From contig MGFX01000002.1 in assembly GCA_001792115.1 (NCBI GenBank), positions 4,965 through 68,964 of the forward strand: 64,000 nucleotides of DNA. The letters run 5' to 3'. The translations under genes and the position numbers were made by a program. Below are positions 1-64,000 of the stretch, piece by piece. This DNA is from Candidatus Woesebacteria bacterium RBG_16_42_24 (GTDB lineage: Bacteria > Patescibacteriota > Microgenomatia > UBA8517). The notes under the pieces were generated by a model. It did no database searches, was not told the DNA's origin, and worked only from the letters and a program-made list of their open reading frames with translations. The number at the start of each line of letters is the position of its first letter. Within the stretch, counting starts at the first letter, position 1.

Positions 1-483
1 GGTTGAATCGACAACATTTTTGAAATTAACAAAAACTCCTTGTGTAATTTCGCCCCGAAGATAGGCCTTTTCTTTAGGTTCAGTGGTACCCAAAAGAACC
101 TCCGTCATCAAGTTAAAAGTTTTAGCATCGGTCCATTGGGCTTTTCCATCGTGCTCACTCTCGTGCCTTTTAAGGTCTTCTTCGTTATCAGCTCGAAAAC
201 GCTTGTGGCAAGTTTTGCACTCAACCAAAGGGTCCGTCAGGGCTTTAAGGTGACCTGATTTATCCCACACAATTGGGTTCATAATGATTGCAGCATCAAG
301 CCCAACAACGTCGTCGCGGGAATAAACCATGTCCCTCCACCAAGCTTTTTTGATATTGTTTTTTAGCTCAACCCCGACCGGTCCATAATCCCAGAAACCC
401 CCAAAGCCACCATAAATTTCACTTCCGGGATAAATAAATCCCCGCCTTTTGGCTAGAGCGACTATTTTCTCCATTAAATCCAT
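1..483 (-). CDS. glyQS: Glycine--tRNA ligase (class II, dimeric GlyQS type), N-terminal part; the gene continues past the window start
   Basis: My own translation of the minus strand from the ATG at 483..481 gives MDLMEKIVALAKRRGFIYPGSEIYGGFGGFWDYGPVGVELKNNIKKAWWRDMVYSRDDVVGLDAAIIMNPIVWDKSGHLKAL..., a classic GlyQS N-terminus. It is missing from the ORF track because it runs off the window edge. Confidence 0.85.
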   Translation of the reverse strand, partial: MDLMEKIVALAKRRGFIYPGSEIYGGFGGFWDYGPVGVELKNNIKKAWWRDMVYSRDDVVGLDAAIIMNPIVWDKSGHLKALTDPLVECKTCHKRFRADNEEDLKRHESEHDGKAQWTDAKTFNLMTEVLLGTTEPKEKAYLRGEITQGVFVNFKNVVDST

Positions 484-506
484 TACGACTTAATTATAGA
501 GCCAGA

Positions 507-1652
507 CTACGATTTTTTAAACAACCTACGCTGCGCCCGCTTACCTTCCGGCGCCCATTTTGACCTAAACCTGCTTTTTCTCGCTAATTCCGTCTCCCTA
601 TCCAAGGCTTCTTTTTCGGCTTCCTTAAGATAACCAACCAAATATTCTGCTCTGCCGAGGTGCTCCTGGCCAAGAAAATCCGAATCAATCTTATGTTCCA
701 GATGCTGCCTCCAACTTCTGATAAAACTGCTGCCGACCCATATAGTGTGAATTTTGTCATTCAAGCTTCCCCTGAGATAGGCGAAAAGTATACACGAAGG
801 CAGGGAAAAATTGCCGTCCCTGTCCAGCATTATCGTGCCCAGTTTATTCTGATAAGCCGCGATATCATATTGAAATACGGACTCGAGTTTTCTGGGTCCT
901 GAAATGTACCTTGCCCTATTTGGTACTCTAATCTCAAGGGCCCACCAAGCTTCCCCGTCGCCGAGTCTCCCTGCCACATCAAATGTGGTTTCGGTGCTAT
1001 TCTTATCCACGACCACTCCGTCGAACTGCGCAAGCTGTTTTTTGTCCTTACCAAGAAGAATAACATTCGGGACTACCCTTCCGTTTAGACTGGGAGGGTC
1101 TGCAATTGTCCACTTCCCGATTACCAACGCATTCTCCACCAGATACCTAATATTTTGACCCACCCTTCCCGTCCCGTCGCCACTTAGCTGGGCAAAGCTT
1201 TGGCCAAAATTTGTAGAATAGAGTCTGTCGACTTCTGAAAACAAATCCGCGAGGGCAGGAAAACTAGGCCAGGTCCTTTCATTCCCCAGAAATGGTGTCT
1301 CCGGCGGCTCGGTTAGACCCTGATAATTCTCGGCCAGACCAGAATGGGTTGGAAATGTATGCTGCGAAACTACTCTTAGGCTATGCCTTACTTCTGAAAT
1401 TGCGTTTGCGAGTTTCGAATTACCGGGATCCGGTGGAAATTTATTCGACCAAAGACCCATGACAATCCTTTCACAGGTGCGACCCAAGCCAGAGGTCAAA
1501 TTTCTAATCTCAACAAGCCTCTTTTGTTCATCGCCAACTGCCCGGTAAGGGTTTTCCGGCCCGTTTCTGAAAGGAACCCCCGAAAGAGGATACTGGCCAC
1601 CTATTTTTCTCTCCCGAGACATTTTCGGCCTAAGGATAGTGGGCAGGAGCAA
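507..1652 (-). CDS. Hypothetical protein (381 aa) with a possible GIY-YIG-like nuclease motif near the C-terminus
   Basis: Long ORF whose composition is richer in G/P/R than the neighbouring genes. The C-terminal segment FAYLRGSLNDKIHTIWVGSSFIRSWRQHLEH loosely fits the GIY...YIG...R...H/E spacing. I recognise no other family. Confidence 0.35.
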   Translation of the reverse strand: MLLPTILRPKMSRERKIGGQYPLSGVPFRNGPENPYRAVGDEQKRLVEIRNLTSGLGRTCERIVMGLWSNKFPPDPGNSKLANAISEVRHSLRVVSQHTFPTHSGLAENYQGLTEPPETPFLGNERTWPSFPALADLFSEVDRLYSTNFGQSFAQLSGDGTGRVGQNIRYLVENALVIGKWTIADPPSLNGRVVPNVILLGKDKKQLAQFDGVVVDKNSTETTFDVAGRLGDGEAWWALEIRVPNRARYISGPRKLESVFQYDIAAYQNKLGTIMLDRDGNFSLPSCILFAYLRGSLNDKIHTIWVGSSFIRSWRQHLEHKIDSDFLGQEHLGRAEYLVGYLKEAEKEALDRETELARKSRFRSKWAPEGKRAQRRLFKKS

Positions 1653-1765
1653 TTCCTACAAGAGGAAAAAAGCGGCGGGAAAACCGGGCACACTGCCTCA
1701 TATTGCCGCTTGGTAATTGATCCGAAAATTGAGAAACTTAAGAAAGACTTTAAACCCTTACCTAA

Positions 1766-2851
1766 GTGAAGTTAAAAATCTTACTGCCCATATTCTTTGC
1801 GACTTTTGTCCTCGCATTTTTGACGGGATATTTTGCCTCCATGTTCTCCAAGATATTCATTAAGAAAGTATCAATACAGGAAGAATCTCCCCCAATTACC
1901 ATTGACGATAAAGCACTCGACGTTTTGCTCATTGGCTACGGCGGAGCGGGCCACGATGGAGGAACCCTTAGCGACACGCTAATAGTGGTGCATGCTGGCT
2001 TTGAAAACAAAAAAATAACATTTATTTCGGTCCCCCGCGACCTTTGGGTTCCAATTCCTTACGATTGGGACAATCTTCAGAATTACAAAATTAATATGGC
2101 CCATGCAATCGGGGTTGACGACCTAAGATACGCCAATAAAAAACCTGAGTTTAGAAAAGAAGCCGGCGGGGGAAATATGGCCAAGCATGTAGTGGGCCTT
2201 GTAACGGGATTGACTATCGAGAACTTTGTCTCGGTTAATTTTGAGGGGCTAGTCAAGGTTATTGACCTATTGGGAGGGGTGGAAGTAGATGTACCCGTTG
2301 CCTTCGACGATTATCTTTATCCAGTAAAGGGTAAAGAAAACGAAACCTGCGGATTTAGCGGCGAGGAAATCGCCGAGTTCCACGCAAGCTATACCGGATT
2401 TGACCTTGAAAAGCAGTTTACTTGCCGCTATGAGCACCTGCATTTTGATAAAGGGAAAACTGTTATGAATGGGGACAGCGCCCTAAAATTCGTTCGCTCA
2501 AGACACTCCAGCCAGCACGGGGGAGACTTTGCCCGCTCAGAAAGACAATACGCACTCCTCACCGGAATTAAAAATAAAGCGGTTTCACTCGAAGCTGCAA
2601 AAAAACTCGCAAGTATTCTTGATGAGATTTCAGATAGTGTCCGCACCGATTTAACCCTGGAACAAATTACAAGCTTCCGAGGGCTCCTCTTAAAAGAGGG
2701 GGAGTATAAAGTTTCTTCAGTTTATTTGACCGAACAAAACGTATTAAATGCGGGCAGAAGCTCCGACGGCCAATTCATTTTGGTGCCAAAAGAGGGAATA
2801 AATAAATGGGGTAAAATTCAGGAGTATATTGCAACCGAGCTTGCAAAATAG
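1766..2851 (+). CDS. LytR-CpsA-Psr (LCP) family cell-envelope polymer phosphotransferase
   Basis: N-terminal TM segment, then LLIGYGGAGHDGGTLSDTLIVVH...FISVPRDLWV...NFEGLVKVIDLLGGVEVDV, which are hallmark LCP motifs. Confidence 0.85.
   Translation: MKLKILLPIFFATFVLAFLTGYFASMFSKIFIKKVSIQEESPPITIDDKALDVLLIGYGGAGHDGGTLSDTLIVVHAGFENKKITFISVPRDLWVPIPYDWDNLQNYKINMAHAIGVDDLRYANKKPEFRKEAGGGNMAKHVVGLVTGLTIENFVSVNFEGLVKVIDLLGGVEVDVPVAFDDYLYPVKGKENETCGFSGEEIAEFHASYTGFDLEKQFTCRYEHLHFDKGKTVMNGDSALKFVRSRHSSQHGGDFARSERQYALLTGIKNKAVSLEAAKKLASILDEISDSVRTDLTLEQITSFRGLLLKEGEYKVSSVYLTEQNVLNAGRSSDGQFILVPKEGINKWGKIQEYIATELAK
2812..2851 (+). repeat. 40-bp direct repeat, copy A. It forms the functional 3' end of the LCP gene. 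Partner copy at 5183..5222.
   Basis: taaaattcaggagtatattgcaaccgagcttgcaaaatag versus taaaattcaagagtatattgcaaccgagcttgcaaagtaa is 37/40 identical. Both copies read KIQEYIATELAK*, and the differences are synonymous or stop-to-stop. Confidence 0.7.
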
Positions 2852-2960
2852 CGGGCCCGCCAGGATTCGGCAATTTTGTAATCAAAATTGGTTATTTTCC
2901 TGGAAGAGCGTAGGTATTTGCAGCCCCGGATGGAAAGTATTCGAACCTATTATGTGTGGG

Positions 2961-4079
2961 TTAGGCCTTTGATTTGCGAACTATGATTATGGACATTGGA
3001 AAGAAGAAATATGGGCGAACATCTAGGATATTGAATTGTGGAAGATATTGTTTGAGGGTTTGTAATAGTGAGGTAACTAGATTGCTCCAGTCGGCAGTTT
3101 TGGTTATGGGTTTTGGAGTTATACCCTTTTTGAAGTAGTAAGGTGAATTCTTGATGGCTTGAAGGAAATCGTCCGAAAGTTGGGTACCCGCGGAGTAGGG
3201 CTTAGATAAGCGTTCTATTAGGAAGTATGCCCATTCTGAGGGAACTAGAAATCTTCCCTCACCATTTGGATTGAGAACGCGAAGGGATTCTACCAGTGAA
3301 CATGTGAATTCAGTGAAAGCCTCGGGTTCAGTTTGTCCGAGGCCTTCACGGCCATAACTGGGGTCAGTTAGGATCCAATCGACTAGATTGTTGGGGAGGG
3401 GTATATGTGTAGCATTGAAGTGAGTAATTTCAGGTGTTTTTAGTTTAATTTGTAATATGTTTGGGAGGTTGTTAAGATGTTTTTGAAATTCGGAGAGATT
3501 TTTGTCGATCGCGTAACTAAAATTACCTGGAGCTGGTTTCTTATAAAGTAAATCGTTGGCGATAATCCGGGACGGCGCTCTTAGCAAGCAAATATTGGCA
3601 AGTAAATTGCCTGGTCCGGCGAAGGGGTCTAGGACGGTACAATTTTGAGTAAATTGGATATTGTGGAGCATAAACCATATAGCGCCCCCACTCATGGAGT
3701 AGCGTCTGGATTGCCGGTCTGGAATGAGTCGGAGATCTCCGTTTGTGTTTTGATAAAAGTAGCGTTTGTGATTATTAATGTGATTATAAAATACGATATT
3801 GCTGACGGCTGTTTGGAGAGTAGATAGATTGGATTGATCTGAAAGCTTAAGGTAGGCGTTTCGGGCATGGAAGTATTTATTTTTGTAATTCTCGAAAGCG
3901 TGGGGATACTGAAGCTGCTCCATAACAGTGTCGGCCACCTCAGACAAATTATCGGCGGTTTTCATTACAGAGTTATCTGTGATGCGCCGATTAACTTCTG
4001 ATTTTTCAGCTTCTGTTAAAGAGTCTAGGGGGAAAAGTTGTGTTTCTAGTTTATTAAAATCTATTTGAGGGAGGTTCAT
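2961..4079 (-). CDS. SAM-dependent methyltransferase, UPF0020/Trm11-like (N2-G RNA or N6-A/N4-C amino-methyltransferase type)
   Basis: Motif I is VLDPFAGPGNLLANI. About 85 aa later there is motif IV, LTDPSYGREG (compare the DPPYGR of Trm11/RlmL). The coding strand is C/A-rich, unlike its neighbours. Confidence 0.6.
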   Translation of the reverse strand: MNLPQIDFNKLETQLFPLDSLTEAEKSEVNRRITDNSVMKTADNLSEVADTVMEQLQYPHAFENYKNKYFHARNAYLKLSDQSNLSTLQTAVSNIVFYNHINNHKRYFYQNTNGDLRLIPDRQSRRYSMSGGAIWFMLHNIQFTQNCTVLDPFAGPGNLLANICLLRAPSRIIANDLLYKKPAPGNFSYAIDKNLSEFQKHLNNLPNILQIKLKTPEITHFNATHIPLPNNLVDWILTDPSYGREGLGQTEPEAFTEFTCSLVESLRVLNPNGEGRFLVPSEWAYFLIERLSKPYSAGTQLSDDFLQAIKNSPYYFKKGITPKPITKTADWSNLVTSLLQTLKQYLPQFNILDVRPYFFFPMSIIIVRKSKA

Positions 4080-4117
4080 TAATTATAGTGTGAGGATATG
4101 AGAATTATACTATTGTG

Positions 4118-4146
4118 GCAGGGACTGGTGAACTTTGTCAGGAACT
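4118..4146 (+). repeat. 29-bp direct repeat, copy 1, about 39 nt upstream of the methyltransferase start. Candidate promoter/operator.
   Basis: GCAGGGACTGGTGAACTTTGTCAGGAACT versus the copy at 4605-4633, GCAGGGGCTAGTGAACTTTGTCAGGAACT, is 27/29 identical. On the transcribed strand this is followed by TATAAT-like hexamers before the ATG at 4079. Confidence 0.5.
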
Positions 4147-4195
4147 TCTTCTCTAATTATCGAGGTGTTTAACAAAGGTGGGACTTGCGTGTAAA

Positions 4196-4516
4196 TCACT
4201 TTGTGCCTCTCGCGATTTCTCTGTAGTAAATTACTCGTATTCCTTTATATGTTTCTCCGTAAGCAAAAGAGGGAAGAGATGTCTCTATTCCAATAACTTC
4301 AACAAATTTTCCCACATCTTTTTTCCTTAGATTACCAACGACATCGGCACCACCAACATGATATTCCGTTCCGCACCCTTCAGGTATCATACAATTCGTT
4401 ACCCTGGATAGAACACCCTGCCTCACTATTATCAATCCTGAATTAAGGATAAAGATTACAAAAGTAATGAGAAGCAATCCGGGAATCAAAATAAACAGTA
4501 TGAATTTTTTGGACAT
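4196..4516 (-). CDS. Hypothetical small membrane-anchored protein (106 aa)
   Basis: ORF with an N-terminal hydrophobic helix (FILFILIPGLLLITFVIFIL) followed by a roughly 75-aa soluble region. No recognisable family. Confidence 0.4.
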   Translation of the reverse strand: MSKKFILFILIPGLLLITFVIFILNSGLIIVRQGVLSRVTNCMIPEGCGTEYHVGGADVVGNLRKKDVGKFVEVIGIETSLPSFAYGETYKGIRVIYYREIARGTK

Positions 4517-4604
4517 AAAACTATTTTATCACGTCGACAGTGTTTGATTCTCTGTGGGGGTCATACGCACTCTGAAGATAATTGAAGTTTCAGGCTAAAT
4601 ATCT

Positions 4605-4633
4605 GCAGGGGCTAGTGAACTTTGTCAGGAACT
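4605..4633 (+). repeat. 29-bp direct repeat, copy 2, upstream of the small ORF 4196..4516
   Basis: See the copy at 4118-4146. Both lie in the 5' regions of consecutive minus-strand genes. Confidence 0.5.
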
Positions 4634-4659
4634 GGTATAGATACGAGAGAGTTAAAATA

Positions 4660-5127
4660 TCACTCGGAGGCATCTTGTCTAGCTAAATCAACAGGCTTTA
4701 CATCTCTAACTACCTGCTCCAGAAAAGTTTGGTCTTTTTCTTTTAGTTCTATTCCTGAATGCATATCCCCAAGAAGTTTTCCTACACGCTCTACTGTTTC
4801 CTCCAAATACCTAGCAATTTCTCTTAAATCTTCTGGATGTTCTCTAGCCATCCACGCTTGCCAGGATTCATAAGCTTTTATTGCAGATTCTTCTCCTGAC
4901 ATTGCTGCTGAAGCCAGCTTTAAACCGACAATTGACTTCCTCCTTAATCCAAATGCACGCTCGAATAAATCACTGCTTTCCATTATATGCATTATACCAT
5001 CTGAGGCTATTTTGCAGGCCTTAATAGCCACACTTCGAACTCTCTGGCATAAAATAAGCTCTTTTGAGATTGATGACATCCTCCGCGGACTAAAAGTCCG
5101 CGGTTTCCTTTCAAAGGAGGATGACAT
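4660..5127 (-). CDS. Hypothetical alpha-helical protein. The N-terminus and start codon are supplied by the repeat element, so the true start is uncertain (alternative M at 5079).
   Basis: The first 16 codons, MSSSFERKPRTFSPRR, are encoded by repeat-element copy 1, and a stop lies immediately upstream. The segment CQRVRSVAIKACKIASDG weakly resembles helix 2 of four-helix-bundle proteins found in 23S rRNA intervening sequences. Confidence 0.35.
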   Translation of the reverse strand: MSSSFERKPRTFSPRRMSSISKELILCQRVRSVAIKACKIASDGIMHIMESSDLFERAFGLRRKSIVGLKLASAAMSGEESAIKAYESWQAWMAREHPEDLREIARYLEETVERVGKLLGDMHSGIELKEKDQTFLEQVVRDVKPVDLARQDASE

Positions 5128-5177
5128 ATCAGTTTCAATTCATCCGCGAATTAATAATTCGCGGTGTTCTTGAAATC
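5069..5177 (+). repeat. Structured interspersed repeat element, copy 1 (about 109 nt), containing two GC-stem hairpins
   Basis: tgatgacatcctcc-[ccgcggac taaaa gtccgcgg]-tttcctttcaaaggaggatgacatatcagtttcaattcatcc-[ccgcgaatta a taattcgcgg]-tgttcttgaaatc. This aligns with copies at 56901-57004 and 51770-51894 (the latter reverse-complemented). Confidence 0.7.
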
Positions 5178-5182
5178 TGTTA

Positions 5183-5222
5183 TAAAATTCAAGAGTATAT
5201 TGCAACCGAGCTTGCAAAGTAA
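5183..5222 (+). repeat. 40-bp direct repeat, copy B. Displaced relic of the lytR 3' end.
   Basis: See copy A. There is no upstream ORF: the sequence tga lies in frame 9 nt upstream. Confidence 0.7.
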
Positions 5223-5249
5223 TTTATTCCAGAATCCCGATGTTGTTTT

Positions 5250-6251
5250 TTAGGGCGTGGGGGTTGGCGTCTTGGTGGCCGAAGGAGTAGCTGTTGGGGT
5301 AGGCGTGCTTCCCGACTTTGCCGTTCCAACGATTATTTCTACGTCAAACTCGCTACTTTCGGCAAGGTCACTTTCCTGTCTTACAATTTTATAGCCGCTC
5401 ATAGCCTCTTTCACCGCCTCATATACCGCCTCGGGAATATCCTTCTTAAGACTCACTTCGGAATCAGTATAGTCGTATGATTCCGCATTCGCTGTTTCAA
5501 TTGTCTCAAACCCCTGAGACTTAAGCGCAGTTTCTACCTTTCCGGCCTCTCCCGGAATTCCGGAACCGTTAAGAATCGAAACTTTGTATTCTGATAAATC
5601 GACCTCATCTGAAGGAGTCGGAGTAAGCGTTTCTTGAGCCGATGGCGTCGGGGTCCCTTCTTTGGCACCTTCCTCTCCACCCGAAACCTTAGTTTTGTAG
5701 TAATAAAAGCCTCCTGCGACAAGTCCGAGAATTAGAACCAAAATAAAAACTATAATAAAAACTTTCTTTCCCTTTCCTCCCCCTCCATCTTCAGGCATTG
5801 TCAAGTCCAAGGTCGGGATTTCTTCGGGTTTTACTTCGCCCAATGTCTCTGTGGCCTTTCCTGTATCTTCTAGAGATTCAACTTCAGGAGCTTCCTCTTT
5901 AGGTTTTTCGGCTTTTGGCTCTTCCGTTGGTGTTTCTTCTCCCCCTTCCTCGACCACCTCTGCCCTCCAAGCAGGCACGTTAGAAACATCTACCGCCTTC
6001 TCTGGGGTTTCGGCTTCCGGAGTTTTCGTTTCTTCTTTTACACCGATTGACGAGCTCTCCTCAGGGGTTCCGACAGATGTCTCCTCGGCTACAATTTCTT
6101 CTTTGGCTTTTGAAGTCTTACTCTTAGGAGGCATAAATACATTTTTACGCAAGGGCTTGCCCTTGTCAACCCCATTTGACGAAGTTAACTTGAATATTTC
6201 TTTCTCGAGGTCCCGAAAGCTCAACCAAGACAACCCTCTGCCAAGTTCCAA
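5250..6251 (-). CDS. LytR_C-domain (cell envelope-related transcriptional attenuator C-terminal domain) membrane protein with an acidic low-complexity N-terminal region and a PT-rich tail
   Basis: Single TM (FIIVFILVLILGLVAGGFYYY), then YKVSILNGSGIPGEAGKVETALKSQGFETIETANAESYDYTDSEV, which is LytR_C-like. The C-terminus is TPTPTATPSATKTPTPTP. The annotated N-terminus overlaps yjbQ by 85 nt, and the real start may be the internal ATG near 6134. Confidence 0.55.
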   Translation of the reverse strand: MELGRGLSWLSFRDLEKEIFKLTSSNGVDKGKPLRKNVFMPPKSKTSKAKEEIVAEETSVGTPEESSSIGVKEETKTPEAETPEKAVDVSNVPAWRAEVVEEGGEETPTEEPKAEKPKEEAPEVESLEDTGKATETLGEVKPEEIPTLDLTMPEDGGGGKGKKVFIIVFILVLILGLVAGGFYYYKTKVSGGEEGAKEGTPTPSAQETLTPTPSDEVDLSEYKVSILNGSGIPGEAGKVETALKSQGFETIETANAESYDYTDSEVSLKKDIPEAVYEAVKEAMSGYKIVRQESDLAESSEFDVEIIVGTAKSGSTPTPTATPSATKTPTPTP

Positions 6252-6561
6252 GAATTAGTTTCCCTGTCGAAACCGGAACAGAAACTGACGGCCCAATTAT
6301 AGACGCCATTATGTGCTCTCCGACGTGGGACGGGTCGTGTGGATGGCGATATGATCCTTTTGGAAACATCTTCTCTATTGCCTCGAGAAAATCAATATCG
6401 GTTCCCGGGTCAAGGTCCATCGTTGTTAGGGCACAAGTTGTGTGCAAAATAAAAAGGTTGCAGAGTCCTTCTTTGAAATTTTCTTTAGAGACAAGAACAT
6501 TTAAATTCTCAGTGATATCAACAATTTCTTTCTTTCCTTTGGTCCTAACAGAAATTTCCAT
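6166..6561 (-). CDS. yjbQ: YjbQ/UPF0047 family protein (secondary thiamine-phosphate synthase-like)
   Basis: HTTCALTTMDLDPGTDIDFLEAIEKMFPKGSYRHPHDPSHVGEHIMASIIGPSVSVPVSTGKLILGTWQRVVLVE matches conserved YjbQ-family blocks. Confidence 0.8.
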   Translation of the reverse strand: MEISVRTKGKKEIVDITENLNVLVSKENFKEGLCNLFILHTTCALTTMDLDPGTDIDFLEAIEKMFPKGSYRHPHDPSHVGEHIMASIIGPSVSVPVSTGKLILGTWQRVVLVELSGPRERNIQVNFVKWG

Positions 6562-6607
6562 TCCTTAAAGAATATCAAACGGTTCTCTCTTTCCTAATTT
6601 AGAATTT

Positions 6608-6994
6608 TTACTTTCTCTTACCGGACGAAATAATTGCCGCAAATATTATTGCTAATAAAACTTCAATCATTAACAGATCTGATTCAAATTTTGCATTTTG
6701 AGATAAGTAATAGGCGAAAATACTCAACTGTGAAACCAGGATTAAAAGAAGTATGGGAAATTTGTATAAATTGTTATGCGATATTTCCCAAATAAACCCT
6801 TTTTTATCTACTTTCATACCATCCCTTTTATCTAATAGAGCCATAATCAAAATATTCATAAGCGAAACGGCAAAGACGCTCCCTATAAAAATGATGAAAG
6901 AAGAAAAAATGTAGAAAAAACCCTTATTAATTGAATATCCAGCTACGTAGGTAAATATAAGAGCAAAAAACCAAATTATAATTTTATTAATCAT
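6608..6994 (-). CDS. Hypothetical integral membrane protein (128 aa, about 4 TM)
   Basis: Hydrophobic ORF with no recognisable motif. Confidence 0.4.
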   Translation of the reverse strand: MINKIIIWFFALIFTYVAGYSINKGFFYIFSSFIIFIGSVFAVSLMNILIMALLDKRDGMKVDKKGFIWEISHNNLYKFPILLLILVSQLSIFAYYLSQNAKFESDLLMIEVLLAIIFAAIISSGKRK

Positions 6995-7040
6995 AATATA
7001 AATTTACTATTCTCAAGATTAATTTGCCATAAGATTGGGA

Positions 7041-7586
7041 CTATGTGATTAATTTCTTACCAACGCGTGCTGAAGAAATTTGGCGCTCGGTGACAGATTC
7101 CAGTACGGCCTGCGGATTCGGTAAAACTTTTCCCCTAGGCCAGAAACCGAGAGAAGTTAAAACTTCGACAATAAAATTATTTTTCAGGGTTCTCAATTTC
7201 CTTTCAGACTTTAATAATCTCAAATTCTCAAGAATGTGCGAATAGAGCTCTCTATGGGGTTCGCCTTCGTGGGTAGTCCGGCCGATGACTTCCATGAAGA
7301 AATAGGCCAGCGCGGTCCTTTTGAGGTCCATTCTAATTTCCCCGAAATTATTTACCGTCTCGACCTCCGTGAGTATATCAAGACTTTTTCCCCGACTGGC
7401 CTGAAATTTGATTTGGGAAAAAACCTCGAGGTGTCCCCGTTTTCTACTGGTTAGCTTTCGTACCCCCTTAGCCAAGACTACAATCCTTCCGTGACTTTTG
7501 GTCAGGATTGAAATGATTCTGTCTGCTTCGGAGTAGCTACGTCTGGCAAGAACTATTCCCTCATCCGAGTATCTTCTGGGTGTCAC
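7041..7586 (-). CDS. recO: DNA repair protein RecO (short form)
   Basis: N-terminal OB-fold signature EGIVLARRSYSEADRIISILTKSHGRIVVLAKGVRKLTSRKRGHLEVFS. The size is typical of reduced genomes. Confidence 0.7.
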   Translation of the reverse strand: MTPRRYSDEGIVLARRSYSEADRIISILTKSHGRIVVLAKGVRKLTSRKRGHLEVFSQIKFQASRGKSLDILTEVETVNNFGEIRMDLKRTALAYFFMEVIGRTTHEGEPHRELYSHILENLRLLKSERKLRTLKNNFIVEVLTSLGFWPRGKVLPNPQAVLESVTERQISSARVGKKLIT

Positions 7587-9568
7587 CTAAGTTTCAACAG
7601 TCTATCCGTAGTTAAATAGAACTCTTCTTCGGTTTTGTCTATGGAAACCGTATATAGCGGACTCCCCGTCCCCGGCTGTTTTTGAATTAATAGTAAGTAG
7701 CCCCCTTTAACCTTGAAAGGAAGTTTATATCTGAATGTAACTTTGGCAACCCCCTGGGGTCTTAACTGAAAATATCCCGCAAAGACGCTTTTGCCGAATT
7801 CTTCGTAAGGATCAAATTTTTCCTCCAGCCCTTCGGAGCTAGTTAGCTCGCTACCTTTGGGAACATAAACTCGAACATAGTTTGGAAGAACGGAATTTAG
7901 CCATCCGTCGTATGGGGCCGGGTTTTTGTAAGTTATTGTCAGGGTTTTTTCTACACTTCCATCCTTGGCAACCAATATTTCCTGACTAACTTCCTGGGTA
8001 ACATAAAGGTTGGATTTTCTGCCGCCTAAATTGGCGTCGTTTATATGAAGATAGTCCCCGTCATAATCAGAGATTCTTCCTGCGATTTCAAACGATTCAA
8101 CTACCGCTTGTTTTTCAGCATCGATTAAAAAGAATAATACGTGTTTTTCGCGAAGCGACTTAAAGGCTGCCTCAAAAAGCGCCGGAAGTTTGTCTTTGGG
8201 TTGGCCAAAGGCATTGGAAAGGATTGAATTCATTAAGGGACCTATGATTTTCTTGCGATTGTCATAATTAGGGGGCGCATAAACGATTTTTCCCGGCTCG
8301 TTCTCACTCCAGACAACCGGTCCCTCGATATCTGCAAAGCTCTCAAGCTCGTGAATTACTTGTGGACAATTACACTCGGCAATTATCTCATTACTAAAAT
8401 TTCCGTACCCAGAAACGCCAATTGGACCGAGTACATCGAGTAAATAAACCAGGAGTTGAGTATCTACTGCAATTATTCCATCGATATTTTTAATTCCGAC
8501 GCTTTCGGCCTCACCAGCAAATACTTTCATACTTTCGGCAAAATCGGGCGACCAATTCATGTCCCGAAGCCGCATTTTGTGGGAGGCAACATAAGGGCCT
8601 TTGAGGTATTTAATGAAAGCTTCGGGAGCATCAATCGTTGGTCTATACGTACTATCCAAATTATAAATATCGTTTGAGGAAACGGGCTCAAACTTGCCCT
8701 TGGTAACTTTCATTATTGAATAAGCAGTCATAAATCCTCCGGTGGGTCGAAGTTCCTTGTCATTCTGAAAAAGAACCAGGTAGTTGCGGGGAGAATCGAT
8801 ACCTAGTAAGTACGGCGAGGCTTCCAATAGGGGTTTGCCGTTAATTGCGAAATAAGCTACCTCGTCAAAAATTGCCAGACCTTCTTTTAGTTTTGCCCGT
8901 ATTTCTTTATCGCCAAGCTTCTCGGGATATTTGTCAGGGTCGATACCTTCGAGTTCTTTTTGAGCGGAGGATACCTTTTGCGAAATCTCATCAGCCCTGG
9001 GGATAAGTTCTGGTATGGATTTAACTAAAAAGTCCAGTCTCTCCTGAGTAGTTTTTGCCCCATCTCCTGCTTCCTCTGCTCCCTCTCCTGCAAATCCAAT
9101 AATATCTGCATAAGGTTCAATCGCCAGCAAAAATACTTCGGTTGCGTCAATTAGATGTGTACCAGCATTTGCCGCATGTTGGGTATCGGAAACAAATCCT
9201 CCAAAATAAGGAACTATCTTCATCCAGCCAATAAGCGTCAAACTACTTCTAAACTTTATGAGTGCGCCATCTACCTTTGTGAGTTGGGATTTTACCCCGG
9301 GAAGATTTTGATTTTTGGCCTCTGTTGAAAGATTTGTAACTTCCAATGACAAAGCTTTTGCTTTTTGATAAATATTCAGGAAGGAAAAAATAAGATAAAT
9401 TGCTAGAACAATTAGAATCCCTCCTGCAATTAGTAACCACTTGGGCGTCTTTCTTGGTAGTTTTTTAACAGATTGAGGCTGAGAACCGATTTTAGGAATC
9501 AAAACTGAATCGGAGACAGGCTCCTTAGGTTTTAGTTGAGGAATATCGGAATCTTCCATACCAACCAT
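7583..9568 (-). CDS. DUF4012-like membrane-anchored protein (N-terminal TM plus large extracytoplasmic domain), commonly found next to LCP/polysaccharide genes
   Basis: N-terminal TM helix, then YLVLFQNDKELRPTGGFMTAYS, which resembles the DUF4012 NNAELRPTGGF signature. Overlaps recO by 4 nt. Confidence 0.5.
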   Translation of the reverse strand: MVGMEDSDIPQLKPKEPVSDSVLIPKIGSQPQSVKKLPRKTPKWLLIAGGILIVLAIYLIFSFLNIYQKAKALSLEVTNLSTEAKNQNLPGVKSQLTKVDGALIKFRSSLTLIGWMKIVPYFGGFVSDTQHAANAGTHLIDATEVFLLAIEPYADIIGFAGEGAEEAGDGAKTTQERLDFLVKSIPELIPRADEISQKVSSAQKELEGIDPDKYPEKLGDKEIRAKLKEGLAIFDEVAYFAINGKPLLEASPYLLGIDSPRNYLVLFQNDKELRPTGGFMTAYSIMKVTKGKFEPVSSNDIYNLDSTYRPTIDAPEAFIKYLKGPYVASHKMRLRDMNWSPDFAESMKVFAGEAESVGIKNIDGIIAVDTQLLVYLLDVLGPIGVSGYGNFSNEIIAECNCPQVIHELESFADIEGPVVWSENEPGKIVYAPPNYDNRKKIIGPLMNSILSNAFGQPKDKLPALFEAAFKSLREKHVLFFLIDAEKQAVVESFEIAGRISDYDGDYLHINDANLGGRKSNLYVTQEVSQEILVAKDGSVEKTLTITYKNPAPYDGWLNSVLPNYVRVYVPKGSELTSSEGLEEKFDPYEEFGKSVFAGYFQLRPQGVAKVTFRYKLPFKVKGGYLLLIQKQPGTGSPLYTVSIDKTEEEFYLTTDRLLKLR

Positions 9569-9577
9569 CTTACTATA

Positions 9578-10216
9578 TTAAACGGCACCCTTGCCCGATA
9601 TCATCGCCCAGGGAGTCTTAAGAAGAATCAGGAGGTCAAAAAGGAGTGACTTTTTCCTGGCATAGAAAGCATCCATCTCGATTCTCTTATCGAAATTCAC
9701 TTCGCTCCTGCCCGTAACTTGCCAGTATCCGGTAATTCCTGGCCTAACAGAGAGAGCCTCTCTGAGAAGCTTTTTTGTTTGGGGATATTTAGCCGTCTGT
9801 TCCTCAAGTTCGTCGGGGTAATACGGACGAGGCCCGACAATACTCATTTCTCCCTTTAGAACATTAATAAATTGGGGGACCTCATCTATAGAGTGTTTCC
9901 TTATAAATTTACCTACGGTCGTTACTCTAGGATCTTCAAAGAGTTTATAACTTGATTTTTTATACTGGTGGTACAATTTTTTTAATTTGGGGTCGGTCTT
10001 TAAAAGGCTGTGGGCGTTAAGTATCATCGAACGGAATTTAAAAGGGTGAAAAAGTTTGCCATTTTTTCCAACTCTTTTGGGGGTATCGGCGAAAACCGGA
10101 CCCGGTGAGCTTATTTTTATTGCTATTGCAGTTGCCAAAATGACTGGGGAAAAAACAATAACAAGAACGACAGCTCCCACCAAATCTATTAATCTTTTCG
10201 CAAACTCGTAATTCAT
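9578..10216 (-). CDS. Polyprenyl-phosphate sugar-1-phosphate transferase (bacterial sugar transferase, PglC/WbaP C-terminal-domain type); priming enzyme
   Basis: KRLIDLVGAVVLVIVFSPVILATAIAIKISSPGPVFADTPKRVGKNGKLFHPFKFRSM...DEVPQFINVLKGEMSIVGPRP, canonical motifs. Confidence 0.85.
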   Translation of the reverse strand: MNYEFAKRLIDLVGAVVLVIVFSPVILATAIAIKISSPGPVFADTPKRVGKNGKLFHPFKFRSMILNAHSLLKTDPKLKKLYHQYKKSSYKLFEDPRVTTVGKFIRKHSIDEVPQFINVLKGEMSIVGPRPYYPDELEEQTAKYPQTKKLLREALSVRPGITGYWQVTGRSEVNFDKRIEMDAFYARKKSLLFDLLILLKTPWAMISGKGAV

Positions 10217-10237
10217 ACTGGGCAGGCAGAGATTATA

Positions 10238-11386
10238 CTACAAAAGCTCTTTTCTTTTCTCGGCCTTGAGCTGTTCGACTATCTTTTTAACCGATTGGGC
10301 ACTACTTCTCTTGCAGACAAGAAGGATGTCTTTTGAATCTACTATTGCTATATCGTCAACGTCGACAATTGCAATTAGCCTCCCATCCATATGAACCAAA
10401 GTTTGGGTAGTATCAATATTTATTACCCTACCCCCGGGTTCTTCACCGTCGATAATGACATTTTTATTCTCGTCTTTGGGCAAATTTTCCCAAACTTCGT
10501 TCCAATCCCCAATGTCAGTCCAATGGTAGTTAGCAACTACCAAGAGAATATTTTTTGCCTTTTCCGAGACGGCATAGTCAATTGACATTGCCTTGCCATC
10601 CTTTGTTTTATCAGGGATTCCCTCGTACTCTCGTAGTATTACTTTTTCTTCATCTGGAGAGCCAATGGCTTTATAAATATTATCAATCGCAGCTCCTACT
10701 TCTGGTTCAAACTGCCTTAACGCTTTTAGGTAAGTATCTGCTCTAAAAACGTATTCGTTGGCGTTCCAGAAATAAAGCCCCGTTTTGTTAAACTTCTCTG
10801 CCATCTCGAGTGATGGCTTTTCAATGAAACCTTCAAACTCATAGACTTCCTCTCCCTCAAACTCCCCAAATTTCTTTCCCTTTTTAATGTGCCCATAACC
10901 GGTACCGGGGTAAGTCGGCTTTATCCCGACTGTAACTATCCAGTCCCCGCCGTATGCTGCGGCTGCTCCCGCCATTAAGGTTTTAAAATAGGTACTCTCC
11001 GGTTTTACCAAGTGATCTGCCGATTCATTTAATATGACGGCGTCTTTATCAATCTTGTGGATGTAAGCCGCACCGATTCCGTGAGCTGGAGCCGTATTTT
11101 TCCTTAGAGGCTCGACTATTATATTTTCGGGAAGAATCTGGGGTACCTCCTTCAGAATCTCTTTTTTATAAGATTCCGAAACCGTGACAACAAAAAGCTT
11201 GTCCCATGGCAAAATTTCTTTAAATCTGTGCGCCGTTATTTGGGTAAGAGTTTTACCTCCGAATAGTTTGAGAAATTGCTTTGGGACGGCATTTCTTGAT
11301 TTTGGCCAGAGTCTTGTACCTCCACCCCCTGCGACAATTAATGCGAATAAATGTTCTTTGTAACTATCCATTGAAATTATTGACAA
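10238..11386 (-). CDS. Mannose-1-phosphate guanylyltransferase (GDP-mannose pyrophosphorylase), ManC/CpsB-like
   Basis: ALIVAGGGGTRLWPKSRNAVPKQF nucleotidyltransferase signature plus a C-terminal cupin-like extension. Confidence 0.75.
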   Translation of the reverse strand: MSIISMDSYKEHLFALIVAGGGGTRLWPKSRNAVPKQFLKLFGGKTLTQITAHRFKEILPWDKLFVVTVSESYKKEILKEVPQILPENIIVEPLRKNTAPAHGIGAAYIHKIDKDAVILNESADHLVKPESTYFKTLMAGAAAAYGGDWIVTVGIKPTYPGTGYGHIKKGKKFGEFEGEEVYEFEGFIEKPSLEMAEKFNKTGLYFWNANEYVFRADTYLKALRQFEPEVGAAIDNIYKAIGSPDEEKVILREYEGIPDKTKDGKAMSIDYAVSEKAKNILLVVANYHWTDIGDWNEVWENLPKDENKNVIIDGEEPGGRVINIDTTQTLVHMDGRLIAIVDVDDIAIVDSKDILLVCKRSSAQSVKKIVEQLKAEKRKELL

Positions 11387-12473
11387 CTTCTAAAAATTTA
11401 TTTTTAAAAACGTCCTTTGAAAATCGCTCGGCGGATTCGACTATTTTACCTCTATCAAACGACATTTTTTCAAAATCTTTAACCGCTTTAGTCAAACCCG
11501 CTACCGTCTGCTTTTCAAAAAAGACCCCATTTGCACCCTCAATAACCGTATCGAGCGCGCCCCCGGCTTTGTATGCAACAGTCGGCGTGCCAGCCGCGTG
11601 GGCCTCAACAACCACTTTGCCAAAATCTTCCTCCTGCGGGAAGATTAAAGCCCGCGCCTTACTATAGTAATTAGAAAGCTTACTATCTGTCAATTTACCC
11701 AAGAATTTAATATTGCCTTTTGCCATCTTTTTTAGTCTACTTTCCTCGCTCCCTTTCCCAACGATAATAAGCGGAAGCCCAAGCTTATTAAAAACTTCAA
11801 CAGCCAGGTCGGCCCTTTTATAAGGAACTAATCTGGAAACCAATAAGAAAAAGGGCGAATTTGCGTTCACTACATTACTATATAGTATTGTAGTATTTAG
11901 GCTCGGTTTTTTAAAAAATGAAACGTCGACGGGCGGATGTATAAGCAGGGAGTCCCTTTGGTAATACCTTTTTATTCTCGCTTGCACGGTACTTGATATC
12001 GCAACCAAAAGATCTGGCCTTTGAGCGGCAATTTTATCCCATTTCCTAAGATAAGAAACGGCCGTGGCTGCTATAGCTTTAAAGGTCGGACCTTTAAAGT
12101 AGTTGTTATAGCCGCTCCATAGGTAGCGGGTTGGGGTCAGACAAAAACAAATATGTCTGGTCCTGGGCTTTGTGATGATACCCTTGGCGGCCTCGCTCGT
12201 TACCGAAACCACCAAGTCGTACTCTGAAAAGTCAAAAGACTCAAAAGCCAAGGGCATAAAGGTTCCCAAATATTCGTGCCTTTTGGGCAGAAAGGGAATT
12301 TTTTGCAAGAAAGAGGGAACTACTTTGGGAAAAACTTTAGCCCAAGGAGCTCCTTGTAACGAATAGAGTGAAGTGTATAGAGGAGCATCCGGAAAAAGCT
12401 CGTGAAGAGTGAGAAGGTCGCGCTCGGCTCCTCCCCACTTATTGACCCTATCGTAAACGAGCGCAACTTTCAT
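11364..12473 (-). CDS. Glycosyltransferase family 4 (GT-B)
   Basis: LVSRLVPYKRADLAVEVF...IVGKG...EDFGKVVVEAHAAGTPTVAYKAGGALDTV, an EX7E-type GT4 C-terminal domain. Confidence 0.8.
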   Translation of the reverse strand: MKVALVYDRVNKWGGAERDLLTLHELFPDAPLYTSLYSLQGAPWAKVFPKVVPSFLQKIPFLPKRHEYLGTFMPLAFESFDFSEYDLVVSVTSEAAKGIITKPRTRHICFCLTPTRYLWSGYNNYFKGPTFKAIAATAVSYLRKWDKIAAQRPDLLVAISSTVQARIKRYYQRDSLLIHPPVDVSFFKKPSLNTTILYSNVVNANSPFFLLVSRLVPYKRADLAVEVFNKLGLPLIIVGKGSEESRLKKMAKGNIKFLGKLTDSKLSNYYSKARALIFPQEEDFGKVVVEAHAAGTPTVAYKAGGALDTVIEGANGVFFEKQTVAGLTKAVKDFEKMSFDRGKIVESAERFSKDVFKNKFLEVVNNFNG

Positions 12474-13578
12474 ATATTTGAAGTGTCTCTTTCGCCATTT
12501 TATTCCAAGAATATCTTTTTACAAAATCGCGGGCTTTTGAAATCCTGGCCTCCCTCTCATTTCCCTCCATTCCCAAAGCTAACTCCATTGCCTTGGCAAT
12601 TGAAGAAAAATCAAAGGGATTAAAATAAATCGCGTGACAATCGTAAACCTCCTTAAGAACCGGAATTTGAGATGCGAGGACCAAAGTTCCAACTTCCATG
12701 GCATCAAGTCCGGGTATTCCAAACCCTTCGGATAACGATGGGAGAGTTAAAGCTGCCGAGTGTTTGTAAAGGGTTCCCATTTCCTTATTTGGCAAAAATC
12801 CGAGAACTTTGACGAAAGCGCCTGCTCCCATTTCGGCAATTAACTTCTCAAGTTTTTTGACGAAGAAATTCCTGGCAGAAACTATTACCAGGTGGGCTTT
12901 CACCTTGCGCTCTGTATTAAGAGAAATAGTCGCCTCAATTAATCTTTTTAAATTTTTATGGGGATAGGCATTTCCTGTGTAAATAAAATAGGGTGTTTCA
13001 ATTGCGTACTTTTTTAGAAGGAGCGAAATTGGACCTCCGCCAGATAAATCACTCACCCCCTCGTAGGTAACCAGAACCTTATCAGGGTCAAGGCTGTAGT
13101 AGTCTACCAGTTCTTTTTTCACGGACTCGCTTGGAACAATAATTTTAACTGGTCTTTTAACCGCCCTATCAAAAACAGCCCTGTAACCTAGGCGTTTAAT
13201 AAGGTACACGATGGGAGAAAGTGTGGTTGCCTCAAGTCCCTTCTTCTTATGCATCAGTAAATCGTGGATTGTTACCACATAGCTTCCTTTATAGATGATG
13301 GGTACGTTGAAATGGGGAAAATGAACAAGATCCGGCTTCTCTTTGGTAAGCAGCCTGGGAAGTGTTATTTGTTCGGCAAAAGAATATTGACGAAAATCCC
13401 CTTTAACTTTCTTGAAATTTGGTGGTAGAAGTAAACGTTTAAAATAGTTATCCCTTAATATGACAGTGTAATCATTTTTATTGTCAATTTTTACCAGATT
13501 ATCCGTAAGGTTCATTACATAAACGCCTATTCCGGTATGTTCTATTCCATACATTCTGGCGTCGATTACAATTTTCAC
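12448..13578 (-). CDS. Glycosyltransferase family 4
   Basis: FIYTGNAYPHKNLKRLIEA...LPSLSEGFGIPGLDAMEVGTLVLASQIPVLKEV. Confidence 0.8.
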   Translation of the reverse strand: MKIVIDARMYGIEHTGIGVYVMNLTDNLVKIDNKNDYTVILRDNYFKRLLLPPNFKKVKGDFRQYSFAEQITLPRLLTKEKPDLVHFPHFNVPIIYKGSYVVTIHDLLMHKKKGLEATTLSPIVYLIKRLGYRAVFDRAVKRPVKIIVPSESVKKELVDYYSLDPDKVLVTYEGVSDLSGGGPISLLLKKYAIETPYFIYTGNAYPHKNLKRLIEATISLNTERKVKAHLVIVSARNFFVKKLEKLIAEMGAGAFVKVLGFLPNKEMGTLYKHSAALTLPSLSEGFGIPGLDAMEVGTLVLASQIPVLKEVYDCHAIYFNPFDFSSIAKAMELALGMEGNEREARISKARDFVKRYSWNKMAKETLQIYESCARLR

Positions 13579-14474
13579 TTGAAGTAAACTCCTATGGTTC
13601 TATAAAGTTTGACCAATCTAATTCCTAAAACAACCAGAAGATTTAGGGCGAGAGGATACTTCTCCCACATATGTTTCCTGTAAAAAATCTCCATTGAGGA
13701 AACCCCTGTAGCACGAAAGTGTAGCCTTTTATCTTTTTCGACACTCAAAGCATGCAAGCCTTTACCTTTAGAAACACCCTTTATATGAGTAATATTGACT
13801 TTCGGGAAGTACATTATTTTCCATCCCGCCGCTTTTATTCTCCAACATAGGTCAATATCTTCCCCGTCTAAAAAATAATCCTCATCGAACCACCCGACTT
13901 CATCGAGTACACGCTTTCTAACTAAAAAGAAGGCTCCCTGAAGTGCGTCAACCTCATGCGCCGTATCCTCATTGATATACCCGTACCAATATTTGGCCAA
14001 GATTCGAGAGTGTGGAACTATTCTGTCTAGCCGTAAGATTAGGTGGGTAAGTGCCACCCAGGGCGTAGGAAAGGAGCGTCTCGCGTCTTTATCCAATTTT
14101 CCATTTGGCAATACTATCTTGCAAGTCAACGCCCCGAGATTTGAATTGTCATCAAGGTACTTAACGGTTTCTTTTAGAGTACTTTTAGGAACAATCGTAT
14201 CAGGATTTAAAAAAAGAATATATTCTCCTTGCGTGTAAGGTTTTGCTTTATTATTTCCAGCGGCAAAACCTAAGTTTTTATCATTGTCTACTAATTTTAC
14301 CCAGTCAAATTTCTCCTTAATCGCCTCAATAGTACCGTCGGTTGAGCCGTTGTCTGACACAATCGCCTCGAAATCGACCTCGCCCCTCACCTGACTTAGA
14401 GAGTTAAGGCAATCTGACAAGACTTGTTTGGTATTGTGACTCAAAATGACTATTGAGAGCTTAGGAATTTTCAT
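13575..14474 (-). CDS. Glycosyltransferase family 2 (GT-A)
   Basis: LSIVILSHNTKQVLSDCLNSL...IVSDNGSTDGT...GFAAGNNKA...ILFLNPDT. Confidence 0.8.
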   Translation of the reverse strand: MKIPKLSIVILSHNTKQVLSDCLNSLSQVRGEVDFEAIVSDNGSTDGTIEAIKEKFDWVKLVDNDKNLGFAAGNNKAKPYTQGEYILFLNPDTIVPKSTLKETVKYLDDNSNLGALTCKIVLPNGKLDKDARRSFPTPWVALTHLILRLDRIVPHSRILAKYWYGYINEDTAHEVDALQGAFFLVRKRVLDEVGWFDEDYFLDGEDIDLCWRIKAAGWKIMYFPKVNITHIKGVSKGKGLHALSVEKDKRLHFRATGVSSMEIFYRKHMWEKYPLALNLLVVLGIRLVKLYRTIGVYFK

Positions 14475-15670
14475 TTAGAGGAAACTACACTTGCATAAAT
14501 TGGGTCGTGGAGTTTTACGATAACTCTCCAATCAAAATATTTATGTACGTGGTTTTGGCCTTTTTCTCCTATATAATTAGCCAGCTTGGGGTTTTTGATT
14601 AACCTCACCGCTTCCCGAGCAAGAGCTTCATCGCTATCTGCAATAAGCGCCTGTTCCCCGTGGGTAATATGTAAGCCCGCAACTCCAATCGAGGTTGATA
14701 CAACGGGAAGACCGGCAGCCATGGCTTCCAATATTTTTAAGCGTGTCCCTCCCGCCCCTTTAATTGGCGCAACCATGATAGTAGCGCTTGCATAAGCGTC
14801 TCTTGCGTCGGGAATATTTTCGGTGACCTCAACGCTCTCGTCACTCTCTGAAAGTCTTTTAATCCATTCTGGAATCTCCCTTCCTACTATCCACACTTTT
14901 GCGTTTGGAACTTCTTTTTTAACTTTCGGCCAAACTTTATTTAGCAAACTTTCTGACGCCTCCTGGTTCTGAAGCCATTCGAAATTGCTGACCCCATAAA
15001 GTATTCGGGGGGGAAGTTTCCTTTCCATTTTTTTTGCTGCATAAAACTCGGTGTCGACCCCGTTTGGAATTACATCGACTTTTACCCCTGGGATTAACTT
15101 AATCATCTCATTTCTATCCTCAGCCGAAACTGCTACTAATTTACTTGCTTTATTCCAGTAATGCTTCTCCCAATACTTAACTTTAACAACGTCATACATA
15201 TAAAAAGGCCTCAAGATACTAGGCACTTTAGTTTCCACATGGTGCTTATAAACATCGTGCCAAATTGTCTGCTCAACAAGAATGGTGGGTACATCAGTTC
15301 TTACAAGGTGTGGCATAACATAAAAAGTTTCTGCGTGGATTAAATCATACTTTTCATTGGCAAGTTCTTCTGAAATCGCACGTCTTTCCTGCAAGGAAAA
15401 ATTTCTAATAACTAAAAGTGGGAATGGTCCGAAGAATGAAAGTAGTACATTTCTTAGGGTCCAAGGCTTTTTTGGTCTATCAAAGACCATTACTTTTTTA
15501 CAATATTTTTTTAATTCGGGGATGAACTTTTCTTCTGAAGTATCTTTGGCGAGGGAAAAAAGAGTAATGTCATGTTTTTTTGACAAATATTTAATAATGT
15601 TATACCAACGAGTCTGCCCTCCACTGGTGTCAGGTTTTGGCAGATAAGGAACGAGCATCAATATTTTCAT
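14471..15670 (-). CDS. Glycosyltransferase family 4
   Basis: VWIVGREIPEWIKRL...IMVAPIKGAGGTRLKILEAMAAGLPVVSTSIGVAGL. Confidence 0.8.
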   Translation of the reverse strand: MKILMLVPYLPKPDTSGGQTRWYNIIKYLSKKHDITLFSLAKDTSEEKFIPELKKYCKKVMVFDRPKKPWTLRNVLLSFFGPFPLLVIRNFSLQERRAISEELANEKYDLIHAETFYVMPHLVRTDVPTILVEQTIWHDVYKHHVETKVPSILRPFYMYDVVKVKYWEKHYWNKASKLVAVSAEDRNEMIKLIPGVKVDVIPNGVDTEFYAAKKMERKLPPRILYGVSNFEWLQNQEASESLLNKVWPKVKKEVPNAKVWIVGREIPEWIKRLSESDESVEVTENIPDARDAYASATIMVAPIKGAGGTRLKILEAMAAGLPVVSTSIGVAGLHITHGEQALIADSDEALAREAVRLIKNPKLANYIGEKGQNHVHKYFDWRVIVKLHDPIYASVVSSK

Positions 15671-17136
15671 TTTTTAGGTCTATGAAGGTCAGCTATTAAA
15701 TAAGTATTAGTTCTTTCTATCACCTCAAATCTCCCAATAACCTCTAGGGTGTCCTTGTCATTCAAGCTCACTGTTGCGTAATAATCCGCTCCCTTTCGAA
15801 TTATTTCCTCGACAGATGAATCAATTACCGGCCAACCTTTCCTTTTTGTCTGATAAAGAAATGCAGTATCTCCGTTATAAGGAGCTATCACTATCGCGTC
15901 TTTTGGGGTTAGTCTATCAACGGCTGCACCAGCCTCGATTATTTCTGGGTGGTTGACTTTATAAAACTCCCTAATCTCAGAAGCTCCTGTTGCAAACATA
16001 ATGAATATCGAGAATATGACCAGAGTTCTGGCTGAAAAGCGTGGAAAATCTTGGGAATTCCACAAATACAAAAGTCCCTGTGCCAAGGCTAAGGAAATGG
16101 CCGGAATGGTAATTGTCTGATAGTAATCGTGTCTTACGTTAACTGTCGCAAATACAACAACATAAGTAAACATCCCAAGAAGAAAAGTGTGAATAAAAAG
16201 ATCTTTTTTGGGTTTAAGAAGTCCAAAAGTAAATATAATAATTCCCCAATAGCCCAAGATAAGTTTTGTTAGTCTCTCCCCAAAAATCCAGCGAAAAAAA
16301 GCGGGCTTTAAACGAATTCCATCGCCATTGAACATCCAAGCCCAACCGGGTATTCCAGCAGGAAATTTGCTAATCCAAGCTCGCCATAGGAAGAAAGGAA
16401 TGGCAATGATGTTTATAAAAATCAGGAGTTTAATTAATAGTTTAGGAGTTTTAAAAATTTTCTTAAGAGAATATTTCTTTAAAATTAAATAGACTAAGGG
16501 AATAGTATAAAAGATGATAAAAGGCTTAATAAGTAACCCCAATGCGAAACACAATCCAGATAGGTACAAAAATAGAGCTTTTTCGCTGTCGATAAAAAGC
16601 ACAAAAAACCAAATACCCAAAAGGCCAAAAAATATAGCCGTAGGCTCCGGTAGTATTACTCTGGTGAAATAAATGTTAAAAGGCAAAAACAAGAAAAAAA
16701 AGGAAGCGATCACTCCTCCCCATTTATTGATAAATCTCCTTCCCAGAAGATAAACTAAAAATCCAGAACCTAAAGTAAAAATAATTGAGACCAGCCTACC
16801 CCATACTTCAAATGATAAAATGCCCAAATTTTTGGCAAGAAGCGCGTGAATTGCATTATAGATAGGGAATTCTACAAAACGGTAGCCTTCGGGGTTTAAA
16901 ATTCGAGATTGAGTTGAAGACAAATCGTAATAGCGGGGGTAAAGTAAATTAACACCATTTTCTACATAAAGTCTAGCTACACTGGCAGTGTCTGCTTGCC
17001 TGAATGAGTGCCAATCAGCTAAGGGGTTATTAATTTTATATAATCTTATTAAAAAACCGCCTACGAGCATCATTGATAATAAATAGTACTCAATATTTTT
17101 TATTGAAAATAAGCGGGTAAATAAATTATTCAGCAT
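15667..17136 (-). CDS. Polytopic membrane protein, putative GT-C fold glycosyltransferase (ArnT/PMT-like)
   Basis: More than 10 predicted TM helices, with an N-proximal loop LYKINNPLADWHSFRQADTASVARLY. This architecture is typical of lipid-linked-sugar-dependent glycosyltransferases. Confidence 0.45.
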   Translation of the reverse strand: MLNNLFTRLFSIKNIEYYLLSMMLVGGFLIRLYKINNPLADWHSFRQADTASVARLYVENGVNLLYPRYYDLSSTQSRILNPEGYRFVEFPIYNAIHALLAKNLGILSFEVWGRLVSIIFTLGSGFLVYLLGRRFINKWGGVIASFFFLFLPFNIYFTRVILPEPTAIFFGLLGIWFFVLFIDSEKALFLYLSGLCFALGLLIKPFIIFYTIPLVYLILKKYSLKKIFKTPKLLIKLLIFINIIAIPFFLWRAWISKFPAGIPGWAWMFNGDGIRLKPAFFRWIFGERLTKLILGYWGIIIFTFGLLKPKKDLFIHTFLLGMFTYVVVFATVNVRHDYYQTITIPAISLALAQGLLYLWNSQDFPRFSARTLVIFSIFIMFATGASEIREFYKVNHPEIIEAGAAVDRLTPKDAIVIAPYNGDTAFLYQTKRKGWPVIDSSVEEIIRKGADYYATVSLNDKDTLEVIGRFEVIERTNTYLIADLHRPKK

Positions 17137-18481
17137 AATTTTTCTTTCTTATAAATCCCACTAATATTCCAATTAAAATCCAAAAGATTATGGCGAACTT
17201 CGATGCTTCGAATACATCTACAAATAGAGCGTTTACAAGAATACCTAAGCTTCCACCCATCATCCCTGCTACAAATGATTTGTCAATGTCCGAAAATTCT
17301 TTCTTAATTAAAGAATATTTCGTTAGTAATATTTCGGAGATCCTTATAAAAATCAAGCTAAAGGCGACAAGTCCCAGAATACCGGTTTCTCCTAGGGCTC
17401 TTAAGTAATCGTTGTCTGTTGCGAGAGTAATTGACGAATATCCCGTACCCAATAGAGGATTTTTTGAAAAGGCCCGTATGGCTCTTGGCCACTCTACATT
17501 TAACCTTATAGAAGAAGACCTATCCTCCAAAACCGGCATTGGCGTTGGCATTGGAGTAACCACGTTAGTCCTTCTTTCTGGCAAGTCTTCTTGGGCATGA
17601 ATATAGAATGTAACCTCTCCCAATCTTTTTCTAGCCTCATCAAAAATCCGAACATATCTTGTTCTTAAATCTGACGAAAAAGAAAAAAATATCAGACTGA
17701 CACCAATGACAACCAAAATAGCTTTATATTTCCGAAGCCAAAGCAGTGCAACTGAACTAGCCAACAGGTATGAGGCTATCGAAATTCTTGAGACGGAAAC
17801 CAGAAGTAACCAAAGTCCGCAAGAAATCGCTATCCCTAAGATAATTCTAGTCTTGATTTTTTTAATAACATAAAATAAAGAAATAAAAATGGGAAGGACA
17901 AGAACCAGAAAGGTAGCGAGGTCATAATGCCCTGCAAAAGTTGAATTTATGTGGCTGCCGGGAATCCAGCGAAGTGCAATTCCTTTGGCATACTCTACAT
18001 TTTGAGTAACAATTACTGGCCAATAGAAATAGCGCTGTCCTGCTGCATAAAGGAATACTATAAATAAGGTAAGTAAAAGAATCTTGATATAAAAACCCAG
18101 ATTCTCCCTCTTTCTTGATGCGAGAACCCCCAAGAAAAATCCTGCAAAATATTCTATCCTTCTTAGCCAATGCAAAAATCCCACTTCGATTCCTGCGGTT
18201 TTCGTTATGAATATTGCAGACAGTAAAGACAGAAGCCCTACCACCAAATAGATTAAAATTGTTTTCTCGATATTCAAGGAGAAAACTCGCAACAGCCTCG
18301 GAAGTAAATAAATCCCACAAATCCCAACAACTGCCGCCATTAAAAAATCCTCCAGCCTTATTGAAACCTGCAACCCAGGAATCCTAAGAAAAGGGAATTT
18401 TGGATACAAAATTATCGTCATAATCACAGCAGCAGTTAAATATTTGAAGATGGTGTCAGGCGACTTGAAAAGCTTTCGCAT
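17126..18481 (-). CDS. O-antigen ligase/polymerase family membrane protein (Wzy/WaaL-like)
   Basis: Multi-TM protein with a large loop and a C-terminal FGTGYSSITLATDNDYLRALGETGILGL block, as in Wzy_C/O-antigen ligase. Confidence 0.7.
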   Translation of the reverse strand: MRKLFKSPDTIFKYLTAAVIMTIILYPKFPFLRIPGLQVSIRLEDFLMAAVVGICGIYLLPRLLRVFSLNIEKTILIYLVVGLLSLLSAIFITKTAGIEVGFLHWLRRIEYFAGFFLGVLASRKRENLGFYIKILLLTLFIVFLYAAGQRYFYWPVIVTQNVEYAKGIALRWIPGSHINSTFAGHYDLATFLVLVLPIFISLFYVIKKIKTRIILGIAISCGLWLLLVSVSRISIASYLLASSVALLWLRKYKAILVVIGVSLIFFSFSSDLRTRYVRIFDEARKRLGEVTFYIHAQEDLPERRTNVVTPMPTPMPVLEDRSSSIRLNVEWPRAIRAFSKNPLLGTGYSSITLATDNDYLRALGETGILGLVAFSLIFIRISEILLTKYSLIKKEFSDIDKSFVAGMMGGSLGILVNALFVDVFEASKFAIIFWILIGILVGFIRKKNYAE

Positions 18482-19370
18482 AAATTTTTACGTAGCTTCC
18501 TCCTTTCAATATTCCAAAAAGAATAATCCTTAATACCGCCCCTACTTTTAGAAGTAACCTTAAAACCAAAGTCTGCCATGAAGGCATGTGTTTTTTGTAA
18601 AATGTCTTTACTCCTTTGTACTCTGAGATAATGGGAAACTCGGAGGCGCTGCTTGCTCCTCCGAAGTGTACTATCGCCCATTTTGGCAGGTACCACACTT
18701 CCCAACCTTTTTGCTTTGCTCGAAAACACAAATCAACTTCTTCCGTATACATAAAGTAATCTTCGTCCAAAAGCCCCACCTCATCTAAAACGGGTCTTCT
18801 TAACAGATAAAATGCTCCCGTAACCCAATCTCTGAGACCAGCATTTCTAAAAAAACTTTCTCCGCGGTAAAAAAATGACTTCTCGTGCATCGGATGGAAT
18901 GGTTTTATCAATCTATCCAGAAGTGGTATATCGTCGAGAAAAAACATCCAGGAAAATACCCTCGCTAGGTTAGGAAAATATCCCCCCGTTGCTTGAATTT
19001 TCCCATTGTTCCCCTTAAGAGCACAGCTTACAATTCCAACTTTGGGATTATTATCCATATAATTTATCATTTCTCCCAAAACATTGTCCTCTATTGCCGT
19101 ATCCGGGTTAAGAAGAAGTATGTAACGCCCCGCGGCGATCTTTATGCCCTGATTGTTAGCCTTGGCAAAACCCTGATTTTGCCTATTTATAGTTATTTTA
19201 AAAAGCCTCCCCTTAAGTCTTTTTAATATATCCGCGGACCCGTCTGTCGATGCGTTATCAATTACGATAATTTCATAAACTATGCCCTTGGTATTTTTTT
19301 TGACACTCTTTATGCAGCTTAAAAGAAAATTCTTTGTGTTGTAATTCACGACTATAATCGATAAGTCCAT
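18456..19370 (-). CDS. Glycosyltransferase family 2
   Basis: LSIIVVNYNTKNFLLSCIKSV...IIVIDNASTDGS...GFAKANNQGIKIAAGRYILLLNPDT. Confidence 0.8.
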   Translation of the reverse strand: MDLSIIVVNYNTKNFLLSCIKSVKKNTKGIVYEIIVIDNASTDGSADILKRLKGRLFKITINRQNQGFAKANNQGIKIAAGRYILLLNPDTAIEDNVLGEMINYMDNNPKVGIVSCALKGNNGKIQATGGYFPNLARVFSWMFFLDDIPLLDRLIKPFHPMHEKSFFYRGESFFRNAGLRDWVTGAFYLLRRPVLDEVGLLDEDYFMYTEEVDLCFRAKQKGWEVWYLPKWAIVHFGGASSASEFPIISEYKGVKTFYKKHMPSWQTLVLRLLLKVGAVLRIILFGILKGGSYVKIYAKAFQVA

Positions 19371-19915
19371 TATTTAAACTCCTTTTTGATATCGCCCGCC
19401 GCCTGGTAAAGATTTTTCGACAAAAAGTACATAAAATACAAGGTAGATAGTCCAAGTAGAAGTCTTACAGCAAGACTACTTGGTACATATCTCACTATTA
19501 TTTTCTGTCTCCAATCTTTTCCCTCGATTCTTATCGCATCTTGAGGAAGTTTAGGTTCAAAACCGTTAACAAAGATTGACTCTCTAAAAGGATGCACAAT
19601 CTCCTCCAAAAAAGTACTCCTTGCCTGATCACGAATAATAGTCTGTGCTTCCTCGGGTGGATAATTAAGTCGATAGGTTGGAAGCGGCAATCCCAAAAAA
19701 GTTGATTTTCTAAATTGGTCCTGATAGTGAACCAAAACCTCGTTACGGCCGTAATCCGTATAATATCCTCTTCTTAATGGTGTCTCAATGTCAGCCGGTT
19801 CACGGGATTGGTAAGCTTCGTTTAAAGGCTTGGGGAATTCCGGCGAGGGTAAACTTAAGTAAAGAAGGAAAACGAGGCTAATTAGAAAGAACGTTGCCTG
19901 TAATACAATCTTCAT
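19370..19915 (-). CDS. Hypothetical membrane-anchored protein
   Basis: An N-terminal TM segment and a C-terminal TM segment. No family recognised. Confidence 0.4.
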   Translation of the reverse strand: MKIVLQATFFLISLVFLLYLSLPSPEFPKPLNEAYQSREPADIETPLRRGYYTDYGRNEVLVHYQDQFRKSTFLGLPLPTYRLNYPPEEAQTIIRDQARSTFLEEIVHPFRESIFVNGFEPKLPQDAIRIEGKDWRQKIIVRYVPSSLAVRLLLGLSTLYFMYFLSKNLYQAAGDIKKEFK

Positions 19916-19924
19916 TTCAAAGAA

Positions 19925-20527
19925 TTATTGGAAAAGTCGTGCGCGCCCTAATCTGTAGTGCAGATCCTTATTCTTCCTTTCTCCAATATTCCTTGCAGGC
20001 ACACCACCGACTATTTCATAGTCTTGAACACTTTTTGTAACCACAGCTCCGGCAGCTACAATTGCTCCTTTTCCGATTTTCACGCCGGGTAAAATAATTG
20101 CTCGAGGGCCAATAAATACATAGTCGCCTATTTCGACTGGTGCCTCTAAAGAACCAAAGTCATCCTTCTCTAAATCGTGTTCGGAATTATATATCATGAC
20201 CTCTGAGGCTATATCTACGTGTCTACCAATCGTGAGTTGGGCTCGTCCATCCAGAAAGATATGGTCTCCTACAATTGTACCTTCCCCAATCTTTATATTT
20301 CGAGGCTGGAAAAACCTTGCCCCCATATGAATTACTGTTTTTGGTCCTATCTGTATGCCTGCAAGCATGTAAAAGAGATTCCTAACAGTATGAAAAGGAA
20401 TGTGGCCTACCCAACGAAGTAACATAAGCTCAAAATCGAGCCAATAGTTATAGAAACGGTTCTTAATTTTAGGAAGAGCCTCAGAAGGTGATAGCTCTCT
20501 TCCCATTCTGTCCGTGAATATGGCCAT
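19925..20527 (-). CDS. Hexapeptide-repeat (left-handed beta-helix) acyl/acetyltransferase
   Basis: IKIGEGTIVGDHIFLDG...VEIGDYVFIGPRAIILPGVKIGKGAIVAAGAVVTKSV, hexapeptide repeats. Confidence 0.75.
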   Translation of the reverse strand: MAIFTDRMGRELSPSEALPKIKNRFYNYWLDFELMLLRWVGHIPFHTVRNLFYMLAGIQIGPKTVIHMGARFFQPRNIKIGEGTIVGDHIFLDGRAQLTIGRHVDIASEVMIYNSEHDLEKDDFGSLEAPVEIGDYVFIGPRAIILPGVKIGKGAIVAAGAVVTKSVQDYEIVGGVPARNIGERKNKDLHYRLGRARLFQ

Positions 20528-20529
20528 TT

Positions 20530-21660
20530 TTATTCAGCAGCTTCTTCTAGCACTTTCAGGGTTTCTCTAGCGGTTTTCTCCCAGGAAAAGCCTTTCACAC
20601 GCGCCAAGCCCTGCTTCACAAGCTTATTATACTGCTTCTCGGGCATCGATAGCACTTTTACTATACCCGTGGCTATACTTTCAGTATTTTTTGGGTCAAC
20701 ATAGATTCCAGCTGCACCGGCCACCTCAGGAAGACTAGCAACATTCGAGACAACTACCGGCACTCCGCACGCCAAGGCATGTAGCACATCCATACCGAAT
20801 CCCTCCCAGAAGGATGGCAGGATGAACAATTTTGCCCCTTTTATTAGGACTGGTTTTTCTTCTTCGGAAACATAATCTGTAAAGATTACGTCTTTAGTAA
20901 GACCCAACTCCTGTACCCTCTCAAAGATAGATCCATAAAGCCATCCCTTCTTGCCCGCGACAACTAGACTATAATTAGGAAAAGTTCTTTTTACCTCTTT
21001 CCAGGCGGCCAACAATCCCTCAACATTCTTACTCGGCTTAAGTGTACCAAGGTATAACACATAGTCCTTCACTATAGAATATTTTTCCTTGATGCGTCGC
21101 ACATCTTTGTCAGCAATCAATTGATTAAAGCGGGAACTATCGTTCCCATGGTGCACAACACGGATTTTTTTTGAAGCGAAAGGATAATGTCGTACAATAT
21201 CTTTCATTGTACTATTTGATACTGAAATGATACGTTTTGATATAAATATGGACCAAGCACTCCAATACTTTAACTGCCAAAAGTCATATTTTTTAAATTG
21301 TTCCGAAAATTCGAGGTAACCCAAGTCGTGTATAGCGCAAACCAAGGGAACAGGTGAAAAAGGAGGAACATAATGGCTCGGAGAGAAAAATACCCTTGGT
21401 TTGGGACTACTAAAAAAGAGGTCTGGGATTAATCTCCTAATTATCCACGCACCACTACCCGAAATTACCTTGTAATAAAAGTTATTTGAGGATTCCGGCA
21501 TAAAATTTTTGGGTTTTTCTCTCAAGTAGACGACTATCTTGTGTTTACTTTTCCACTCATCCTCTAGTTTACGTATAACCGTAAGCAGTTCATGGCAATA
21601 TTGATTAACTCCGACCCTGACTTCTAAGTTTGCCTCATTTCCATCTATCCCTATTATCAT
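20530..21660 (-). CDS. Glycosyltransferase family 4
   Basis: YLGTLKPSKNVEGLLAAW...LPSFWEGFGMDVLHALACGVPVVVSNVASLPEV. Confidence 0.8.
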   Translation of the reverse strand: MIIGIDGNEANLEVRVGVNQYCHELLTVIRKLEDEWKSKHKIVVYLREKPKNFMPESSNNFYYKVISGSGAWIIRRLIPDLFFSSPKPRVFFSPSHYVPPFSPVPLVCAIHDLGYLEFSEQFKKYDFWQLKYWSAWSIFISKRIISVSNSTMKDIVRHYPFASKKIRVVHHGNDSSRFNQLIADKDVRRIKEKYSIVKDYVLYLGTLKPSKNVEGLLAAWKEVKRTFPNYSLVVAGKKGWLYGSIFERVQELGLTKDVIFTDYVSEEEKPVLIKGAKLFILPSFWEGFGMDVLHALACGVPVVVSNVASLPEVAGAAGIYVDPKNTESIATGIVKVLSMPEKQYNKLVKQGLARVKGFSWEKTARETLKVLEEAAE

Positions 21661-21665
21661 TATTT

Positions 21666-22742
21666 TTATTGGTTTGCTTTTTGGTAAACTTTAATGGTAT
21701 TTTCTGCAACCTTAGTCCAAGAAAATTCTTCAACTCTCTCTCTTCCTTTTTTAATAAGTGATTCTCGGTCCTTTATAGCCTTTTTAACACCCTCCGCAAT
21801 AGAATTTACATCGGTCGGATCCACTAAAATAGCAGCCCCTTGACCCAACTCTTGCATAGTACCGACATTAGACGTCACAACAGGGGTTTCACACTTATAA
21901 GCTTCTAAAATTGGGAGTCCAAATCCTTCATATAAAGACGGATAGACAAGAGCTTCGGAACCTGAATATAAACCGGATAAATCAGACAATGGTACGTGTC
22001 CAAGTATTTTCACGCCCCTTACCGGTTCAATTTTCATGTAAGGATGACCTATAATTATGAGTTTTAAATCCAACCCGGGTCGAACTTTCTCAAACGCGCT
22101 TATTATTCTCTCTGTATTCTTTCTGGGATTAACCCCGATTGATAAGAGATATAAACCGCTTATCTGGTACTTTCTTTTAACCCTTTCAATTTCTAATTTA
22201 CTAGGAAGCCGTAATGCAGGATTGGGAGCTTCTGAAATTACAACTACCCTTTCCCCTATTCCAAACTCGGCAAGATCCTCTTTTGTCGTCCTTGAAGGAA
22301 CAATTACCATATCCGCTTCTCGGATTACCCACTTAAAGCGATTAAGGAGGGCTGAAACAATTTTTGGGTGGGTCAGTTTGGGAAATTTTATGGGAAATAA
22401 GTCATGAATTGTTGTTACCTTAAAAGCCTTAGTCGGAGGCTGAGTCCAATCAGATGAATGAAAAACATCAACTTCTCCAATTAGCTTCTCTATGGGTAAG
22501 GTATGTAGCCTATTCCAGATAATATTTGCGAGTGTCGGGGGAATTGGGAAAATCTTGCTTGTGAATCTGCCCCTTAGGGTCTCAAAAAAATCTTTCAGGG
22601 TGTTCATTCGCCGCAATGAACCCCCAAAGAGGATATATTCGTTTTTATCATCGAGTTTGAGTAGGCTTTCCACCAAAAGCTTCGTATACACCGAAACTCC
22701 GGTACCATAGACAACCTGGGAAACGTCAATAGCAATTTTCAT
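21666..22742 (-). CDS. Glycosyltransferase family 4
   Basis: LLSIGVNPRKNTERIISAFEKV...YPSLYEGFGLPILEAYKCETPVVTSNVGTMQEL. Confidence 0.8.
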   Translation of the reverse strand: MKIAIDVSQVVYGTGVSVYTKLLVESLLKLDDKNEYILFGGSLRRMNTLKDFFETLRGRFTSKIFPIPPTLANIIWNRLHTLPIEKLIGEVDVFHSSDWTQPPTKAFKVTTIHDLFPIKFPKLTHPKIVSALLNRFKWVIREADMVIVPSRTTKEDLAEFGIGERVVVISEAPNPALRLPSKLEIERVKRKYQISGLYLLSIGVNPRKNTERIISAFEKVRPGLDLKLIIIGHPYMKIEPVRGVKILGHVPLSDLSGLYSGSEALVYPSLYEGFGLPILEAYKCETPVVTSNVGTMQELGQGAAILVDPTDVNSIAEGVKKAIKDRESLIKKGRERVEEFSWTKVAENTIKVYQKANQ

Positions 22743-24148
22743 GGCTTTTGAAGGTATCTTACAATTCCGACTCCGGGAAAATCAAAAGCAGCTGCTTCAA
22801 TAAATCCTTCGCTTCCCAAACTTGTCACCACAATCCGCTCGGGATCGTGAAGCTCCCACAAATACTCAAAATAATAAACCCCTTTTGAGTCAAATGTTTC
22901 AAAAACTGACTTTTCCCTTGTGGGAATAGGATTTGCTGCTATTGAATCGGTTAAACCTATGGCTTTCACAGTTTTGTTACTATACCATTGGTAGGGTGCA
23001 AATGGTTCTGTAAAACTAAAAACCACCATTTCATCCCTCCCAACCCTTGATTCAACGAATTTAACTGCTTCTCTCCACTGCTCCCGCCGTTGATAAGGAT
23101 CTCTAATGTAGATAAACCAAGCAAATATATTTCCGAGAAGTATAATTCCAACAAGCACGAACCTAGTTTTACCTTTAAATTTTTCAATTCCCCAAGCCGT
23201 CAATAGATAAAATGCCGGCAAGACATATAGAAACCTAAAATAGATGAAAGCCGGAAATATTAGTGAAGTAATAAATCCAAGAACAAATGGAACTAGAAGA
23301 TATAACCATAAACTAACTACTTCTTTTCTCTCCCTAAAGGCTTTGTAGAACGCGAAAGAAAAGGGAATGGAGAAGAATCCAACCAGTGAATAATATAAAA
23401 CCTTGTCGGAAAATGATATTCTGCCAAAAACAAACTTTGCCCAAATTAGTCCCAATTGTTTGGGAGTTGCACCCCCAGCCACCTTTACCCATCCCGGAAG
23501 TGTTTCCAAAAGCCATTTACCACCTTGGGATTGAACTAAAAATGTGGGTATCCATAGCACTCCCAAAATAGTTAGAGGTAGAAATGAAACTGCTAAATTC
23601 CTCCACCACTTTTTAGACTTCCTCGAAGCAAGTCCAATAAGCCAAAAAACAGGGAGAAGAAAAACCGGCATATAGTCGGTAAAAACCAAAGCGGTGATTG
23701 TAATTGAATAAAATATCCATTTTTCCTTTATGAATAAATAAAACGCAAGTAAAGCAAGAAATGCCGCCATCATATACATTCTGGCCTCTTGAGAATAATA
23801 AATGTGGAACTGAGAAGTGGCGATAAGAACCGCCGCTAGTACTCCCAAATGCTTTCTAAGTATGTTTCCTATCTTATACACCATATAGATGGTCCCTATA
23901 CCAAAAATGACCGATAAGCTTCGTAAAGCCACTTCTGAATACCCAAACAAATCACTCCAGAGTTTAAGTGTCAAATAATATAATGGTGGATGGTTGTCGT
24001 GTTTTGAAAATTCGGTGAGAATCTGAAAAAACGTTTGATTTTTAACAACTAGTGCTCCTATAGCCTCATCCAGCCAAAAAGACTGATTAATTGCCACAAG
24101 TCTTAGGGCTAGCGCTAGGATGATTATTAAAAGAATGTATTTATTCAT
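22739..24148 (-). CDS. GT-C fold membrane glycosyltransferase, PMT_2/ArnT-like
   Basis: Polytopic protein with LRLVAINQSFWLDEAIGALV, the N-proximal acidic DE motif typical of GT39/GT83-like enzymes. Confidence 0.55.
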   Translation of the reverse strand: MNKYILLIIILALALRLVAINQSFWLDEAIGALVVKNQTFFQILTEFSKHDNHPPLYYLTLKLWSDLFGYSEVALRSLSVIFGIGTIYMVYKIGNILRKHLGVLAAVLIATSQFHIYYSQEARMYMMAAFLALLAFYLFIKEKWIFYSITITALVFTDYMPVFLLPVFWLIGLASRKSKKWWRNLAVSFLPLTILGVLWIPTFLVQSQGGKWLLETLPGWVKVAGGATPKQLGLIWAKFVFGRISFSDKVLYYSLVGFFSIPFSFAFYKAFRERKEVVSLWLYLLVPFVLGFITSLIFPAFIYFRFLYVLPAFYLLTAWGIEKFKGKTRFVLVGIILLGNIFAWFIYIRDPYQRREQWREAVKFVESRVGRDEMVVFSFTEPFAPYQWYSNKTVKAIGLTDSIAANPIPTREKSVFETFDSKGVYYFEYLWELHDPERIVVTSLGSEGFIEAAAFDFPGVGIVRYLQKP

Positions 24149-25974
24149 AAAGCGTAGGTAGTAACCCTCGGGTCATAAGCTAACACCCAGCTTAAGTGTA
24201 AAGCAAAAAGTAAGGCCAAGAAACTTAATATGATCAATTTAGTCTTAAAAGAAGATTTCTTGATTAGTTTATATATGACGAGCCCCACAGCCAAGTGAAT
24301 CGCCGGATAAATAAATAAACTCATATACGGATTTTCCCAAACCTTATCAAAATTAAGTTTAAGGAGAGAAGAGGCAACCTCATTTGGGAAATCTTGGTTA
24401 ACAAATGCTATCCTGAAAGGTTCTTGGAATTTTAGTCCAACGAACCTTAATGCATCCCAGGCAAGGCCAAAATATCGACTTGAGGAAATCTCGGTGTATC
24501 TCAGGCGGACGAGTAGTGCGTCCAGCCCAAACGTCAAAGGAAGGATTGAGGCTAAAAGACGCGGTCTAAGAAAATAGAAGCCCGCGAAAACTACCAAAAC
24601 TATAAGAGCCTGGGCCAGCGCGAGGTTTTGAAGTACAGGTCCGAAGTACACAATCCATCCGAATTGCTCGCTGGACCTTAATATCAAACCAAAGCCGGCT
24701 ACTAAAAATAGCGTTGCCAAAATAGAGTTTAATACTTTCTTTTTAAGAATGAATAAAATTGACAATGCCCCCCAAGCCAACAAGTAATATGGAAAATATC
24801 TCCCGCCGGGGCTTCTTGGATTCGACTCGAGTCTTCTATCCAAAAAGTTAGATGTGTCAGCGACAAAATAATCGGAAAAAGAGATTTGCGGGTTATAGAA
24901 AATTTCATCTCCTAATTTTTGATTCATCCTTTTTTGAGGAGTTAAAAGCCACTCAGAATCTCCATCGCTAAGACTTACTTCTTCGGGATTTTGAGAATAA
25001 TAGTTCATATAACTTTGGGCAAAATCGCTCATCGTTACAAACATAAGGTCCTGAATCTTACTAAGGGCAATTAGCTGGTTTTCATATTCAGTCAAGTAAG
25101 AAGCTCCCTCAATTCCTGTTTCAAGGCCAACCGTAACCTGTCCTATCTCATTTCCACAATCAAGATAATTCTTTATAAGCCCATTAAAATAATCGGTATT
25201 TTTCCCTAAGCTTATGTAGTCATTTGCTTGAAGTGAATAATTGGAATAAGCCGGCCCTTCCCCGTAGGCTTTACTTAGGTCTCTTTGTGCCCATTGAATA
25301 ACAACTAAATCCATTTGACTCTCTTTAGAACTCGCCGGAGTTAAAACATTTGCCTTGCTCGGATAATACGGAATCCCCCACCACTGACCCCAAACTCCAT
25401 AGTTATCGGTAGTTTTTTGGTCTGCAACAATCATGGCGGAGTTCACTCCATACTTTTGACTCAAATAGTTCAAGGAGTACGAATCAATCCACCAGGCACC
25501 GATGGATTTTGGATAATAACCGAAGGTATCTTTAAACTGGCCAAAGAGGGTATTTAGAAGCTTTCTTCGCTCGCTTTCTCGATATCCAGATAAAAACACG
25601 GCCTTGGGACTCGCCCAGGCACTAAATCCAGGATAAATCACCCTTGCGTCTTTCGCTAAATCTGGGCTTACTTCCAAGAATAAGCCAATTTCTTGGTTTG
25701 GGTCGAAACCTTTTGTCGTTGATGCAATCTCTGGGTCGATTAGTGCGTCATACTGCAAAAGCCAAGTCGCGGCAAATCCTACTTCTTTCACAAGACTATA
25801 TTGATTAATAAGTGGGCTTATGGTTTTGTCGCTCCACTTATCCCTACCCCGTACCGGATTTACCAAAGTTAGGAAGCGATTGTTACAGTCAATACTTCCT
25901 TCTTGCGCTTTTAACCCGGAGGCTATCAAAAGGAAAATTGGGGCAAGGACCAAAAAACTCCAAATAATCCTCAT
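24145..25974 (-). CDS. Hypothetical protein with a signal/anchor, a large (about 400 aa) extracytoplasmic domain and a C-terminal multi-TM domain
   Basis: Domain architecture read from the hydropathy of the translation. No motif recognised. Confidence 0.4.
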   Translation of the reverse strand: MRIIWSFLVLAPIFLLIASGLKAQEGSIDCNNRFLTLVNPVRGRDKWSDKTISPLINQYSLVKEVGFAATWLLQYDALIDPEIASTTKGFDPNQEIGLFLEVSPDLAKDARVIYPGFSAWASPKAVFLSGYRESERRKLLNTLFGQFKDTFGYYPKSIGAWWIDSYSLNYLSQKYGVNSAMIVADQKTTDNYGVWGQWWGIPYYPSKANVLTPASSKESQMDLVVIQWAQRDLSKAYGEGPAYSNYSLQANDYISLGKNTDYFNGLIKNYLDCGNEIGQVTVGLETGIEGASYLTEYENQLIALSKIQDLMFVTMSDFAQSYMNYYSQNPEEVSLSDGDSEWLLTPQKRMNQKLGDEIFYNPQISFSDYFVADTSNFLDRRLESNPRSPGGRYFPYYLLAWGALSILFILKKKVLNSILATLFLVAGFGLILRSSEQFGWIVYFGPVLQNLALAQALIVLVVFAGFYFLRPRLLASILPLTFGLDALLVRLRYTEISSSRYFGLAWDALRFVGLKFQEPFRIAFVNQDFPNEVASSLLKLNFDKVWENPYMSLFIYPAIHLAVGLVIYKLIKKSSFKTKLIILSFLALLFALHLSWVLAYDPRVTTYAL

Positions 25975-26810
25975 TTAACTTGCTTTCTTAGAAGTACAAG
26001 TTCCAAGATTCCCAAAAATATTCCAAAATCATAAATCAGCTTAAAAACTACGAAGGCTGGTTGCCAATGAACTACCGATTTGAAAATCCCCACGAGTAGA
26101 GAGACGGGAAATGAGGCTCTTAAAAGTCCCACGCAGTAACCAAGAAATCCAAGTTTATACTTTCTTTTTCCAACCCAACGAGCGTGGCCAAAAACTTCTG
26201 TCAGGCCCGAGGGGTTTTTATGATAAAAAATTGCGCCTTTAGCAGAATCGGCCATATATCCCAGCTTTTCATACAGGCTATAATCGTCTGTATAGCCTCC
26301 TGGGGTAAACCCTCCTACCTTATCAAATTCGGATTTAAGAATCGCTCTAAAAACCTTTTGCTTATCGGGATAGTATTTGGGATGCCTTCTTCTTTCTTCC
26401 CAATTTTGGTTTATGTTCCAACACCTTGCCCAAACGTTTTCCCAGTTACTCACGTATTCGTATTTTGAAAAAGTTCCCTTAGTCTTTCCAGAAAGAATTG
26501 GCTTAACTAGATTTTTCAGAAAATTTTTGTCGAAAGTCATGTCAGCGTCGACAAAAACTAAAATCTCGCCATTTGCATGTTCTGCACCCAAATTCCTCGC
26601 CGCACCCGGCCCCTTATGTTGCTCTCGCAACAATTTAGGGTTTAGGGTTTTGGGGTTAGAATTTCCGACAACACCGGGAGTGTTGTCGGTAGATCCATCG
26701 TCGACAACTATTATTTCGAAATCGTGATATGTTTGTTTGGACAGAGATTCTAAACACTCTCCTATCACGTCTTCTTCGTTGTATGTGGGAATAATTACTG
26801 TAACTTTCAT
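25971..26810 (-). CDS. Glycosyltransferase family 2 with C-terminal TM helices
   Basis: VTVIIPTYNEEDVIGECLESLSKQTYHDFEIIVVDDGSTDNT...ILVFVDADMTF. Confidence 0.8.
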   Translation of the reverse strand: MKVTVIIPTYNEEDVIGECLESLSKQTYHDFEIIVVDDGSTDNTPGVVGNSNPKTLNPKLLREQHKGPGAARNLGAEHANGEILVFVDADMTFDKNFLKNLVKPILSGKTKGTFSKYEYVSNWENVWARCWNINQNWEERRRHPKYYPDKQKVFRAILKSEFDKVGGFTPGGYTDDYSLYEKLGYMADSAKGAIFYHKNPSGLTEVFGHARWVGKRKYKLGFLGYCVGLLRASFPVSLLVGIFKSVVHWQPAFVVFKLIYDFGIFLGILELVLLRKQVK

Positions 26811-26834
26811 TACAGTATGTTATATTTTTTCATA

Positions 26835-28295
26835 TTAATTTCTGGTCCTGTCCAAACGGTAGAGATAAATACCGTCCTGCAAATCCCACTCTGCCCCAAT
26901 ACTAAAGGGTAAGAATGAGGCAATTTCCCAGATTTTGGCTCCATATAATTTTTCTTTATCTTTATCTGACACCACATACAAAAAATTGTTCATCGGGTAG
27001 TTTTCTACGGCCTCAGGACCTGCTCCATATAAGTAAGTTGAGTATCTTAATGGGTATGCGCGCGTCCCTCCATCTATTAACGATGCTACGTTAAAATTGG
27101 GATGACCGTAAGAATCCTGGCTTATGATTTTCCCGGCTAAGTTTATTTTCTTCATTGTCCAACCCTCTGGCATATTATAACCGTGATTTATGTTCAACCG
27201 CTTTGCCGAGGCAAAAAGATTAAAAACAATTAATAGCGCTACAAGAGCCATTCCTACTTTGTTAGGAAAAATCCGGATAAGAGATATAGGAAGCAAAACA
27301 ACAAATAGCATCAAAACAGGAAGAATATACTCGGGACCATAAGCCGAAAATTTTAAGCTTAAAAGAAGCAGTATCGCTACGCTAATAAAAGTTAACCTGC
27401 TTAGTTTATTTTCCGGCCGCGAAAGACGTCTTTTTGCCAGAACAAATAACAGCATGAAGGCTAAGATTATTGAACCTGCCAAAGTAAAGTTTCCTCCGAG
27501 AAACCTGGCTGCGCCCTTTGTCCATTGGCTTAATATTCCTTCTAAAAAGTTGACCGAGGGCCGTGCTCCTTCATAGCTTAAAAACAAACGTGTATTTAAA
27601 AAGTTATGCCTAAACTCAAACGCTATTGTTGGAGTCAATCCTACCAGCACACCTGCAACATAGGCCAGAATTACATCTAACTTATGTCTTTCAAATATTA
27701 AAAGATAAATAAAAAGAGCCAATCCCAGACTGATATTCAGAAAGTGTAGTTCCATCCCGAGCCCTATCGAAAGACCCATAAGAAATCCCACGAAGATGTT
27801 TTTCTTTTCGGTTAAAAACAGGTAGACAGCCAGAACGATGAAAAAAGGTAAAAAATTCTGATATAAGGGGGTGCTCCCGTAAATAATCAGTTCGGGAGAC
27901 ACTGCAAACAACATAGAACTCAACAGGGCAAATTTCAAAGAAAAATATTTCCTAACGGTTATGTAAAGAAGAATAATTGTTGCAGTTGACACAAATACCG
28001 CAGCAATTGGCCCCGCAATAGGATTCAACCCTAGTATCAGAAAAAAGGGGTAAAGCATATAAAGATATAGCGGTCCCTGGAAAAAGGGAGCAATAGAAGT
28101 TTTTAAGCCTATCAATGTCCACTTGTGATATAAAACCATCTCTCTCACTTTCAGAAAATCCATTCCTTGATCTCCCCCAAACGTGGTTAATTCATTCAGT
28201 CTATAAACCCTCAAAAATATTGCGAGAAATAAAACTATTAGAAACTGATAGTAGTTTTTAAGTAGAGCCCTGAAGGTACCCAAGAGCTTTGTCAT
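26835..28295 (-). CDS. Polytopic membrane protein, possible GT-C family
   Basis: 12 or more hydrophobic segments. No diagnostic motif. Confidence 0.4.
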   Translation of the reverse strand: MTKLLGTFRALLKNYYQFLIVLFLAIFLRVYRLNELTTFGGDQGMDFLKVREMVLYHKWTLIGLKTSIAPFFQGPLYLYMLYPFFLILGLNPIAGPIAAVFVSTATIILLYITVRKYFSLKFALLSSMLFAVSPELIIYGSTPLYQNFLPFFIVLAVYLFLTEKKNIFVGFLMGLSIGLGMELHFLNISLGLALFIYLLIFERHKLDVILAYVAGVLVGLTPTIAFEFRHNFLNTRLFLSYEGARPSVNFLEGILSQWTKGAARFLGGNFTLAGSIILAFMLLFVLAKRRLSRPENKLSRLTFISVAILLLLSLKFSAYGPEYILPVLMLFVVLLPISLIRIFPNKVGMALVALLIVFNLFASAKRLNINHGYNMPEGWTMKKINLAGKIISQDSYGHPNFNVASLIDGGTRAYPLRYSTYLYGAGPEAVENYPMNNFLYVVSDKDKEKLYGAKIWEIASFLPFSIGAEWDLQDGIYLYRLDRTRN

Positions 28296-29311
28296 CTTCC
28301 GAGATTAATAAAAAGTTGTTCATACTTTTGAACTATTTCTTTCCAATCGAATTTCTCAGCCTGGCGCCTAGGACTATCCCCCCAATCTTTATCCAAGACA
28401 CTTCTTAAGGCTGAGGCGTACTCTTTAGTATTTGTCGGGTCAACAAAAATTCCCGCTTCGCCTACAATTTCCTTTCTTATTTCGTCGTCATTCACAACAA
28501 CGGGGAGATTTGTAGCCATTGCCTCAACTATCACCATTTCGAAAGACCTAAACCAGGGGGAAGCCAGAGTGAAAAGATCTACCCTCCTATACAACTTGGG
28601 CATTTCCTCAAAATCTAAAGATACAATCTGAAATCTTTTTCCGAGTAGCCTCTCTCCCAGTTCCTCTAATTCGAACTTTTTCGGTCCTTTACCAGCAATT
28701 AGAAGGCTTCCTCTCCCAAGCTTTGCTACTGCTTTTATCACTAAGTCCATCCGCTTATCTTTATCCAACGCCCCAACTGATAAAATAATTGGCGCCTCTA
28801 GCCTAATGTCGATCTTTTCTCCTTCGGGTCTGAACTTATGAATATCTACGCCGTTCGGAATACGCACTACCCTGACTAAAGGGTTTGCTCCCCTTGCCCA
28901 ATCCATCAACTTGGAAGATAGGGCGACAAATGCATCCGGAAAACACCAAAGATTGTTCCTGTCGTCCCATCCCTTACCCGACTGGCCTGAAATGACAACT
29001 TTACCACCATATAACCAAGTGACAATTCTCACAAATGCAGGCTGCCAACCCCCATCTATTGGAATAACAACGTCGTATTTTTCTTTCCAAAGCTTTCCTA
29101 AATTCTTTAGGGTGAAAATTGCTACCTGAATACCAAATGGATCAAGATATGAACGCCAAATAATCGGCCAACGGGCCATGTAAGGCTCATTTGCCGTTAT
29201 TATATCCGTACCAATACCTTTTTCTTTAAGTTTTTTTGATAGTTCTTCAACAAATCTCTCCGCTCCTCTTTCAACGGCTCCGTAGGATATATTTAAGAAT
29301 GCTATTTTCAT
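28292..29311 (-). CDS. Glycosyltransferase family 4-like
   Basis: ILSVGALDKDKRMDLVIKAV...SFEMVIVEAMATNLPVVVNDDEIRKEIVGEAGIFVDP. Confidence 0.65.
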   Translation of the reverse strand: MKIAFLNISYGAVERGAERFVEELSKKLKEKGIGTDIITANEPYMARWPIIWRSYLDPFGIQVAIFTLKNLGKLWKEKYDVVIPIDGGWQPAFVRIVTWLYGGKVVISGQSGKGWDDRNNLWCFPDAFVALSSKLMDWARGANPLVRVVRIPNGVDIHKFRPEGEKIDIRLEAPIILSVGALDKDKRMDLVIKAVAKLGRGSLLIAGKGPKKFELEELGERLLGKRFQIVSLDFEEMPKLYRRVDLFTLASPWFRSFEMVIVEAMATNLPVVVNDDEIRKEIVGEAGIFVDPTNTKEYASALRSVLDKDWGDSPRRQAEKFDWKEIVQKYEQLFINLGR

Positions 29312-30690
29312 TTTGGCCTCCAGATTTCATAACCGTCGATCTTATCGGTTAATTTGTAATTTTCCATGATAAATTTATTTAGATGAGGAGGTTTATAGGA
29401 CCCGAGCCCAGACTCCCGATACTCTCCTTGGACTATTAGCTTGGGTTGCGAGATTTCCAAACTCACTGCCATCGCATCTTGAATGAATGGAATCTCCAAA
29501 TACCAAGGAATATAAGGCACGTGTGGTCTAGTTCCCGGAATTGTATCGGTTAGTACATAAAGACTATCCCAAGCATTAGCCACATATATTTCATCGTCTT
29601 TTTCAGTATTTTCTCTTACGTAATCTGCTACTTTTAGGACTTCTGGTTCAAAAAATCTAGTTCCGCCCCCAAAGTCTCTTACCAATTGTCGTGAAACAAC
29701 CACTGCAAATAGTAAAAGGCTAATTGCTAACGCTATTCTTTCTACCGACTTCAATTTTGAAAGATTTGATGCAACAACTCCCAAACCAATCGCTAAAAAT
29801 GGCAAGGCTGGTTGGAAATGAAACAACTCCCAGCGGGGAAATACCCCGAACGCGGCGAAAATGGCCCAAGGAAGAAGGTTCCGAACCTTCTTCAATCTCA
29901 AATTGGCTAAAACCAACGCAAGATACGGGAGTGTCGCGATAATAAATTGTCTTAGCGTCGGGAAGTGAATTTGTCCGGAAGAGGCTGGCAGTCGGGTTAT
30001 CCCAAATTTGATTGCCCATAGCCAAAAGTCCCCCCAAATCCCAAAAATTGATAATAAAATGAAGGATACAACTCCTATTAATCCCGCTCCAATGACAAAT
30101 TTTTTAACCCCCTTTAAGGGTTGAACCTTTAAAGCTGCTCGCAAGAATGTAAAGGCAATCGGAGGGAGAAACCAAAATGCGGTTTGTTTTGTGAAAAAAG
30201 CTGCCCCCCACCAAATCCCAGCCCACAAATAATTTTTTCTTTCCAGGTTGTAATAAATTGCAAGTGCTAATGGGGCCAAGGCCAAATCAAACCAGAGACC
30301 ATTTCCTCCATAAAAAATCTGTAAGGGTATATAGAAAAGTACTGCCAGAAGTGCGATCTTTTTAGCGCGAAGCGCCAAGCTTTGCTTATCCCAAAGTCGC
30401 CTTGCCACCCAAAAAAGCAAAAAATCCGTAGCTAAAATTAGTATCCAGGTGTAGGCTTTGAGCTGAACGAGTCCCAAACCGAAAATTTTATAAAAAATGG
30501 TTAAATCAACTAAAAGAAGTGGGGTATGGGCTATTGCAATGTCACGATAAGGAAACCAACCTTTGAGTATTAAATAAGGCCAAAATGTCATTTCGGGCCA
30601 AGCGGTAAATTTGAGAGTCAGAAGCAAAATTAAATGAAATAGTAGGATAAAAAAAATAAGTCTTTTGGCGCCTATTAAAGCCTTTAGCAT
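29308..30690 (-). CDS. Polytopic membrane protein, possible GT-C family
   Basis: Hydrophobic multi-TM ORF that overlaps the preceding GT4 by 4 nt. Confidence 0.4.
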   Translation of the reverse strand: MLKALIGAKRLIFFILLFHLILLLTLKFTAWPEMTFWPYLILKGWFPYRDIAIAHTPLLLVDLTIFYKIFGLGLVQLKAYTWILILATDFLLFWVARRLWDKQSLALRAKKIALLAVLFYIPLQIFYGGNGLWFDLALAPLALAIYYNLERKNYLWAGIWWGAAFFTKQTAFWFLPPIAFTFLRAALKVQPLKGVKKFVIGAGLIGVVSFILLSIFGIWGDFWLWAIKFGITRLPASSGQIHFPTLRQFIIATLPYLALVLANLRLKKVRNLLPWAIFAAFGVFPRWELFHFQPALPFLAIGLGVVASNLSKLKSVERIALAISLLLFAVVVSRQLVRDFGGGTRFFEPEVLKVADYVRENTEKDDEIYVANAWDSLYVLTDTIPGTRPHVPYIPWYLEIPFIQDAMAVSLEISQPKLIVQGEYRESGLGSYKPPHLNKFIMENYKLTDKIDGYEIWRPK

Positions 30691-30718
30691 TATTCTATTT
30701 TAACCTTTTTACCTCAAT

Positions 30719-30747
30719 TTGACTAAATAGCAAGCTTCACGCATTAT
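30719..30747 (+). promoter_or_regulatory. Candidate sigma70-like promoter for asnB (TTGACT-17-CATTAT)
   Basis: TTGACT at 30719-30724, a 17-nt spacer, then CATTAT at 30742-30747, with the ATG at 30759. Identified by eye only. Confidence 0.25.
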
Positions 30748-30758
30748 TATCTTAATTT

Positions 30759-32645
30759 ATGTGCGGAATAGCAGGAAAAGTGTATTTTGACTCAAGGGTT
30801 GTTACACCTGTGCAATTAAGGCAATTGTCTGAAAAAATCATCCATCGAGGACCCGACGATGACGGGGTTTATGTAAGCGGCGACAAGAAAGTTGGGTTAG
30901 TAAACCGTCGCCTGGCAATCATCGACTTATCAAAAGCCGGACACCAGCCGATGATTTACAAAAACCGCTACGCAATTACCTATAACGGAGAGGTTTATAA
31001 CTTCCAGGAAGAAAGACGCAAGTTAGAAAAAGAAGGTTACGTCTTCAAATCAAATACTGATACCGAGGTGATCCTTGCCCTCTATGACAAATACGGAGTG
31101 TCCTTTTTAAAAAGACTTCGGGGGATGTTTGCTTTTGCAATCTATGACGATAAAGAAAAAACTTTGTTTCTTGCCAGAGACAGAATTGGTAAAAAGCCTT
31201 TAAAGTATTTCATTAAGGGTGGTACTTTTATCTTCGCATCAGAGCTAAAAGCGATTCTTACCCAACACGAAGTCAAAAGAGCTATTGACTACAATGCAAT
31301 ACAATTTTACTTAGTCTACGGCTACACTCCGGCACCCCTTACCGGTTTTGAGGGTATCAAGAAGCTTCAACCCGGTCACTACATACTAATGAACTTAAGG
31401 CGAAAAACATTTGAAGTCAAAAGATATTGGGAACCGGTTTTCAGAAATAAGCTTCGCTTAACGGAGAGTGAGTGGTGCGACAGGATTCTTGAAACCTTAG
31501 AAGAATCTACCAGACTTCGAATGATTTCGGACGTACCTATCGGAGCTTTTATCTCCGGAGGAGCTGACTCGAGCGGAGTGGTTTATGCCATGAGCAAATT
31601 CTCGGATAAGCCCATAAATACTTTTACAATTGTTTTCGAAGACAAAAGGTGGAGCGAGGCTAAATACGCAAGGGGCGTTGCCAAAAAATTCGAGACCAAC
31701 CACCACGAACTTTTGGCAAAACCTGAGAATGTCGAAATCCTTCCTGAACTTGCCCATCAGTACGAAGAACCTTTTGCGGATGCCAGCAACGTTATTACTT
31801 ATATGGTTAGCCGTCTTGCCAGAAAGTATGTCACTGTCGTTTTAAACGGAGATGGAGGGGATGAGCTTTTTGCCGGATACCCTAATAGGTATTTTAGGCT
31901 GAAAAGGGACGTAGATTTTTACGAATGGATAAACAGAGTCAGACCAATGGCGGTTACTGGTTTAAAAGGATTACAGAAAATCTCTAAAAGCGCACTGCTT
32001 ACAAGGTCAACCAATTTCTTTGAAAAATCGAGGCTTCCGCTTTATCAGCGCTTTGCCTCCTATAACCAAATATTTTCTTTTGAAGAAATCGTCAACATGT
32101 CTAAGGACGCGTTGGTCAAGGTCAATAGCACCCAGAATCCGTACGCAATTGTAGAAAATAGTTTCAGAATGTTTAAAGGCAAGGACCTTAAAGATGCAGG
32201 GTTGAAATTCGACCTTTTATACTGGCTGCCGGATGACCTTTTGGCCAAAGTTGACATCGCTTCCATGGCGAGCTCTCTTGAAGCCCGCTCTCCCCTACTG
32301 GACCATCATATGATAGAGCTTGCAGGCAAAATTCCTTTCAGATTAAAGGTAAAAAATGGAGAGAGTAAATACATCTTCAAAAAGGCTCTTGAGAGAGTCG
32401 TTCCTCGGGAAAATTTATACAGGCCCAAGATGGGCTTTGGGGTTCCCCTCCATATTTGGTTCTCCGGGAAATTAAATAGTTATACAAAGGGAGTTCTACT
32501 TTCCAAAAAGGCAAAGATTAAAGGGTTAATTAGACAAGATGTTATCAAAAATATGCTTGAGGGTCATTCGGAAACCAGTGATTTCGGCCCACGCCTCTGG
32601 GCTCTACTTTCATTGGAGCTCTGGTTACGAAGGTTCTTCGACTAA
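30759..32645 (+). CDS. asnB: Asparagine synthase (glutamine-hydrolysing) family amidotransferase (AsnB/WbpS-like)
   Basis: MCGIAG N-terminal nucleophile start, a PP-loop SGGADSS, and a full-length 628 aa. Confidence 0.85.
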   Translation: MCGIAGKVYFDSRVVTPVQLRQLSEKIIHRGPDDDGVYVSGDKKVGLVNRRLAIIDLSKAGHQPMIYKNRYAITYNGEVYNFQEERRKLEKEGYVFKSNTDTEVILALYDKYGVSFLKRLRGMFAFAIYDDKEKTLFLARDRIGKKPLKYFIKGGTFIFASELKAILTQHEVKRAIDYNAIQFYLVYGYTPAPLTGFEGIKKLQPGHYILMNLRRKTFEVKRYWEPVFRNKLRLTESEWCDRILETLEESTRLRMISDVPIGAFISGGADSSGVVYAMSKFSDKPINTFTIVFEDKRWSEAKYARGVAKKFETNHHELLAKPENVEILPELAHQYEEPFADASNVITYMVSRLARKYVTVVLNGDGGDELFAGYPNRYFRLKRDVDFYEWINRVRPMAVTGLKGLQKISKSALLTRSTNFFEKSRLPLYQRFASYNQIFSFEEIVNMSKDALVKVNSTQNPYAIVENSFRMFKGKDLKDAGLKFDLLYWLPDDLLAKVDIASMASSLEARSPLLDHHMIELAGKIPFRLKVKNGESKYIFKKALERVVPRENLYRPKMGFGVPLHIWFSGKLNSYTKGVLLSKKAKIKGLIRQDVIKNMLEGHSETSDFGPRLWALLSLELWLRRFFD

Positions 32646-34097
32646 TAGCACTCCTTTTTCTTCTATAAACTTATACTTGAAACCTTTTAATCTCTCGCTT
32701 CTTAGAAAAAGTTGAAGAGTTTCCGATTCATAAACAAACTTCATATCCTCACCCATTTCGGCTTCTTCTAGCCCAATTTCAGATCCTCTTGTAATTTCTC
32801 TATTTTGGGAAACTTCTTCTATTTTTTTTGTGACACCAATTACTTTTCCTTTGAGCTCGTTTTTCCATGTGTATTGAATCAAAAAACAGTTATCCATAAA
32901 TAACTTATTAAGCTTAAAGACCCCGATAGCCAAAATTAAAATGAAATAAATATTGAAAATTTTAAGCCAGACTTTTGGCCTCTTCATCAGCCGGCTTTTA
33001 ACTGCTGAGTGTACTTCGAAAAGTAAGAAAGTTAGGCCCATAAAAAGAAAAAATGCCGCGATATAAACGTAATAATTAGAAACTCTTTTCTCAAAGAGTA
33101 GGGAGGGTCCTAAAAAAGCAAAAAATGATATAAGAAAGGGGGTCATTATAGCCTTTCTCTTTATCAAATCGAAGAAAATAAACGATAAGAATAATACTAT
33201 TAAGGCTATTAGGGAAGACTCAACAATCGGAAACAAATAACCTCCATAGAAAAGGAAATTTTCAGCTATGGCGGGGGTATTGACGCCAATTTTATATGAA
33301 TCTTGACTCGGAAGGCTTCGATAGTTAAGAAAGCCGGTTGCGTAAGTAAATAGATAAATAATAAAAATGACCGCAAACGGTAAGAGTGCTCGTATAACCC
33401 TAGCAAAATTAAGGCGAGAGACATTGTTGTGGTAAAAGACAGTAATCGCGCCCAGAGAAATTGGGAGAACGAAAGTAATCTCCTTGGTTAGTATGGCGAG
33501 AATATAGAAAAAGATTGTCCAAATGTAAGTTTTTTCTTCCTTTTTGAGCCACTTAACCCACAAGAAAGTTGAAAGAAGGACAAATGTCGCCCCCATAATC
33601 TCGTGCATATTTGAAATCCAGGTCAGGTAATATGAACCCACAATAAAGGCAGAAAACACTGCAAACGAGGTTTTCTTTAACTTTTGGACTATTAGGTAAA
33701 AGAGCAAAACATTGGCCGAGTGCAAAATAAAATTAGCCGCAAGGAAAGCTTCGGTTTTTATACTAAAGAGTTGAAATATAGCCTTAAAAAGCCAGAATGC
33801 TCCGATAATCCTGTGTCCCACCCAAATTCCCCCAGCCGTAAAAGCCATTCTTGCTATATCAAAATAAGAGTTTTCATTTACAAGGCGTAAGTGTGCAAAA
33901 TCATCGGACAGAAAAAATGGGTCGTTTCTCAAAAGCCGAATAAAAATGACGGTAGGGGGTAGAAGAATTAACAAAAAACTAAAATATTTATTTTTAAATA
34001 GGCGGGAAATGAAGTTATAAAAAACTATTACAGGAAGTGAATATTGAAGGAGAAGTGGTATTTTTACCCCAAAAACTAAGTAACAAATTCTATCCAT
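32625..34097 (-). CDS. Polytopic membrane protein, hypothetical
   Basis: Multi-TM ORF whose end overlaps asnB convergently by 21 nt. Confidence 0.4.
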   Translation of the reverse strand: MDRICYLVFGVKIPLLLQYSLPVIVFYNFISRLFKNKYFSFLLILLPPTVIFIRLLRNDPFFLSDDFAHLRLVNENSYFDIARMAFTAGGIWVGHRIIGAFWLFKAIFQLFSIKTEAFLAANFILHSANVLLFYLIVQKLKKTSFAVFSAFIVGSYYLTWISNMHEIMGATFVLLSTFLWVKWLKKEEKTYIWTIFFYILAILTKEITFVLPISLGAITVFYHNNVSRLNFARVIRALLPFAVIFIIYLFTYATGFLNYRSLPSQDSYKIGVNTPAIAENFLFYGGYLFPIVESSLIALIVLFLSFIFFDLIKRKAIMTPFLISFFAFLGPSLLFEKRVSNYYVYIAAFFLFMGLTFLLFEVHSAVKSRLMKRPKVWLKIFNIYFILILAIGVFKLNKLFMDNCFLIQYTWKNELKGKVIGVTKKIEEVSQNREITRGSEIGLEEAEMGEDMKFVYESETLQLFLRSERLKGFKYKFIEEKGVLLVEEPS

Positions 34098-34889
34098 TTA
34101 CCCCTCTTTCCTAACCTCGACCAATAAATGTGGTCCCCATAAGTAAAATGGGTAAATAAACCTACTTCCCAAAAATCGAAAAAACTTCTGAATAAAGCTT
34201 GCACTGAGTAATTCCTCCCTCCAGCAAGAAGAAAAATATTCTATTAAAAGTCCTCTATCCTGAAGAAACTTTATAAGGGAACCCAGATAAGGTTCGATGG
34301 TGGTATCCCAATCGATTTCATATTTCTCACTTGTTGCAATAGGTTCTACTTTATTCCAATTTAAGCCTGATTTTGGGAAAAAATCGAGGACAAATCCTCT
34401 TATAAGCTTTATTATTCTATTCCCCTTAAAGGGCGGGGAGGCTCTATTGGGCGCACCGAAGTTGGGAGCAACTATTAAAAGACTCCCACCTTTCCTAAGT
34501 ACTCTTATACCTTCTTTCAATGCAGTCTCAGGACTTTCTAGATGTTCAAAAACAAAAGCGCAGTAGACAAGCTCAAAACTCTCATTTCTAAAGGGTAATT
34601 CCTCTAAATCTCCTTGCCTAAAATCTAACTTCGGATATTTCTTTTTCGCAAGCTCAATCGCCTTCCGGCTAATATCAATACCGACCGCTTTTTGAGCTCT
34701 TTTGGCTAACAAGTTTAAGCGCGTTCCCTCTCCACAACCCATGTCGAGTATTGAGCTTACCTGACCTGCAAGCCTAGAAAGTCTTTTCATGGCAGGATGA
34801 GAAGTCTCTGAGCTGCCGCATCTTGCTGCGAGGTAATAATCTTTTTTACTCCAAACCTCTTTCCTTAGTACCCTGCTTTTGAACCCCAT
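34098..34889 (-). CDS. Class I SAM-dependent methyltransferase
   Basis: ILDMGCGEGTRLNLL...FELVYCAFVFEHLESPETALKEGIRVLRKGGSLLIVAPN. Confidence 0.75.
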   Translation of the reverse strand: MGFKSRVLRKEVWSKKDYYLAARCGSSETSHPAMKRLSRLAGQVSSILDMGCGEGTRLNLLAKRAQKAVGIDISRKAIELAKKKYPKLDFRQGDLEELPFRNESFELVYCAFVFEHLESPETALKEGIRVLRKGGSLLIVAPNFGAPNRASPPFKGNRIIKLIRGFVLDFFPKSGLNWNKVEPIATSEKYEIDWDTTIEPYLGSLIKFLQDRGLLIEYFSSCWREELLSASFIQKFFRFLGSRFIYPFYLWGPHLLVEVRKEG

Positions 34890-35704
34890 ACCTTTCTTTT
34901 TATCTTTCTTAAAGGAGTCTCAAGAATCGCTCTTGCTTGAAATGCTGGGCTCATTTCCCCCCATGGGGAGGGAACAATATTTGGCCGGTCTCTAAAAAAA
35001 ACTTCGGGATAGTAATAATCCAATGGAAAAGATAAACCCAACTCGTATTTGAGCTTTTTAGATCTTTTGGCAACTGCCAGGTCCTCACCCTTACTACCTG
35101 CTCTTTGCAAAAATGAAAAATGAAGGTATGGGGCTTCCATATACTTTATTTTTGCCGGGTCTCTATCTTGAACCATTTTCCCTTCCTCATCCGCCCAACC
35201 CCAAGTCCCATGAGGATTTACAGAATGCAAACCAGGAATTCCTCTTTTAAAAGCCCTTTGATTGTAATGGCCAACTCTTCCAGAAAATTTATACATTCCT
35301 GCCGCCTTTTCTTGGTAATGGAAAATATCTCCAACAACAAGAAAGTTCGGAACAACTATCGACTCTATACTGTTACCATGCTGTCTTATTGTTTCTGTAA
35401 CTTTCTTGATTGAGTCCTCCCACCAAACCTCGTCGCCGTCGAGAATAATAAACCAGTCCGAATCTGTTTGGTTTAGCATCTCTTGTCGAACTAAAGTGAA
35501 ATCATCCGCACTTTCTTGCTTAACCTGCCGAAAGCCTATTTTTTCAGGAAATCGATTTATCAGCTTTTTGCAGATTTCAAGAGTTCCATCAGTACTTCCT
35601 GTATCCCAAAGAAGAACCTTGTCAACGAAGGGGGCGACACTCGCGACCGAGTACCAAAGGTACCTTTCTTCATTTTTGACTAAAGTGTGAGCCCAAATAG
35701 ACAT
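34865..35704 (-). CDS. Putative GT-A fold glycosyltransferase
   Basis: IWAHTLVKNEERYLWYSVASVAPFVDKVLLWDTGSTDGT and a DxD-like ILDGDEVWW. Confidence 0.5.
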   Translation of the reverse strand: MSIWAHTLVKNEERYLWYSVASVAPFVDKVLLWDTGSTDGTLEICKKLINRFPEKIGFRQVKQESADDFTLVRQEMLNQTDSDWFIILDGDEVWWEDSIKKVTETIRQHGNSIESIVVPNFLVVGDIFHYQEKAAGMYKFSGRVGHYNQRAFKRGIPGLHSVNPHGTWGWADEEGKMVQDRDPAKIKYMEAPYLHFSFLQRAGSKGEDLAVAKRSKKLKYELGLSFPLDYYYPEVFFRDRPNIVPSPWGEMSPAFQARAILETPLRKIKRKVWGSKAGY

Positions 35705-35788
35705 AGATAATAATATCCAAACTCAAAATTCTAAACTTTAATTAAGTCTAAAATTCAAATTTGAAATTTCCAAATTAAATATTTGAAA

Positions 35789-37090
35789 CTATTTTGAAAT
35801 TAGAGTTTTGGGTTTTGGATTTACCCAATAGTGCCTAAAAACTATTATCCAGGAATAAACCGCAAGGATTGTGTTTACCACAAAAAAGGCTACCAGAGGT
35901 CCAAAAGCCCCAAGTTTAGGAATAAGGAGGATATTTATTAAAAAAATCGCGGCTAACTGGAAAAAGGAAAAGTAGCCGATATAAACCGGTCTTTTAATCG
36001 AGTAGATTATGGCAGTTACGGGAGGCGTCGCCAAAACAAAAGGGATAAGCGAGCCAACAAACGCCCTAAAAATTGGAACCGCTTCTTCATACTTTTGCCC
36101 AAAAAGAAATGTTACAAAAGGTCTGGCAATAATCATCCAAACTACCATCCCAAAAACAATTACTAACGTCGCGAGTGTTGCTTTTATAATGTAGACTTTT
36201 TCCTTGTGCCTATCTTCAAAGGAGGAAAGTCTTGGAGCCATCACATTTGAAAGGCTTGAGGTAAGAACCGCTATAAAAAGGGCCAGACGTTGAGCAATTG
36301 AATATTGGCCCGTTATTGTAGCCCCCGACATAACAGCCAACATTTGTACGTCAAGCCTGCCCGAGATCGCAGAAACCACCCTATTTACTCCAACCCATCC
36401 GGAAAAACGAAGAAGTTTTGAGTAAACTTCTTTTGGAGTATCCACCTTCAGAAAGGACGGCCCGAGCAGTAATACACCCAAAACTGCTGCGGCTAGACCT
36501 CCCACTGTAAAAGAAAGAAACGAGGTGTTAAGGGTAAGAACGCCTGCAACAAAAAAAACGTAAACCGACAAAGCTCTAACAATGCCTATTGTAAGATCAA
36601 CCGAAACTGAGGCGATAAAGCGCTTGTAAGCCTGAAGTGCCGTAGGAAAATAAGCCCAAAAAAGAAGCCCGAAAGAAAGAGCCACACTCCAATAAATCAC
36701 TGACATATCTTCGCTTGCAAGAAGCTTCTTTACCGAAGGTGCAAATGCCAAAACAAGAAGAGATAGAAGCGATGTGGCTGCAACTCTTACAACAAGTGAC
36801 GCCTTCAAAAATCTATGAGAGTTTTTTGTGTCCCCCTTGGCCTGGAAATTCGCAACAAAAGTAACAAGCCCCGCGGAGATCCCGACATCGGCGAGGGAAG
36901 AGATGATAGCTATCAGGTTATTGACGGCAGAAAAAACTCCGAAATCACCGACTGATAATCCTCTCGCAATAATTAAGGTAAACAAAAAACCCAGAAAGGC
37001 AGAGGCCACGTTTCCGGCAAATAGAACGTACGTATCTTTTGCTGACTGGGATTTCGCAAGTCCGACAGCCCTATCAATATAAGCCCTCAT
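35789..37090 (-). CDS. Polysaccharide/oligosaccharide flippase (Wzx-like, MOP superfamily)
   Basis: A 12-14 TM protein with GNVASAFLGFLFTLIIARGLSVGDFGVFSAVNNLIAIISSLADVGISAGL, typical of PST-family flippases. Confidence 0.7.
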   Translation of the reverse strand: MRAYIDRAVGLAKSQSAKDTYVLFAGNVASAFLGFLFTLIIARGLSVGDFGVFSAVNNLIAIISSLADVGISAGLVTFVANFQAKGDTKNSHRFLKASLVVRVAATSLLSLLVLAFAPSVKKLLASEDMSVIYWSVALSFGLLFWAYFPTALQAYKRFIASVSVDLTIGIVRALSVYVFFVAGVLTLNTSFLSFTVGGLAAAVLGVLLLGPSFLKVDTPKEVYSKLLRFSGWVGVNRVVSAISGRLDVQMLAVMSGATITGQYSIAQRLALFIAVLTSSLSNVMAPRLSSFEDRHKEKVYIIKATLATLVIVFGMVVWMIIARPFVTFLFGQKYEEAVPIFRAFVGSLIPFVLATPPVTAIIYSIKRPVYIGYFSFFQLAAIFLINILLIPKLGAFGPLVAFFVVNTILAVYSWIIVFRHYWVNPKPKTLISK

Positions 37091-37170
37091 TAGACAAATT
37101 GTAGCTTAGCCGAAGATTATTTTCTAATTTATGTCGACGACTTAGCTGATTAGGTATTAGAAATTAGTAA

Positions 37171-37914
37171 TTAGGAATTGTTACGATACTTGAAGCCTGT
37201 GCCCTTTTTAAGGAGTAACTTAACCCCCTCCTTCAAATAGTAAAAAGGGCTATCCAGATAAAAAAGAACAGATCCTCTTTTTAACTTGCTTTTATTTCTT
37301 TTAACAAAACCTTTGTATTCATGAATTAATTCATGAAAGTGAAGGGTCCGAACTTCCTTATGGTCAATTTTGTCTTCCCAATAATACACAAACTCCTCCT
37401 CTCCGCTCCAATGGGTAAAATGGAAGTTGCTTGAGTAAAGAAGTGGGTAGTTTTTTGGGACAACGTAGATCACCTCACCCTTTTCATAGAATAACCATTT
37501 ATGATGAGCCTGTCCCGGCACTCTTCTTGAACCTGTAAGCCAGTCAGTGAAGTTTATGTGGGAAAAAACCATATCGGCGCCCATTGAAGGTGTAACAATA
37601 AGTCCTCTTTTTGCAACCCTAGACATCTCTTCGATTGCCAAAAATGGATAGCTCAAATCCTCGAGCGTGTGTGAACATATACAAAAATCGAATTCTTTAT
37701 CAGCAAAGGGCAGTTTATCCCTAGTTACATCTACTTTGACGAAATTTTTAGCTCTAAGTTTAGTTGGACCATATGGCGCTTCTTCTGGACTGATAATATC
37801 TACGAGCGTGTCCACCCGGATTTCGTCTCTTTGTCTCATGCTTCCTCCAATATCCAAAATTCTATCTTTGGGTTTTATTTTGAAGCGGGAAATTACCTCT
37901 CTATCGCTAATCAT
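37171..37914 (-). CDS. Class I SAM-dependent methyltransferase
   Basis: ILDIGGSMRQ...FDFCICSHTLEDLSYPFLAIEEMSRVAKRGLIVTPS. Overlaps the upstream membrane gene by 4 nt. Confidence 0.6.
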   Translation of the reverse strand: MISDREVISRFKIKPKDRILDIGGSMRQRDEIRVDTLVDIISPEEAPYGPTKLRAKNFVKVDVTRDKLPFADKEFDFCICSHTLEDLSYPFLAIEEMSRVAKRGLIVTPSMGADMVFSHINFTDWLTGSRRVPGQAHHKWLFYEKGEVIYVVPKNYPLLYSSNFHFTHWSGEEEFVYYWEDKIDHKEVRTLHFHELIHEYKGFVKRNKSKLKRGSVLFYLDSPFYYLKEGVKLLLKKGTGFKYRNNS

Positions 37915-39389
37915 CTATTTTTCCTGACTAGAAGAACTGCCCGAGCGGGTTCTCTCTCGTATGTCTCATCAGACAAAATCATAAATTCCTTCTTAAATTC
38001 AAAGTTACTGACAATAAATTTATCCTCGATATCTTTTGGGTTCTCAAAAGCTTGCCTCCACTCGGGTCCCATAAAATAGTTTTCATCGTCTATTAAATAA
38101 CTCGTGAGAAATATTGCATCAAACGGGTTTTTTTCTGCCTCAATATCTAGCTGGTCCGGTTTTAAAGGAAACCAGACTGTCTTTCTTTCCCCATACCAAC
38201 TTCCCCATGTGTCAAGATTGGTAACAATGACGTCTTCTGGGCTGGTATTTTCTCTTAGCGTCCTGGAAAGGGTGACGTAAACGGGGGGTTTTCCTTTGTT
38301 GACAATCTTTGCTTTGTGCCTTGAATCAAGAAAAATGACTCCGAGGGTTTGGCCAACTACAAAAACAAAGACCAGCAAACTCGAAACCAGAATTCTGGCT
38401 TTGTTTTTGTTAATACCTAAACCCAAAATCCTAAATCCTAATCCCTCCACTATCCAAACCAGCGTCGCTACTGCGAAAAGATAAACCAACGGAACCACTG
38501 GGTGAAGATATCTAAAAAGGGGAATAGTTAAGGCTGCAACTAAAAAAGTAGCTACAACCATAAAAATTGTTGAAATCTTTAGATAGTTTTCTATTTTGTT
38601 TTTTGACCACATAAATAACCCAATTATAAAAAGCGCCCACATATAGGGCGAGGTAATCTGGGGTAGAAGTTTGTAGAAATTATAGAGATTATAAAAAACC
38701 TTTTTAAATATAGCAATTATGTTTGTTTCCTGCACCGCTCCTCTTAGGGCATCCGATGTGGCCTGACCAGGCAGGTGTTGGGTAACTGCAAATATTCCTT
38801 GCTTGGAAATGAAGAAGTATAGTGCCGATCCTGCGACGAAAGTCGCTATGAAATAACTCAGTGCCTTTTTTATAGGAAAGTTAAGAAGAAAAAATAAAAA
38901 TAAAAGTCCAAAAATATAAATAATCGCCTGAGCGCGTGTGAAATAAACTAAAACTAAAACTAAAAATCCTAAGATATTGGCCCATTTCCTCCTCATGATA
39001 AAAAGATAGGCCCCAAGAATTATCTCGCATGCAAATAATGTCTCGGAAGCGCCGCTTGTGGCATATTCCAGGAAATTTACATTGAAAGCAACTGAGATTG
39101 CTCCCAATAATCCTACGAGCTGTCCCCACAACTTCTTGCCAAGAAGATAAGTTGTCAAAACGAGGAGTAGATAAAAGAAGGATGAGGTTGCTATAACGCT
39201 TAAATCCGAAATTCCGAATATCTTAAAGAATCCCGCAATTGCCAAGGGCATACCTGGTTGTATCACTTGTGCGTTATTTGCACCCCAAAAATTGAAGGAC
39301 GAGGAAAACTCATTCCCTTGAACAATACTTCTGGCTATATCGGCATATTTAGCACCATCTGAAAACGTCAAATAAAGATGGAACATCAT
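37911..39389 (-). CDS. Polytopic membrane protein, possible GT-C glycosyltransferase
   Basis: N-proximal SDGAKYADIARSIVQG followed by 11 or more TM helices. Confidence 0.4.
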   Translation of the reverse strand: MMFHLYLTFSDGAKYADIARSIVQGNEFSSSFNFWGANNAQVIQPGMPLAIAGFFKIFGISDLSVIATSSFFYLLLVLTTYLLGKKLWGQLVGLLGAISVAFNVNFLEYATSGASETLFACEIILGAYLFIMRRKWANILGFLVLVLVYFTRAQAIIYIFGLLFLFFLLNFPIKKALSYFIATFVAGSALYFFISKQGIFAVTQHLPGQATSDALRGAVQETNIIAIFKKVFYNLYNFYKLLPQITSPYMWALFIIGLFMWSKNKIENYLKISTIFMVVATFLVAALTIPLFRYLHPVVPLVYLFAVATLVWIVEGLGFRILGLGINKNKARILVSSLLVFVFVVGQTLGVIFLDSRHKAKIVNKGKPPVYVTLSRTLRENTSPEDVIVTNLDTWGSWYGERKTVWFPLKPDQLDIEAEKNPFDAIFLTSYLIDDENYFMGPEWRQAFENPKDIEDKFIVSNFEFKKEFMILSDETYEREPARAVLLVRKNR

Positions 39390-40169
39390 CTACTCCTTTA
39401 TTGCTACCACAACTAAAGAATTGCCAAAATATCCAAAAATGAAATTGAATAAGTAAAAGAAAAAAGTAAAAAACGAAAAAGAAATTTTATTATTAAAATA
39501 AGGATAGATGTGCTGAGTCAAAAAATCAAAATGATAAACCCAAGAAGTCGATATTTTGTAATTTGGAATTTTTATATCTCTCATAAATTTTCTTATTTCA
39601 TCGCGTGTAAATCTATAAACAAAATTCCCAGATTCTTCATATTCTAGCGCTAGATTTAGTTTAATTAATATTTTAGTAATAAAATTTCTTTGAGCTTCGA
39701 TAAACACGAACCCCCTTTTACTAATTCTATTCATTTCGAGCAAGCCTTTGTATGGATAAGGAATATGATGCAGGCCGTGGCGAACTATAACTAAATCAAA
39801 ACTTTTATCTCTAAACGGCAAATTCTCCGCATCGGCAACCACACCTCTTAAATATTTGCACCTTCTTTTCGCTGCTTTTACGGCTTCGAGGGAAAAATCG
39901 CTGACAGTAACCTTTGCCCCCAATTTATACAAATACTCCCCTTCGGCGCCATCCCCACAACAAATACTCAAGACAGTCTTATTTTTAACCTTAAAAGGCA
40001 ACAAAGAAACGGCTTCCTTTAAAGTATAGTACTCCATAAAATTTCCAATTAAGCTTTCCTTATAGAAAGTTTTCGATCCGTCCCTAAAACGGGATTTAAA
40101 AACATTGTCCATATATATTTTCTGGTAAAACTTTTGTTTGACGGGATCTTTCTGTTTTCTAATTTTCAT
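39390..40169 (-). CDS. Class I SAM-dependent methyltransferase
   Basis: VLSICCGDGAEGEYLYKLGAKVTVSDFS...FDLVIVRHGLHHIPYPYKGLLEMNRISKRGFVFIE. Confidence 0.7.
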   Translation of the reverse strand: MKIRKQKDPVKQKFYQKIYMDNVFKSRFRDGSKTFYKESLIGNFMEYYTLKEAVSLLPFKVKNKTVLSICCGDGAEGEYLYKLGAKVTVSDFSLEAVKAAKRRCKYLRGVVADAENLPFRDKSFDLVIVRHGLHHIPYPYKGLLEMNRISKRGFVFIEAQRNFITKILIKLNLALEYEESGNFVYRFTRDEIRKFMRDIKIPNYKISTSWVYHFDFLTQHIYPYFNNKISFSFFTFFFYLFNFIFGYFGNSLVVVAIKE

Positions 40170-40222
40170 ATTCGAAATAGTAACATATATTGCCTTTGAA
40201 ACTATACTGCTGATTAATTAAA

Positions 40223-41188
40223 ATGTATACTGCGCATCAAATAAAGATGATTAACTTTATCAAAATATCCGACTTTCCTAAATATTTCACTTGTCCGTAT
40301 TGTCCTAGGAATGGTAAAACCTCCTTACAGGTAATAAAAAACGGGGTCCATTGTCAAAAATGCCAAAGAAAATTTCTAATCAGGAACCATATTCTTGAGT
40401 TTGTTATTAATAAAGAATTGGATAGCGAAACTAAACGAGAACTCAAAGGGAACAGTTACCCTCTTACCAAAAAGAATATCGAGCATTACGCAAACAAAGA
40501 CAAATGGAGTGCTTATTATAATCATTTTGTTAACCAAAAATTCGAATATCTATTAAAATTTCTAGACTCAATACATATGGGAGGGATTATTTCTTTGGGA
40601 TCCGGTCATGGTTTTGAACTCAAAGAAATATTGAAACGAAAAAAATTTAACCTTGTGTTTTCATCAGATCTTGCATATGCCGCCACAAGTATCGTGCCAG
40701 TTACACTCAAGGATTACAACGTCGACCTTGGCCTTTTTACCTCAGATCTTAATCACACCCCGGTGATACCAAACAACGATATGCCCATTTTAATATACGA
40801 GGCTTTACACCATACGGGAGACATACATTTTACTGTAGAAGAACTGCTTAAAAGAAAATTCAAAAATATTTTATTTGTCGAACCCACGACAAATTTTTTA
40901 ATTAAAATACTCGCCAAATTTAATCTGGCACAAAGAGTTGAATATTCCGGTCTTAAGCCTGACTTTTTAGATATTGATATACTTAAAAAGTTATCTAAAA
41001 AATACAATTACAATCTAAAAATTCGTACGCTTTGGGATATCCCTGAAGATTATTTTAGAGTTATCTGCAAAAGGGATTCCTTGCTCCAAACTATTCTTTT
41101 AAAATTCATTGATATTTTCTCCCAAGTTGGAAACGTTTTTCAGTTTGGCAGTTTCGCGGTTGTCTCCTTGGAACAAAGTAAGTATTGA
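40223..41188 (+). CDS. Putative methyltransferase-like protein with an N-terminal zinc ribbon
   Basis: CPYCPRNGKTSLQ...HCQKCQRKF (a CxxC...CxxC ribbon) followed by IISLGSGHGFELKEIL, a Rossmann-like motif I. Confidence 0.4.
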   Translation: MYTAHQIKMINFIKISDFPKYFTCPYCPRNGKTSLQVIKNGVHCQKCQRKFLIRNHILEFVINKELDSETKRELKGNSYPLTKKNIEHYANKDKWSAYYNHFVNQKFEYLLKFLDSIHMGGIISLGSGHGFELKEILKRKKFNLVFSSDLAYAATSIVPVTLKDYNVDLGLFTSDLNHTPVIPNNDMPILIYEALHHTGDIHFTVEELLKRKFKNILFVEPTTNFLIKILAKFNLAQRVEYSGLKPDFLDIDILKKLSKKYNYNLKIRTLWDIPEDYFRVICKRDSLLQTILLKFIDIFSQVGNVFQFGSFAVVSLEQSKY

Positions 41189-41976
41189 GTATGAAAACTG
41201 TAGCAATTGTAACCCCCTCCTACTATAAACCTCGATTTAGCGAAGAAGACCTGATTTCGCTAGAACACTTAAAAAAACATTTGGGTAAGTACGATAGATA
41301 TTTTCTTGTTCCTGACGGGATAAACTCCAATAAACTTAAAAAGGGGGGTTTTGGCTTTATCAAATTTCCTAGCGAATTTTTTGCTAGTACAAAAACGTAC
41401 AATCAACTACTCCTATCGGAAGATTTCTATAAGGCGTTTAAAAATTACAAATACTTATTAATTTATCAGCTGGATGCATTGGTCTTTTCAGACCAGCTTC
41501 TAAAATGGTGTAACCGCGGGTATGATTATATTTCTGCACCGTGGTTTAAAACGGTAATCGGATCGTTGGCTCACAAAAAAGGGTTTCCCGCCAGCGGGGG
41601 AAACGGCGGATTTTGTTTAAGAAATGTTCAAAGTTCCCTAAAAGTCCTAGAAAGGGTGAATATGTTAGCCAAAAGATCTTCTGCTAAGAGTTGGGTCAGA
41701 AAAATGTGGTTTTTTCTCGCGGTAATAACGGGAAAATCCCACAAAAAATGGCTAAATGCACCGGCTACCAATTATCCTTTTAATGAAGACGGCTTTTGGT
41801 CATTAGAGGCTCCTAAGTATCTTCCTGGCTATAGAGTCGCACCATTTAAAACAGCGCTAAAGTTTGGTTTTGAAAGATTCCCCAGAAAATGTTATGAATT
41901 GAATAAGAAAAAACTTCCCTTTGGCTGCCATTCGTGGGAAAAATACGATAAAGATTTTTGGCTTCCCTACCTATGA
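41185..41976 (+). CDS. Hypothetical protein, possibly a glycosyltransferase-like (GT-A) domain
   Basis: YLLIYQLDALVFSDQLLKWCNRGYDYISAPW. Family not recognised. Confidence 0.3.
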   Translation: MSMKTVAIVTPSYYKPRFSEEDLISLEHLKKHLGKYDRYFLVPDGINSNKLKKGGFGFIKFPSEFFASTKTYNQLLLSEDFYKAFKNYKYLLIYQLDALVFSDQLLKWCNRGYDYISAPWFKTVIGSLAHKKGFPASGGNGGFCLRNVQSSLKVLERVNMLAKRSSAKSWVRKMWFFLAVITGKSHKKWLNAPATNYPFNEDGFWSLEAPKYLPGYRVAPFKTALKFGFERFPRKCYELNKKKLPFGCHSWEKYDKDFWLPYL

Positions 41977-42000
41977 TACAATCCAAAGATTGCGCATAAA

Positions 42001-42708
42001 ATGGATAGAATGATCAATTGGTTTAAAATTATTCAGGGGCTTATCTACCATAGATTTTATATTAATCCCAAGACGGAAAAAAATGTCGTAAGGTCCTTCC
42101 ATGAATTGTATTACAACTCTACTCTATGGAATAAAGGTCTTGGCAACACCCACTGGTTCGGTATAAAAACATTAAAATGTCCTTTAGATTGCTGGATTTA
42201 TCAGGAACTAATTTACAAATTAAAGCCGGATATCATAATCGAATGCGGCACCTTCAATGGGGGCAGTGCTCTATATCTTGCAGGACTGTGTGATCTATTA
42301 AATAAGGGGAAAGTTATCACAATTGACACCGATTCCTATAAGGGCAAACCGCAACATAAGAGAATCAAATATCTATTGGGAATGTCTACTTCGGATAAAA
42401 TTGTGGATCAGGTAAAAAAGTTGGTAAGGCCAAAAGATAGGGTTTTGGTAATTTTAGATTCCGACCACAGCCGGGATAATGTGATTAAAGAGTTGAGAAT
42501 CTACAATAAGTTCGTACCTAAGGGGGGGTATATTATCATTGAGGACACAAACATCAACGGCCACCCTGTTCGACCCGAATTTGGACCCGGACCCATGGAG
42601 GCCGTAGAAATATTTTTAAAAGAGAATAAGGACTTTGCCATAGATAAAAGTCAGGAGAAATTTTATCTGACTTTTAATCCCAACGGGTATCTTCGAAGAA
42701 TTAAGTAA
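42001..42708 (+). CDS. CmcI-family (cephalosporin hydroxylase/rhamnosyl O-methyltransferase-like) SAM-dependent O-methyltransferase
   Basis: WIYQELIYKLKPDIIIECGTFNGGSALYLAGL...VILDSDHSRDNVIKELRIYNKFVPKGGYIIIEDTNINGHPVRPEFGPGPMEAV. Confidence 0.65.
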   Translation: MDRMINWFKIIQGLIYHRFYINPKTEKNVVRSFHELYYNSTLWNKGLGNTHWFGIKTLKCPLDCWIYQELIYKLKPDIIIECGTFNGGSALYLAGLCDLLNKGKVITIDTDSYKGKPQHKRIKYLLGMSTSDKIVDQVKKLVRPKDRVLVILDSDHSRDNVIKELRIYNKFVPKGGYIIIEDTNINGHPVRPEFGPGPMEAVEIFLKENKDFAIDKSQEKFYLTFNPNGYLRRIK

Positions 42709-42733
42709 GTTCTCACCTTGCCCAAAAGAATAT

Positions 42734-44065
42734 TTATTTATCTTTAGGCGACACTTTCCCTAAGACCAAACTAATGTAGTAAATCATGAGTGGAGGAAAA
42801 AACATGGACATCCTTATCGCAGAATCCGGAATATCTTTCCATTCTTGAAATCTAATACTAAACAAATAAGTACCAGTATATATAGTCATAAAATTCGCTA
42901 ATATTATTAGTAGCATTATCAGATTCTTCCTGGTAATCCAGTTTTTTATGTCAAAAAATACTGCAATCAAAAAAATCGCAAGTATTGGTCCCCAAGATTG
43001 AACTACGTTTCGATATACATAGAGAGAAACGTCCCAAATTCTTTTGAAATCGACGCCGGTTGATAATATCGCAGGTATTAGAGAGATTTGACCGGCGGTT
43101 GAAAGCGTAGGTCCATACAAACGGGCCTGAAATATATTCCATGGCTGTTGGATTATAAAAAAAGGAACAAGGAATATTAACGCGGAGTATATGCTTTTTT
43201 TGCGTACAGCGTAAATTAAAACTATTAAAATCTCTGCCAACCATAAGGGCTCTGCGGATCTTGCCCAAGTACTCAATCCAACTAATAAAGAGGACATAAG
43301 CAAATAATCGGGCCTATTTCGAGTAACGGCAATATAAAGATATATAATCCCAATTACATAAAAGGCTGTATACGGCAAATTTGTATATGCAAATGTTGAG
43401 TGCGCAAATAATGCCGGGGTCGTGACCAAAAGTAGAGTTGCAAACAAGGCGGCGGGCCTACTAGCTCCTTTCCTGATGACGCTGTAGAAGATGGCAGCAA
43501 AAGAAAAAAAGTATAAAGAATATATAAATTGAGGGTTGCTACCTCCAAACAAATAAACGATTGTATGTCCGAGAGGCACTAAAAGCGGATACTGAGCAAA
43601 ATAAAAATATTGATTGGCAATTTGTACGAAATAGCCAGTCTGGGCCACAATCTTCGCGGTAAAATCATATAGGGCCAATGCATCCCAGACGTAAACCGGA
43701 TAATAAAGAGCGATTAGAAGACTCAATGAGAAAATTACCCCTATTACCAAGCAAATTATTTTTTCGAACCAACTAAGTTCTATAAAAATTCGTTGCACAT
43801 TTGGCAACCTAATTTCGATTTTCCTCTTCAATAAAACGAGTACGAAAAAGAGTAATGAAATCAATCCTGACACAATTGCTATAATACTGGTTGCGGTAAT
43901 TTTGATACCGGCCCAGGAAAAGAAAAATATTAGGAGTGTGATAAGGCCCATACCCAACAAATAGGACAGTCCCCCCCTCTCAGCTAGCGGCAGGTCCTTA
44001 ATAATAAGAGAGGAAAACAAATAACCAAAAACCACAATTAGTATAAAAATTAACAATACTTGCAT
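42734..44065 (-). CDS. Polytopic membrane protein, possible GT-C family
   Basis: Multi-TM ORF convergent with the CmcI-like gene. Confidence 0.4.
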   Translation of the reverse strand: MQVLLIFILIVVFGYLFSSLIIKDLPLAERGGLSYLLGMGLITLLIFFFSWAGIKITATSIIAIVSGLISLLFFVLVLLKRKIEIRLPNVQRIFIELSWFEKIICLVIGVIFSLSLLIALYYPVYVWDALALYDFTAKIVAQTGYFVQIANQYFYFAQYPLLVPLGHTIVYLFGGSNPQFIYSLYFFSFAAIFYSVIRKGASRPAALFATLLLVTTPALFAHSTFAYTNLPYTAFYVIGIIYLYIAVTRNRPDYLLMSSLLVGLSTWARSAEPLWLAEILIVLIYAVRKKSIYSALIFLVPFFIIQQPWNIFQARLYGPTLSTAGQISLIPAILSTGVDFKRIWDVSLYVYRNVVQSWGPILAIFLIAVFFDIKNWITRKNLIMLLIILANFMTIYTGTYLFSIRFQEWKDIPDSAIRMSMFFPPLMIYYISLVLGKVSPKDK

Positions 44066-45039
44066 TATTTTTTAACTTTAATTAATCCCCACATTTGCTT
44101 ATTCTCTACCTTTTTATAGATATAGTCTTCTTCTCTTTCCACCGTTTTTCCCTCGTTTAGCATATAAACTATTTTCTCTGCCTTTACGTCAAATTTAGGC
44201 CACCCGTTGGTCTGAACTCCAGCAGGGGCATCCAACTCTCCCCATGTAAGTAACACATAATCGATATCTTCTTTATTCAAATCATATTTCGGAGAGTATT
44301 CTTCGCCGTTTAACAAAACCCTCGGATATAAGAAGTACGTCATATAGGGGATGTTTCCTGATTGGGCCCAGGGCCAAGTTGGAAATGGAGGAATTAAAAT
44401 CTTTGAATCCTCGGGAGTACTTTTCTTGACAAACAAAACGTAATCATAAAATTTTTTACCCAATTTTTCTTCCATTTTTTGATCGTAGGAGGCGGTCGGA
44501 TTTTTAATGATAAACGAAACATCGCGCGCGACGCTCGTTCCTAAATCGATAAAGCTCTTTACCAATATCCACGAAGTAATAACCACGACAGGAAACCATT
44601 TGTATAAAATTTCGGGATTTTTTCGAATCACCAATAAAACATCTTTCGAAGATATAATGAATGCGTATATTGACAGTGCCAACGGCGTTCCCAATTCCAG
44701 AGGGTGGATATGAAAAGTCGAAAATACGTAATTAGGATAGTGGATTTTTTCCAGTAAATAAAAAGTATAATATCCTAGTCCGAAGACATATATTGAATAA
44801 AAACTAACCGTGCGAAATGAGCGAATAGGCTGCTTCTTCCACCCAGAACCATAAAACCCAAACGATCCTGCAATTCCAAACGTCAGATAGATGAGAAGTG
44901 GTTCTATAGAAGTGTGTTTCAATAAAACACCCGGGTAAAAATATGCTTCTGCGAAACTGACCGCCAATGCCACCAGCCACACAACTGGCAGAAGAAACAA
45001 AATATATTTAATATAGCGTGCCAAAAACCTATTGAACAT
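44065..45039 (-). CDS. Hypothetical membrane protein (N-terminal TMs plus C-terminal soluble domain)
   Basis: Similar architecture to ORF 45765..46796, a possible paralogue. Confidence 0.4.
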   Translation of the reverse strand: MFNRFLARYIKYILFLLPVVWLVALAVSFAEAYFYPGVLLKHTSIEPLLIYLTFGIAGSFGFYGSGWKKQPIRSFRTVSFYSIYVFGLGYYTFYLLEKIHYPNYVFSTFHIHPLELGTPLALSIYAFIISSKDVLLVIRKNPEILYKWFPVVVITSWILVKSFIDLGTSVARDVSFIIKNPTASYDQKMEEKLGKKFYDYVLFVKKSTPEDSKILIPPFPTWPWAQSGNIPYMTYFLYPRVLLNGEEYSPKYDLNKEDIDYVLLTWGELDAPAGVQTNGWPKFDVKAEKIVYMLNEGKTVEREEDYIYKKVENKQMWGLIKVKK

Positions 45040-45051
45040 TTCTTATTGGAA

Positions 45052-45768
45052 CTAGGGCCTTTTTCTAATAATTAAAGCTACGTTGGGACTCATTGTTTTA
45101 AAGTATGTTCCCCCATTTATCACCATCAAAGCCAGAAGAAAAAGATGTAAGAGTTTTTGTAAAATGATTCTGGCCACGTTTACTACGCTGTATGGGGGAA
45201 TCGAATAGCCTTTAATATCGAAGTCAAAATTGTTAATGCCGGAGCCGATGGCTAAATCCTTTAAAGATTGCTCCGTAAATGCCATTTGGTGTTGCAAATC
45301 GCCGTAACGCTCAACCAAACCGAGAGGATTACTTGCGTTTGGAACAACGATGAGAATAGACCCATTATTTTTGACTCTAGAAAACAATGTTTTGATAGTC
45401 GAAAAATAAATTTTTGGAGACATATGCTCCAGAACCTGAATTAATATGACCAAATCATACCGTCTTAATTTATTCTTTATAGAAGTAACATTGTCGAAAT
45501 TATAGGCATTGGTAATATTAAAATTCTTTTGCAGACTTTTCAGAACGTTTTTGTCTTTGTCGATAATATCAATATCTTTAATTCCGCATGTGTGAAGATA
45601 CTTGATGAACTCCCCCTTCCCGGGCCCTACTTCCAACACCGAAATATTTTTCCTTGTTTTGAGGTTTCGAATAATCGGTCCAAAATTGTACCTAATATAA
45701 TCAACTTTCCTTTGAAAAGACTTTTTATTATAGATGCCTTCGAGACGAGATAAATATGAACCTTTCAT
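45052..45768 (-). CDS. Class I SAM-dependent methyltransferase
   Basis: VLEVGPGKGEFIKYL...YDLVILIQVLEHMSPKIYFSTIKTLFSRVKNNGSILIVVPN. Confidence 0.7.
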   Translation of the reverse strand: MKGSYLSRLEGIYNKKSFQRKVDYIRYNFGPIIRNLKTRKNISVLEVGPGKGEFIKYLHTCGIKDIDIIDKDKNVLKSLQKNFNITNAYNFDNVTSIKNKLRRYDLVILIQVLEHMSPKIYFSTIKTLFSRVKNNGSILIVVPNASNPLGLVERYGDLQHQMAFTEQSLKDLAIGSGINNFDFDIKGYSIPPYSVVNVARIILQKLLHLFLLALMVINGGTYFKTMSPNVALIIRKRP

Positions 45769-46796
45769 TTTTTTCCTCCCTTACCCTTATATAGATATAG
45801 GCCCGGTATAACCTCGCTTGATTGGCATATATATTGATTGTTGACTACCTTAAGATATTCCATAATATTACCATTTGGATCACCCTTCTTTTCTTCTAAT
45901 TTGCGGTCGCAAGGAGTAATCGAAACAAGGAGCATGTTGTCTTTTCCAATATAACTATACGATTTATTCCATGAATAAATGTTTGCAAAATAACAATTGG
46001 TTAAAAAAACCCTTGATAGGCCTTCGTAATTCATCCAAATCATTTCAGGATCAAATGTAACAAGCTCCACTGGTTTACTTTGTTGGTCACACCAATTCAC
46101 TATATCTTTCGTCTTGGGAAAAAATTCTGCTATCCATTGATAGATATCCATTTTTTTTAAAGCATATTTTAATTCGTTTTTCTGCAAGAAAGCATTCTCT
46201 TCCGTATAAAACTTGTAAACAAATCTCAGTGAGCCCGTTAAGATAAATACAAACAAAACAGCAGAGTAAATTATTAGTATCGAATCCTTGATTGTCGATG
46301 CTGAAACTTTTGTTCCTCTTAGGAGCCTTATTTTGAAAAACCGTCCATAGCCACCCGCTCGAACAACGAGCCAGAAATTTACACATAGAGAAAAGATTTG
46401 TAATATGACAGTTTTAATAAGTAACTTCGGCTGTAGATGAATTTTGCTATAGATAAAATTATTGTAATTAATACGCTCTAGTACATTAATCGTCAATGCG
46501 GTCAATAAAAATGCGGTAAGAACATAAACATTCACTAAAAGAAATTTCTTAATTAGCTTCACCCACTTTTGGCTTATATTAATGTCGAAGGGAATAAGAA
46601 AAATTAATAATCCAAATCCAAAAAGGGCATAAATAAAAAATTCTAGCGATACTCCAAAGTGCTTAAGAAAGAAGCCTGAATACGAAAAACTCTCCAGAAG
46701 GCTAATGAGTAGAGACGACAACAGGAAAAGTGTATAACCAAGTAACAAAAAGAAGTAAAAATATTTGAGGGCTTTTCTTGTAATCTTAGATTTCAT
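45765..46796 (-). CDS. Hypothetical membrane protein (N-terminal TMs plus C-terminal soluble domain)
   Basis: Overlaps the downstream MTase by 4 nt. Architecture like 44065..45039. Confidence 0.4.
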   Translation of the reverse strand: MKSKITRKALKYFYFFLLLGYTLFLLSSLLISLLESFSYSGFFLKHFGVSLEFFIYALFGFGLLIFLIPFDINISQKWVKLIKKFLLVNVYVLTAFLLTALTINVLERINYNNFIYSKIHLQPKLLIKTVILQIFSLCVNFWLVVRAGGYGRFFKIRLLRGTKVSASTIKDSILIIYSAVLFVFILTGSLRFVYKFYTEENAFLQKNELKYALKKMDIYQWIAEFFPKTKDIVNWCDQQSKPVELVTFDPEMIWMNYEGLSRVFLTNCYFANIYSWNKSYSYIGKDNMLLVSITPCDRKLEEKKGDPNGNIMEYLKVVNNQYICQSSEVIPGLYLYKGKGGKK

Positions 46797-48213
46797 GGTA
46801 CGCCTTTTTTTTGATTTTGTTCCAGAGTAATTGAAATATTTTTACTTCTTTCAGGGCGGCGAGTGGCGCTACAAGGATTAATATTGAAAAAGTTGCCCAA
46901 TGATAAAAATACCTACCATCATATCCAGTGATATTTCTGATAAGAATTATCTCAATCGCCACAAATAACAAAATAAACAAAACCATATTTTTAACTTTTT
47001 TCAGTCCAAGAGTCAAAGAGAGAACAATACTTACAATTAACATCGTTTGAAGAAATTTATCATCTAAGAATATTCTTGAGTAGATAGCTTGAATGTTTGA
47101 AATAATAAAGGGTGTTGTATATCCAAAAGATATTGTTTCACAATTTTCTAATCTACATCCAAATAGAATCGGATAAATTGGGTTTCCTGTAACAATAAGG
47201 TTTTTAACATACCAGTACCCTCCTAAAACGAGAGACAAGGCTACACCGGCCAGAAGTTTCTTGCTTTTTAAAATTAAGGCTTCTTTTCTTAATAATACTA
47301 AGAATGCAGCGATTAGTAAGAATGATACAAACTGGGTTAAAGCAGAATACTTTGATCCTATCGCCATCCCGAAAAACGCAAAACTAAACTTTAAACTATC
47401 AGAGTTTCTATCAAGAAAATAGTCCAGAAAGGAGATAAATCCTATCATCACAAAAGACGTTGTACCAATATCAACGTATCCAAAAGTAGACCACAAAAGA
47501 AAATTCTCGCGATAAAAGAAGGTCATTACAAAAAATGCTATTGCCATGGCAATACCAAATCTTTGTTTTAAAAATGAGTATGCTGTGAGAAGAAATGTAA
47601 CAAAAATTGAAAATTGTAATAGCCTCGCAACTGAATAGGTTTTAGTTAAAGAAAATAATGAGATAAACGCTGTATCTAAAAGTCTGGGCAAATTTAGGTA
47701 TAAACTGACCCCCGTATCCCATACCTTTTCAAAATAGAGGGTATAAGGCGAAATATAATGATAAGACATTTCATCCCACACATATGGCGGTTGTGATGAT
47801 TTAACAAATACTTGAGGCAAGACAAGTAAGACTATAAAAAGCGGTAATTTATTATCTCTAAGAAAATCGGATAAACTCTTTAGGCCTTTTTCGCCGATAT
47901 AATATTTCACTGTGGGAACTAACAAAACGATTAAAACAAATAATATTGTTGGAAAAGAATACGGTACAAAATAATGAGACAGAAAGTAGGCAAAAACAAC
48001 TATCCCCATCCCCAGCAACCAAATAGCTCCTCTTAAAAAATAAGGTATTTTTCCAATAAACAACTTTGCAGGTCTATAGCCAATAATTTCACAACAGGCA
48101 ACAAACGAAAAAAAGATTAGCAGATTAGATATGTTAAGGGGGCCAAAAAAATCACTTAGGTTCAACATTGTTATCCTTTCGCGTAACAATATAATCTCCG
48201 ATTGCCAACTCAT
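46786..48213 (-). CDS. Polytopic membrane protein, possible GT-C family
   Basis: YVWDEMSYHYISPYTLY in the first loop, a WDE acidic motif, plus more than 10 TMs. The start probably lies at an internal M, because the annotated start overlaps the carbamoyltransferase by 62 nt. Confidence 0.4.
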   Translation of the reverse strand: MSWQSEIILLRERITMLNLSDFFGPLNISNLLIFFSFVACCEIIGYRPAKLFIGKIPYFLRGAIWLLGMGIVVFAYFLSHYFVPYSFPTILFVLIVLLVPTVKYYIGEKGLKSLSDFLRDNKLPLFIVLLVLPQVFVKSSQPPYVWDEMSYHYISPYTLYFEKVWDTGVSLYLNLPRLLDTAFISLFSLTKTYSVARLLQFSIFVTFLLTAYSFLKQRFGIAMAIAFFVMTFFYRENFLLWSTFGYVDIGTTSFVMIGFISFLDYFLDRNSDSLKFSFAFFGMAIGSKYSALTQFVSFLLIAAFLVLLRKEALILKSKKLLAGVALSLVLGGYWYVKNLIVTGNPIYPILFGCRLENCETISFGYTTPFIISNIQAIYSRIFLDDKFLQTMLIVSIVLSLTLGLKKVKNMVLFILLFVAIEIILIRNITGYDGRYFYHWATFSILILVAPLAALKEVKIFQLLWNKIKKKAYHEI

Positions 48214-49948
48214 CTATGCAATCCCAGAGAAGGTGGTTAATGGCGTCTTCTGGAGAATTGACTATGGGCAAACCGTGCTTATTGAAACTCGTATTTAGGA
48301 TTACCGGAATTCCCGTTAAGCCGTAAAACTCTTTTATTATTTTATAGTAAAATGGGTTAGCCGTATTCGAAACAGTATTGGGTCTGGCAGTATTATCTAC
48401 ATGAATCGCCGCTTGGATTTCTTTAACTTTCTTTTTTTTAACATCAAATGCTGTTGTCATAAATGGAGATTTTTTATAATTCAAAAAATAATCATTTCCG
48501 TATTCCTCCAAGATACTAGGTGCGAATGGCATAAACCATTCTCTATTTTTCAGAGTGTTATTTAGTTTCTCTTTTATATCCATCCGGCGAGGATCTATCA
48601 AAACACTCCTATATCCCAGTGCTCTCGGACCCCACTCGCTCCTTCCTTGAAACCAACCCACTACTTTTCCAGCAACAAGTTCTCTTGCAACTATCTTGGG
48701 AATTTCTTTGTACTTACGGAAAAATATTTTCTTTTTATACTTCCTAAGAACTTTTAGAACTTTGCTTTCTGTAAACCCACTTCCCCAAGAAACGTCTTTT
48801 ACTGCTGAAGGAGTCCTCGTAAATCCATATTTTTCCGAATAAACTTGTAGTGCGGCGCCAAGGGCAGCTCCTCCATCTCCTGCATTAGGTTGGACATATA
48901 TACCTTTTACTCCTCTTATTTCAGATATACTTTTGTTCATCTTCACATTGAGAAACAATCCGCCAGCCAACACCAAATCAGTTTCCTTATATCTTTCAAC
49001 AAGGTACCTGAAATATTTAACAACCTCCTCTTCTAAAATCCTTTGGGCACTTGCTGCCACATTCTCTCTCCCAGATCTAGAAATTAATTCCTCAAGAACC
49101 ATTCCAATTGGCAGAGAATTAAAAATTGGACGGAACTCTTTACGTATTGAAAAAAACATCTCTGCCCAATACGGAGAACTTAACCACTTGCCAAATTTAA
49201 AATGGGGGGCAATCTTACTTAAAGGAACATATACTTTGGAAGAATTACCATATGCAGCAAGACCCATTGTTTTTCCTTCACCATCCCCAGGGGTAAAACC
49301 TAGTGCTTGCGTCACCGCTGTATAAAATAAACCTATTGAAGAGTTAACGGCAATCTCCTCCAAGGGCTCTCCAATCTTACTATCTTTACAAAGATAAACC
49401 GCCCCTGATACAAGTTGGCCTGAAAGCTTGGGTCCAAAAGCGTCCATGCAAACTGCAAGACACCCCGAATAACCGCTTGTAAAATATGCACTTGCCGCGT
49501 GTGATTGGTGGTGAGAGACATAAACCAATTCTTTTTTCTTAAGAAAACTTCTCGCCTTAACAGCCTTTGAGTTTTGTACGATTTCTCCATATAAAATTTT
49601 CAGAACATCTAATACAAAAAGAAGTTTACGACCTTTAATCCAGTTTAGTACGATAACAAACAGGTCAAACAAATTTGGGCCCAAAAAGGGGAGTAAAAAT
49701 AATCTATTTGGATAGCCAACTGCAATAATGTTTATATCTTTTTTGGAAATTTTGGAAAAACTAAGAGCTTCTTTAATTGATAAAATTGGAAAGTTCTTGT
49801 CATGCTTTATTCGAGAGTATCTTTCTTCGGACGCAGCGAAAATCACTTTTCCGTCTTTTGTTAACGCTGCACTATTATCATGAAAAGCAGTTGATAACCC
49901 AGTAATCCCCAAAATATAAACCTTGTTTTCCTTTCCAAATTTTTTCAT
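48152..49948 (-). CDS. Carbamoyltransferase, NodU/CmcH family
   Basis: YILGITGLSTAFHDNSAALTKDGKVIFAASEERYSRIKHDKNFP N-terminal signature. Length 598 aa. Confidence 0.85.
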   Translation of the reverse strand: MKKFGKENKVYILGITGLSTAFHDNSAALTKDGKVIFAASEERYSRIKHDKNFPILSIKEALSFSKISKKDINIIAVGYPNRLFLLPFLGPNLFDLFVIVLNWIKGRKLLFVLDVLKILYGEIVQNSKAVKARSFLKKKELVYVSHHQSHAASAYFTSGYSGCLAVCMDAFGPKLSGQLVSGAVYLCKDSKIGEPLEEIAVNSSIGLFYTAVTQALGFTPGDGEGKTMGLAAYGNSSKVYVPLSKIAPHFKFGKWLSSPYWAEMFFSIRKEFRPIFNSLPIGMVLEELISRSGRENVAASAQRILEEEVVKYFRYLVERYKETDLVLAGGLFLNVKMNKSISEIRGVKGIYVQPNAGDGGAALGAALQVYSEKYGFTRTPSAVKDVSWGSGFTESKVLKVLRKYKKKIFFRKYKEIPKIVARELVAGKVVGWFQGRSEWGPRALGYRSVLIDPRRMDIKEKLNNTLKNREWFMPFAPSILEEYGNDYFLNYKKSPFMTTAFDVKKKKVKEIQAAIHVDNTARPNTVSNTANPFYYKIIKEFYGLTGIPVILNTSFNKHGLPIVNSPEDAINHLLWDCIDELAIGDYIVTRKDNNVEPK

Positions 49949-50631
49949 AGTTTAACTATCATAAGATGAGTTGGGAATATTCCTATACTCCTAAATTTTA
50001 TGATTTTTATTCCTTTTTTATACGGCAAGACCTCTTTTATTTCTTCGACGCCTAAAGGGTTAAAGTTATTAATATCGGCCCAGAAGGTTTTACCTAATAG
50101 TTTAGCTATTTTACTAAAATATTTATGAGGGAACCAATGAATAAAGAATAATCCAGAATGAGGATCATAGAAAAAATATTTGTTGGGTGTTGTAATAAAA
50201 ACTTTTTTACCGACTCTAAAAATTTCTTTCAAAAATATTCTTTGTTCAACTGACGAACCGACATGCTCCAGTGTCGCCCAGGAAACAACCACATCAAAAG
50301 CATTATTCCGAAAAGGAAGTTTTTTGTTTGCATAGACTTTAATAAATTTAATCTTTGAATATTTCCTTCTGAGCCCCGTTATATCTTCTATGGATAAAGC
50401 CGTAAGCTTATCTGAAAAAGGATATCTTTTTTCAAAATAGTTGGAATCTACTAAAGTCTCGTCTTTCCTCACACCAACATCTAGGACTTTTTCTGTACGT
50501 TTAGGTTTAAGGAGTTTCCAGAATATTCTAAACTGACGCTCTCTAACAATAAGAGATGTATGGCTCAACAGTTTTTGTGGTAAAGTGATCTTATTCTCCG
50601 GGTTGGTAGACCAATCAACGCCTGCTATCAT
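49945..50631 (-). CDS. Class I SAM-dependent methyltransferase
   Basis: VLDVGVRKDE...FDVVVSWATLEHVGSSVEQRIFLKEIFRVGKKVFITTPN. Confidence 0.65.
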   Translation of the reverse strand: MIAGVDWSTNPENKITLPQKLLSHTSLIVRERQFRIFWKLLKPKRTEKVLDVGVRKDETLVDSNYFEKRYPFSDKLTALSIEDITGLRRKYSKIKFIKVYANKKLPFRNNAFDVVVSWATLEHVGSSVEQRIFLKEIFRVGKKVFITTPNKYFFYDPHSGLFFIHWFPHKYFSKIAKLLGKTFWADINNFNPLGVEEIKEVLPYKKGIKIIKFRSIGIFPTHLMIVKL

Positions 50632-51692
50632 GCTTTTTCCGGAAGTGTGTTAACTAGATGTGTCTTAATTGTTTCAATTAAAAAAACCCAAATATCAAAA
50701 ATTGCAGCCTCTCCAACGATAAAAAGCTCTATTTCCGGCTGAAAAATCCCAAGTACTATAATAAACGCTGCTAAAAATGTTATTGCCCCCCCCAATAATA
50801 CTAATGGCAATCTCATTACAAATACTACCATCGTGCTTTTTCTATTATCTATTGCGAAATTTAGCAATTTTGCTGCAAGAGTTGATAGGAAGAGGGCAAA
50901 ACTCAACTGCACAAATAATAAAGAGATAGAAAGGGAACTATTAAAAACTAATAATGCAAGAAGTAATAAAATTATTGTCGGTAAAAATAAAAAGTTAGGT
51001 TTGATAAGTAATATTGCCTTAAGATGTCTCCAACCGTCGGTCCACCTAGCCAGGTGAGGGACAGACCCTCTTCTATCTCTGTAAAAATTAATCGGAACCT
51101 CGGCATACTCACCTCCTATTAAAGCTGTTTTGAGTATTAGTTCACTCGCCCATTCCATGCCGGAATTCCTCATGTGTAGTTTCATGTAGAAATCTTTTTT
51201 GATAAGCCGCATCCCCGAATTACAGTCTGTCGTTTTAATACCATACATTATTCTAATAAGCCAAGTAAGGAAAGGGGTACCGAAATATCTATTTAAATAG
51301 GGCATTGCCCCCTCGAATATTCTACCTTTATATCTCGATCCCAAAATTAGATCGTAGTGTCCCTCTGCAAATTTTAGAAATTTCCTAATCTCCATAAAAT
51401 CATAGCTTAAATCTGCATCTGCAAAAAATACGTAGTCTCCCTTTGCTGCAATTATTCCCCAATGAAGTGCTGCTCCATAACCCCTGACAGGAACCCTCAC
51501 AAGTCGAGCTTTTTGGTAAGATTTGATAAGCTCTATAGATTTATCTGTACTCCCATTATCGGCAACTAATATTTCAAAATTTGTTATTCCATATTTTTTA
51601 GCAGCCTTATTGGCTTTATCTATAACCCTAAGAATTGTTCCAGCTTCATTTAAACAGGGTATAAGAAAGGAGATTGATTTATTATTTTTCAT
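50628..51692 (-). CDS. GT2 polyprenyl-phosphate sugar synthase-like (DPM1/GtrB/ArnC type) with C-terminal TM helices
   Basis: ISFLIPCLNEAGTILRVIDKANKAAKKYGITNFEILVADNGSTDKS...YVFFADADLSYDF followed by about 4 TM helices. Confidence 0.7.
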   Translation of the reverse strand: MKNNKSISFLIPCLNEAGTILRVIDKANKAAKKYGITNFEILVADNGSTDKSIELIKSYQKARLVRVPVRGYGAALHWGIIAAKGDYVFFADADLSYDFMEIRKFLKFAEGHYDLILGSRYKGRIFEGAMPYLNRYFGTPFLTWLIRIMYGIKTTDCNSGMRLIKKDFYMKLHMRNSGMEWASELILKTALIGGEYAEVPINFYRDRRGSVPHLARWTDGWRHLKAILLIKPNFLFLPTIILLLLALLVFNSSLSISLLFVQLSFALFLSTLAAKLLNFAIDNRKSTMVVFVMRLPLVLLGGAITFLAAFIIVLGIFQPEIELFIVGEAAIFDIWVFLIETIKTHLVNTLPEKA

Positions 51693-51769
51693 AAAATTCT
51701 TGTTTCATTTTCATTGAATTTTTCAAGAGGGGTCTCCTCTTTTTCTTTAGACATAATGGAATTATAGCA

Positions 51770-51894
51770 GCATTCGAGAAGACTGCCGATCTTCGGTCGG
51801 GAGATGAACCTGCCTGCCGGCAAGGCTGGTTGAACGCTGATATGTCATCCTCCTTTAGAGGGAACCCCATTCAAAGCGGGGAGGATGTCATAAA
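51770..51894 (-). repeat. Structured interspersed repeat element, copy 3 (about 125 nt, minus orientation), in the intergenic region
   Basis: The reverse complement reads tttatgacatcctccccgctttgaatggggttccctctaaaggaggatgacatatcagcgttcaacc...ttctcgaatgc, which aligns end to end with copy 2. Confidence 0.7.
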
Positions 51895-51933
51895 CTTACC
51901 AGATATGAGTTAAAAGTGTGGTGTTTAGCTATA

Positions 51934-53430
51934 TTAATATCCCAGAAATTGTCGCGATTCAATCGGCCAGGTATTTCTTCCGAAATCACCCTTAAAACGT
52001 TTGTATTCCGCTGACAATTTGTTATTCCAGAAAACCTTAAAATAGTTTTGGTCAGATAAGGTTACCTTTAAAATCTCCGTCGGGCTCCAGGGTAAATCAT
52101 TGTCTTCGTCGGTATCGTAAAAGGCTATGGTTTTATATTTCTCAAGAGTCTCGGCGTTTTCGAGAAAATAATTGTGAACCCTTTTGGCAGTTTGGGCACC
52201 CTTAGTAATCCAATTGGTTTCGGCCGTTAAGTTCAGTGTCAAAACTGAAAGGATCAGCCAGATAGCTAAAAAACTGAATATGGCTAGTGGTTTGTGATTA
52301 GTGACTAGTGAATAAGAAATGAAGACTACTACCCCCATGAGGGGAAGGGTGAGATAGAAGGTGAATTTGTGAAGAGGAAGAAAAAGGACGGGAAGAAGGG
52401 TAATTAGGAACCAAGAGGTTCCAAAAATTACTAATTTTAAATTTCTAATTTCTAATTTTCTTATGCTAGAAGAAAAAAACTTGTAAACAGCAGCTGACAA
52501 CAGAAACAACTCCAATAAAAACAAGGTTAAAATAGGAATAATTTGGCTGGACCAATACTTAAAAAGGTTGGGGTTGAAGTGAAAGCCGGGGCCAACAAAA
52601 TCAACAAGCATTTCAGGCAAATTAAATGACCAAAGTCCATACCAGCCGAGGGTATTTACCGCCCTTTTAACTGAGAAATCCCAAACATAGCTATCCCCCG
52701 TGGCAAAGCCATAATAAGCAAACCTAAAGTAAAAATAAAAAATCAAAATTAAAAAATAGGGAGCGGTACTAGCAATTAATCGATTGATCGGTAGGGGAGC
52801 AGATTTCTTAGTTAACTTGAAAAAAATATATATTAGAAACAGACAGAGTGGCAAAACGACGGCGGTTTCTTTGGATAATAAACTTAAGACAAAAAACAAA
52901 AGACTTAATAGTAAATAATTTGTTGACGACTTATGCAGAAATTTGATGAAAGATAAAACCGAAAGAAGGAAAAATAAAGCTAGCCCAAGTTCTTGAAATG
53001 CGCCCAAGAAATAAAGATGGCCGAAATGAGTAGCGGAGGTAGCATATAGGAAAGCTGCGAGGAGAGAAATGTGATTGGTGAATGGTGATTTGTGATCGTT
53101 AAGTAATAACAAACAGAACTTGTAAACGAGAAAGATAACCGCGAAGAAAATGAAAAACGAAATTACATGAAGACCTAATGGATTTAAGTTAAAAATTTTC
53201 CGAGCCAGAAAATAGAAAACCTGGGTAGTAAGTGGTCTATACATTCCCAATCCGTCGGGGCCTCTAGTCAGATTAAAAAAGTTTAGAAATTCCTTTACAG
53301 AGTTTGCTTGGGAAATTTTTAGAAGAAAAAAGTCGTCGTTGGTGTAAAAAGTAGACAACGAGGGAAGAAAAAGAAAAAAAGAAATTAAGAAAATAAGAAA
53401 TAAATACTTGGTAGACAAAGAAAATTTCAT
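51934..53430 (-). CDS. GT-C fold membrane glycosyltransferase-like (PMT/ArnT-like)
   Basis: N-proximal FYTNDDFFLLKISQ DD motif, about 12 TMs. Contains (AATTTCT)n heptamer repeats at about 52439-52458 and GTGATT-type repeats at 52291-52316 and 53071-53098. Confidence 0.5.
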   Translation of the reverse strand: MKFSLSTKYLFLIFLISFFLFLPSLSTFYTNDDFFLLKISQANSVKEFLNFFNLTRGPDGLGMYRPLTTQVFYFLARKIFNLNPLGLHVISFFIFFAVIFLVYKFCLLLLNDHKSPFTNHISLLAAFLYATSATHFGHLYFLGAFQELGLALFFLLSVLSFIKFLHKSSTNYLLLSLLFFVLSLLSKETAVVLPLCLFLIYIFFKLTKKSAPLPINRLIASTAPYFLILIFYFYFRFAYYGFATGDSYVWDFSVKRAVNTLGWYGLWSFNLPEMLVDFVGPGFHFNPNLFKYWSSQIIPILTLFLLELFLLSAAVYKFFSSSIRKLEIRNLKLVIFGTSWFLITLLPVLFLPLHKFTFYLTLPLMGVVVFISYSLVTNHKPLAIFSFLAIWLILSVLTLNLTAETNWITKGAQTAKRVHNYFLENAETLEKYKTIAFYDTDEDNDLPWSPTEILKVTLSDQNYFKVFWNNKLSAEYKRFKGDFGRNTWPIESRQFLGY

Positions 53431-54212
53431 CGAATCCCCAAAAGATTAAGCGTTATTACGCGTCCTAAATTGTGCAAATAATGAAGCATCAGAATAACCA
53501 CATTGTCTGTATATTTCTCAACAATTTTCTCATCCGCAAGTAGTACTTTCTTAAACTCTGTTGTTGATATTGAGCCTCTTACCAGCCGAAAGCTGGAAAG
53601 AGTACAGTCTAATATTTTGGGCATTTCAACTTTACCGAGCTTTAACCAAAGGTCGTACTCCATAACTGACGTGTCGGTACCTGTAAAAGGCCCGTATTTC
53701 TGGTATGCACTTCTGCTCAAAAAAACTGAGGGCTGTACTAAGTAATTATTGATAAGTAGTAGGCTATAAGAATTTTGCGAAAGTAAGATATTCTTGTAAG
53801 AGGAGATGACTTCTGCAATTTCTTTTTCATGTTCATTAATAATGTTCCCCTTTCCGGCGAGCCACAGGGTCTTGGGGTGATTTGAAAAATATTTACCAGC
53901 GCTTAAAAGGGCGCCCTTTAGATAAACGTCGTCGGCATTGAGATAGGTTAAAATATCCCCCGTCGCTATCTTTAATCCCTGATTTATTGCTCCCGACTGC
54001 CCTTCTCCTTTTTTTATCATCCAACTCACCATCTTAGGGTACTTTTGAGTGTATTTTTTTATAATTGCCAGAGTGCCATCTGTCGAACCACCATCACGAA
54101 TTATAACCTCAAGATTTGGATAGTTCTGGTCGATTATTGATTGAAGAGTGTGGCCAATATAGTCTTTCTTATTAAAAGACGGAATTATAATGGAGATTTT
54201 GGGTAATTTCAT
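53427..54212 (-). CDS. Glycosyltransferase family 2
   Basis: ISIIIPSFNKKDYIGHTLQSIIDQNYPNLEVIIRDGGSTDGT...ILTYLNADDVY. Confidence 0.8.
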   Translation of the reverse strand: MKLPKISIIIPSFNKKDYIGHTLQSIIDQNYPNLEVIIRDGGSTDGTLAIIKKYTQKYPKMVSWMIKKGEGQSGAINQGLKIATGDILTYLNADDVYLKGALLSAGKYFSNHPKTLWLAGKGNIINEHEKEIAEVISSYKNILLSQNSYSLLLINNYLVQPSVFLSRSAYQKYGPFTGTDTSVMEYDLWLKLGKVEMPKILDCTLSSFRLVRGSISTTEFKKVLLADEKIVEKYTDNVVILMLHYLHNLGRVITLNLLGIR

Positions 54213-54277
54213 AAATCATAAACTCTAATTTCTAAACCCAAAATAGTTTCAAAATCTAAAATCCGAATTCACAATTA

Positions 54278-54658
54278 TTACTTATTGAATTTTTGAATTT
54301 GTTTGGAGTTTAGAGTTTTGGATTTAGAATTTATTAATCCTTTTAGGGCTTCTTGTCTAATAAAACGCTCTAGTTTTTTTTCAATTCTTTTGGTTCTTAC
54401 ATAAGCTATCGCGACCATTGTAATCACCAAGACGAAGCCTCCCAGAACCAGAAGATCCAGAAGTCTTGAAATGAAAAAGGTCTGTGCAAAGGCTCGAAGC
54501 GTATCCGGGAAAAGAACCATGAATGAAGCCGCGCCCCATGCAGAAACCCATATTGATAGTTCAACCCTGTTAATTTCCTTTCGTTTGAAATTAACATAGG
54601 CAAAGTAAATCATTACAAGAGCAAAAACTACGGCCAATATTTGAAGACCGAATATCAT
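54278..54658 (-). CDS. Small membrane protein, DUF2304-like (often paired with a GT2 polyprenyl-phosphate glycosyltransferase)
   Basis: 126 aa with 3-4 TMs, and a 4-nt overlap with the downstream GT2. I recall the family pairing but cannot verify it here. Confidence 0.4.
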   Translation of the reverse strand: MIFGLQILAVVFALVMIYFAYVNFKRKEINRVELSIWVSAWGAASFMVLFPDTLRAFAQTFFISRLLDLLVLGGFVLVITMVAIAYVRTKRIEKKLERFIRQEALKGLINSKSKTLNSKQIQKFNK

Positions 54659-55302
54659 CTTAGTCTAAAAAGTATTAAATCGAACAAAATTTCAAGACCC
54701 GTTTCTGGCGTTAGGCCTTTAAACTTATCATAGTATACGGTGGCCACGGGTACCTCGCAATATTTAAGGTGGTTTTTTCCGGCAAGTGCTACAATCTCTG
54801 TCTCTACACTATAACCCAGCGAGCTCCAGCGAATTTTATTAAAAGCACCTCGGCTGAAGGCCTTAAACCCGCACAAAATATCGCCAACTTTTATGCCGAA
54901 TAAAAGGCTTGTAAGAATGGTTATCAGCCTATTTCCCAAAAGTCTGACCGCAGGCGTTCCTTTGAAATCCCTTGCGCCAAATACTACATCGTAAGTTTTC
55001 AGTGCATGAACGAACTTTGGAAGGTCGCTAGCTTTGTGCTGCCCGTCAGAGTCCATGAGAATGGCGGCTTCTGCCCCAAGTTTAAATGCAGCTAGACAAC
55101 CAGTTTTTAATGCGGCCCCTTTGCCAAGATTAATTGAATGTCTTAACACGTAGGGGGTATATTTTTTAGCAACTTGGGAAGTTTTATCCTTCGATCCATC
55201 ATCCACCACAACAAAATCAAACCCCCGAGTACGGAGTTCCGAAAGGACCTTCCCAATTCTTGTTTCTTCATTGAACGCCGGAATTACGATAAAAATTTTC
55301 AT
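54655..55302 (-). CDS. Glycosyltransferase family 2, DPM1-like soluble form
   Basis: IFIVIPAFNEETRIGKVLSELRTRGFDFVVVDDGSKDKT...ILMDSDGQH. Confidence 0.8.
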   Translation of the reverse strand: MKIFIVIPAFNEETRIGKVLSELRTRGFDFVVVDDGSKDKTSQVAKKYTPYVLRHSINLGKGAALKTGCLAAFKLGAEAAILMDSDGQHKASDLPKFVHALKTYDVVFGARDFKGTPAVRLLGNRLITILTSLLFGIKVGDILCGFKAFSRGAFNKIRWSSLGYSVETEIVALAGKNHLKYCEVPVATVYYDKFKGLTPETGLEILFDLILFRLR

Positions 55303-56057
55303 CTACTTAATCTAAAAAATAACCCAACAGTATCGTAAAACATCCTCAAAGACGCAAGCAAAAGCTTAGACCATGAGTCTATGGTTGAGGATTTTTCGGA
55401 GTTGACCATACTCACATTAATAGGGGCTTCGTAAATTTCATTAAAACCTGAATTTTTAGCCTGGGTTAGCATTTCGATGTCAAAAGCAAAGCCGTCTATA
55501 TGAAGACCGGGAAGAATTTTTTTTATGACTCCCCTTTTGAAGATTTTTATTCCCGCTTGAGTATCACTCAATTTAGGATTAAAAAGTAATTTTACAAGAT
55601 AGTAATAAACGTCAGAGATTATCTGTCTTAACACGGGGTATTGCACTATCGAGTCCGGATGTCTCTTTGAACCTACGACTATATCGGCATTTTCTTTTTT
55701 TTGAATTTCAATTAGGTTTTTCAGGCTTTTGGGGTCTATTTCCAAACCCGCGTCAATAAAACCCAGAATCTCACCTTTCGCCAATTTCATTCCATACCTC
55801 ACCGCATAACCCTTTCCTCTGTTTTGAGAGTAACCTGCTACTTTAATGGTTCTAGACTTTTTAGCCAGATTGGCTGCCAAAGCGTATGTTTTGTCAACCC
55901 CTCCGTCGACTACGCAAATTAGCTCATAACTTTCTGCCAACCCCCTCATAACATTCTCGATTTTAACCAAAGACGGAACAATAAATTCTTCTGCCCTATA
56001 GGCGGGAACAATTATTGATAAAGAGTGGAGGCGCCCTGAATCATTGTTCATGCCCAA
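55299..56057 (-). CDS. Glycosyltransferase family 2
   Basis: LSIIVPAYRAEEFIVPSLVKI...LICVVDGGVDKT...ILGFIDAGLEIDP. Confidence 0.8.
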   Translation of the reverse strand: MGMNNDSGRLHSLSIIVPAYRAEEFIVPSLVKIENVMRGLAESYELICVVDGGVDKTYALAANLAKKSRTIKVAGYSQNRGKGYAVRYGMKLAKGEILGFIDAGLEIDPKSLKNLIEIQKKENADIVVGSKRHPDSIVQYPVLRQIISDVYYYLVKLLFNPKLSDTQAGIKIFKRGVIKKILPGLHIDGFAFDIEMLTQAKNSGFNEIYEAPINVSMVNSEKSSTIDSWSKLLLASLRMFYDTVGLFFRLSR

Positions 56058-56072
56058 AGTATAGCATCTGGA

Positions 56073-57386
56073 CTAGGACACCCAATAGCCTCGCGAAAAG
56101 AGGGCGAGGGAAATTGCGGCTAAGAATAGTAATGTCAAATAAACCAACCCTTTAACCAACTTTGATTTTTTGTTAAGCCAAAGGGCCATAAGAATATAGG
56201 CGGGGAAAAGAATAAGAACATAGCGTGGGAAAGAGGAGAAACTTCCGGAAAGGGGCGGGATTAGGTATCCCGCCGCTAGAAACAAGGAATAGCCAAGTCT
56301 CAATTTAAAAAACGACCATACACCAAGGATTCCAAATATAATAGCCGAAGCTATTTCAAGATAGGTAGTAAATACTATCGGGAAATAATTGTAATTAAGG
56401 CTGGGAAGAACCTTGAAAAAATATCTATAAAAAACTTGCGGGAGAAGAATTAGAGTACTTGAGCGCTGCTGCCCAAAAATCGAAACATTATGAACGAATT
56501 CAAGCGGGTCCCCGGTTATCCTATATAAATAGTACATATAGGCCGCCAGGCCTAGAGGGATAAGAAGCAGAGAAACAATTTTTTTAAGGTTGACGGCAGT
56601 GATTAGTGAATACCCGCCAGCAACGCTTGAAGCGTAGCTTCTACGGGCTGGGTGATTGGTGAATGGTGACTTCTTGTAAAAATACTCGACTGCAATTGCC
56701 GGAACAAGTGCCAATGCGGTAATTCGGGTTGCGGTTGCAAAAGCTCCAAGAACTCCTGCAAAAATCCAGCTCCTTTTTCTTGCAAAGTAAAACGACCAAA
56801 CGATTAAGGCCAGTGTTAAGCTCTCCGTATAAAAAGCCCCGAAATAAAAAGACGTTGGAAAAAGGATTAATAAAAGAAGAGTCATCTTTGCAATATTTTC
56901 TTTATGACGTCCTCCCCGCCTTAAAAGGCGGGGTTTCCCTAAGGAGGACGACATATCAGCGTTCAATTCATCCCCACCCTCCGGGGCGAGGTTTTCTTGA
57001 ATGCTGTTATAATCAAGCCGTATAAGTTTCCACAAACCAATTAAACCTACAAGGAATGATAAGTTAGAAATAAGAAGTCCGGTAAAAGCTATCGTAATAT
57101 ATTCGGGATTTATCAAAGACGCGGCGATACGGGTGACAAGCGGGAAAAGGGGAAAAAAGAAATAGGTCAAAGGCTGATACCCTTGGTGGGCAATCGCCGC
57201 ATAGTGCTCCCCGTCAAAATTCAGCCAAGACCAAAAATAAGGATTTTTAAGATAGTTTGACAAACCTCCTCCAAGAAAATCCTTTTGAAAAGGAAAAAGG
57301 CCAGCCGCTAAAAAAACTACTCCAAAAAGAAAGAGTCTCCAGGTGACAAAACTTCCCAAAATAAATCTCCAATTATCGCCTTTCAC
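56073..57386 (-). CDS. Polytopic membrane protein (GT-C/DUF2029-like) carrying two in-frame repeat insertions
   Basis: A hydrophobic protein interrupted by the hydrophilic stretch NSIQENLAPEGGDELNADMSSSLGKPRLLRRGGRHKENIAKM, encoded by repeat-element copy 2. A second segment, SPFTNHPARRSYASSVAGGYSLITAVN, is encoded between GTGATT-type direct repeats. Confidence 0.45.
   Translation of the reverse strand: MKGDNWRFILGSFVTWRLFLFGVVFLAAGLFPFQKDFLGGGLSNYLKNPYFWSWLNFDGEHYAAIAHQGYQPLTYFFFPLFPLVTRIAASLINPEYITIAFTGLLISNLSFLVGLIGLWKLIRLDYNSIQENLAPEGGDELNADMSSSLGKPRLLRRGGRHKENIAKMTLLLLILFPTSFYFGAFYTESLTLALIVWSFYFARKRSWIFAGVLGAFATATRITALALVPAIAVEYFYKKSPFTNHPARRSYASSVAGGYSLITAVNLKKIVSLLLIPLGLAAYMYYLYRITGDPLEFVHNVSIFGQQRSSTLILLPQVFYRYFFKVLPSLNYNYFPIVFTTYLEIASAIIFGILGVWSFFKLRLGYSLFLAAGYLIPPLSGSFSSFPRYVLILFPAYILMALWLNKKSKLVKGLVYLTLLFLAAISLALFSRGYWVS
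56599..56669 (+). repeat. Pair of GTGATTRGTGAAT(GGTGA) direct repeats flanking a ~40-nt insert, inside ORF 56073..57386
   Basis: gtgattagtgaata at 56599-56612 and gtgattggtgaatggtga at 56652-56669. The 18-mer also occurs identically at 53071-53088, in a different gene. Confidence 0.55.
56901..57004 (+). repeat. Structured interspersed repeat element, copy 2 (about 104 nt), inserted in frame within ORF 56073..57386
   Basis: tttatgacgtcctcc-[ccccgcc ttaaaa ggcgggg]-tttccctaaggaggacgacatatcagcgttcaattcatcc...gttttcttgaatgc. Confidence 0.7.
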
Positions 57387-57428
57387 ATTACGTATGATAT
57401 ATCATCTTATCATCCATGAATTATATAG

Positions 57429-58511
57429 CTAGCCTAGAACTTTTTTGTAAATTTCTAACGTTTCCCTGGCGGTTTTCTCCCACGAATAATTTTTAACCAA
57501 TACCTTACCTTTTTCCACCAGCTGATCCCTTAGTTCCCCGTCATTAAAAACCTGGGATATTTTATCTGCTATATCCTTGGGGTTTTTAGGGTCGGCAAAA
57601 AGACATGCTGGCTCACCAATTTCAACCAAGGCCTGAGTCTTGCTTGCAACCACAGGACATTCGCTTGCAAAAGCCTCAAGTACAGGAAGCCCAAATCCTT
57701 CATAAAAAGAAGGCTGGCAATAAAGAGTCGCTAAATTATAAAGACCAACTAAATCTTCATCCGGAACAAATCCTAATCTAATGACTTCTTTATCGTCTCC
57801 GTACTTTTCAAGAAGTTTAATAAGTGGTTTATTTTCCGTGTGAGTCTCGTCAAAATCAGCCGAAGCCGCCTGCTTACCGGCTATCACAAGTGGAATTCTT
57901 ACAATTTTGCAAGCTTGGATAAGTCCCAACAAATTTTTATTGTAATTAACGTCACCAACATATAATACAAAACGCTCCGGAAGACCGTAACGTTTTTGAA
58001 TTTCCAATTTCCAATGGTTCGACGGGCTCACCATCCTGAGCGAAGTCGAAGGATTTCCAATCTCCAATTTCCTGAAAATTTCGCGTGGAGCCTCGTGTAT
58101 TACTGATATTTTTTCTTCAGGTATTCCTAAAAATCTTATAATGTCTTTTTTCGACGTCTCCGATACCGCGATAATTGCATCTATCTTAGAGATCAGAAAT
58201 TTTTGAATAATAAATCTCAATTTGCCCTTAATTCCCGGCGGATAGTGCTCAGGGTATATCAGATAAATTAGGTCGTGGATGGTAATAACAGATGGAATGG
58301 ATTTGGTTAAGGGAACACTAAAAAAATAAGGGTGAAATTTTTGATAATGGACGATATCGTACTTCGTTAAATCGTTCTTGGAAGCATCGACCAAATCCAA
58401 CTCAACACCGTCTAATTTTTTGAGATGTTTAACTAGCTCTTTAGTATAAAAACCTATCCCCCTCCCCACATCACCTTCCGACATGGGTCCTGTATCAATT
58501 GCTATCCTCAT
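57429..58511 (-). CDS. Glycosyltransferase family 4, with a short insertion flanked by direct repeats
   Basis: FVLYVGDVNYNKNLLGLIQA...QPSFYEGFGLPVLEAFASECPVVASKTQALVEI. The segment IGNPSTSLRMVSPSNHWKLE is encoded between TTTCCAATTTCCAAT at 58001-58015 and TTTCCAATCTCCAATTTCC at 58054-58072. Confidence 0.8.
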   Translation of the reverse strand: MRIAIDTGPMSEGDVGRGIGFYTKELVKHLKKLDGVELDLVDASKNDLTKYDIVHYQKFHPYFFSVPLTKSIPSVITIHDLIYLIYPEHYPPGIKGKLRFIIQKFLISKIDAIIAVSETSKKDIIRFLGIPEEKISVIHEAPREIFRKLEIGNPSTSLRMVSPSNHWKLEIQKRYGLPERFVLYVGDVNYNKNLLGLIQACKIVRIPLVIAGKQAASADFDETHTENKPLIKLLEKYGDDKEVIRLGFVPDEDLVGLYNLATLYCQPSFYEGFGLPVLEAFASECPVVASKTQALVEIGEPACLFADPKNPKDIADKISQVFNDGELRDQLVEKGKVLVKNYSWEKTARETLEIYKKVLG

Positions 58512-59365
58512 TTTCTTAAATATCTAATATATGCCCGCGGAAATCTTAATGCTGAAAAAAATGAAAATATTATCCCCTGAAACCCATCCAAAATTCCTTT
58601 GTGTCGAAGAAGAGTAAGAAAAAACCACCAAATTGGTTTAACTAAAACATAATTTAAAAATTGCCAAATGCTTTTTTCTAAATTCTCTTTTTTCATATCC
58701 GTAACTATCAAGTCGATGTAATAACTATTCCTCTTAAGATATCTGGAGAACGTTGGGTCGGCCATATGTATAAGATCGTTTTGAAGCCATCCCACCTTCC
58801 CGTCAACTGCCATCACCTCGTGCACACTTTTTGCTGGAAAGTGGGCTTTTCCTTTTTTAACTAATCTGATTACTCCGTCCGGGTAGACTCCCCCATAGCG
58901 CAGGTATTTGCCCAGAAAATAATTTAGCCTGGGAATAAAAAAACCGGCATATACCCCTTCTTTTCCAACTGCCCCATCTCTTTCCTCAATAAGCTTTTGG
59001 TGACGCAAAAAAAGCCTACGATTTGTTAAAGTCTCCTGGTATTTATGTATTTCCTCATCCGACATCCCAATTACCCTTCGGATTTCTTCGGCAAGACTAG
59101 GAGTTACCCTTTCGTCAGCATCCAGCTGTAGTATCCATTCACCTTGAGCCTCCTCAAGCGCCTTTTGTTTAGTTATATGAAAAATTGGCGAATGTTTGAC
59201 TTTAATAACTCTCGCGCCGAAAGATTCCACAATTTCCAGAGTCTTATCCCTCGACTCCTCATCCACCACAACAATTTCGTCGGCTATCCCTTTAATCGAG
59301 GAGAGGCATTCCCCAATATTTTTCTCCTCGTTTCTCACTGCTAAAACTACAGATAATTTCGTCAT
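58508..59365 (-). CDS. Glycosyltransferase family 2
   Basis: LSVVLAVRNEEKNIGECLSSIKGIADEIVVVDEESRDKT...ILQLDADERV. Confidence 0.7.
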   Translation of the reverse strand: MTKLSVVLAVRNEEKNIGECLSSIKGIADEIVVVDEESRDKTLEIVESFGARVIKVKHSPIFHITKQKALEEAQGEWILQLDADERVTPSLAEEIRRVIGMSDEEIHKYQETLTNRRLFLRHQKLIEERDGAVGKEGVYAGFFIPRLNYFLGKYLRYGGVYPDGVIRLVKKGKAHFPAKSVHEVMAVDGKVGWLQNDLIHMADPTFSRYLKRNSYYIDLIVTDMKKENLEKSIWQFLNYVLVKPIWWFFLTLLRHKGILDGFQGIIFSFFSALRFPRAYIRYLRK

Positions 59366-59366
59366 G

Positions 59367-60644
59367 TTATCTCGATTGTATCACCATATTTGCGGCTTTT
59401 TCTCCAAGCTCAACCGCATAATTGGTCCCTCTATCCCAAGGGTAAACCTGCTGGATGTTTGTAAGAAACAAGCCTTCTATGGGAGTTTTTATTTGCGGCA
59501 TTATTTTAGAGTAATTTAAAGGAACAATTGGCTGGGCAAAAGGAGCTGTAAATTTATTGGCTTCCATTACCCAATTTTGTCTAAACTCCGGGTTTATCTT
59601 TTGCAAATATGGTAAAAATAATTCAAAAAGTTCTCTCGGCTCTTTGGAATAGAAAGGATGATCCTGGGGGAGGTAGTTTCCAACATAGATAATGTGATTT
59701 CCACCGTAATATCTCTTGTCCATGAAATTGGTGTGTTCCACAACCGCCAAAAAAGGAAAATTTTCTTCACTTACATTCAACCAATATATGTCGTTTTTAA
59801 GAAACTCTCTTTTTAGAACAAGCATTAAGTTAACGGCCCCTATACCTTTAAAGGAAAGGAGTCTTTGGGAGTAAGGTTCGGGGAGATCCTGGACGATATT
59901 TGCAAAAGAGGCGTATGGAAGCGTACAGATAACTTTGTCAAATTCGAATCTTCCTTTATCCGTCAATACTTCCAGTTTAGAATCTACCTTCGTTATTTTT
60001 TCAACCCTGGTTTTGTATAAAATCCTTCCTTTATTTTGCCTAATTAATGCATCAAGCCTAGTTGCAAATTTTAAAAATCCTCCCTCGGGGTATCCCAGAG
60101 ATGAGCTTCTTTTTTTAATTCTCGCCCAAAACCACGAGGCCGGAATTTGGTCTGCAAAATGGCTGAATTTTTTTTCAAAAAGTGGTCTCCATAGCATATC
60201 CCAAGTTTTCTCGCCGTTATATTTTGCCAGAAACCTCCTCGCTGTAACTTTCTCAAGAGGTTTCCAAAATGGAGTAAGTTTTAAAAAGGCTAAAACTAGA
60301 CCGGTGCGAATTCTATCTAATAATGACAATTTATCAAATAGCATAAGGCTTTGGGGGGAATCCAGCTGGTAAATTGTCCCCTTAATAAAGGTCGAAGTTT
60401 TTGTCGGCAAATAAATATATTTGTGCCCAGTCTCTTTAGCCAATTTCCTAATTGCAAAGTCGGAATAAAACCAATGATGGTAATGCTTCTCCAAACTCCA
60501 CTTCCACCCTTTTTTAGTAAACCCTACCGCAAGGCCCCCGGGATAGTCCTCTCCCTCAAAGACAGTAACTTCGAATCCTTGCTTGGTTAGTCTATGAGCT
60601 GCCGCCAACCCAGTGAATCCCGCACCGATTATTCCAATATTCAT
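59367..60644 (-). CDS. FAD/NAD(P)-binding oxidoreductase (amine oxidase/HemY-like fold)
   Basis: MNIGIIGAGFTGLAAAHRLTKQGFEVTVFEGEDYPGG, a dinucleotide-binding GxGxxG with a downstream GG. Length 425 aa. Confidence 0.55.
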   Translation of the reverse strand: MNIGIIGAGFTGLAAAHRLTKQGFEVTVFEGEDYPGGLAVGFTKKGWKWSLEKHYHHWFYSDFAIRKLAKETGHKYIYLPTKTSTFIKGTIYQLDSPQSLMLFDKLSLLDRIRTGLVLAFLKLTPFWKPLEKVTARRFLAKYNGEKTWDMLWRPLFEKKFSHFADQIPASWFWARIKKRSSSLGYPEGGFLKFATRLDALIRQNKGRILYKTRVEKITKVDSKLEVLTDKGRFEFDKVICTLPYASFANIVQDLPEPYSQRLLSFKGIGAVNLMLVLKREFLKNDIYWLNVSEENFPFLAVVEHTNFMDKRYYGGNHIIYVGNYLPQDHPFYSKEPRELFELFLPYLQKINPEFRQNWVMEANKFTAPFAQPIVPLNYSKIMPQIKTPIEGLFLTNIQQVYPWDRGTNYAVELGEKAANMVIQSR

Positions 60645-60648
60645 TTTT

Positions 60649-62310
60649 CTAATTAGCTACAGCCTCGAAATAAAGATATCCGTTTGTCCCGTATATCCTT
60701 TTAACAATATTTGCCTCATTCGGTATTTCCTCGTCGGTTCCTACAATTAAACTCCCGGGGTTTTGGGGTTTAATAGTGTCAAAATCTATCGGCACAAATT
60801 CGTATTTGCCAAAACTTCTGACTGTTGAAAAGCCATATTTATCTTTTGCCGTAAGCGTATGTTCCAACTGAAACTTTTGGGGTGGGTATTTTAAATAAAA
60901 AAGGAAAAGAATATAAGGCTGGTCGTAGCGATCAGTAACTATTATCTTCTGGTTCGCTTTCTCCTTAGTATAGCTTACCAACTCCTTTACCCCATACTGC
61001 GATGAGAAGGGAAACTCCTTAGCCATATGGACCCAATACATATGCTGATACCTGGCAAAACCCCAGATTATCAAGACCCCAAGCGCCAAATAACCCCATA
61101 ATCGAATTTTCCTTAGATTGTTAAGCCATGAAAGGGTTGTCATAAGACCATATGCACTGATTACAGTTAATGGAATCGCCATATTTTGGGCCCTTAGGGC
61201 GTGGGGAGACTGAAAAGTCAACGCCGAAGCGGTTGGAGCCAACAAAAGCCACACTAAAATCACTCCCCAACCCTGCCTGCCGGCAGGCAGGCTTTTAGAA
61301 CTCTTGGCAATTGCCAAAAGACCGACAATCAAGAAAAGTATGTCAAATAAATACATCTGCCCCGTTTCGGGAACCTTATCCCTCTCAATGGCGTCTCCCG
61401 TAAGGAAAAGGAATTCTCCCCAGAAATGCTGCGAATAGTTTTGGGCAAAGGCCAATGAGTAATTAACCACCTTGTTGTGAATGGCTTTAGGGACAAAAGC
61501 CAAATAGTCTTGGTGCTCTCCGCGCTGCTCGTTAATCCTCGAAAGAGGCCCGGGATCCGCAAAAAGGCCGACCCCTGCAACCCTTGAACCCACCTCCCCT
61601 TTCGCAATATCAAAACCCAAGGGGGCAAGTAAAATTAATGCTGCAATTCCTGAAATAATAAAGGATTTAATGTCTGGACGGATTTCTTTACGGTAAATAA
61701 GACCCAAACCAATGACTAGTAAGGGCACAACTACCCTTGCGGCGTGGTAAGTATATAGGGACAGTACAAAGCTGATAGTACATAGGGCATAGTAGTTTGG
61801 ATTTTTAAGCCCTTTCAAATACAGTAAAAGACCAAGGCTAATAAAAAAAGTGGCTACATTTACTTCCCAACCGCCTCTCGAGAAGTGTATGTGCCAGGGC
61901 GAGATTGCAAGGAAAAGCGCTGCAAACTCGCCAATTTCCAATTTCCAATTTCCAATTTCCAATTTTTTATCCGGAAACAGTTCTCTACACAGAAAATAAA
62001 CGACCAGAACGGTGGCAACGCCAAAGAGGGCTCCCGGAATTCGGACTGCGAGCTCACTTAGTCCTAATACTTTTACAAATGGCAAAACTAAATAGAAATA
62101 GAGACCAGGTTTGTAATCGTTGAACGACTGAAAATGGATTGGCCAGGCATTTCCATGCTCGTCTTTGCCAGTTTCGATTAGAGAGTAGGCATTATAGCCA
62201 ATTGCCGCCTCATCGGCATTAAGTGCTGGATAGGAACCAAGTCTCCAAAACCGTAAAAAAGAGGCTAACAGCAATATTAAAAACAGTAGTAACTTTCTTT
62301 TTCTTAACAT
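60649..62310 (-). CDS. GT-C fold glycosyltransferase, PMT_2 family (bacterial dolichyl/polyprenyl-phosphate-mannose protein-mannosyltransferase-like)
   Basis: FLRFWRLGSYPALNADEAAIGYNAYSLIETGKDEHGNAWP, an N-proximal DE motif. Contains (CCAATTT)4 at 61931-61958 encoding KLEIGNWKLEIG, and the 20-bp palindrome at 61274-61293. Confidence 0.65.
   Translation of the reverse strand: MLRKRKLLLFLILLLASFLRFWRLGSYPALNADEAAIGYNAYSLIETGKDEHGNAWPIHFQSFNDYKPGLYFYLVLPFVKVLGLSELAVRIPGALFGVATVLVVYFLCRELFPDKKLEIGNWKLEIGEFAALFLAISPWHIHFSRGGWEVNVATFFISLGLLLYLKGLKNPNYYALCTISFVLSLYTYHAARVVVPLLVIGLGLIYRKEIRPDIKSFIISGIAALILLAPLGFDIAKGEVGSRVAGVGLFADPGPLSRINEQRGEHQDYLAFVPKAIHNKVVNYSLAFAQNYSQHFWGEFLFLTGDAIERDKVPETGQMYLFDILFLIVGLLAIAKSSKSLPAGRQGWGVILVWLLLAPTASALTFQSPHALRAQNMAIPLTVISAYGLMTTLSWLNNLRKIRLWGYLALGVLIIWGFARYQHMYWVHMAKEFPFSSQYGVKELVSYTKEKANQKIIVTDRYDQPYILFLFYLKYPPQKFQLEHTLTAKDKYGFSTVRSFGKYEFVPIDFDTIKPQNPGSLIVGTDEEIPNEANIVKRIYGTNGYLYFEAVAN
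61274..61293 (+). repeat. 20-bp perfect palindrome CCTGCCTGCCGGCAGGCAGG inside the PMT_2 ORF. A near-copy lies at 51811-51826 in the intergenic region.
   Basis: It is its own reverse complement. 51809-51826 reads acctgcctgccggcaagg, a 16/17 match, immediately adjacent to repeat-element copy 3. Confidence 0.6.
61931..61958 (+). repeat. Heptanucleotide tandem repeat (CCAATTT)x4 within a coding sequence
   Basis: ccaatttccaatttccaatttccaattt. A unit length of 7 is not a multiple of 3, so a change of one unit would frameshift the PMT_2 gene. Confidence 0.8.
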
Positions 62311-63165
62311 CTATTTGACCAACAATAAACCCAAAAGACCCAGAAGGGATCCTACAATCTTCCAAATAATTCTCTTTCTTTCATTAAGAAAAAGAATCGC
62401 AAAAATCACAGTTACGACAACACCTATGGAATTTAAAGAAATTACTTGTGATGAATTTTCCGTAATCTGCAATGCATAGAAAAACAAAATTATAGACGCT
62501 GCATAGAATAAACTTAAGGTCGCCATTCTAACAAATCTTTCCTTCACTAGAAAAACTTTCATGTTTTTAATCCTGCCAGAGTAAAATGCTAGAATCGACA
62601 ATGCTGGAAGGACAAATCCAAGGAATGAGTACGGGAAAACGTCAAAGTGTCTAAGGAGAAATCTGTCGTTGACAACGGCAAATCCGTAAAACATTGCAGC
62701 CAAAAGAGCATAAATTTCTTTAAAGGAGAATTTAATTTTCTTTGTTTCCAAAGATACAATAACTGCAGCAGAAAGAATAAGCAACGTACCTATCCATTGT
62801 GAAACCGTAAGAGTTTCCTTCATTAGAAGCGAAAAAGCCAATACTGCAATAATTGCCCTGGAACTAAAGATGACAGAAAATTTTGATGCCTCGGTTTTTT
62901 TTAATGCTTTAAACACAAAAATGTTACCAAGTGCGTAAAGAACTATCATTAATAAAAAGTTCAATATTAAGGGCTTGAAATCAGGGTACTTCATTGAGGT
63001 AAATAAATAGCCGAAAATCCCTATCATTAGTCCCGTTAACAGTTGAGAGAAAGAAGCATAAGCCACCGGGTCACTGCCCTTTTCCGTGACCAGTATTCTT
63101 TGCAGCAATACCGAGACAGAATAACAAATAACGCTCAAAATAATTAGTATTTGCCAAGTCACCAT
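62311..63165 (-). CDS. EamA/DMT-superfamily transporter-like membrane protein
   Basis: A 10-TM protein with two internal repeats of EamA-like helices. Confidence 0.5.
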   Translation of the reverse strand: MVTWQILIILSVICYSVSVLLQRILVTEKGSDPVAYASFSQLLTGLMIGIFGYLFTSMKYPDFKPLILNFLLMIVLYALGNIFVFKALKKTEASKFSVIFSSRAIIAVLAFSLLMKETLTVSQWIGTLLILSAAVIVSLETKKIKFSFKEIYALLAAMFYGFAVVNDRFLLRHFDVFPYSFLGFVLPALSILAFYSGRIKNMKVFLVKERFVRMATLSLFYAASIILFFYALQITENSSQVISLNSIGVVVTVIFAILFLNERKRIIWKIVGSLLGLLGLLLVK

Positions 63166-64000
63166 TATTTAGCCTCCATTATCAAAAACGCCAGCGAACC
63201 GTCGGGCCTAAGGACCTCTTCAAGAATTCTATAATCTACTAAAACACGATCTTTTGGGGCAACCACCTCATCGGCGACTACTACTGTGCCACTAGGAAAT
63301 TTAAACGGCCAACTCAAGAACTGAAAGCTTAAGTTTTTATACTCGCTTACCAACCCGACGTCGCCGACGCTGCTGGGCTCATAAACCGCACTTTCCCAAA
63401 ACTCTCGCGAGTCCTCCTTCCAATAGAAAAGGAAATAAATAAAAGGCTGGGCGTAAGACTGCTGAAAAACTATTTCTCGCGAGTCCAAACCTGACTCCTT
63501 TAAATATTCAACTGCCTCTCTATACCCATATTCCCAGTATTTGGCTGAGTGCGTTGGGAGGTGCACAAAGTAAGAATCCAGATAGTACAAATAGTTCAGA
63601 AAATATAATGCCACAAATGCCAAAACGGCTATTTTTATTAAAGTGCCCTTGAACAATTTCTCAAAAAAGCCATAAAGCGCCAAAGAAGAAACAACAATTA
63701 GCGGGATAACCATTTGAATACTCCTTACCCCATGAACAGGATCCCTTGACAATATTGAAGGTATGGGTGCAAGTACCAGCCAAAGAAGAATAAATAAGAA
63801 ATATTTATTCTTGATGTTTCGGACAAACTTAACAAGCCCCGCCAAAATTAAAATGGAATCGGCCAATAAAAACATCCCCATATTTGGCGGGCTATGTCGG
63901 GGGTTATTCCAATCGCCCTCAAAGAATAGAAACCTTCCCGAAAAATGATTAAACCACTTTCCCGCAATCACCCTTGCCCAGTTCAGAGTCTCCGTATGAA
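63165..64000 (-). CDS. GT-C/PMT_2-like membrane glycosyltransferase, C-terminal portion. The gene continues beyond the window end.
   Basis: The frame stays open upstream of the GTG at 63971 through position 64000. FFEGDWNNPRHSPPNMGMFLLADSILILAGL resembles the ...FLTGDAIERDKVPETG...DILFLIVGL region of ORF 60649..62310, a likely paralogue. Confidence 0.5.
   Translation of the reverse strand, partial: HTETLNWARVIAGKWFNHFSGRFLFFEGDWNNPRHSPPNMGMFLLADSILILAGLVKFVRNIKNKYFLFILLWLVLAPIPSILSRDPVHGVRSIQMVIPLIVVSSLALYGFFEKLFKGTLIKIAVLAFVALYFLNYLYYLDSYFVHLPTHSAKYWEYGYREAVEYLKESGLDSREIVFQQSYAQPFIYFLFYWKEDSREFWESAVYEPSSVGDVGLVSEYKNLSFQFLSWPFKFPSGTVVVADEVVAPKDRVLVDYRILEEVLRPDGSLAFLIMEAK

What the first reader, a model, noticed from the sequence alone, without database searches (positions are those of the whole stretch)
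2812..5222. ~2.3-kb insertion at the lytR 3' end flanked by a 40-bp imperfect direct repeat that rebuilds the gene end; cargo is a UPF0020-like methyltransferase
The last 13 codons of the LCP gene (KIQEYIATELAK*) recur 2.37 kb downstream at 5183-5222 with only synonymous or stop-codon differences, and that second copy lies in no ORF. This is the signature of an element that integrated into the 3' end of a protein-coding gene while carrying a replacement gene end. The cargo is an amino-methyltransferase (motif I VLDPFAGPGN, motif IV DPSYGR) whose strand composition differs from its neighbours, plus two small ORFs and internal 29-bp direct repeats. The segment ends on one copy of the RPE-like element. 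No integrase or transposase is present, so the mobilisation mechanism is unclear.
Basis: seen in the sequence. Interest (0 to 1): 0.65.

Follow-up and report, generated by a model that had tools for sequence, protein, structure and literature searches.

The report
Integrase-less islet swapping the lytR gene end
A 2.3-kb strain-specific DNA islet carrying an orphan methyltransferase sits in the last codons of a cell-wall (LCP/lytR) gene of a groundwater Woesebacteria (CPR) genome. It brings its own copy of the gene end and pushes the old one downstream, and a sister lineage carries a different islet with the same ends at the same spot, so this is a small mobile-element family with no recombinase gene of its own.

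Summary
Window 2812-2851 and 5183-5222 are a 40-nt direct repeat with 37/40 matches. Both copies encode KIQEYIATELAK*, and all three differences are synonymous transitions.

Relatives show that the 2.33 kb between the repeats is an insertion:
- L021 has lytR followed 33 bp later by the convergent LytR_C gene.
- L024-L028 have only msrB there.
- About 70 species-level lytR loci have no duplicated gene end.

The strongest evidence comes from a sister lineage (L029/L030/L122/L023). It carries a different 0.66-kb islet at the same position, with the same ATELAK replacement tail, the same 29-31-nt internal repeat (D2) and the same roughly 41-nt right end. Its displaced original tail is of another type (AQGISQ) and still overlaps msrB. 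This indicates at least two integration events by one element family.

No recombinase gene lies in either islet, or within about -8 to +50 kb. The nearest known analogue is the CIME (att-flanked, integrase-less islet). C-terminal displacement by illegitimate recombination is the main rival.

The methyltransferase is real: the AF2 model has pLDDT 91 and motifs I and IV are present. It is not a housekeeping Trm11/RlmL. Its only relatives are domains inside giant multidomain proteins. An RPE-like hairpin MITE inserted secondarily at the right junction.

The finding is of moderate interest. I rate it a new variant of a known kind.

The parts
1766..2851 (+). lytR / LCP-family glycopolymer transferase gene, the target gene. 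Its last 19 nt (2833-2851, TELAK*) are islet-type.
   Evidence: Pfam PF03816 E=1.3e-33; NCBIfam TIGR00350. Relatives are homologous only up to 2832 (AQGISQ type) or 2855 (ATELAK type).
2812..2851 (+). Direct repeat copy 1 (attL-like): the functional gene end, KIQEYIATELAK*.
2852..4117 (-). MTase cassette: 3' spacer 2852-2960, MTase ORF 2961-4079, and promoter-like TTCACC-17-TATAAT at 4132-4104. It sits between the lytR stop codon and D2a, the position where L029 has D2 directly after the stop.
   Evidence: ORF; promoter scan 10/12; AF2 pLDDT 90.7 with a class I MTase fold; profile hits to DNA N4C/N6A MTases and to Trm11/Trm14; PADLOC mad2 E=2e-7; GC skew z=-4.1; comparison with L029.
4118..4146 (+). 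D2a, an islet-specific 29-nt repeat at a cassette boundary.
   Evidence: No hairpin forms.
4196..4516 (-). ORF106, a small protein with an N-terminal hydrophobic helix. It is an ORFan.
   Evidence: no family hit
4605..4633 (+). D2b, the second copy of the islet-specific repeat.
4660..5127 (-). ORF155. Gene callers give 107, 123 or 155 aa. The true start is probably at 4983 or 5031, because the 5' part overlaps the conserved non-coding right end and the RPE-like element. It is an ORFan.
5033..5074 (+). Conserved right end of the islet (ACTTCGAACTCTCTGGCATAAAATAAGCTCTTTTGAGATTGAT). It is shared with the L029 islet and is not conserved as protein.
   Evidence: 34/41 identical to L029 8298-8339; 0 of 2000 shuffles reach that score; alignment A2.
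5075..5182 (+). RPE-like two-hairpin MITE, inserted secondarily between the islet's right end (..ATTGAT) and repeat copy 2. It has two terminator-like hairpins and ends in TGTTATAA.
   Evidence: L029 has ATTGAT|AAGATTCAGG uninterrupted. Other copies lie at 51760-51895(-), 56905-57010(+), L094 and L005. DNA fold z=-7.95; terminator scan.
5183..5222 (+). Direct repeat copy 2 (attR-like): the displaced former lytR gene end, now in no ORF. It lies 27 bp from the stop codon of the convergent LytR_C gene.
   Evidence: The position matches the empty site in L021.
5250..6251 (-). LytR_C-domain gene, the conserved right flank. Homology with relatives resumes exactly at its stop codon.
   Evidence: Pfam PF13399; blastn.

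Best explanation
Window 2833-5182 is a small composite genomic islet. It belongs to a family of integrase-less integrative elements that target the last codons of lytR in a narrow clade of Rifle-aquifer Woesebacteria.

The element carries a mimic of the lytR 3' end, an 'attP' of up to 39 nt encoding KIQE[Y/F]IATELAK*. A circular form recombines Campbell-style with the chromosomal lytR end, within the first ~20 nt (AAAATTCAGGAGTWTATYGC). The gene is then finished by the element's tail, and the old gene end is left as a dead copy on the far side.

The recombinase is not on the element. It is either a host or helper site-specific recombinase acting in trans, as for CIMEs and other decayed att-flanked islets, or RecA acting on the short homology after DNA uptake.

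The cargo is modular. Cassettes are separated by the 29-31-nt D2 repeat. Here they are an orphan amino-methyltransferase with its own promoter and two ORFan small proteins.

Shown:
- the insertion, with empty sites in relatives;
- two different islets with common ends;
- a displaced tail of a different type in the second lineage;
- absence of a recombinase gene.

Inferred:
- the circular intermediate;
- the trans-acting enzyme;
- the function of D2;
- the MTase substrate. A nucleic-acid amino-methylase is most likely, and DNA versus RNA is unresolved.
For: - Repeat and gene-end reconstruction.
- Empty sites in L021 and L024-L028.
- Second islet in L029/L030/L122/L023. Its left junction is ...TTTATCGC|AACCGAGCTTGCAAAGTAG followed by D2. 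Its right junction is ...GGAATTGAT|AAGATTCAGGAGTTTATCGC followed by GCAGGGGATTTCCCAGTAG, which is identical in type and position to the native tail overlapping msrB in L024.
- The right ends of the two islets match 34/41, with 0 of 2000 shuffles reaching that score. The cargo proteins are unrelated.
- D2 occurs four times, only in these islets.
- The L029 lytR body is L024-like up to the 20-nt repeat and switches to islet type exactly at GC|AACCGAG, so there is no long donor tract.
- The three repeat differences are all synonymous. Both copies therefore diverged as coding gene ends rather than after a local duplication.
- The ATELAK tail is found only with islets.
- No lytR-end duplicate occurs in about 70 other species.
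- No recombinase domain is found in the cargo or in annotated neighbours from -8 to +54 kb, except a Y1_Tnp.
- MTase composition is an outlier at z=-4.1.
- CIMEs of 1.2-13 kb at the 3' ends of rpmG, rpsI and fda are a documented precedent (PMC7563491).
Against: - No cognate integrase-bearing element, circular junction or freshly excised site was found. Viral-contig scans for the att, D2 and right-end motifs were empty, and the MTase has no match in phages or plasmids.
- Only two islet types are known, in one genus-level clade from one aquifer, so 'family' rests on n=2.
- The 20-nt region where the crossover must lie has no obvious dyad typical of tyrosine-recombinase cores. The TTGCAA-N6-TTGCAA dyad in the tail lies outside the region shared with the L029 displaced copy.
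- The window's displaced copy is itself ATELAK type. That requires either a native ATELAK allele, never seen without an islet, or an earlier integration.
- The islet is fixed and nearly invariant in every contig of this population, so there is no sign of current mobility.
Confidence: 0.55

Rival explanations
1. C-terminal displacement by linear DNA. Transformed DNA from a relative, consisting of a lytR 3' part with an ATELAK tail plus downstream genes, was anchored by homology in lytR. It was joined illegitimately or by microhomology just upstream of the recipient's own gene end. This is homology-facilitated illegitimate recombination (HFIR), as proposed for Rhs, CDI and T6SS effector arrays. 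There is no dedicated mobile element and no recombinase.
For: - The architecture matches displacement: new tip, then cargo, then a conserved junction repeat plus the old tip, seen in L029.
- The lytR tail types co-vary with what lies downstream.
- This population shows abrupt recombination boundaries. L004 is 99.99% identical to the window right of 1693 but only 82% identical left of it.
- The mechanism is described in PMC5361080.
- No integrase needs to be postulated.
Against: - The right junction (..ATTGAT|AA[A/G]ATTCA..) is identical in two lineages with different cargo and different displaced tails. Independent illegitimate joins should differ.
- There is no donor tract in L029 lytR upstream of the 20-nt repeat. 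HFIR normally needs anchors of more than 150 bp (literature, own knowledge).
- Both crossovers map to the same 20-nt recipient sequence. That fits a circular substrate better than a linear one.
Confidence: 0.22
2. The element is not mobile. A single ancient local duplication of the lytR end created a permissive intergenic 'landing pad' between convergent genes. Strain-specific genes then accumulated there by unrelated events, and the locus spreads only by flanking homologous recombination.
For: - The lytR/LytR_C interval is generally variable: nothing in L021, msrB in L024, a 271-aa ORF in L022.
- Neighbouring genes also vary: ORF381, yjbQ and the 128-aa ORF.
- The islet is fixed in this population.
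Against: - The displaced copies are of two different tail types in two different contexts: ATELAK next to LytR_C, and AQGISQ overlapping msrB. A single event cannot give both.
- L024, the sister of L029 at 88.8% identity, is empty, so the L029 insertion is recent.
- The repeat differences are all synonymous.
Confidence: 0.1
3. The segment was moved by the HUH Y1 transposase encoded 3.3 kb upstream of lytR, using the RPE-like hairpins as ends (an IS200/IS605-PATE-like element).
For: - A Y1_Tnp gene lies nearby (L001 3993-4661).
- Strongly folding hairpins sit at the right border.
Against: - Hairpins are present at one end only.
- The L029 islet has the same junctions with no RPE-like element at all, so the RPE is a later insertion.
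- IS200/IS605 transposition makes no 20-39-nt flanking repeat (own knowledge).
- No RPE-like sequence flanks the Y1_Tnp gene.
Confidence: 0.03

Closest known systems
CIMEs (cis-mobilizable elements) and other decayed att-flanked islets of streptococci (PMC7563491)
   Same: They are 1.2-13 kb and carry only cargo genes. They are flanked by attL/attR direct repeats and integrated in the 3' end of a protein-coding gene (rpmG, rpsI, fda, rplL), whose end is rebuilt. They have no integrase, relaxase or conjugation genes. Tandem accretion gives composite arrays.
   Different: No cognate ICE or IME with an integrase for this att site is known here, and no tandem partner is present. The host is a CPR bacterium, where conjugative elements are essentially undescribed. 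In one lineage the element changes the last 5 residues of the target protein rather than restoring them. The internal D2-bounded cassette structure has no counterpart.
C-terminal displacement / orphan arrays of Rhs, CdiA and T6SS effector loci (PMC5361080 and references therein)
   Same: A new 3' tip plus downstream genes replaces the old tip. The old tip survives downstream, preceded by a short copy of the conserved junction sequence. No recombinase is encoded, and HFIR has been proposed as the mechanism.
   Different: The swapped tip here is only 5-6 codons with no toxin domain and no immunity gene. The junctions are nucleotide-identical in two lineages. The cargo is unrelated to the target gene's function.
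Tycheposons and tRNA-targeting integrative islands (bioRxiv 10.1101/2020.12.28.424599)
   Same: The attachment site is about 40 nt and is duplicated at both ends. The host genome is streamlined and lacks classic mobile elements. Degenerated cargo remnants accumulate at one hotspot.
   Different: Tycheposons encode tyrosine or serine recombinases and target tRNA or tmRNA genes. Here no recombinase is encoded and the target is a protein-coding gene.
UPF0020/Trm11-RlmL m2G RNA methyltransferases and beta-class N4C/N6A DNA methyltransferases (for the cargo enzyme)
   Same: Class I Rossmann fold; motif I (V)LDPFAG(P/S)G; motif IV DP(P/S)YG. The order of motifs is colinear with Trm11/Trm14.
   Different: It falls below the Pfam and NCBIfam thresholds. 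It has no THUMP domain: the N-terminal 100 residues are all-helical in the model. It is not syntenic or housekeeping. Its own family occurs mainly as one domain of giant multidomain proteins alongside radical SAM, GNAT, Macro, HD, GDPD or intein domains.

Membership tests
CIME / integrase-less att-flanked integrative islet | Flanked by direct repeats (attL/attR) created by insertion at a specific target, with an empty site in relatives | tested here: met
   The repeat is 37/40. Empty sites occur in L021 and L024. A second islet has the same junctions.
CIME / integrase-less att-flanked integrative islet | No recombination, mobilisation or conjugation genes on the element | tested here: met
   Pfam, NCBIfam, PADLOC and PHROGs scans of all three ORFs, and of the L029 ORFs, give no recombinase, relaxase or transposase hit.
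CIME / integrase-less att-flanked integrative islet | Derived from, or mobilised by, a cognate ICE/IME whose integrase uses the same att site | tested here: not met
   No integrase-bearing element was found at lytR in about 75 related loci. There is none within -8 to +54 kb. The att, D2 and right-end motifs have no match in IMG/VR. The search space was limited, because the metagenome scan was wasted on a pattern that was too short.
Tyrosine/serine-recombinase genomic island or prophage | Integrase gene next to one att site | tested here: not met
IS200/IS605-PATE (Y1 HUH transposon) | Subterminal hairpins at both ends and no flanking direct repeat | tested here: not met
   Hairpins are found only at the right border, and they are absent from the homologous L029 islet. 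A 40-nt flanking repeat is present.
Integron cassette array | IntI integrase with attI, and cassettes ending in hairpin-forming attC sites | tested here: not met
   There is no integrase. D2 copies do not fold: z is +0.8, +0.9 and +0.35 for three copies and -1.7 (weak, 16 of 200 shuffles fold as well) for the fourth.
Rhs/CDI-type C-terminal displacement | Displaced 3' tip preceded by a copy of the conserved junction sequence | tested here: met
   In L029 a 20-nt junction repeat precedes the displaced QGISQ* tail.
Rhs/CDI-type C-terminal displacement | The tip encodes a toxin domain and is followed by a cognate immunity gene | tested here: not met
   The tip is 5-6 codons. The cargo has no toxin or immunity family hit.
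PF01170 UPF0020 / TIGR01177 Trm11-type m2G methyltransferase | Score above the curated family threshold | tested here: not met
   PF01170 scores 15.4 bits against 22.3. TIGR01177 scores 27.4 against 316.6.
PF01170 UPF0020 / TIGR01177 Trm11-type m2G methyltransferase | N-terminal THUMP (or equivalent RNA-binding) domain, and a conserved housekeeping position | tested here: not met
   There is no THUMP hit. Residues 1-100 of the AF2 model are helical. The gene is absent from all relatives at this locus, and the protein has no close homologue.
Amino-methyltransferase superfamily ((D/N/S)PP(Y/F) class I MTases) | Rossmann fold with the motif I glycine loop and motif IV DPPY-like tetrapeptide | tested here: met
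   VLDPFAGPGN and DPSYG are present. G155, G157, P240 and neighbouring positions are invariant across the family alignment A3. The AF2 fold is consistent, and the profile hits N4C/N6A DNA MTases and Trm11/Trm14.
MADS defence system (mad2 methylase) | The mad2-like MTase is accompanied by the other mad genes | tested here: not met
   The mad2 profile scores E=2e-7 over residues 40-370, but no other PADLOC hit occurs in the islet or its neighbours.

The most novel reading that the evidence does not exclude
The two islets are instances of a previously undescribed recombinase-less cassette-acquisition system in CPR bacteria. The last ~20 nt before the lytR tail act as a dedicated docking site. D2 (GCAGGGRCTRGTGAACTTTGTNRGRAAC) is the cassette-joining site. 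A host-encoded recombinase, of Xer or another family, stacks tiny cassettes of 0.3-1.3 kb there. This would work like an integron without an IntI or attC hairpin, and each docking event can rewrite the C-terminal residues of the LCP enzyme.
Probability: 0.12. Interest if true: 0.75.

Novelty: new variant of a known kind. Interest (0 to 1): 0.45.

Why it matters
CPR/Patescibacteria genomes are small, and their means of gene gain are poorly known. Classic ICEs, plasmids and integrons are essentially undescribed in them.

A site-specific islet family without an integrase, caught with an empty site, two cargo versions and a displaced gene end, gives a concrete and testable example of how strain-specific genes enter such genomes. 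Here they enter next to a very large cell-envelope glycan locus.

The finding also points to an uncharacterised amino-methyltransferase family. Otherwise that family is found only as a module of giant multidomain proteins, and its substrate (DNA or RNA) is open.

The element is small, apparently fixed in this population and known from one aquifer, so its importance is moderate unless the trans-acting mechanism proves general.

Tried and rejected
1. Extended att homology. The 150 nt of lytR upstream of the repeat were compared with the 150 nt upstream of the right junction, in the window and in L029. Neither beats shuffles, so the repeat really is only 40 nt (window) or 20 nt (L029).
2. Terminal inverted repeats. 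The left end was compared with the reverse complement of the right end. This gave only 13/14 and 11/12 matches, at different positions in the two islets, and I judged them not meaningful.
3. Rfam search of 2700-5400 at E<=1: nothing.
4. D2 as an attC-like or HUH hairpin: it does not fold. D2 as a promoter: only D2a overlaps a good -35/-10 pair. The other copies do not (checked by eye in the sequence).
Only L122 was relevant. That scan was wasted.
6. L007 looked like an empty site in the gene table, but it aligns colinearly with window 1-3618.
7. L022, the third tail type (TTALSD): a remnant of the old lytR end before msrB is at best very degenerate. I did not count it as a third islet.
8. Foldseek of the MTase model against the PDB gave only generic class I MTases with TM 0.25-0.35. 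It cannot separate DNA from RNA specificity.
9. Homologue searches for the MTase and the ORF155 core in the 5.8-billion-protein set found only the proteins themselves. Phage and plasmid tblastn searches were empty.
10. A related-loci search with the MTase alignment failed because no stretch was conserved enough.

Full report
**Observation**

The window comes from a Rifle-aquifer Woesebacteria (CPR/Microgenomates) population. More than 15 contigs from independent ENA, JGI and NCBI assemblies match window 1-12 kb at 99.9-100% (GCA_001792155.1 MGFZ01000041, GCA_001793175.1 MGHK01000010 and others).

The LCP gene lytR is 1766-2851(+) (PF03816, E=1.3e-33). Its last 40 nt, 2812-2851, recur at 5183-5222 with 37/40 identity. 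Both copies read KIQEYIATELAK*. The three differences are transitions and all are synonymous or stop-to-stop, with P about 0.04 for three random transitions. A 39-mer this similar is expected about 2e-10 times in 64 kb. Copy 2 lies in no ORF of 40 aa or more.

Between the copies, all on the minus strand, lie:
- a 372-aa ORF with methyltransferase motifs I and IV (2961-4079);
- a 106-aa ORF with an N-terminal hydrophobic helix (4196-4516);
- a 107-155-aa ORF (4660-5127).

A 29-nt repeat, D2, occurs at 4118-4146 and 4605-4633 and nowhere else in the window. Islet GC is 0.38-0.43 against 0.44-0.49 in the flanks. The MTase has the most extreme coding-strand GC skew of 57 ORFs (-0.316, z=-4.1).

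**It is an insertion**

Close lytR homologues were found and their contigs fetched.
- In L021 (lytR 81% aa identity), lytR is followed after 33 bp by the convergent LytR_C-domain gene.
- In L024-L028 (Ca. Woesebacteria GWA1_42_12 and relatives, about 89% aa), the only gene in between is msrB. Its 3' end overlaps the lytR stop.
- blastn of window 1693-6300 against all fetched loci shows lytR homology ending at 2832 or 2855 and resuming exactly at 5250, the LytR_C stop codon. Nothing matches 2856-5183 except the RPE-like element.
- In the window, repeat copy 2 ends 27 bp before the LytR_C stop. That is where the native gene end sits in the empty-site relative.
- A scan of about 70 species-level lytR loci from GTDB genomes found no other case of a downstream duplicate of the lytR end.

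**A second islet with the same ends**

The lytR C-terminal residues fall into discrete types among close relatives:
- ...FIAQGISQ or ...FIASGISQ, where the site is empty or followed by msrB;
- ...LITTALAD or ...LITTALSD, where a 271-aa ORF lies downstream;
- ...[F/Y]IATELAK.

Every ATELAK allele comes with an insert. In L029, L030, L122 and the short L023, a lineage whose lytR is 81% identical in nucleotides to the window and 88.8% to L024, the layout is as follows:
1. The gene ends ...AAAATTCAGGAGTTTATCGC|AACCGAGCTTGCAAAGTAG.
2. The stop is followed directly by a D2-like sequence.
3. Next come a 77-aa ORF(-), a second D2-like sequence (24/31 to the window's D2a) and a 68-aa ORF(+).
4. Then comes a non-coding right end, ...ACTTCGAGCTCTCTGGCACGAAACAAGCTCGTTTGGAATTGAT.
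5. Last comes AAGATTCAGGAGTTTATCGCGCAGGGGATTTCCCAGTAG. This is the displaced original gene end (KIQEFIAQGISQ*), still overlapping msrB exactly as in the empty L024.

The right ends of the two islets match at 34/41 positions, and 0 of 2000 shuffles reach that score. They are not conserved as protein. The cargo proteins of the two islets are unrelated. D2 occurs only in these islets among 224 fetched loci.

Site-by-site comparison shows that the L029 lytR is L024-like along the gene. It switches to the islet type exactly at GC|AACCGAG.

So two islets with different cargo share their left end (the replacement tail), their right end and an internal repeat. They sit at the same nucleotide of lytR. 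They displaced gene ends of two different types in two different contexts. That needs at least two integration events and a defined element family.

**The islet is composite**

In L029, D2 follows the stop codon directly. In the window, 1.27 kb (2852-4117: the MTase, its 3' spacer and its promoter) lies between the stop codon and D2a. ORF106 and ORF155 each follow a D2 copy. D2 therefore marks cassette boundaries.

D2 does not form a hairpin: three copies fold no better than shuffles (z from +0.35 to +0.9) and the fourth only weakly (z = -1.7). Only D2a overlaps a good promoter match, TTCACC-17-TATAAT upstream of the MTase. Its role is unknown.

**The RPE-like element is secondary**

Window 5075-5182 folds into two strong hairpin domains as DNA (z=-7.95). 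Both look like intrinsic terminators, and the element ends in CTGTTATAA.

Copies occur at:
- window 56905-57010(+) and 51760-51895(-);
- another Woesebacteria genome, L094;
- L005, just upstream of tRNA-Gly(CCC).

All copies are bounded by AT...AT. In L029 the junction ATTGAT|AAGATTCAGG is uninterrupted. In the window the element sits exactly between ATTGAT and AAAATTCAAG. It is a MITE-like insertion into the finished islet, not the islet's end.

One contig, L005, leaves the window's synteny inside this element (5111-5124) and runs into tRNA-Gly and unrelated genes. This is either a rearrangement between RPE copies or an assembly join. I could not decide which.

**No recombinase**

None of the cargo ORFs, and neither L029 ORF, hits a recombinase, transposase or relaxase family in Pfam, NCBIfam, PADLOC or PHROGs. 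Precomputed Pfam annotation from about 8 kb left of lytR to about 54 kb right of it shows housekeeping genes and a very large glycan-biosynthesis locus. The only mobility gene is a Y1_Tnp 3.3 kb upstream of lytR.

Exact-pattern scans of IMG/VR for the att, D2 and right-end motifs were empty.

**Mechanism**

Both crossovers in L029 map to the same 20-nt recipient sequence. The right junction is identical in both lineages. There is no donor tract in lytR upstream of the repeat. The simplest model is Campbell-type integration of a circular islet. Its attP is a mimic of the lytR end, of up to 39 nt, with the exchange falling in AAAATTCAGGAGTWTATYGC.

This reproduces both structures:
- With an AQGISQ-type target, only 20 nt are shared and the tail is swapped. 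This is L029.
- With an ATELAK-type target, all 39 nt are shared. This is the window.

The all-synonymous differences between the window's two copies fit two gene ends that diverged while both were coding. A local duplication followed by neutral decay fits less well.

The enzyme is not identified. A trans-acting site-specific recombinase is one option, as for the integrase-less CIMEs that sit at the 3' ends of rpmG, rpsI and fda in streptococci (PMC7563491). RecA acting on short homology after DNA uptake is the other.

The main rival is linear-DNA C-terminal displacement by homology-facilitated illegitimate recombination, as proposed for Rhs, CDI and T6SS arrays (PMC5361080). It explains the 'new tip, cargo, old tip' layout and needs no recombinase. 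It does not easily explain identical junctions in two lineages or the lack of a donor tract.

An open point is that the window's displaced copy is itself ATELAK type. Either that tail is native to this lineage, in which case no islet-free example was found, or an earlier integration preceded the present one.

**The methyltransferase**

It scores below threshold for UPF0020 (15.4 against 22.3 bits) and TIGR01177 (27 against 317 bits). It has no PDB relative by sequence alone and no homologue other than itself among 5.8 billion proteins in the word-indexed search.

An exhaustive HMMER search found 21 relatives. The closest are single domains inside giant proteins:
- P0135, 3668 aa, 44% identity over the whole 372 aa, with MraZ, MbnB/TglH, GDPD, HD, an intein and a second MTase;
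- P0136, with radical SAM;
- P0138, with NAGPA and GNAT;
- P0140, with Macro.

P0135 lies among housekeeping genes. These architectures resemble the 'polyvalent proteins' of mobile elements (PMC5512222), but that is a lead and not a tested membership.

With the family alignment A3, AF2 gives a confident model with pLDDT 90.7. It has a class I Rossmann core, an all-helical N-terminal 100 residues and no THUMP domain.

The profile hits two groups:
- beta-class N4C/N6A DNA MTases, as permuted two-piece matches;
- Trm11, Trm14 and 3tma RNA m2G MTases, colinearly.

Foldseek is unspecific. PADLOC's mad2 methylase model matches residues 40-370 at E=2e-7, but no other MADS gene is present. There is no match in phage or plasmid collections.

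The protein is an amino-methyltransferase of an uncharacterised family. Whether it acts on DNA or RNA is unresolved. It is not a syntenic housekeeping Trm11/RlmL. ORF106 and ORF155 are ORFans.

**Verdict**

It is strengthened by empty sites and by an independent second islet.

The closest known kind is an integrase-less att-flanked islet (CIME-like). Membership is incomplete because no cognate integrase-bearing element is known.

I rate the finding a new variant of a known kind, with interest 0.45. It gives a clean, testable case of site-specific gene gain in a CPR genome and an orphan MTase family. The evidence rests on two islet types from one aquifer, and the islet looks fixed, with 2 SNPs across 10 contigs.

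Noticed in passing
window 507-1769; L004 1-4571: There is a second strain-specific replacement just upstream of lytR. In the same-species contig MGHK01000010 (L004), a 123-aa ORF and a complete msrA precede lytR. In the window they are replaced by a 381-aa ORFan (507-1652, minus strand, GC 0.483, z=2.5, no family hit). Only the last 77 nt of msrA survive, at 1693-1769. Right of 1693 the two genomes are 99.99% identical. Left of it the tRNA-synthetase gene is only 82% identical, which is an abrupt recombination boundary.
   Followed up: partly
window 5075-5182(+), 51760-51895(-), 56905-57010(+); L094 2943-3054; L005 11305-11470: This is a family of ~108-nt two-hairpin elements (DNA fold z=-7.95). 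Each has two terminator-like stems and ends in CTGYTATAAT, an extended -10-like motif. The copies are bounded by AT..AT. The family is present in at least two Woesebacteria genomes. In L005 one copy sits 8 nt upstream of tRNA-Gly(CCC). The copy at 56905-57010 lies inside a predicted 437-aa ORF.
   Followed up: partly
L005 11347-12864 (contig ERZ27254767 k141_147098): One contig is identical to window 1-5111. It then departs inside the RPE-like element into tRNA-Gly, a 77-aa ORF and an FAD/NAD-binding oxidoreductase. This is either a rearrangement between RPE copies or an assembly join.
   Followed up: no
L001 3993-4661 (1.6 kb left of window position 1): A 222-aa Y1_Tnp (PF01797, IS200/RAYT-like) gene lies between mraZ and the tRNA-synthetase operon. 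It is absent from L021, L022 and L024. It is a possible mobiliser of the RPE-like hairpin elements, but no RPE copy flanks it.
   Followed up: partly
window 6166-6994: yjbQ/UPF0047 (6166-6561) and a very AT-rich 128-aa membrane ORF (6608-6994, GC 0.287, z=-3) are present here but absent from L021. In L024-L029 a 207-aa ORF takes their place. The whole lytR-recO interval is a mosaic of lineage-specific genes.
   Followed up: no
window ~9500-54000: This is an unusually long minus-strand run of envelope-glycan genes, about 45 kb. It includes DUF4012, Bac_transf, NTP_transferase, many GT4/GT2 glycosyltransferases, PMT_2, Wzy_C, carbamoyltransferase and several SAM methyltransferases. The islet sits at its lytR end.
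   Followed up: no
P0135 (L225 6001-17007), P0136, P0138, P0140: These are giant multidomain proteins of 1500-3700 aa that contain the MTase-family domain together with MraZ, MbnB/TglH, GDPD, HD, an intein, radical SAM, NAGPA, GNAT or Macro domains. P0135 is embedded between ispG and proS-rimP-nusA-infB in a 245-kb contig (GCA_041643075.1).
   Followed up: partly
L022 5595-6470: A third lytR tail type (…LITTALSD) is followed by a 271-aa ORFan that overlaps the lytR end, and then by msrB. AAAATTCAG and a degenerate lytR-end-like stretch occur just before msrB (6427-6480). This may be an older, decayed event of the same kind.
   Followed up: partly

What the first reader, a model, noticed from the sequence alone, without database searches (positions are those of the whole stretch)
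9578..64000. ~55-kb co-directional glycan megacluster with ≥10 GT-C/PMT-like membrane enzymes and three polyprenyl-P-sugar synthases: candidate novel, heavily tailored surface glycan or protein O-glycosylation system
Between the priming transferase (9578) and the window end there are about 9 GT4 and about 10 GT2 genes, Wzx- and Wzy/WaaL-like proteins, ManC, and at least 10 polytopic proteins with N-proximal DE/DD acidic motifs typical of GT39/GT83 (PMT/ArnT) enzymes. Three of the GT2s look like polyprenyl-phosphate-sugar synthases (50628..51692 with C-terminal TMs; 54655..55302 with DUF2304; 55299..56057), and these make exactly the lipid-linked donors that GT-C enzymes use. The presence of ManC points to a mannose-based system. 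Seven SAM methyltransferases (one CmcI-type sugar O-MTase), a NodU/CmcH carbamoyltransferase, an acetyltransferase, an AsnB amidotransferase and an FAD oxidoreductase indicate methylated, carbamoylated, acetylated and amidated sugars. The number of GT-C paralogues in one locus is unusual. The assembly pathway (Wzx/Wzy plus multiple periplasmic GT-C steps, possibly protein O-mannosylation) is not a described system for this kind of organism.
Basis: inference. Interest (0 to 1): 0.7.

Follow-up and report, generated by a model that had tools for sequence, protein, structure and literature searches.

The report
Giant GT-C-rich surface-glycan locus in Woesebacteria
A tiny-genome groundwater bacterium (Candidatus Woesebacteria) devotes at least 65-75 kb to one operon-like locus that appears to build a heavily decorated surface sugar polymer, largely with 16 or more membrane-embedded GT-C enzymes working outside the cell. 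The first 15 kb of the locus is conserved across the whole Microgenomates group.

Summary
Window 9578-64000 holds 52 tightly packed genes, 48 on the minus strand. They include one priming phosphoglycosyltransferase, ManC, 7 GT4, 9 GT2 (3 resembling polyprenyl-phosphate-sugar synthases, one paired with a GacJ/Rv3632-type DUF2304 protein), Wzx, a Wzy_C protein, 7 methyltransferase-like genes, and carbamoyl-, acetyl- and amido-transferases. There are 12 GT-C-type membrane glycosyltransferases: 10 well supported, GTC5 moderately and GTC9 weakly. The last is cut by the window end. Another contig of the same organism shows four more tandem GT-C genes and a second AsnB just beyond it.

The organism is Candidatus Woesebacteria RBG_19FT_COMBO_42_9 (Rifle aquifer). 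RecO-DUF4012-PGT-ManC-GT4/GT2-GTC1-Wzy_C-AcT-GT4 (window 7041-22742) keeps its gene order in 48 of 50 Microgenomates loci. In many relatives Wzy_C is fused to a GT-C domain.

Best reading: a polyprenol-linked, Wzx-flipped glycan is handled by Wzy_C and then elaborated outside the membrane by GT-C enzymes using polyprenyl-P-sugar donors. This resembles several three-component systems stacked together, or mycobacterial arabinogalactan/LAM assembly. PMT-type protein O-mannosylation is not supported. En-bloc protein O-glycosylation by Wzy_C stays open. It is a new variant of a known kind.

The parts
1766..2851 (+). LCP (LytR-CpsA-Psr) glycopolymer transferase. It is a candidate ligase to peptidoglycan and lies outside the operon.
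   Evidence: Pfam LytR_cpsA_psr 116.8 bits. TIGR00350 98 bits, above the 62.3 cut-off. Its adjacency was not seen in relatives.
7041..7586 (-). RecO (short, 181 aa). It is the last gene of the conserved syntenic block.
   Evidence: RecO_N 77 bits. Present in 41 of 50 related loci.
7583..9568 (-). DUF4012 protein. It has one N-terminal TM helix and a large extracytoplasmic domain, and is a conserved partner of the PGT.
   Evidence: DUF4012 82 bits. Present in 47 of 50 loci. About 60 invariant residues in 22 orthologues. No PDB relative.
9578..10216 (-). Small monotopic polyprenyl-phosphate phosphoglycosyltransferase (priming enzyme).
   Evidence: Bac_transf 201 bits. TIGR03025 249 bits over the catalytic domain.
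10238..11386 (-). ManC, mannose-1-phosphate guanylyltransferase without a PMI domain.
   Evidence: NTP_transferase plus ManC_GMP_beta-helix. TIGR01479 282 bits over residues 2-352.
11364..12473 (-). GT4a.
   Evidence: Glycos_transf_1 96.7 bits. Present in 48 of 50 loci.
12448..13578 (-). GT4b.
   Evidence: Present in 49 of 50 loci.
13575..14474 (-). GT2a.
   Evidence: Glycos_transf_2 77 bits. Present in 38 of 50 loci.
14471..15670 (-). GT4c.
   Evidence: Present in 50 of 50 loci.
15667..17136 (-). GTC1, the core GT-C glycosyltransferase.
   Evidence: PMT_2 50 bits and PMT 32 bits. AF2 pLDDT 87.3. Foldseek hits to STT3, ArnT, ALG12 and PglB at E 1e-8 to 1e-6. Invariant D41, W42, H43, R46, Q47, D49, E89 and H336-D337. 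Present in 50 of 50 loci.
17126..18481 (-). Wzy_C-family protein (polymerase, ligase or O-OTase-like). It overlaps GTC1 by 11 nt.
   Evidence: Wzy_C 51 bits. Fused to a GT-C domain in 33 of the top 150 family representatives.
18456..19370 (-). GT2b.
19370..19915 (-). u181, a conserved unknown protein with an N-terminal TM helix.
   Evidence: No Pfam hit. Orthologues found in 28 of the 50 full-flank loci.
19925..20527 (-). WcaF-like hexapeptide O-acetyltransferase.
   Evidence: Hexapep. NF007797 96 bits. Present in 50 of 50 loci.
20530..21660 (-). GT4d.
21666..22742 (-). GT4e, the end of the conserved core.
   Evidence: Present in 49 of 50 loci.
22739..24148 (-). GTC2.
   Evidence: PMT_2 31 bits. 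hhalign 99.2% to the GTC16 family. DE motif at residue 27.
24145..25974 (-). u609. It has a signal anchor, a roughly 380-aa outside domain (faint DUF3863) and 6 C-terminal TM helices. Function unknown.
   Evidence: It is not GT-C by hhalign.
25971..26810 (-). GT2c, with 2 C-terminal TM helices.
   Evidence: Best PDB hits are ordinary Leloir GT2s.
26835..28295 (-). GTC3.
   Evidence: PMT_2 45.8 bits. hhalign 98.9%.
28292..29311 (-). GT4f.
29308..30690 (-). GTC4.
   Evidence: PMT_2 20.3 bits, below the cut-off. hhalign 95.5% to the GTC1 family using a 13-sequence profile.
30759..32645 (+). AsnB-type glutamine amidotransferase of the EPS-associated kind.
   Evidence: Asn_synthase 309 bits. TIGR03108 546 bits.
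32625..34097 (-). GTC5, moderately supported.
   Evidence: PMT_2 26.8 bits. phmmer E 7.5e-7 to GTC8. hhalign only 44.8%. DD motif at residue 65.
34098..34889 (-). SAM methyltransferase MT1.
34865..35704 (-). GT2d.
35789..37090 (-). Wzx (MOP flippase).
   Evidence: Polysacc_synt 70.7 bits. NF007773 MOP flippase.
37171..37914 (-). MT2.
37911..39389 (-). GTC6.
   Evidence: PMT_2 23.2 bits. hhalign 93.4%.
39390..40169 (-). MT3.
40223..41188 (+). u321, a methyltransferase-like protein with an N-terminal Cys-rich segment.
   Evidence: phmmer E 4e-7 to MT3.
41185..41976 (+). DUF5672 protein.
   Evidence: 181 bits.
42001..42708 (+). CmcI/rhamnosyl O-methyltransferase family protein.
   Evidence: RMNT_CmcI 206 bits.
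42734..44065 (-). GTC7.
   Evidence: PMT_2 32 bits. hhalign 92.6% to the u475 family.
44065..45039 (-). u324, an unknown membrane protein and paralogue of u343.
   Evidence: phmmer 25 bits.
45052..45768 (-). MT4.
45765..46796 (-). u343, an unknown membrane protein.
46786..48213 (-). GTC12 (u475), a GT-C with no Pfam hit. Its true start is probably 48168.
48152..49948 (-). NodU/CmcH-type carbamoyltransferase.
   Evidence: Carbam_trans_N and Carbam_trans_C. NodU 128 bits.
49945..50631 (-). MT5.
50628..51692 (-). PPS1, a putative polyprenyl-P-hexose synthase with 4 C-terminal TM helices.
   Evidence: AglJ 82 bits, dolichyl-P-hexose transferase 62 bits and PpgS 53 bits. PfDPMS 5mlz aligned over residues 6-211. 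TM helices.
51934..53430 (-). GTC8. This is the type fused to Wzy_C in Levybacteria.
   Evidence: PMT_2 24.4 bits. hhalign 95.8%. The fusion C-terminal domains match it at 99.1%.
53427..54212 (-). GT2e.
54278..54658 (-). DUF2304 small membrane protein (GacJ/Rv3632 type), a putative activator of PPS2.
   Evidence: DUF2304 55 bits. Literature basis.
54655..55302 (-). PPS2, a PpgS/GacI-like polyprenyl-P-HexNAc synthase.
   Evidence: NF058614 PpgS 114 bits over the full length. PfDPMS is the top PDB hit.
55299..56057 (-). PPS3, a DPMS/GtrB-like soluble catalytic subunit.
   Evidence: PfDPMS 62 bits and GtrB 56 bits are the top PDB hits. A PPS3-like gene lies next to the core in 13 of 50 loci.
56073..57386 (-). 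GTC9, a weakly supported GT-C of ALG10/PIG-V/GT87 type.
   Evidence: DIE2_ALG10 24 bits, E 2.8e-5, below the cut-off. 8 TM helices and the motif 'FDGEHYAAIAHQGY'. Not supported by hhalign or PDB search.
57429..58511 (-). GT4g.
58508..59365 (-). GT2f.
59367..60644 (-). FAD amine-oxidase/phytoene-desaturase-like oxidoreductase.
   Evidence: Amino_oxidase 89 bits. NF005560 422 bits.
60649..62310 (-). GTC10, the first member of a six-gene tandem GT-C subfamily.
   Evidence: PMT_2 27.9 bits and PMT 22.8 bits. 27-36% identity to the five upstream paralogues.
62311..63165 (-). EamA/DMT transporter, a candidate flippase for polyprenyl-P-sugar.
   Evidence: EamA 98 bits. Its position inside the GT-C array is kept in the sister genome. 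The role is inferred.
63165..64000 (-). GTC11, the C-terminal half of a 555-aa GT-C cut by the window end.
   Evidence: The frame is open to base 63998. It aligns to residues 278-480 of GTC10. The full gene is seen in L087.

Best explanation
The locus encodes a polyprenol-linked pathway for a complex cell-envelope heteroglycan of a Microgenomates (Candidatus Woesebacteria) bacterium.

Inside the cell:
- ManC supplies GDP-mannose.
- A small monotopic phosphoglycosyltransferase primes polyprenyl phosphate.
- Up to 7 GT4 and 6 ordinary GT2 enzymes build a lipid-linked oligosaccharide.
- Acetyl-, methyl-, carbamoyl- and amido-transferases tailor it.
- Wzx flips it across the membrane.

Outside the cell:
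- A Wzy_C-family protein polymerises or transfers the glycan. It works with GT-C enzymes: it is translationally coupled to GTC1 here and physically fused to a GT-C domain in relatives.
- At least 16 GT-C transferases in the whole locus add further sugars from polyprenyl-phosphate-monosaccharide donors.
- Three DPMS/GtrB/PpgS-like GT2s make these donors, one of them with a GacJ-type DUF2304 helper.
- The EamA protein probably flips the donors.
- The finished glycan is probably fixed to the wall by an LCP transferase.

In logic this is several three-component glycosylation systems stacked on a Wzx-dependent core, similar to mycobacterial arabinogalactan/LAM assembly.

Shown here: the family and fold assignments, the synteny and the fusions. 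Inferred: the order of steps, the donors, the flippase role, polymerisation versus transfer, and the final acceptor.
For: - Gene families come from Pfam and NCBIfam.
- Acidic loop-1 motifs (DE, DD, D-x7-D) are present in most candidates.
- PPS1-3 match AglJ, PpgS, PfDPMS, GtrB and ArnC best. Control GT2c matches ordinary Leloir GT2s. No GT2 has QxxRW.
- DUF2304 is the family of GacJ and Rv3632, which stimulate GacI and PpgS (10.1101/180810).
- Operon-like packing.
- The core keeps its gene order in 48 of 50 Microgenomates loci. A PPS3-like gene lies next to the core in 13 of the 50 full-flank loci (mainly Levybacteria-type).
- Rosetta-stone fusions of Wzy_C with a GT-C domain: L045 has Pfam Wzy_C plus PMT_2. 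33 of the top 150 family representatives are 900 aa or longer. Their C-terminal halves match GTC8 at 99.1% and the GTC1 family at 98.1%.
- An LCP gene lies 7 kb upstream.
- Three-component systems with GT-C are an established mechanism (PMC11127046).
Against: - No biochemical data exist for any protein of this lineage.
- No Wzz/PCP co-polymerase and no GtrA-family flippase were found.
- The Wzy_C family also contains ligases and O-oligosaccharyltransferases, so polymerisation is not shown. A profile search found no solved relative.
- LCP adjacency was not seen in relatives within the 10-kb flanks.
- GTC9 is weakly supported and GTC5 moderately.
- A 65-75 kb locus may encode more than one product.
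- The acceptors of the GT-C enzymes are unknown and could include proteins or lipids.
Confidence: 0.6

Rival explanations
1. General protein O-glycosylation by en-bloc transfer. The conserved core builds a roughly 8-10-sugar lipid-linked oligosaccharide. The Wzy_C protein acts as an O-oligosaccharyltransferase (PglL/PilO/WsaB-like) and puts it on S-layer protein, pilins or other surface proteins. The GT-C enzymes then extend or decorate the protein-bound glycan.
For: - The Wzy_C family includes O-OTases (established knowledge).
- The core has one PGT plus about 8 Leloir GTs. This is long for a polymerised repeat unit but typical of en-bloc glycans.
- No Wzz/PCP was found.
- The tailoring set (AsnB, MTs, carbamoyltransferase) resembles S-layer and general O-glycan loci (from memory).
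- The core is invariant across a whole class rather than hypervariable like O-antigen or capsule loci.
- CPR genomes have been suggested to make glycoproteins or glycosylated S-layers (PMC3812714).
Against: - No acceptor protein gene lies in the locus.
- No PglL_A or other OTase-specific domain was detected.
- An LCP gene is nearby.
- Sequence alone cannot separate ligase from polymerase.
Confidence: 0.25
2. PMT/Pmt-type direct protein O-mannosylation. Each GT-C transfers single mannoses from polyprenyl-P-mannose to Ser/Thr of secreted proteins, as in actinobacterial Pmt.
For: - PMT_2 and PMT Pfam hits, and DE motifs in loop 1.
- ManC and DPMS-like synthases are present.
Against: - No PMT_4TMC domain in any candidate.
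- PMT_2 is a broad family that also covers ArnT-like lipid and glycan transferases.
- The Foldseek hits of GTC1 to Pmt1/2/4 are weaker (E 2.5e-4 at best, most about 2e-3 or weaker) than those to STT3 and ArnT.
- GT-C genes are interleaved with lipid-linked glycan genes, and GT-C domains are fused to Wzy_C.
- Sixteen or more paralogues at 25-36% identity or less argue for many distinct acceptors or linkages rather than one protein mannosylation step.
Confidence: 0.07
3. Several juxtaposed pathways rather than one system. The conserved core makes one glycan. The 22.7-75 kb extension encodes one or more separate products, for example a lipoglycan built wholly outside the cell by the tandem GT-C array (LM/LAM-like). 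These products merely share an operon and the polyprenyl-P-sugar donors.
For: - Core and extension differ in conservation and in GC content, 0.40-0.42 against 0.32-0.39.
- The single Wzx lies in the extension.
- The tandem six-gene GT-C subfamily, with its own EamA and AsnB, recurs as a module next to other GT sets in Daviesbacteria and another relative.
Against: - Packing is continuous and co-directional, with 4-nt overlaps across the core/extension boundary.
- There is only one PGT and one Wzx in 55 kb.
- GTC8-type domains from the extension are fused to the core Wzy_C in other lineages.
Confidence: 0.3

Closest known systems
Three-component extracytoplasmic glycosylation systems (GtrA/GtrB/GtrC of Shigella/Salmonella; CsbB/GtcA/YfhO; GacI-GacJ-GacK-GacL of Streptococcus pyogenes; GT136 pentofuranose systems, PMC11127046)
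   Same: - A GT2 polyprenyl-P-sugar synthase, in one case with a DUF2304 (GacJ-type) helper.
- A small or medium membrane transporter candidate.
- GT-C transferases acting on an already exported glycan.
   Different: - Known systems have one GT-C per locus, and a genome holds one to three such systems. Here there are at least 16 GT-C genes and 3 synthases in one operon-like locus.
- No GtrA-family or MATE flippase is present, only an EamA candidate.
- The core GT-C is coupled or fused to the Wzy_C protein. I found no description of such a coupling for the known systems.
Mycobacterial arabinogalactan / LM-LAM assembly (WecA, GlfT1/2, Ppm1, PpgS-Rv3632, EmbA/B/C, AftA-D, MptA-C, PimE, Lcp1)
   Same: - A cytoplasmic lipid-linked primer followed by extensive extracytoplasmic building by many GT-C enzymes.
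- Donors are polyprenyl-P-monosaccharides.
- A PpgS plus DUF2304 pair is present.
- An LCP ligase is encoded in the neighbourhood.
- GT-C numbers are comparable (from memory, about 15-20 in M. tuberculosis).
   Different: - The mycobacterial genes are scattered across the genome, whereas here they form one locus in a genome of about 1 Mb.
- The priming enzyme is a Bac_transf type, not WecA.
- A Wzx and a Wzy_C protein are present.
- No DPA (decaprenyl-P-arabinose) genes are present.
- The sequences are not orthologous, with Foldseek E-values to Emb and Aft of only 1e-5 to 1e-1.
Wzx/Wzy-dependent O-antigen, capsule and EPS loci
   Same: - A PGT, Leloir GTs, a Wzx, a Wzy_C-family protein and tailoring enzymes in one co-directional cluster.
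   Different: - No Wzz/PCP and no export machinery.
- The core is conserved in gene order across a whole class instead of being hypervariable.
- A DUF4012 protein occupies the place next to the PGT.
- GT-C content is massive.
S-layer and general protein O-glycosylation loci of monoderm bacteria (WsaP/WsaB of Geobacillus, WsfP/WsfB of Paenibacillus) and PglL systems
   Same: - A Bac_transf priming enzyme, Leloir GTs, methylation and a Wzy_C-domain transferase (comparison from memory).
   Different: - Those loci have no or few GT-C enzymes.
- No acceptor protein gene has been identified here.
- OTase activity of the Wzy_C protein has not been tested.

Membership tests
GT-C fold glycosyltransferase superfamily | Polytopic membrane protein with the GT-C transmembrane core fold | tested here: met
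   - The GTC1 model hits only GT-C structures.
- hhalign gives 92-99% for GTC2, 3, 4, 6, 7 and 8, with negative controls at 2% or less.
- GTC5 reaches 44.8% and GTC9 15%, so both are inconclusive.
GT-C fold glycosyltransferase superfamily | Conserved acidic residue or residues in the first extracytoplasmic loop | tested here: met
   - GTC1 has invariant D41, D49 and E89 in 81 orthologues.
- DE is present in GTC2, 10, 11 and 13-16. DD is present in GTC5 and GTC8. D147-E148 is invariant in the u475 family.
- The motif is not clear in GTC4, GTC6 and GTC7.
GT39 protein O-mannosyltransferases (PMT/Pmt) | PMT N-terminal domain together with the C-terminal PMT_4TMC domain (and MIR domains in eukaryotes) | tested here: not met
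   There are only PMT_2 hits and weak PMT hits (up to 32 bits). No PMT_4TMC or MIR hit occurs in any of the 60 ORFs.
GT39 protein O-mannosyltransferases (PMT/Pmt) | Transfer of mannose from polyprenyl-P-Man to Ser/Thr of proteins | not testable with these tools
   This needs biochemistry or glycoproteomics.
GT83 ArnT | Transfer of L-Ara4N to lipid A, with arn operon context (ArnA, B, C, D, E, F) | tested here: not met
   - The fold is similar (5ezm E 2.5e-7).
- No ArnA, ArnB or ArnD genes are present.
- Other CPR genomes (SR1, WWE3, TM7, OP11) were reported to lack lipid A genes (PMC3812714); this genome was not checked.
- The ArnC equivalog score is 36-40 bits against a cut-off of 529.
STT3/PglB/AglB oligosaccharyltransferases | WWDxG motif in the C-terminal periplasmic domain | tested here: not met
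   None of the 16 GT-C sequences has the motif. This holds although STT3 is the top Foldseek hit for GTC1.
Polyprenyl-phosphate-sugar synthases (DPMS/GtrB/ArnC/PpgS/AglJ-type GT2) | GT2 catalytic domain most similar, along its full length, to known members | tested here: met
   - PPS2: PpgS 114 bits over positions 2-221 of 226, and PfDPMS is the top PDB hit.
- PPS3: PfDPMS 62 bits and GtrB 56 bits are the top PDB hits.
- PPS1: AglJ 82 bits, and PfDPMS aligned over residues 6-211.
- All scores are below the equivalog cut-offs, so the sugar specificity is not assigned.
- Control GT2c behaves differently.
Polyprenyl-phosphate-sugar synthases (DPMS/GtrB/ArnC/PpgS/AglJ-type GT2) | Membrane anchoring through C-terminal TM helices or a small membrane partner | tested here: met
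   - PPS1 has 4 C-terminal TM helices.
- PPS2 overlaps a DUF2304 gene by 4 nt.
- PPS3 has neither, so it may share the partner or be peripheral.
Processive GT2 synthases (cellulose/chitin/hyaluronan-synthase-like) | QxxRW motif and a multi-TM channel | tested here: not met
   No QxxRW motif occurs in any of the 9 GT2s.
Wzx/Wzy-dependent polysaccharide pathway | PGT, Wzx flippase and Wzy polymerase | tested here: inconclusive
   The PGT and Wzx are clear. A Wzy_C domain is present at 51 bits, but that family also holds ligases and OTases. No solved relative was found by profile search.
Wzx/Wzy-dependent polysaccharide pathway | Wzz/PCP chain-length regulator | tested here: not met
   No Wzz hit occurs among the 60 ORFs. 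The DUF4012 protein, of unknown function, sits beside the PGT.
Three-component glycosylation system | Dedicated flippase for the polyprenyl-P-sugar (GtrA family, ArnE/F-type, or MATE) | tested here: inconclusive
   There is no GtrA or MATE hit. An EamA/DMT protein (98 bits) lies inside the GT-C array, and this position is kept in the sister genome. u128 (4 TM helices) has no family.

The most novel reading that the evidence does not exclude
Microgenomates possess a lineage-defining, probably essential wall glycopolymer made by a previously undescribed assembly module. In this module a Wzy_C-type enzyme and GT-C glycosyltransferases form one machine, fused into a single roughly 1000-aa protein in many lineages. 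Most of the polymer is then built outside the cell by a relay of up to 16 or more GT-C enzymes using polyprenyl-P-sugars. This would be an independent, operon-encoded counterpart of mycobacterial arabinogalactan/LAM assembly in an ultra-small episymbiotic bacterium. The DUF4012 protein would act as a new conserved extracytoplasmic enzyme of the pathway.
Probability: 0.25. Interest if true: 0.8.

Novelty: new variant of a known kind. Interest (0 to 1): 0.62.

Why it matters
CPR/Patescibacteria are a large part of bacterial diversity. Those cultivated so far live attached to host cells (PMC11623550), and their envelope chemistry is essentially unknown.

This organism spends roughly 5-9% of its genome on one glycan locus: at least 65-75 kb, compared with the 0.8-1.6 Mb complete Microgenomates chromosomes seen. 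The first 15 kb keeps the same gene order across the class. Both points mark the product as a central surface structure. It is a likely determinant of host attachment, phage recognition and envelope integrity.

The recurrent Wzy_C::GT-C fusions give a concrete, testable prediction of a physical complex between two enzyme classes that are usually thought to act separately. The locus also offers a compact natural library of divergent GT-C enzymes and polyprenyl-P-sugar synthases for glycoengineering. It is also a set of marker genes (GTC1, Wzy_C, DUF4012) for Microgenomates.

Tried and rejected
- **Transporters instead of GT-C:** rejected by fold searches and hhalign, with Wzx, EamA and Wzy_C as negative controls.
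- **GT2c (2 C-terminal TM helices) as a fourth polyprenyl-P-sugar synthase:** not supported, because its best PDB hits are ordinary Leloir GT2s.
- **Processive synthases:** no QxxRW motif.
- **STT3-type OST:** no WWDxG motif.
- **Recent tandem duplication or assembly artefact:** rejected. Paralogues are at most 36% identical. Identical genes occur on 21-24 independent contigs.
- **Searches that led nowhere:**
  - Profile searches of Wzy_C and DUF4012 against PDB sequences.
  - PDB sequence searches of GTC9 and u609.
  - Pfam at E up to 5 for u181, u324, u343, u609 and u128.
  - No tRNA or Rfam family in the window.
- **Walking along the contig with locus-derived proteins:** The exact-match protein P0169 gave only a 5.4-kb contig.
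- **Pfam on 36 long Wzy_C proteins:** it saw PMT_2 in only one. The C-terminal GT-C domain was shown by hhalign instead.
- **Literature:** seven of the nine searches looked for, and none found, a description of the locus.

Full report
**What is in the window**

All 60 ORFs of 100 aa or more were scanned against Pfam. Selected ones were also scanned against NCBIfam. From 7041 to 64000 the genes are packed almost without gaps. Typical junctions are 4-nt overlaps, and the only gap over 100 nt is 241 nt between PPS1 and GTC8. All are on the minus strand except AsnB (30759-32645) and a three-gene unit (40223-42708).

- one small Bac_transf phosphoglycosyltransferase (201 bits);
- ManC;
- 9 GT2, plus one DUF5672 protein;
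- a Wzx (Polysacc_synt, 70.7 bits);
- a Wzy_C protein (51 bits);
- a WcaF-like acetyltransferase;
- an AsnB-type amidotransferase (TIGR03108, 546 bits);
- a NodU/CmcH carbamoyltransferase;
- five class-I SAM methyltransferases, a CmcI-type O-methyltransferase and one weak MT-like protein (u321);
- an FAD amine-oxidase-like protein;
- an EamA transporter;
- a DUF2304 protein.

No tRNA or Rfam family lies in the window.

**The GT-C enzymes**

Six candidates pass the PMT_2 gathering score and three fall just below it. One gives a weak DIE2_ALG10 hit. Three independent lines were added.

1. *Structure of GTC1.* An AlphaFold2 model of GTC1 (15667-17136) has pLDDT 87.3 and pTM 0.89. All of its significant Foldseek matches in the PDB are GT-C enzymes. 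These include STT3 at 1.7e-8, ArnT at 2.5e-7, then ALG12, PglB, DPY19, AftA and Pmt4.
3. *Profile-profile comparison.* The comparison links GTC2 (99.2%), GTC3 (98.9%), GTC4 (95.5%), GTC6 (93.4%), GTC7 (92.6%) and GTC8 (95.8%) to reference GT-C families. Wzx, Wzy_C, EamA, u609, u324 and u343 all score 2% or less.

GTC5 is only moderately supported: PMT_2 26.8 bits and phmmer E 7.5e-7 to GTC8. GTC9 is weakly supported: ALG10 24 bits and a PIG-V/GT87-like 'FDGEHYAAIAHQGY' motif. Most candidates carry an acidic motif just after the first transmembrane helix. None has the WWDxG motif of STT3-type oligosaccharyltransferases or a PMT_4TMC domain. The paralogues are old: phmmer E-values between them are 1e-7 at best.

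**The cluster runs past the window end**

The last ORF (63165-64000) is open to the end of the window. It aligns to residues 278-480 of GTC10. A contig of the same organism (L087) shows the complete 555-aa gene. Four further tandem GT-C genes (580, 559, 561 and 561 aa), a 264-aa unknown gene and a second AsnB follow it. Together with GTC10 these form a six-member subfamily with 24-36% identity. All carry 'xDE..GY.AYS...TG.D' after TM1.

In a sister genome the locus continues (CAYNFU010000001.1; GTC1 83% identical; the contig that also yielded L007). It adds an HD protein, a GT2, an unknown gene, another PMT_2 protein (31 bits), two methyltransferases and a GT4. The locus therefore spans at least about 65 kb in this organism. 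In the sister genome it spans at least about 70 kb and holds 16-17 GT-C genes.

**Organism**

u475 is 100% identical to a protein of Candidatus Woesebacteria bacterium RBG_19FT_COMBO_42_9. Identical genes occur on 21-24 contigs from Rifle aquifer metagenomes and on NCBI GCA_001792155.1. Complete Microgenomates chromosomes retrieved are 0.81-1.61 Mb. On that basis the locus is roughly 5-9% of such a genome.

**A conserved core and a variable extension**

Orthologues of GTC1 were found in 280 genomic stretches. The best 80 are from Woese-, Levy-, Blackburn-, Gottesman- and Curtissbacteria and unnamed Patescibacteria. Many are mis-titled 'uncultured Gammaproteobacteria'.

All window proteins were searched against the ORFs of these loci. 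The order RecO-DUF4012-PGT-ManC-GT4a-GT4b-GT2a-GT4c-GTC1-Wzy_C-GT2b-(u181)-AcT-GT4d-GT4e is kept widely. In 48 of the 50 loci with full flanks, at least 8 of 9 core genes are in the same order. Beyond GT4e the content is lineage-specific:
- GTC2, GTC4 and GT2f, or GTC2, GT2c, GTC3 and GT4f, in Woesebacteria;
- a PPS3-like synthase directly next to the core in Levybacteria.

The extension has lower GC, 0.32-0.39 against 0.40-0.42. Tandem arrays of the GTC10 subfamily recur elsewhere. A complete Daviesbacteria genome has five in a row, flanked by GT2, GT4 and Wzx genes. Another relative has at least five, with AsnB and a YfhO-type GT-C. Multi-GT-C glycan loci are therefore a trait of the group, and this Woesebacterium is an extreme case.

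**Wzy_C and GT-C are coupled**

In the window the two genes overlap by 11 nt. In 34 of the 80 loci the Wzy_C orthologue is a protein of 1000-1078 aa. In 17 of these, phmmer detects a GTC8-like C-terminal half. In a Gottesmanbacteria locus (L045) one 1051-aa ORF combines Wzy_C with GTC1, and Pfam confirms Wzy_C at 229-450 and PMT_2 at 644-797.

An exhaustive HMMER search of 1.84 billion representatives finds only 854 relatives of this Wzy_C subfamily. Of the best 150, 33 are 900 aa or longer. A profile of 29 of their C-terminal halves matches GTC8 at 99.1% and the GTC1 family at 98.1%, against Wzy_C at 0.4%. Pfam itself recognises PMT_2 in only one of 36. Such repeated, independent fusions argue that the two enzymes act together on one substrate.

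**The polyprenyl-P-sugar synthases**

- PPS2 (54655-55302) matches the PpgS model over its full length (114 bits). PfDPMS is its best solved relative. It overlaps a DUF2304 gene. DUF2304 is the family of GacJ and Rv3632, which stimulate GacI and PpgS (10.1101/180810).
- PPS3 has PfDPMS (62 bits) and GtrB (56 bits) as its top solved relatives.
- PPS1 matches AglJ, a dolichyl-P-hexose transferase and PpgS, and has four C-terminal TM helices.

The ordinary GT2c serves as a control and behaves differently. No GT2 has QxxRW. All scores are far below the equivalog cut-offs, so the sugars cannot be named.

**Mechanism proposed**

1. Cytoplasmic assembly takes place on polyprenyl phosphate, with the PGT, GT4/GT2 enzymes and tailoring enzymes.
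2. Wzx flips the lipid-linked glycan.
3. A Wzy_C/GT-C complex handles it on the outer face.
4. Many GT-C enzymes elaborate it further, using three kinds of polyprenyl-P-sugar. The EamA protein is the candidate flippase for these donors.
5. The glycan is finally fixed to the wall, possibly by the LCP transferase encoded at 1766-2851.

The family assignments, the synteny and the fusions are shown. The order of steps, the donors, the flippase role, polymerase versus ligase, and the acceptor are inferred.

The main rival is en-bloc protein O-glycosylation, with Wzy_C acting as an O-oligosaccharyltransferase. Three points favour it: there is no Wzz, the core is long and invariant, and the tailoring set resembles that of such loci. 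PMT-type direct protein mannosylation is the least supported reading.

**Comparison with known systems and novelty**

The parts belong to known kinds: Wzx-dependent pathways, three-component GT-C glycosylation (PMC11127046), GacI/GacJ and PpgS/Rv3632. The overall logic resembles mycobacterial arabinogalactan/LAM assembly.

The new elements are:
- the scale, with at least 16 GT-C genes in one operon-like locus of a very small genome;
- the class-wide conserved core, with a DUF4012 protein and RecO attached;
- the recurrent Wzy_C::GT-C fusions.

Earlier work noted only that CPR genomes are rich in glycosyltransferases (PMC3812714) and that DUF4012 is a CPR-enriched family shared with Gram-positive bacteria (PMC6744442). 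Seven literature searches found no description of the locus. I rate it a new variant of a known kind, with interest 0.62.

Noticed in passing
window 7041-9568; L008-L086: A short RecO (181 aa) overlaps the DUF4012 gene by 4 nt. It stays attached to the glycan core in 41 of 50 Microgenomates loci. This is an odd, conserved coupling of a DNA-repair gene with an envelope operon.
   Followed up: partly
window 7583-9568: The DUF4012 protein (661 aa, one N-terminal TM helix) has about 60 invariant residues across 22 orthologues, for example 'QND.ELRPTGGF' and 'RDMN.SPDF', which suggests an enzyme. It has no solved relative and no NCBIfam model.
   Followed up: partly
window 24145-25974; L007, L046, L083: u609 has a signal anchor, a roughly 380-aa outside domain with a faint DUF3863/3lm3 match, and six C-terminal TM helices. 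It is present in only a few relatives and its function is unknown.
   Followed up: partly
window 44065-45039 and 45765-46796: u324 and u343 are distant paralogues (25 bits). Both are membrane proteins with no family assignment, and they flank a methyltransferase gene.
   Followed up: no
window 6608-6994: u128 is a 128-aa protein with four TM helices and no family. Its size and topology resemble GtrA-type flippases, but no profile hit supports this.
   Followed up: partly
L052 3388-4362: A Fic/DOC plus HTH (DeoR-like) gene is inserted inside the conserved glycan core of a Levybacteria genome.
   Followed up: no
L010 14773-18923: Four extra genes are inserted between GT4b and GT4a in Woesebacteria MGGJ01. 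One of them carries a PEP-utilizers mobile domain.
   Followed up: no
L007, L009, L011 and many others: Many CPR MAGs in the genome collection are titled 'uncultured Gammaproteobacteria bacterium' (binchicken and SRP co-assemblies). Their gene content and best matches are Microgenomates, so the titles are misleading.
   Followed up: no
L088 (NCBI MGFZ01000028.1) against L087: In the NCBI assembly of the same organism no gene is called where L087 has GTC16 (728-2413) and GTC9. This may reflect frameshifts or strain variants.
   Followed up: no
L001 5345-6607 against window 20530-21660: One Rifle contig calls GT4d as a 420-aa protein with no Pfam hit, instead of 376 aa. This points to strain-level variation inside the conserved core.
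   Followed up: no
window 40000-52000: GC falls to 0.32-0.37 here, against 0.40-0.42 in the conserved core. This is consistent with later acquisition or faster turnover of the extension.
   Followed up: no
P0261, P0264, P0267, P0275 and others: Some homologues of the tandem GT-C subfamily carry precomputed weak STT3 (PF02516) hits in addition to PMT_2.
   Followed up: partly
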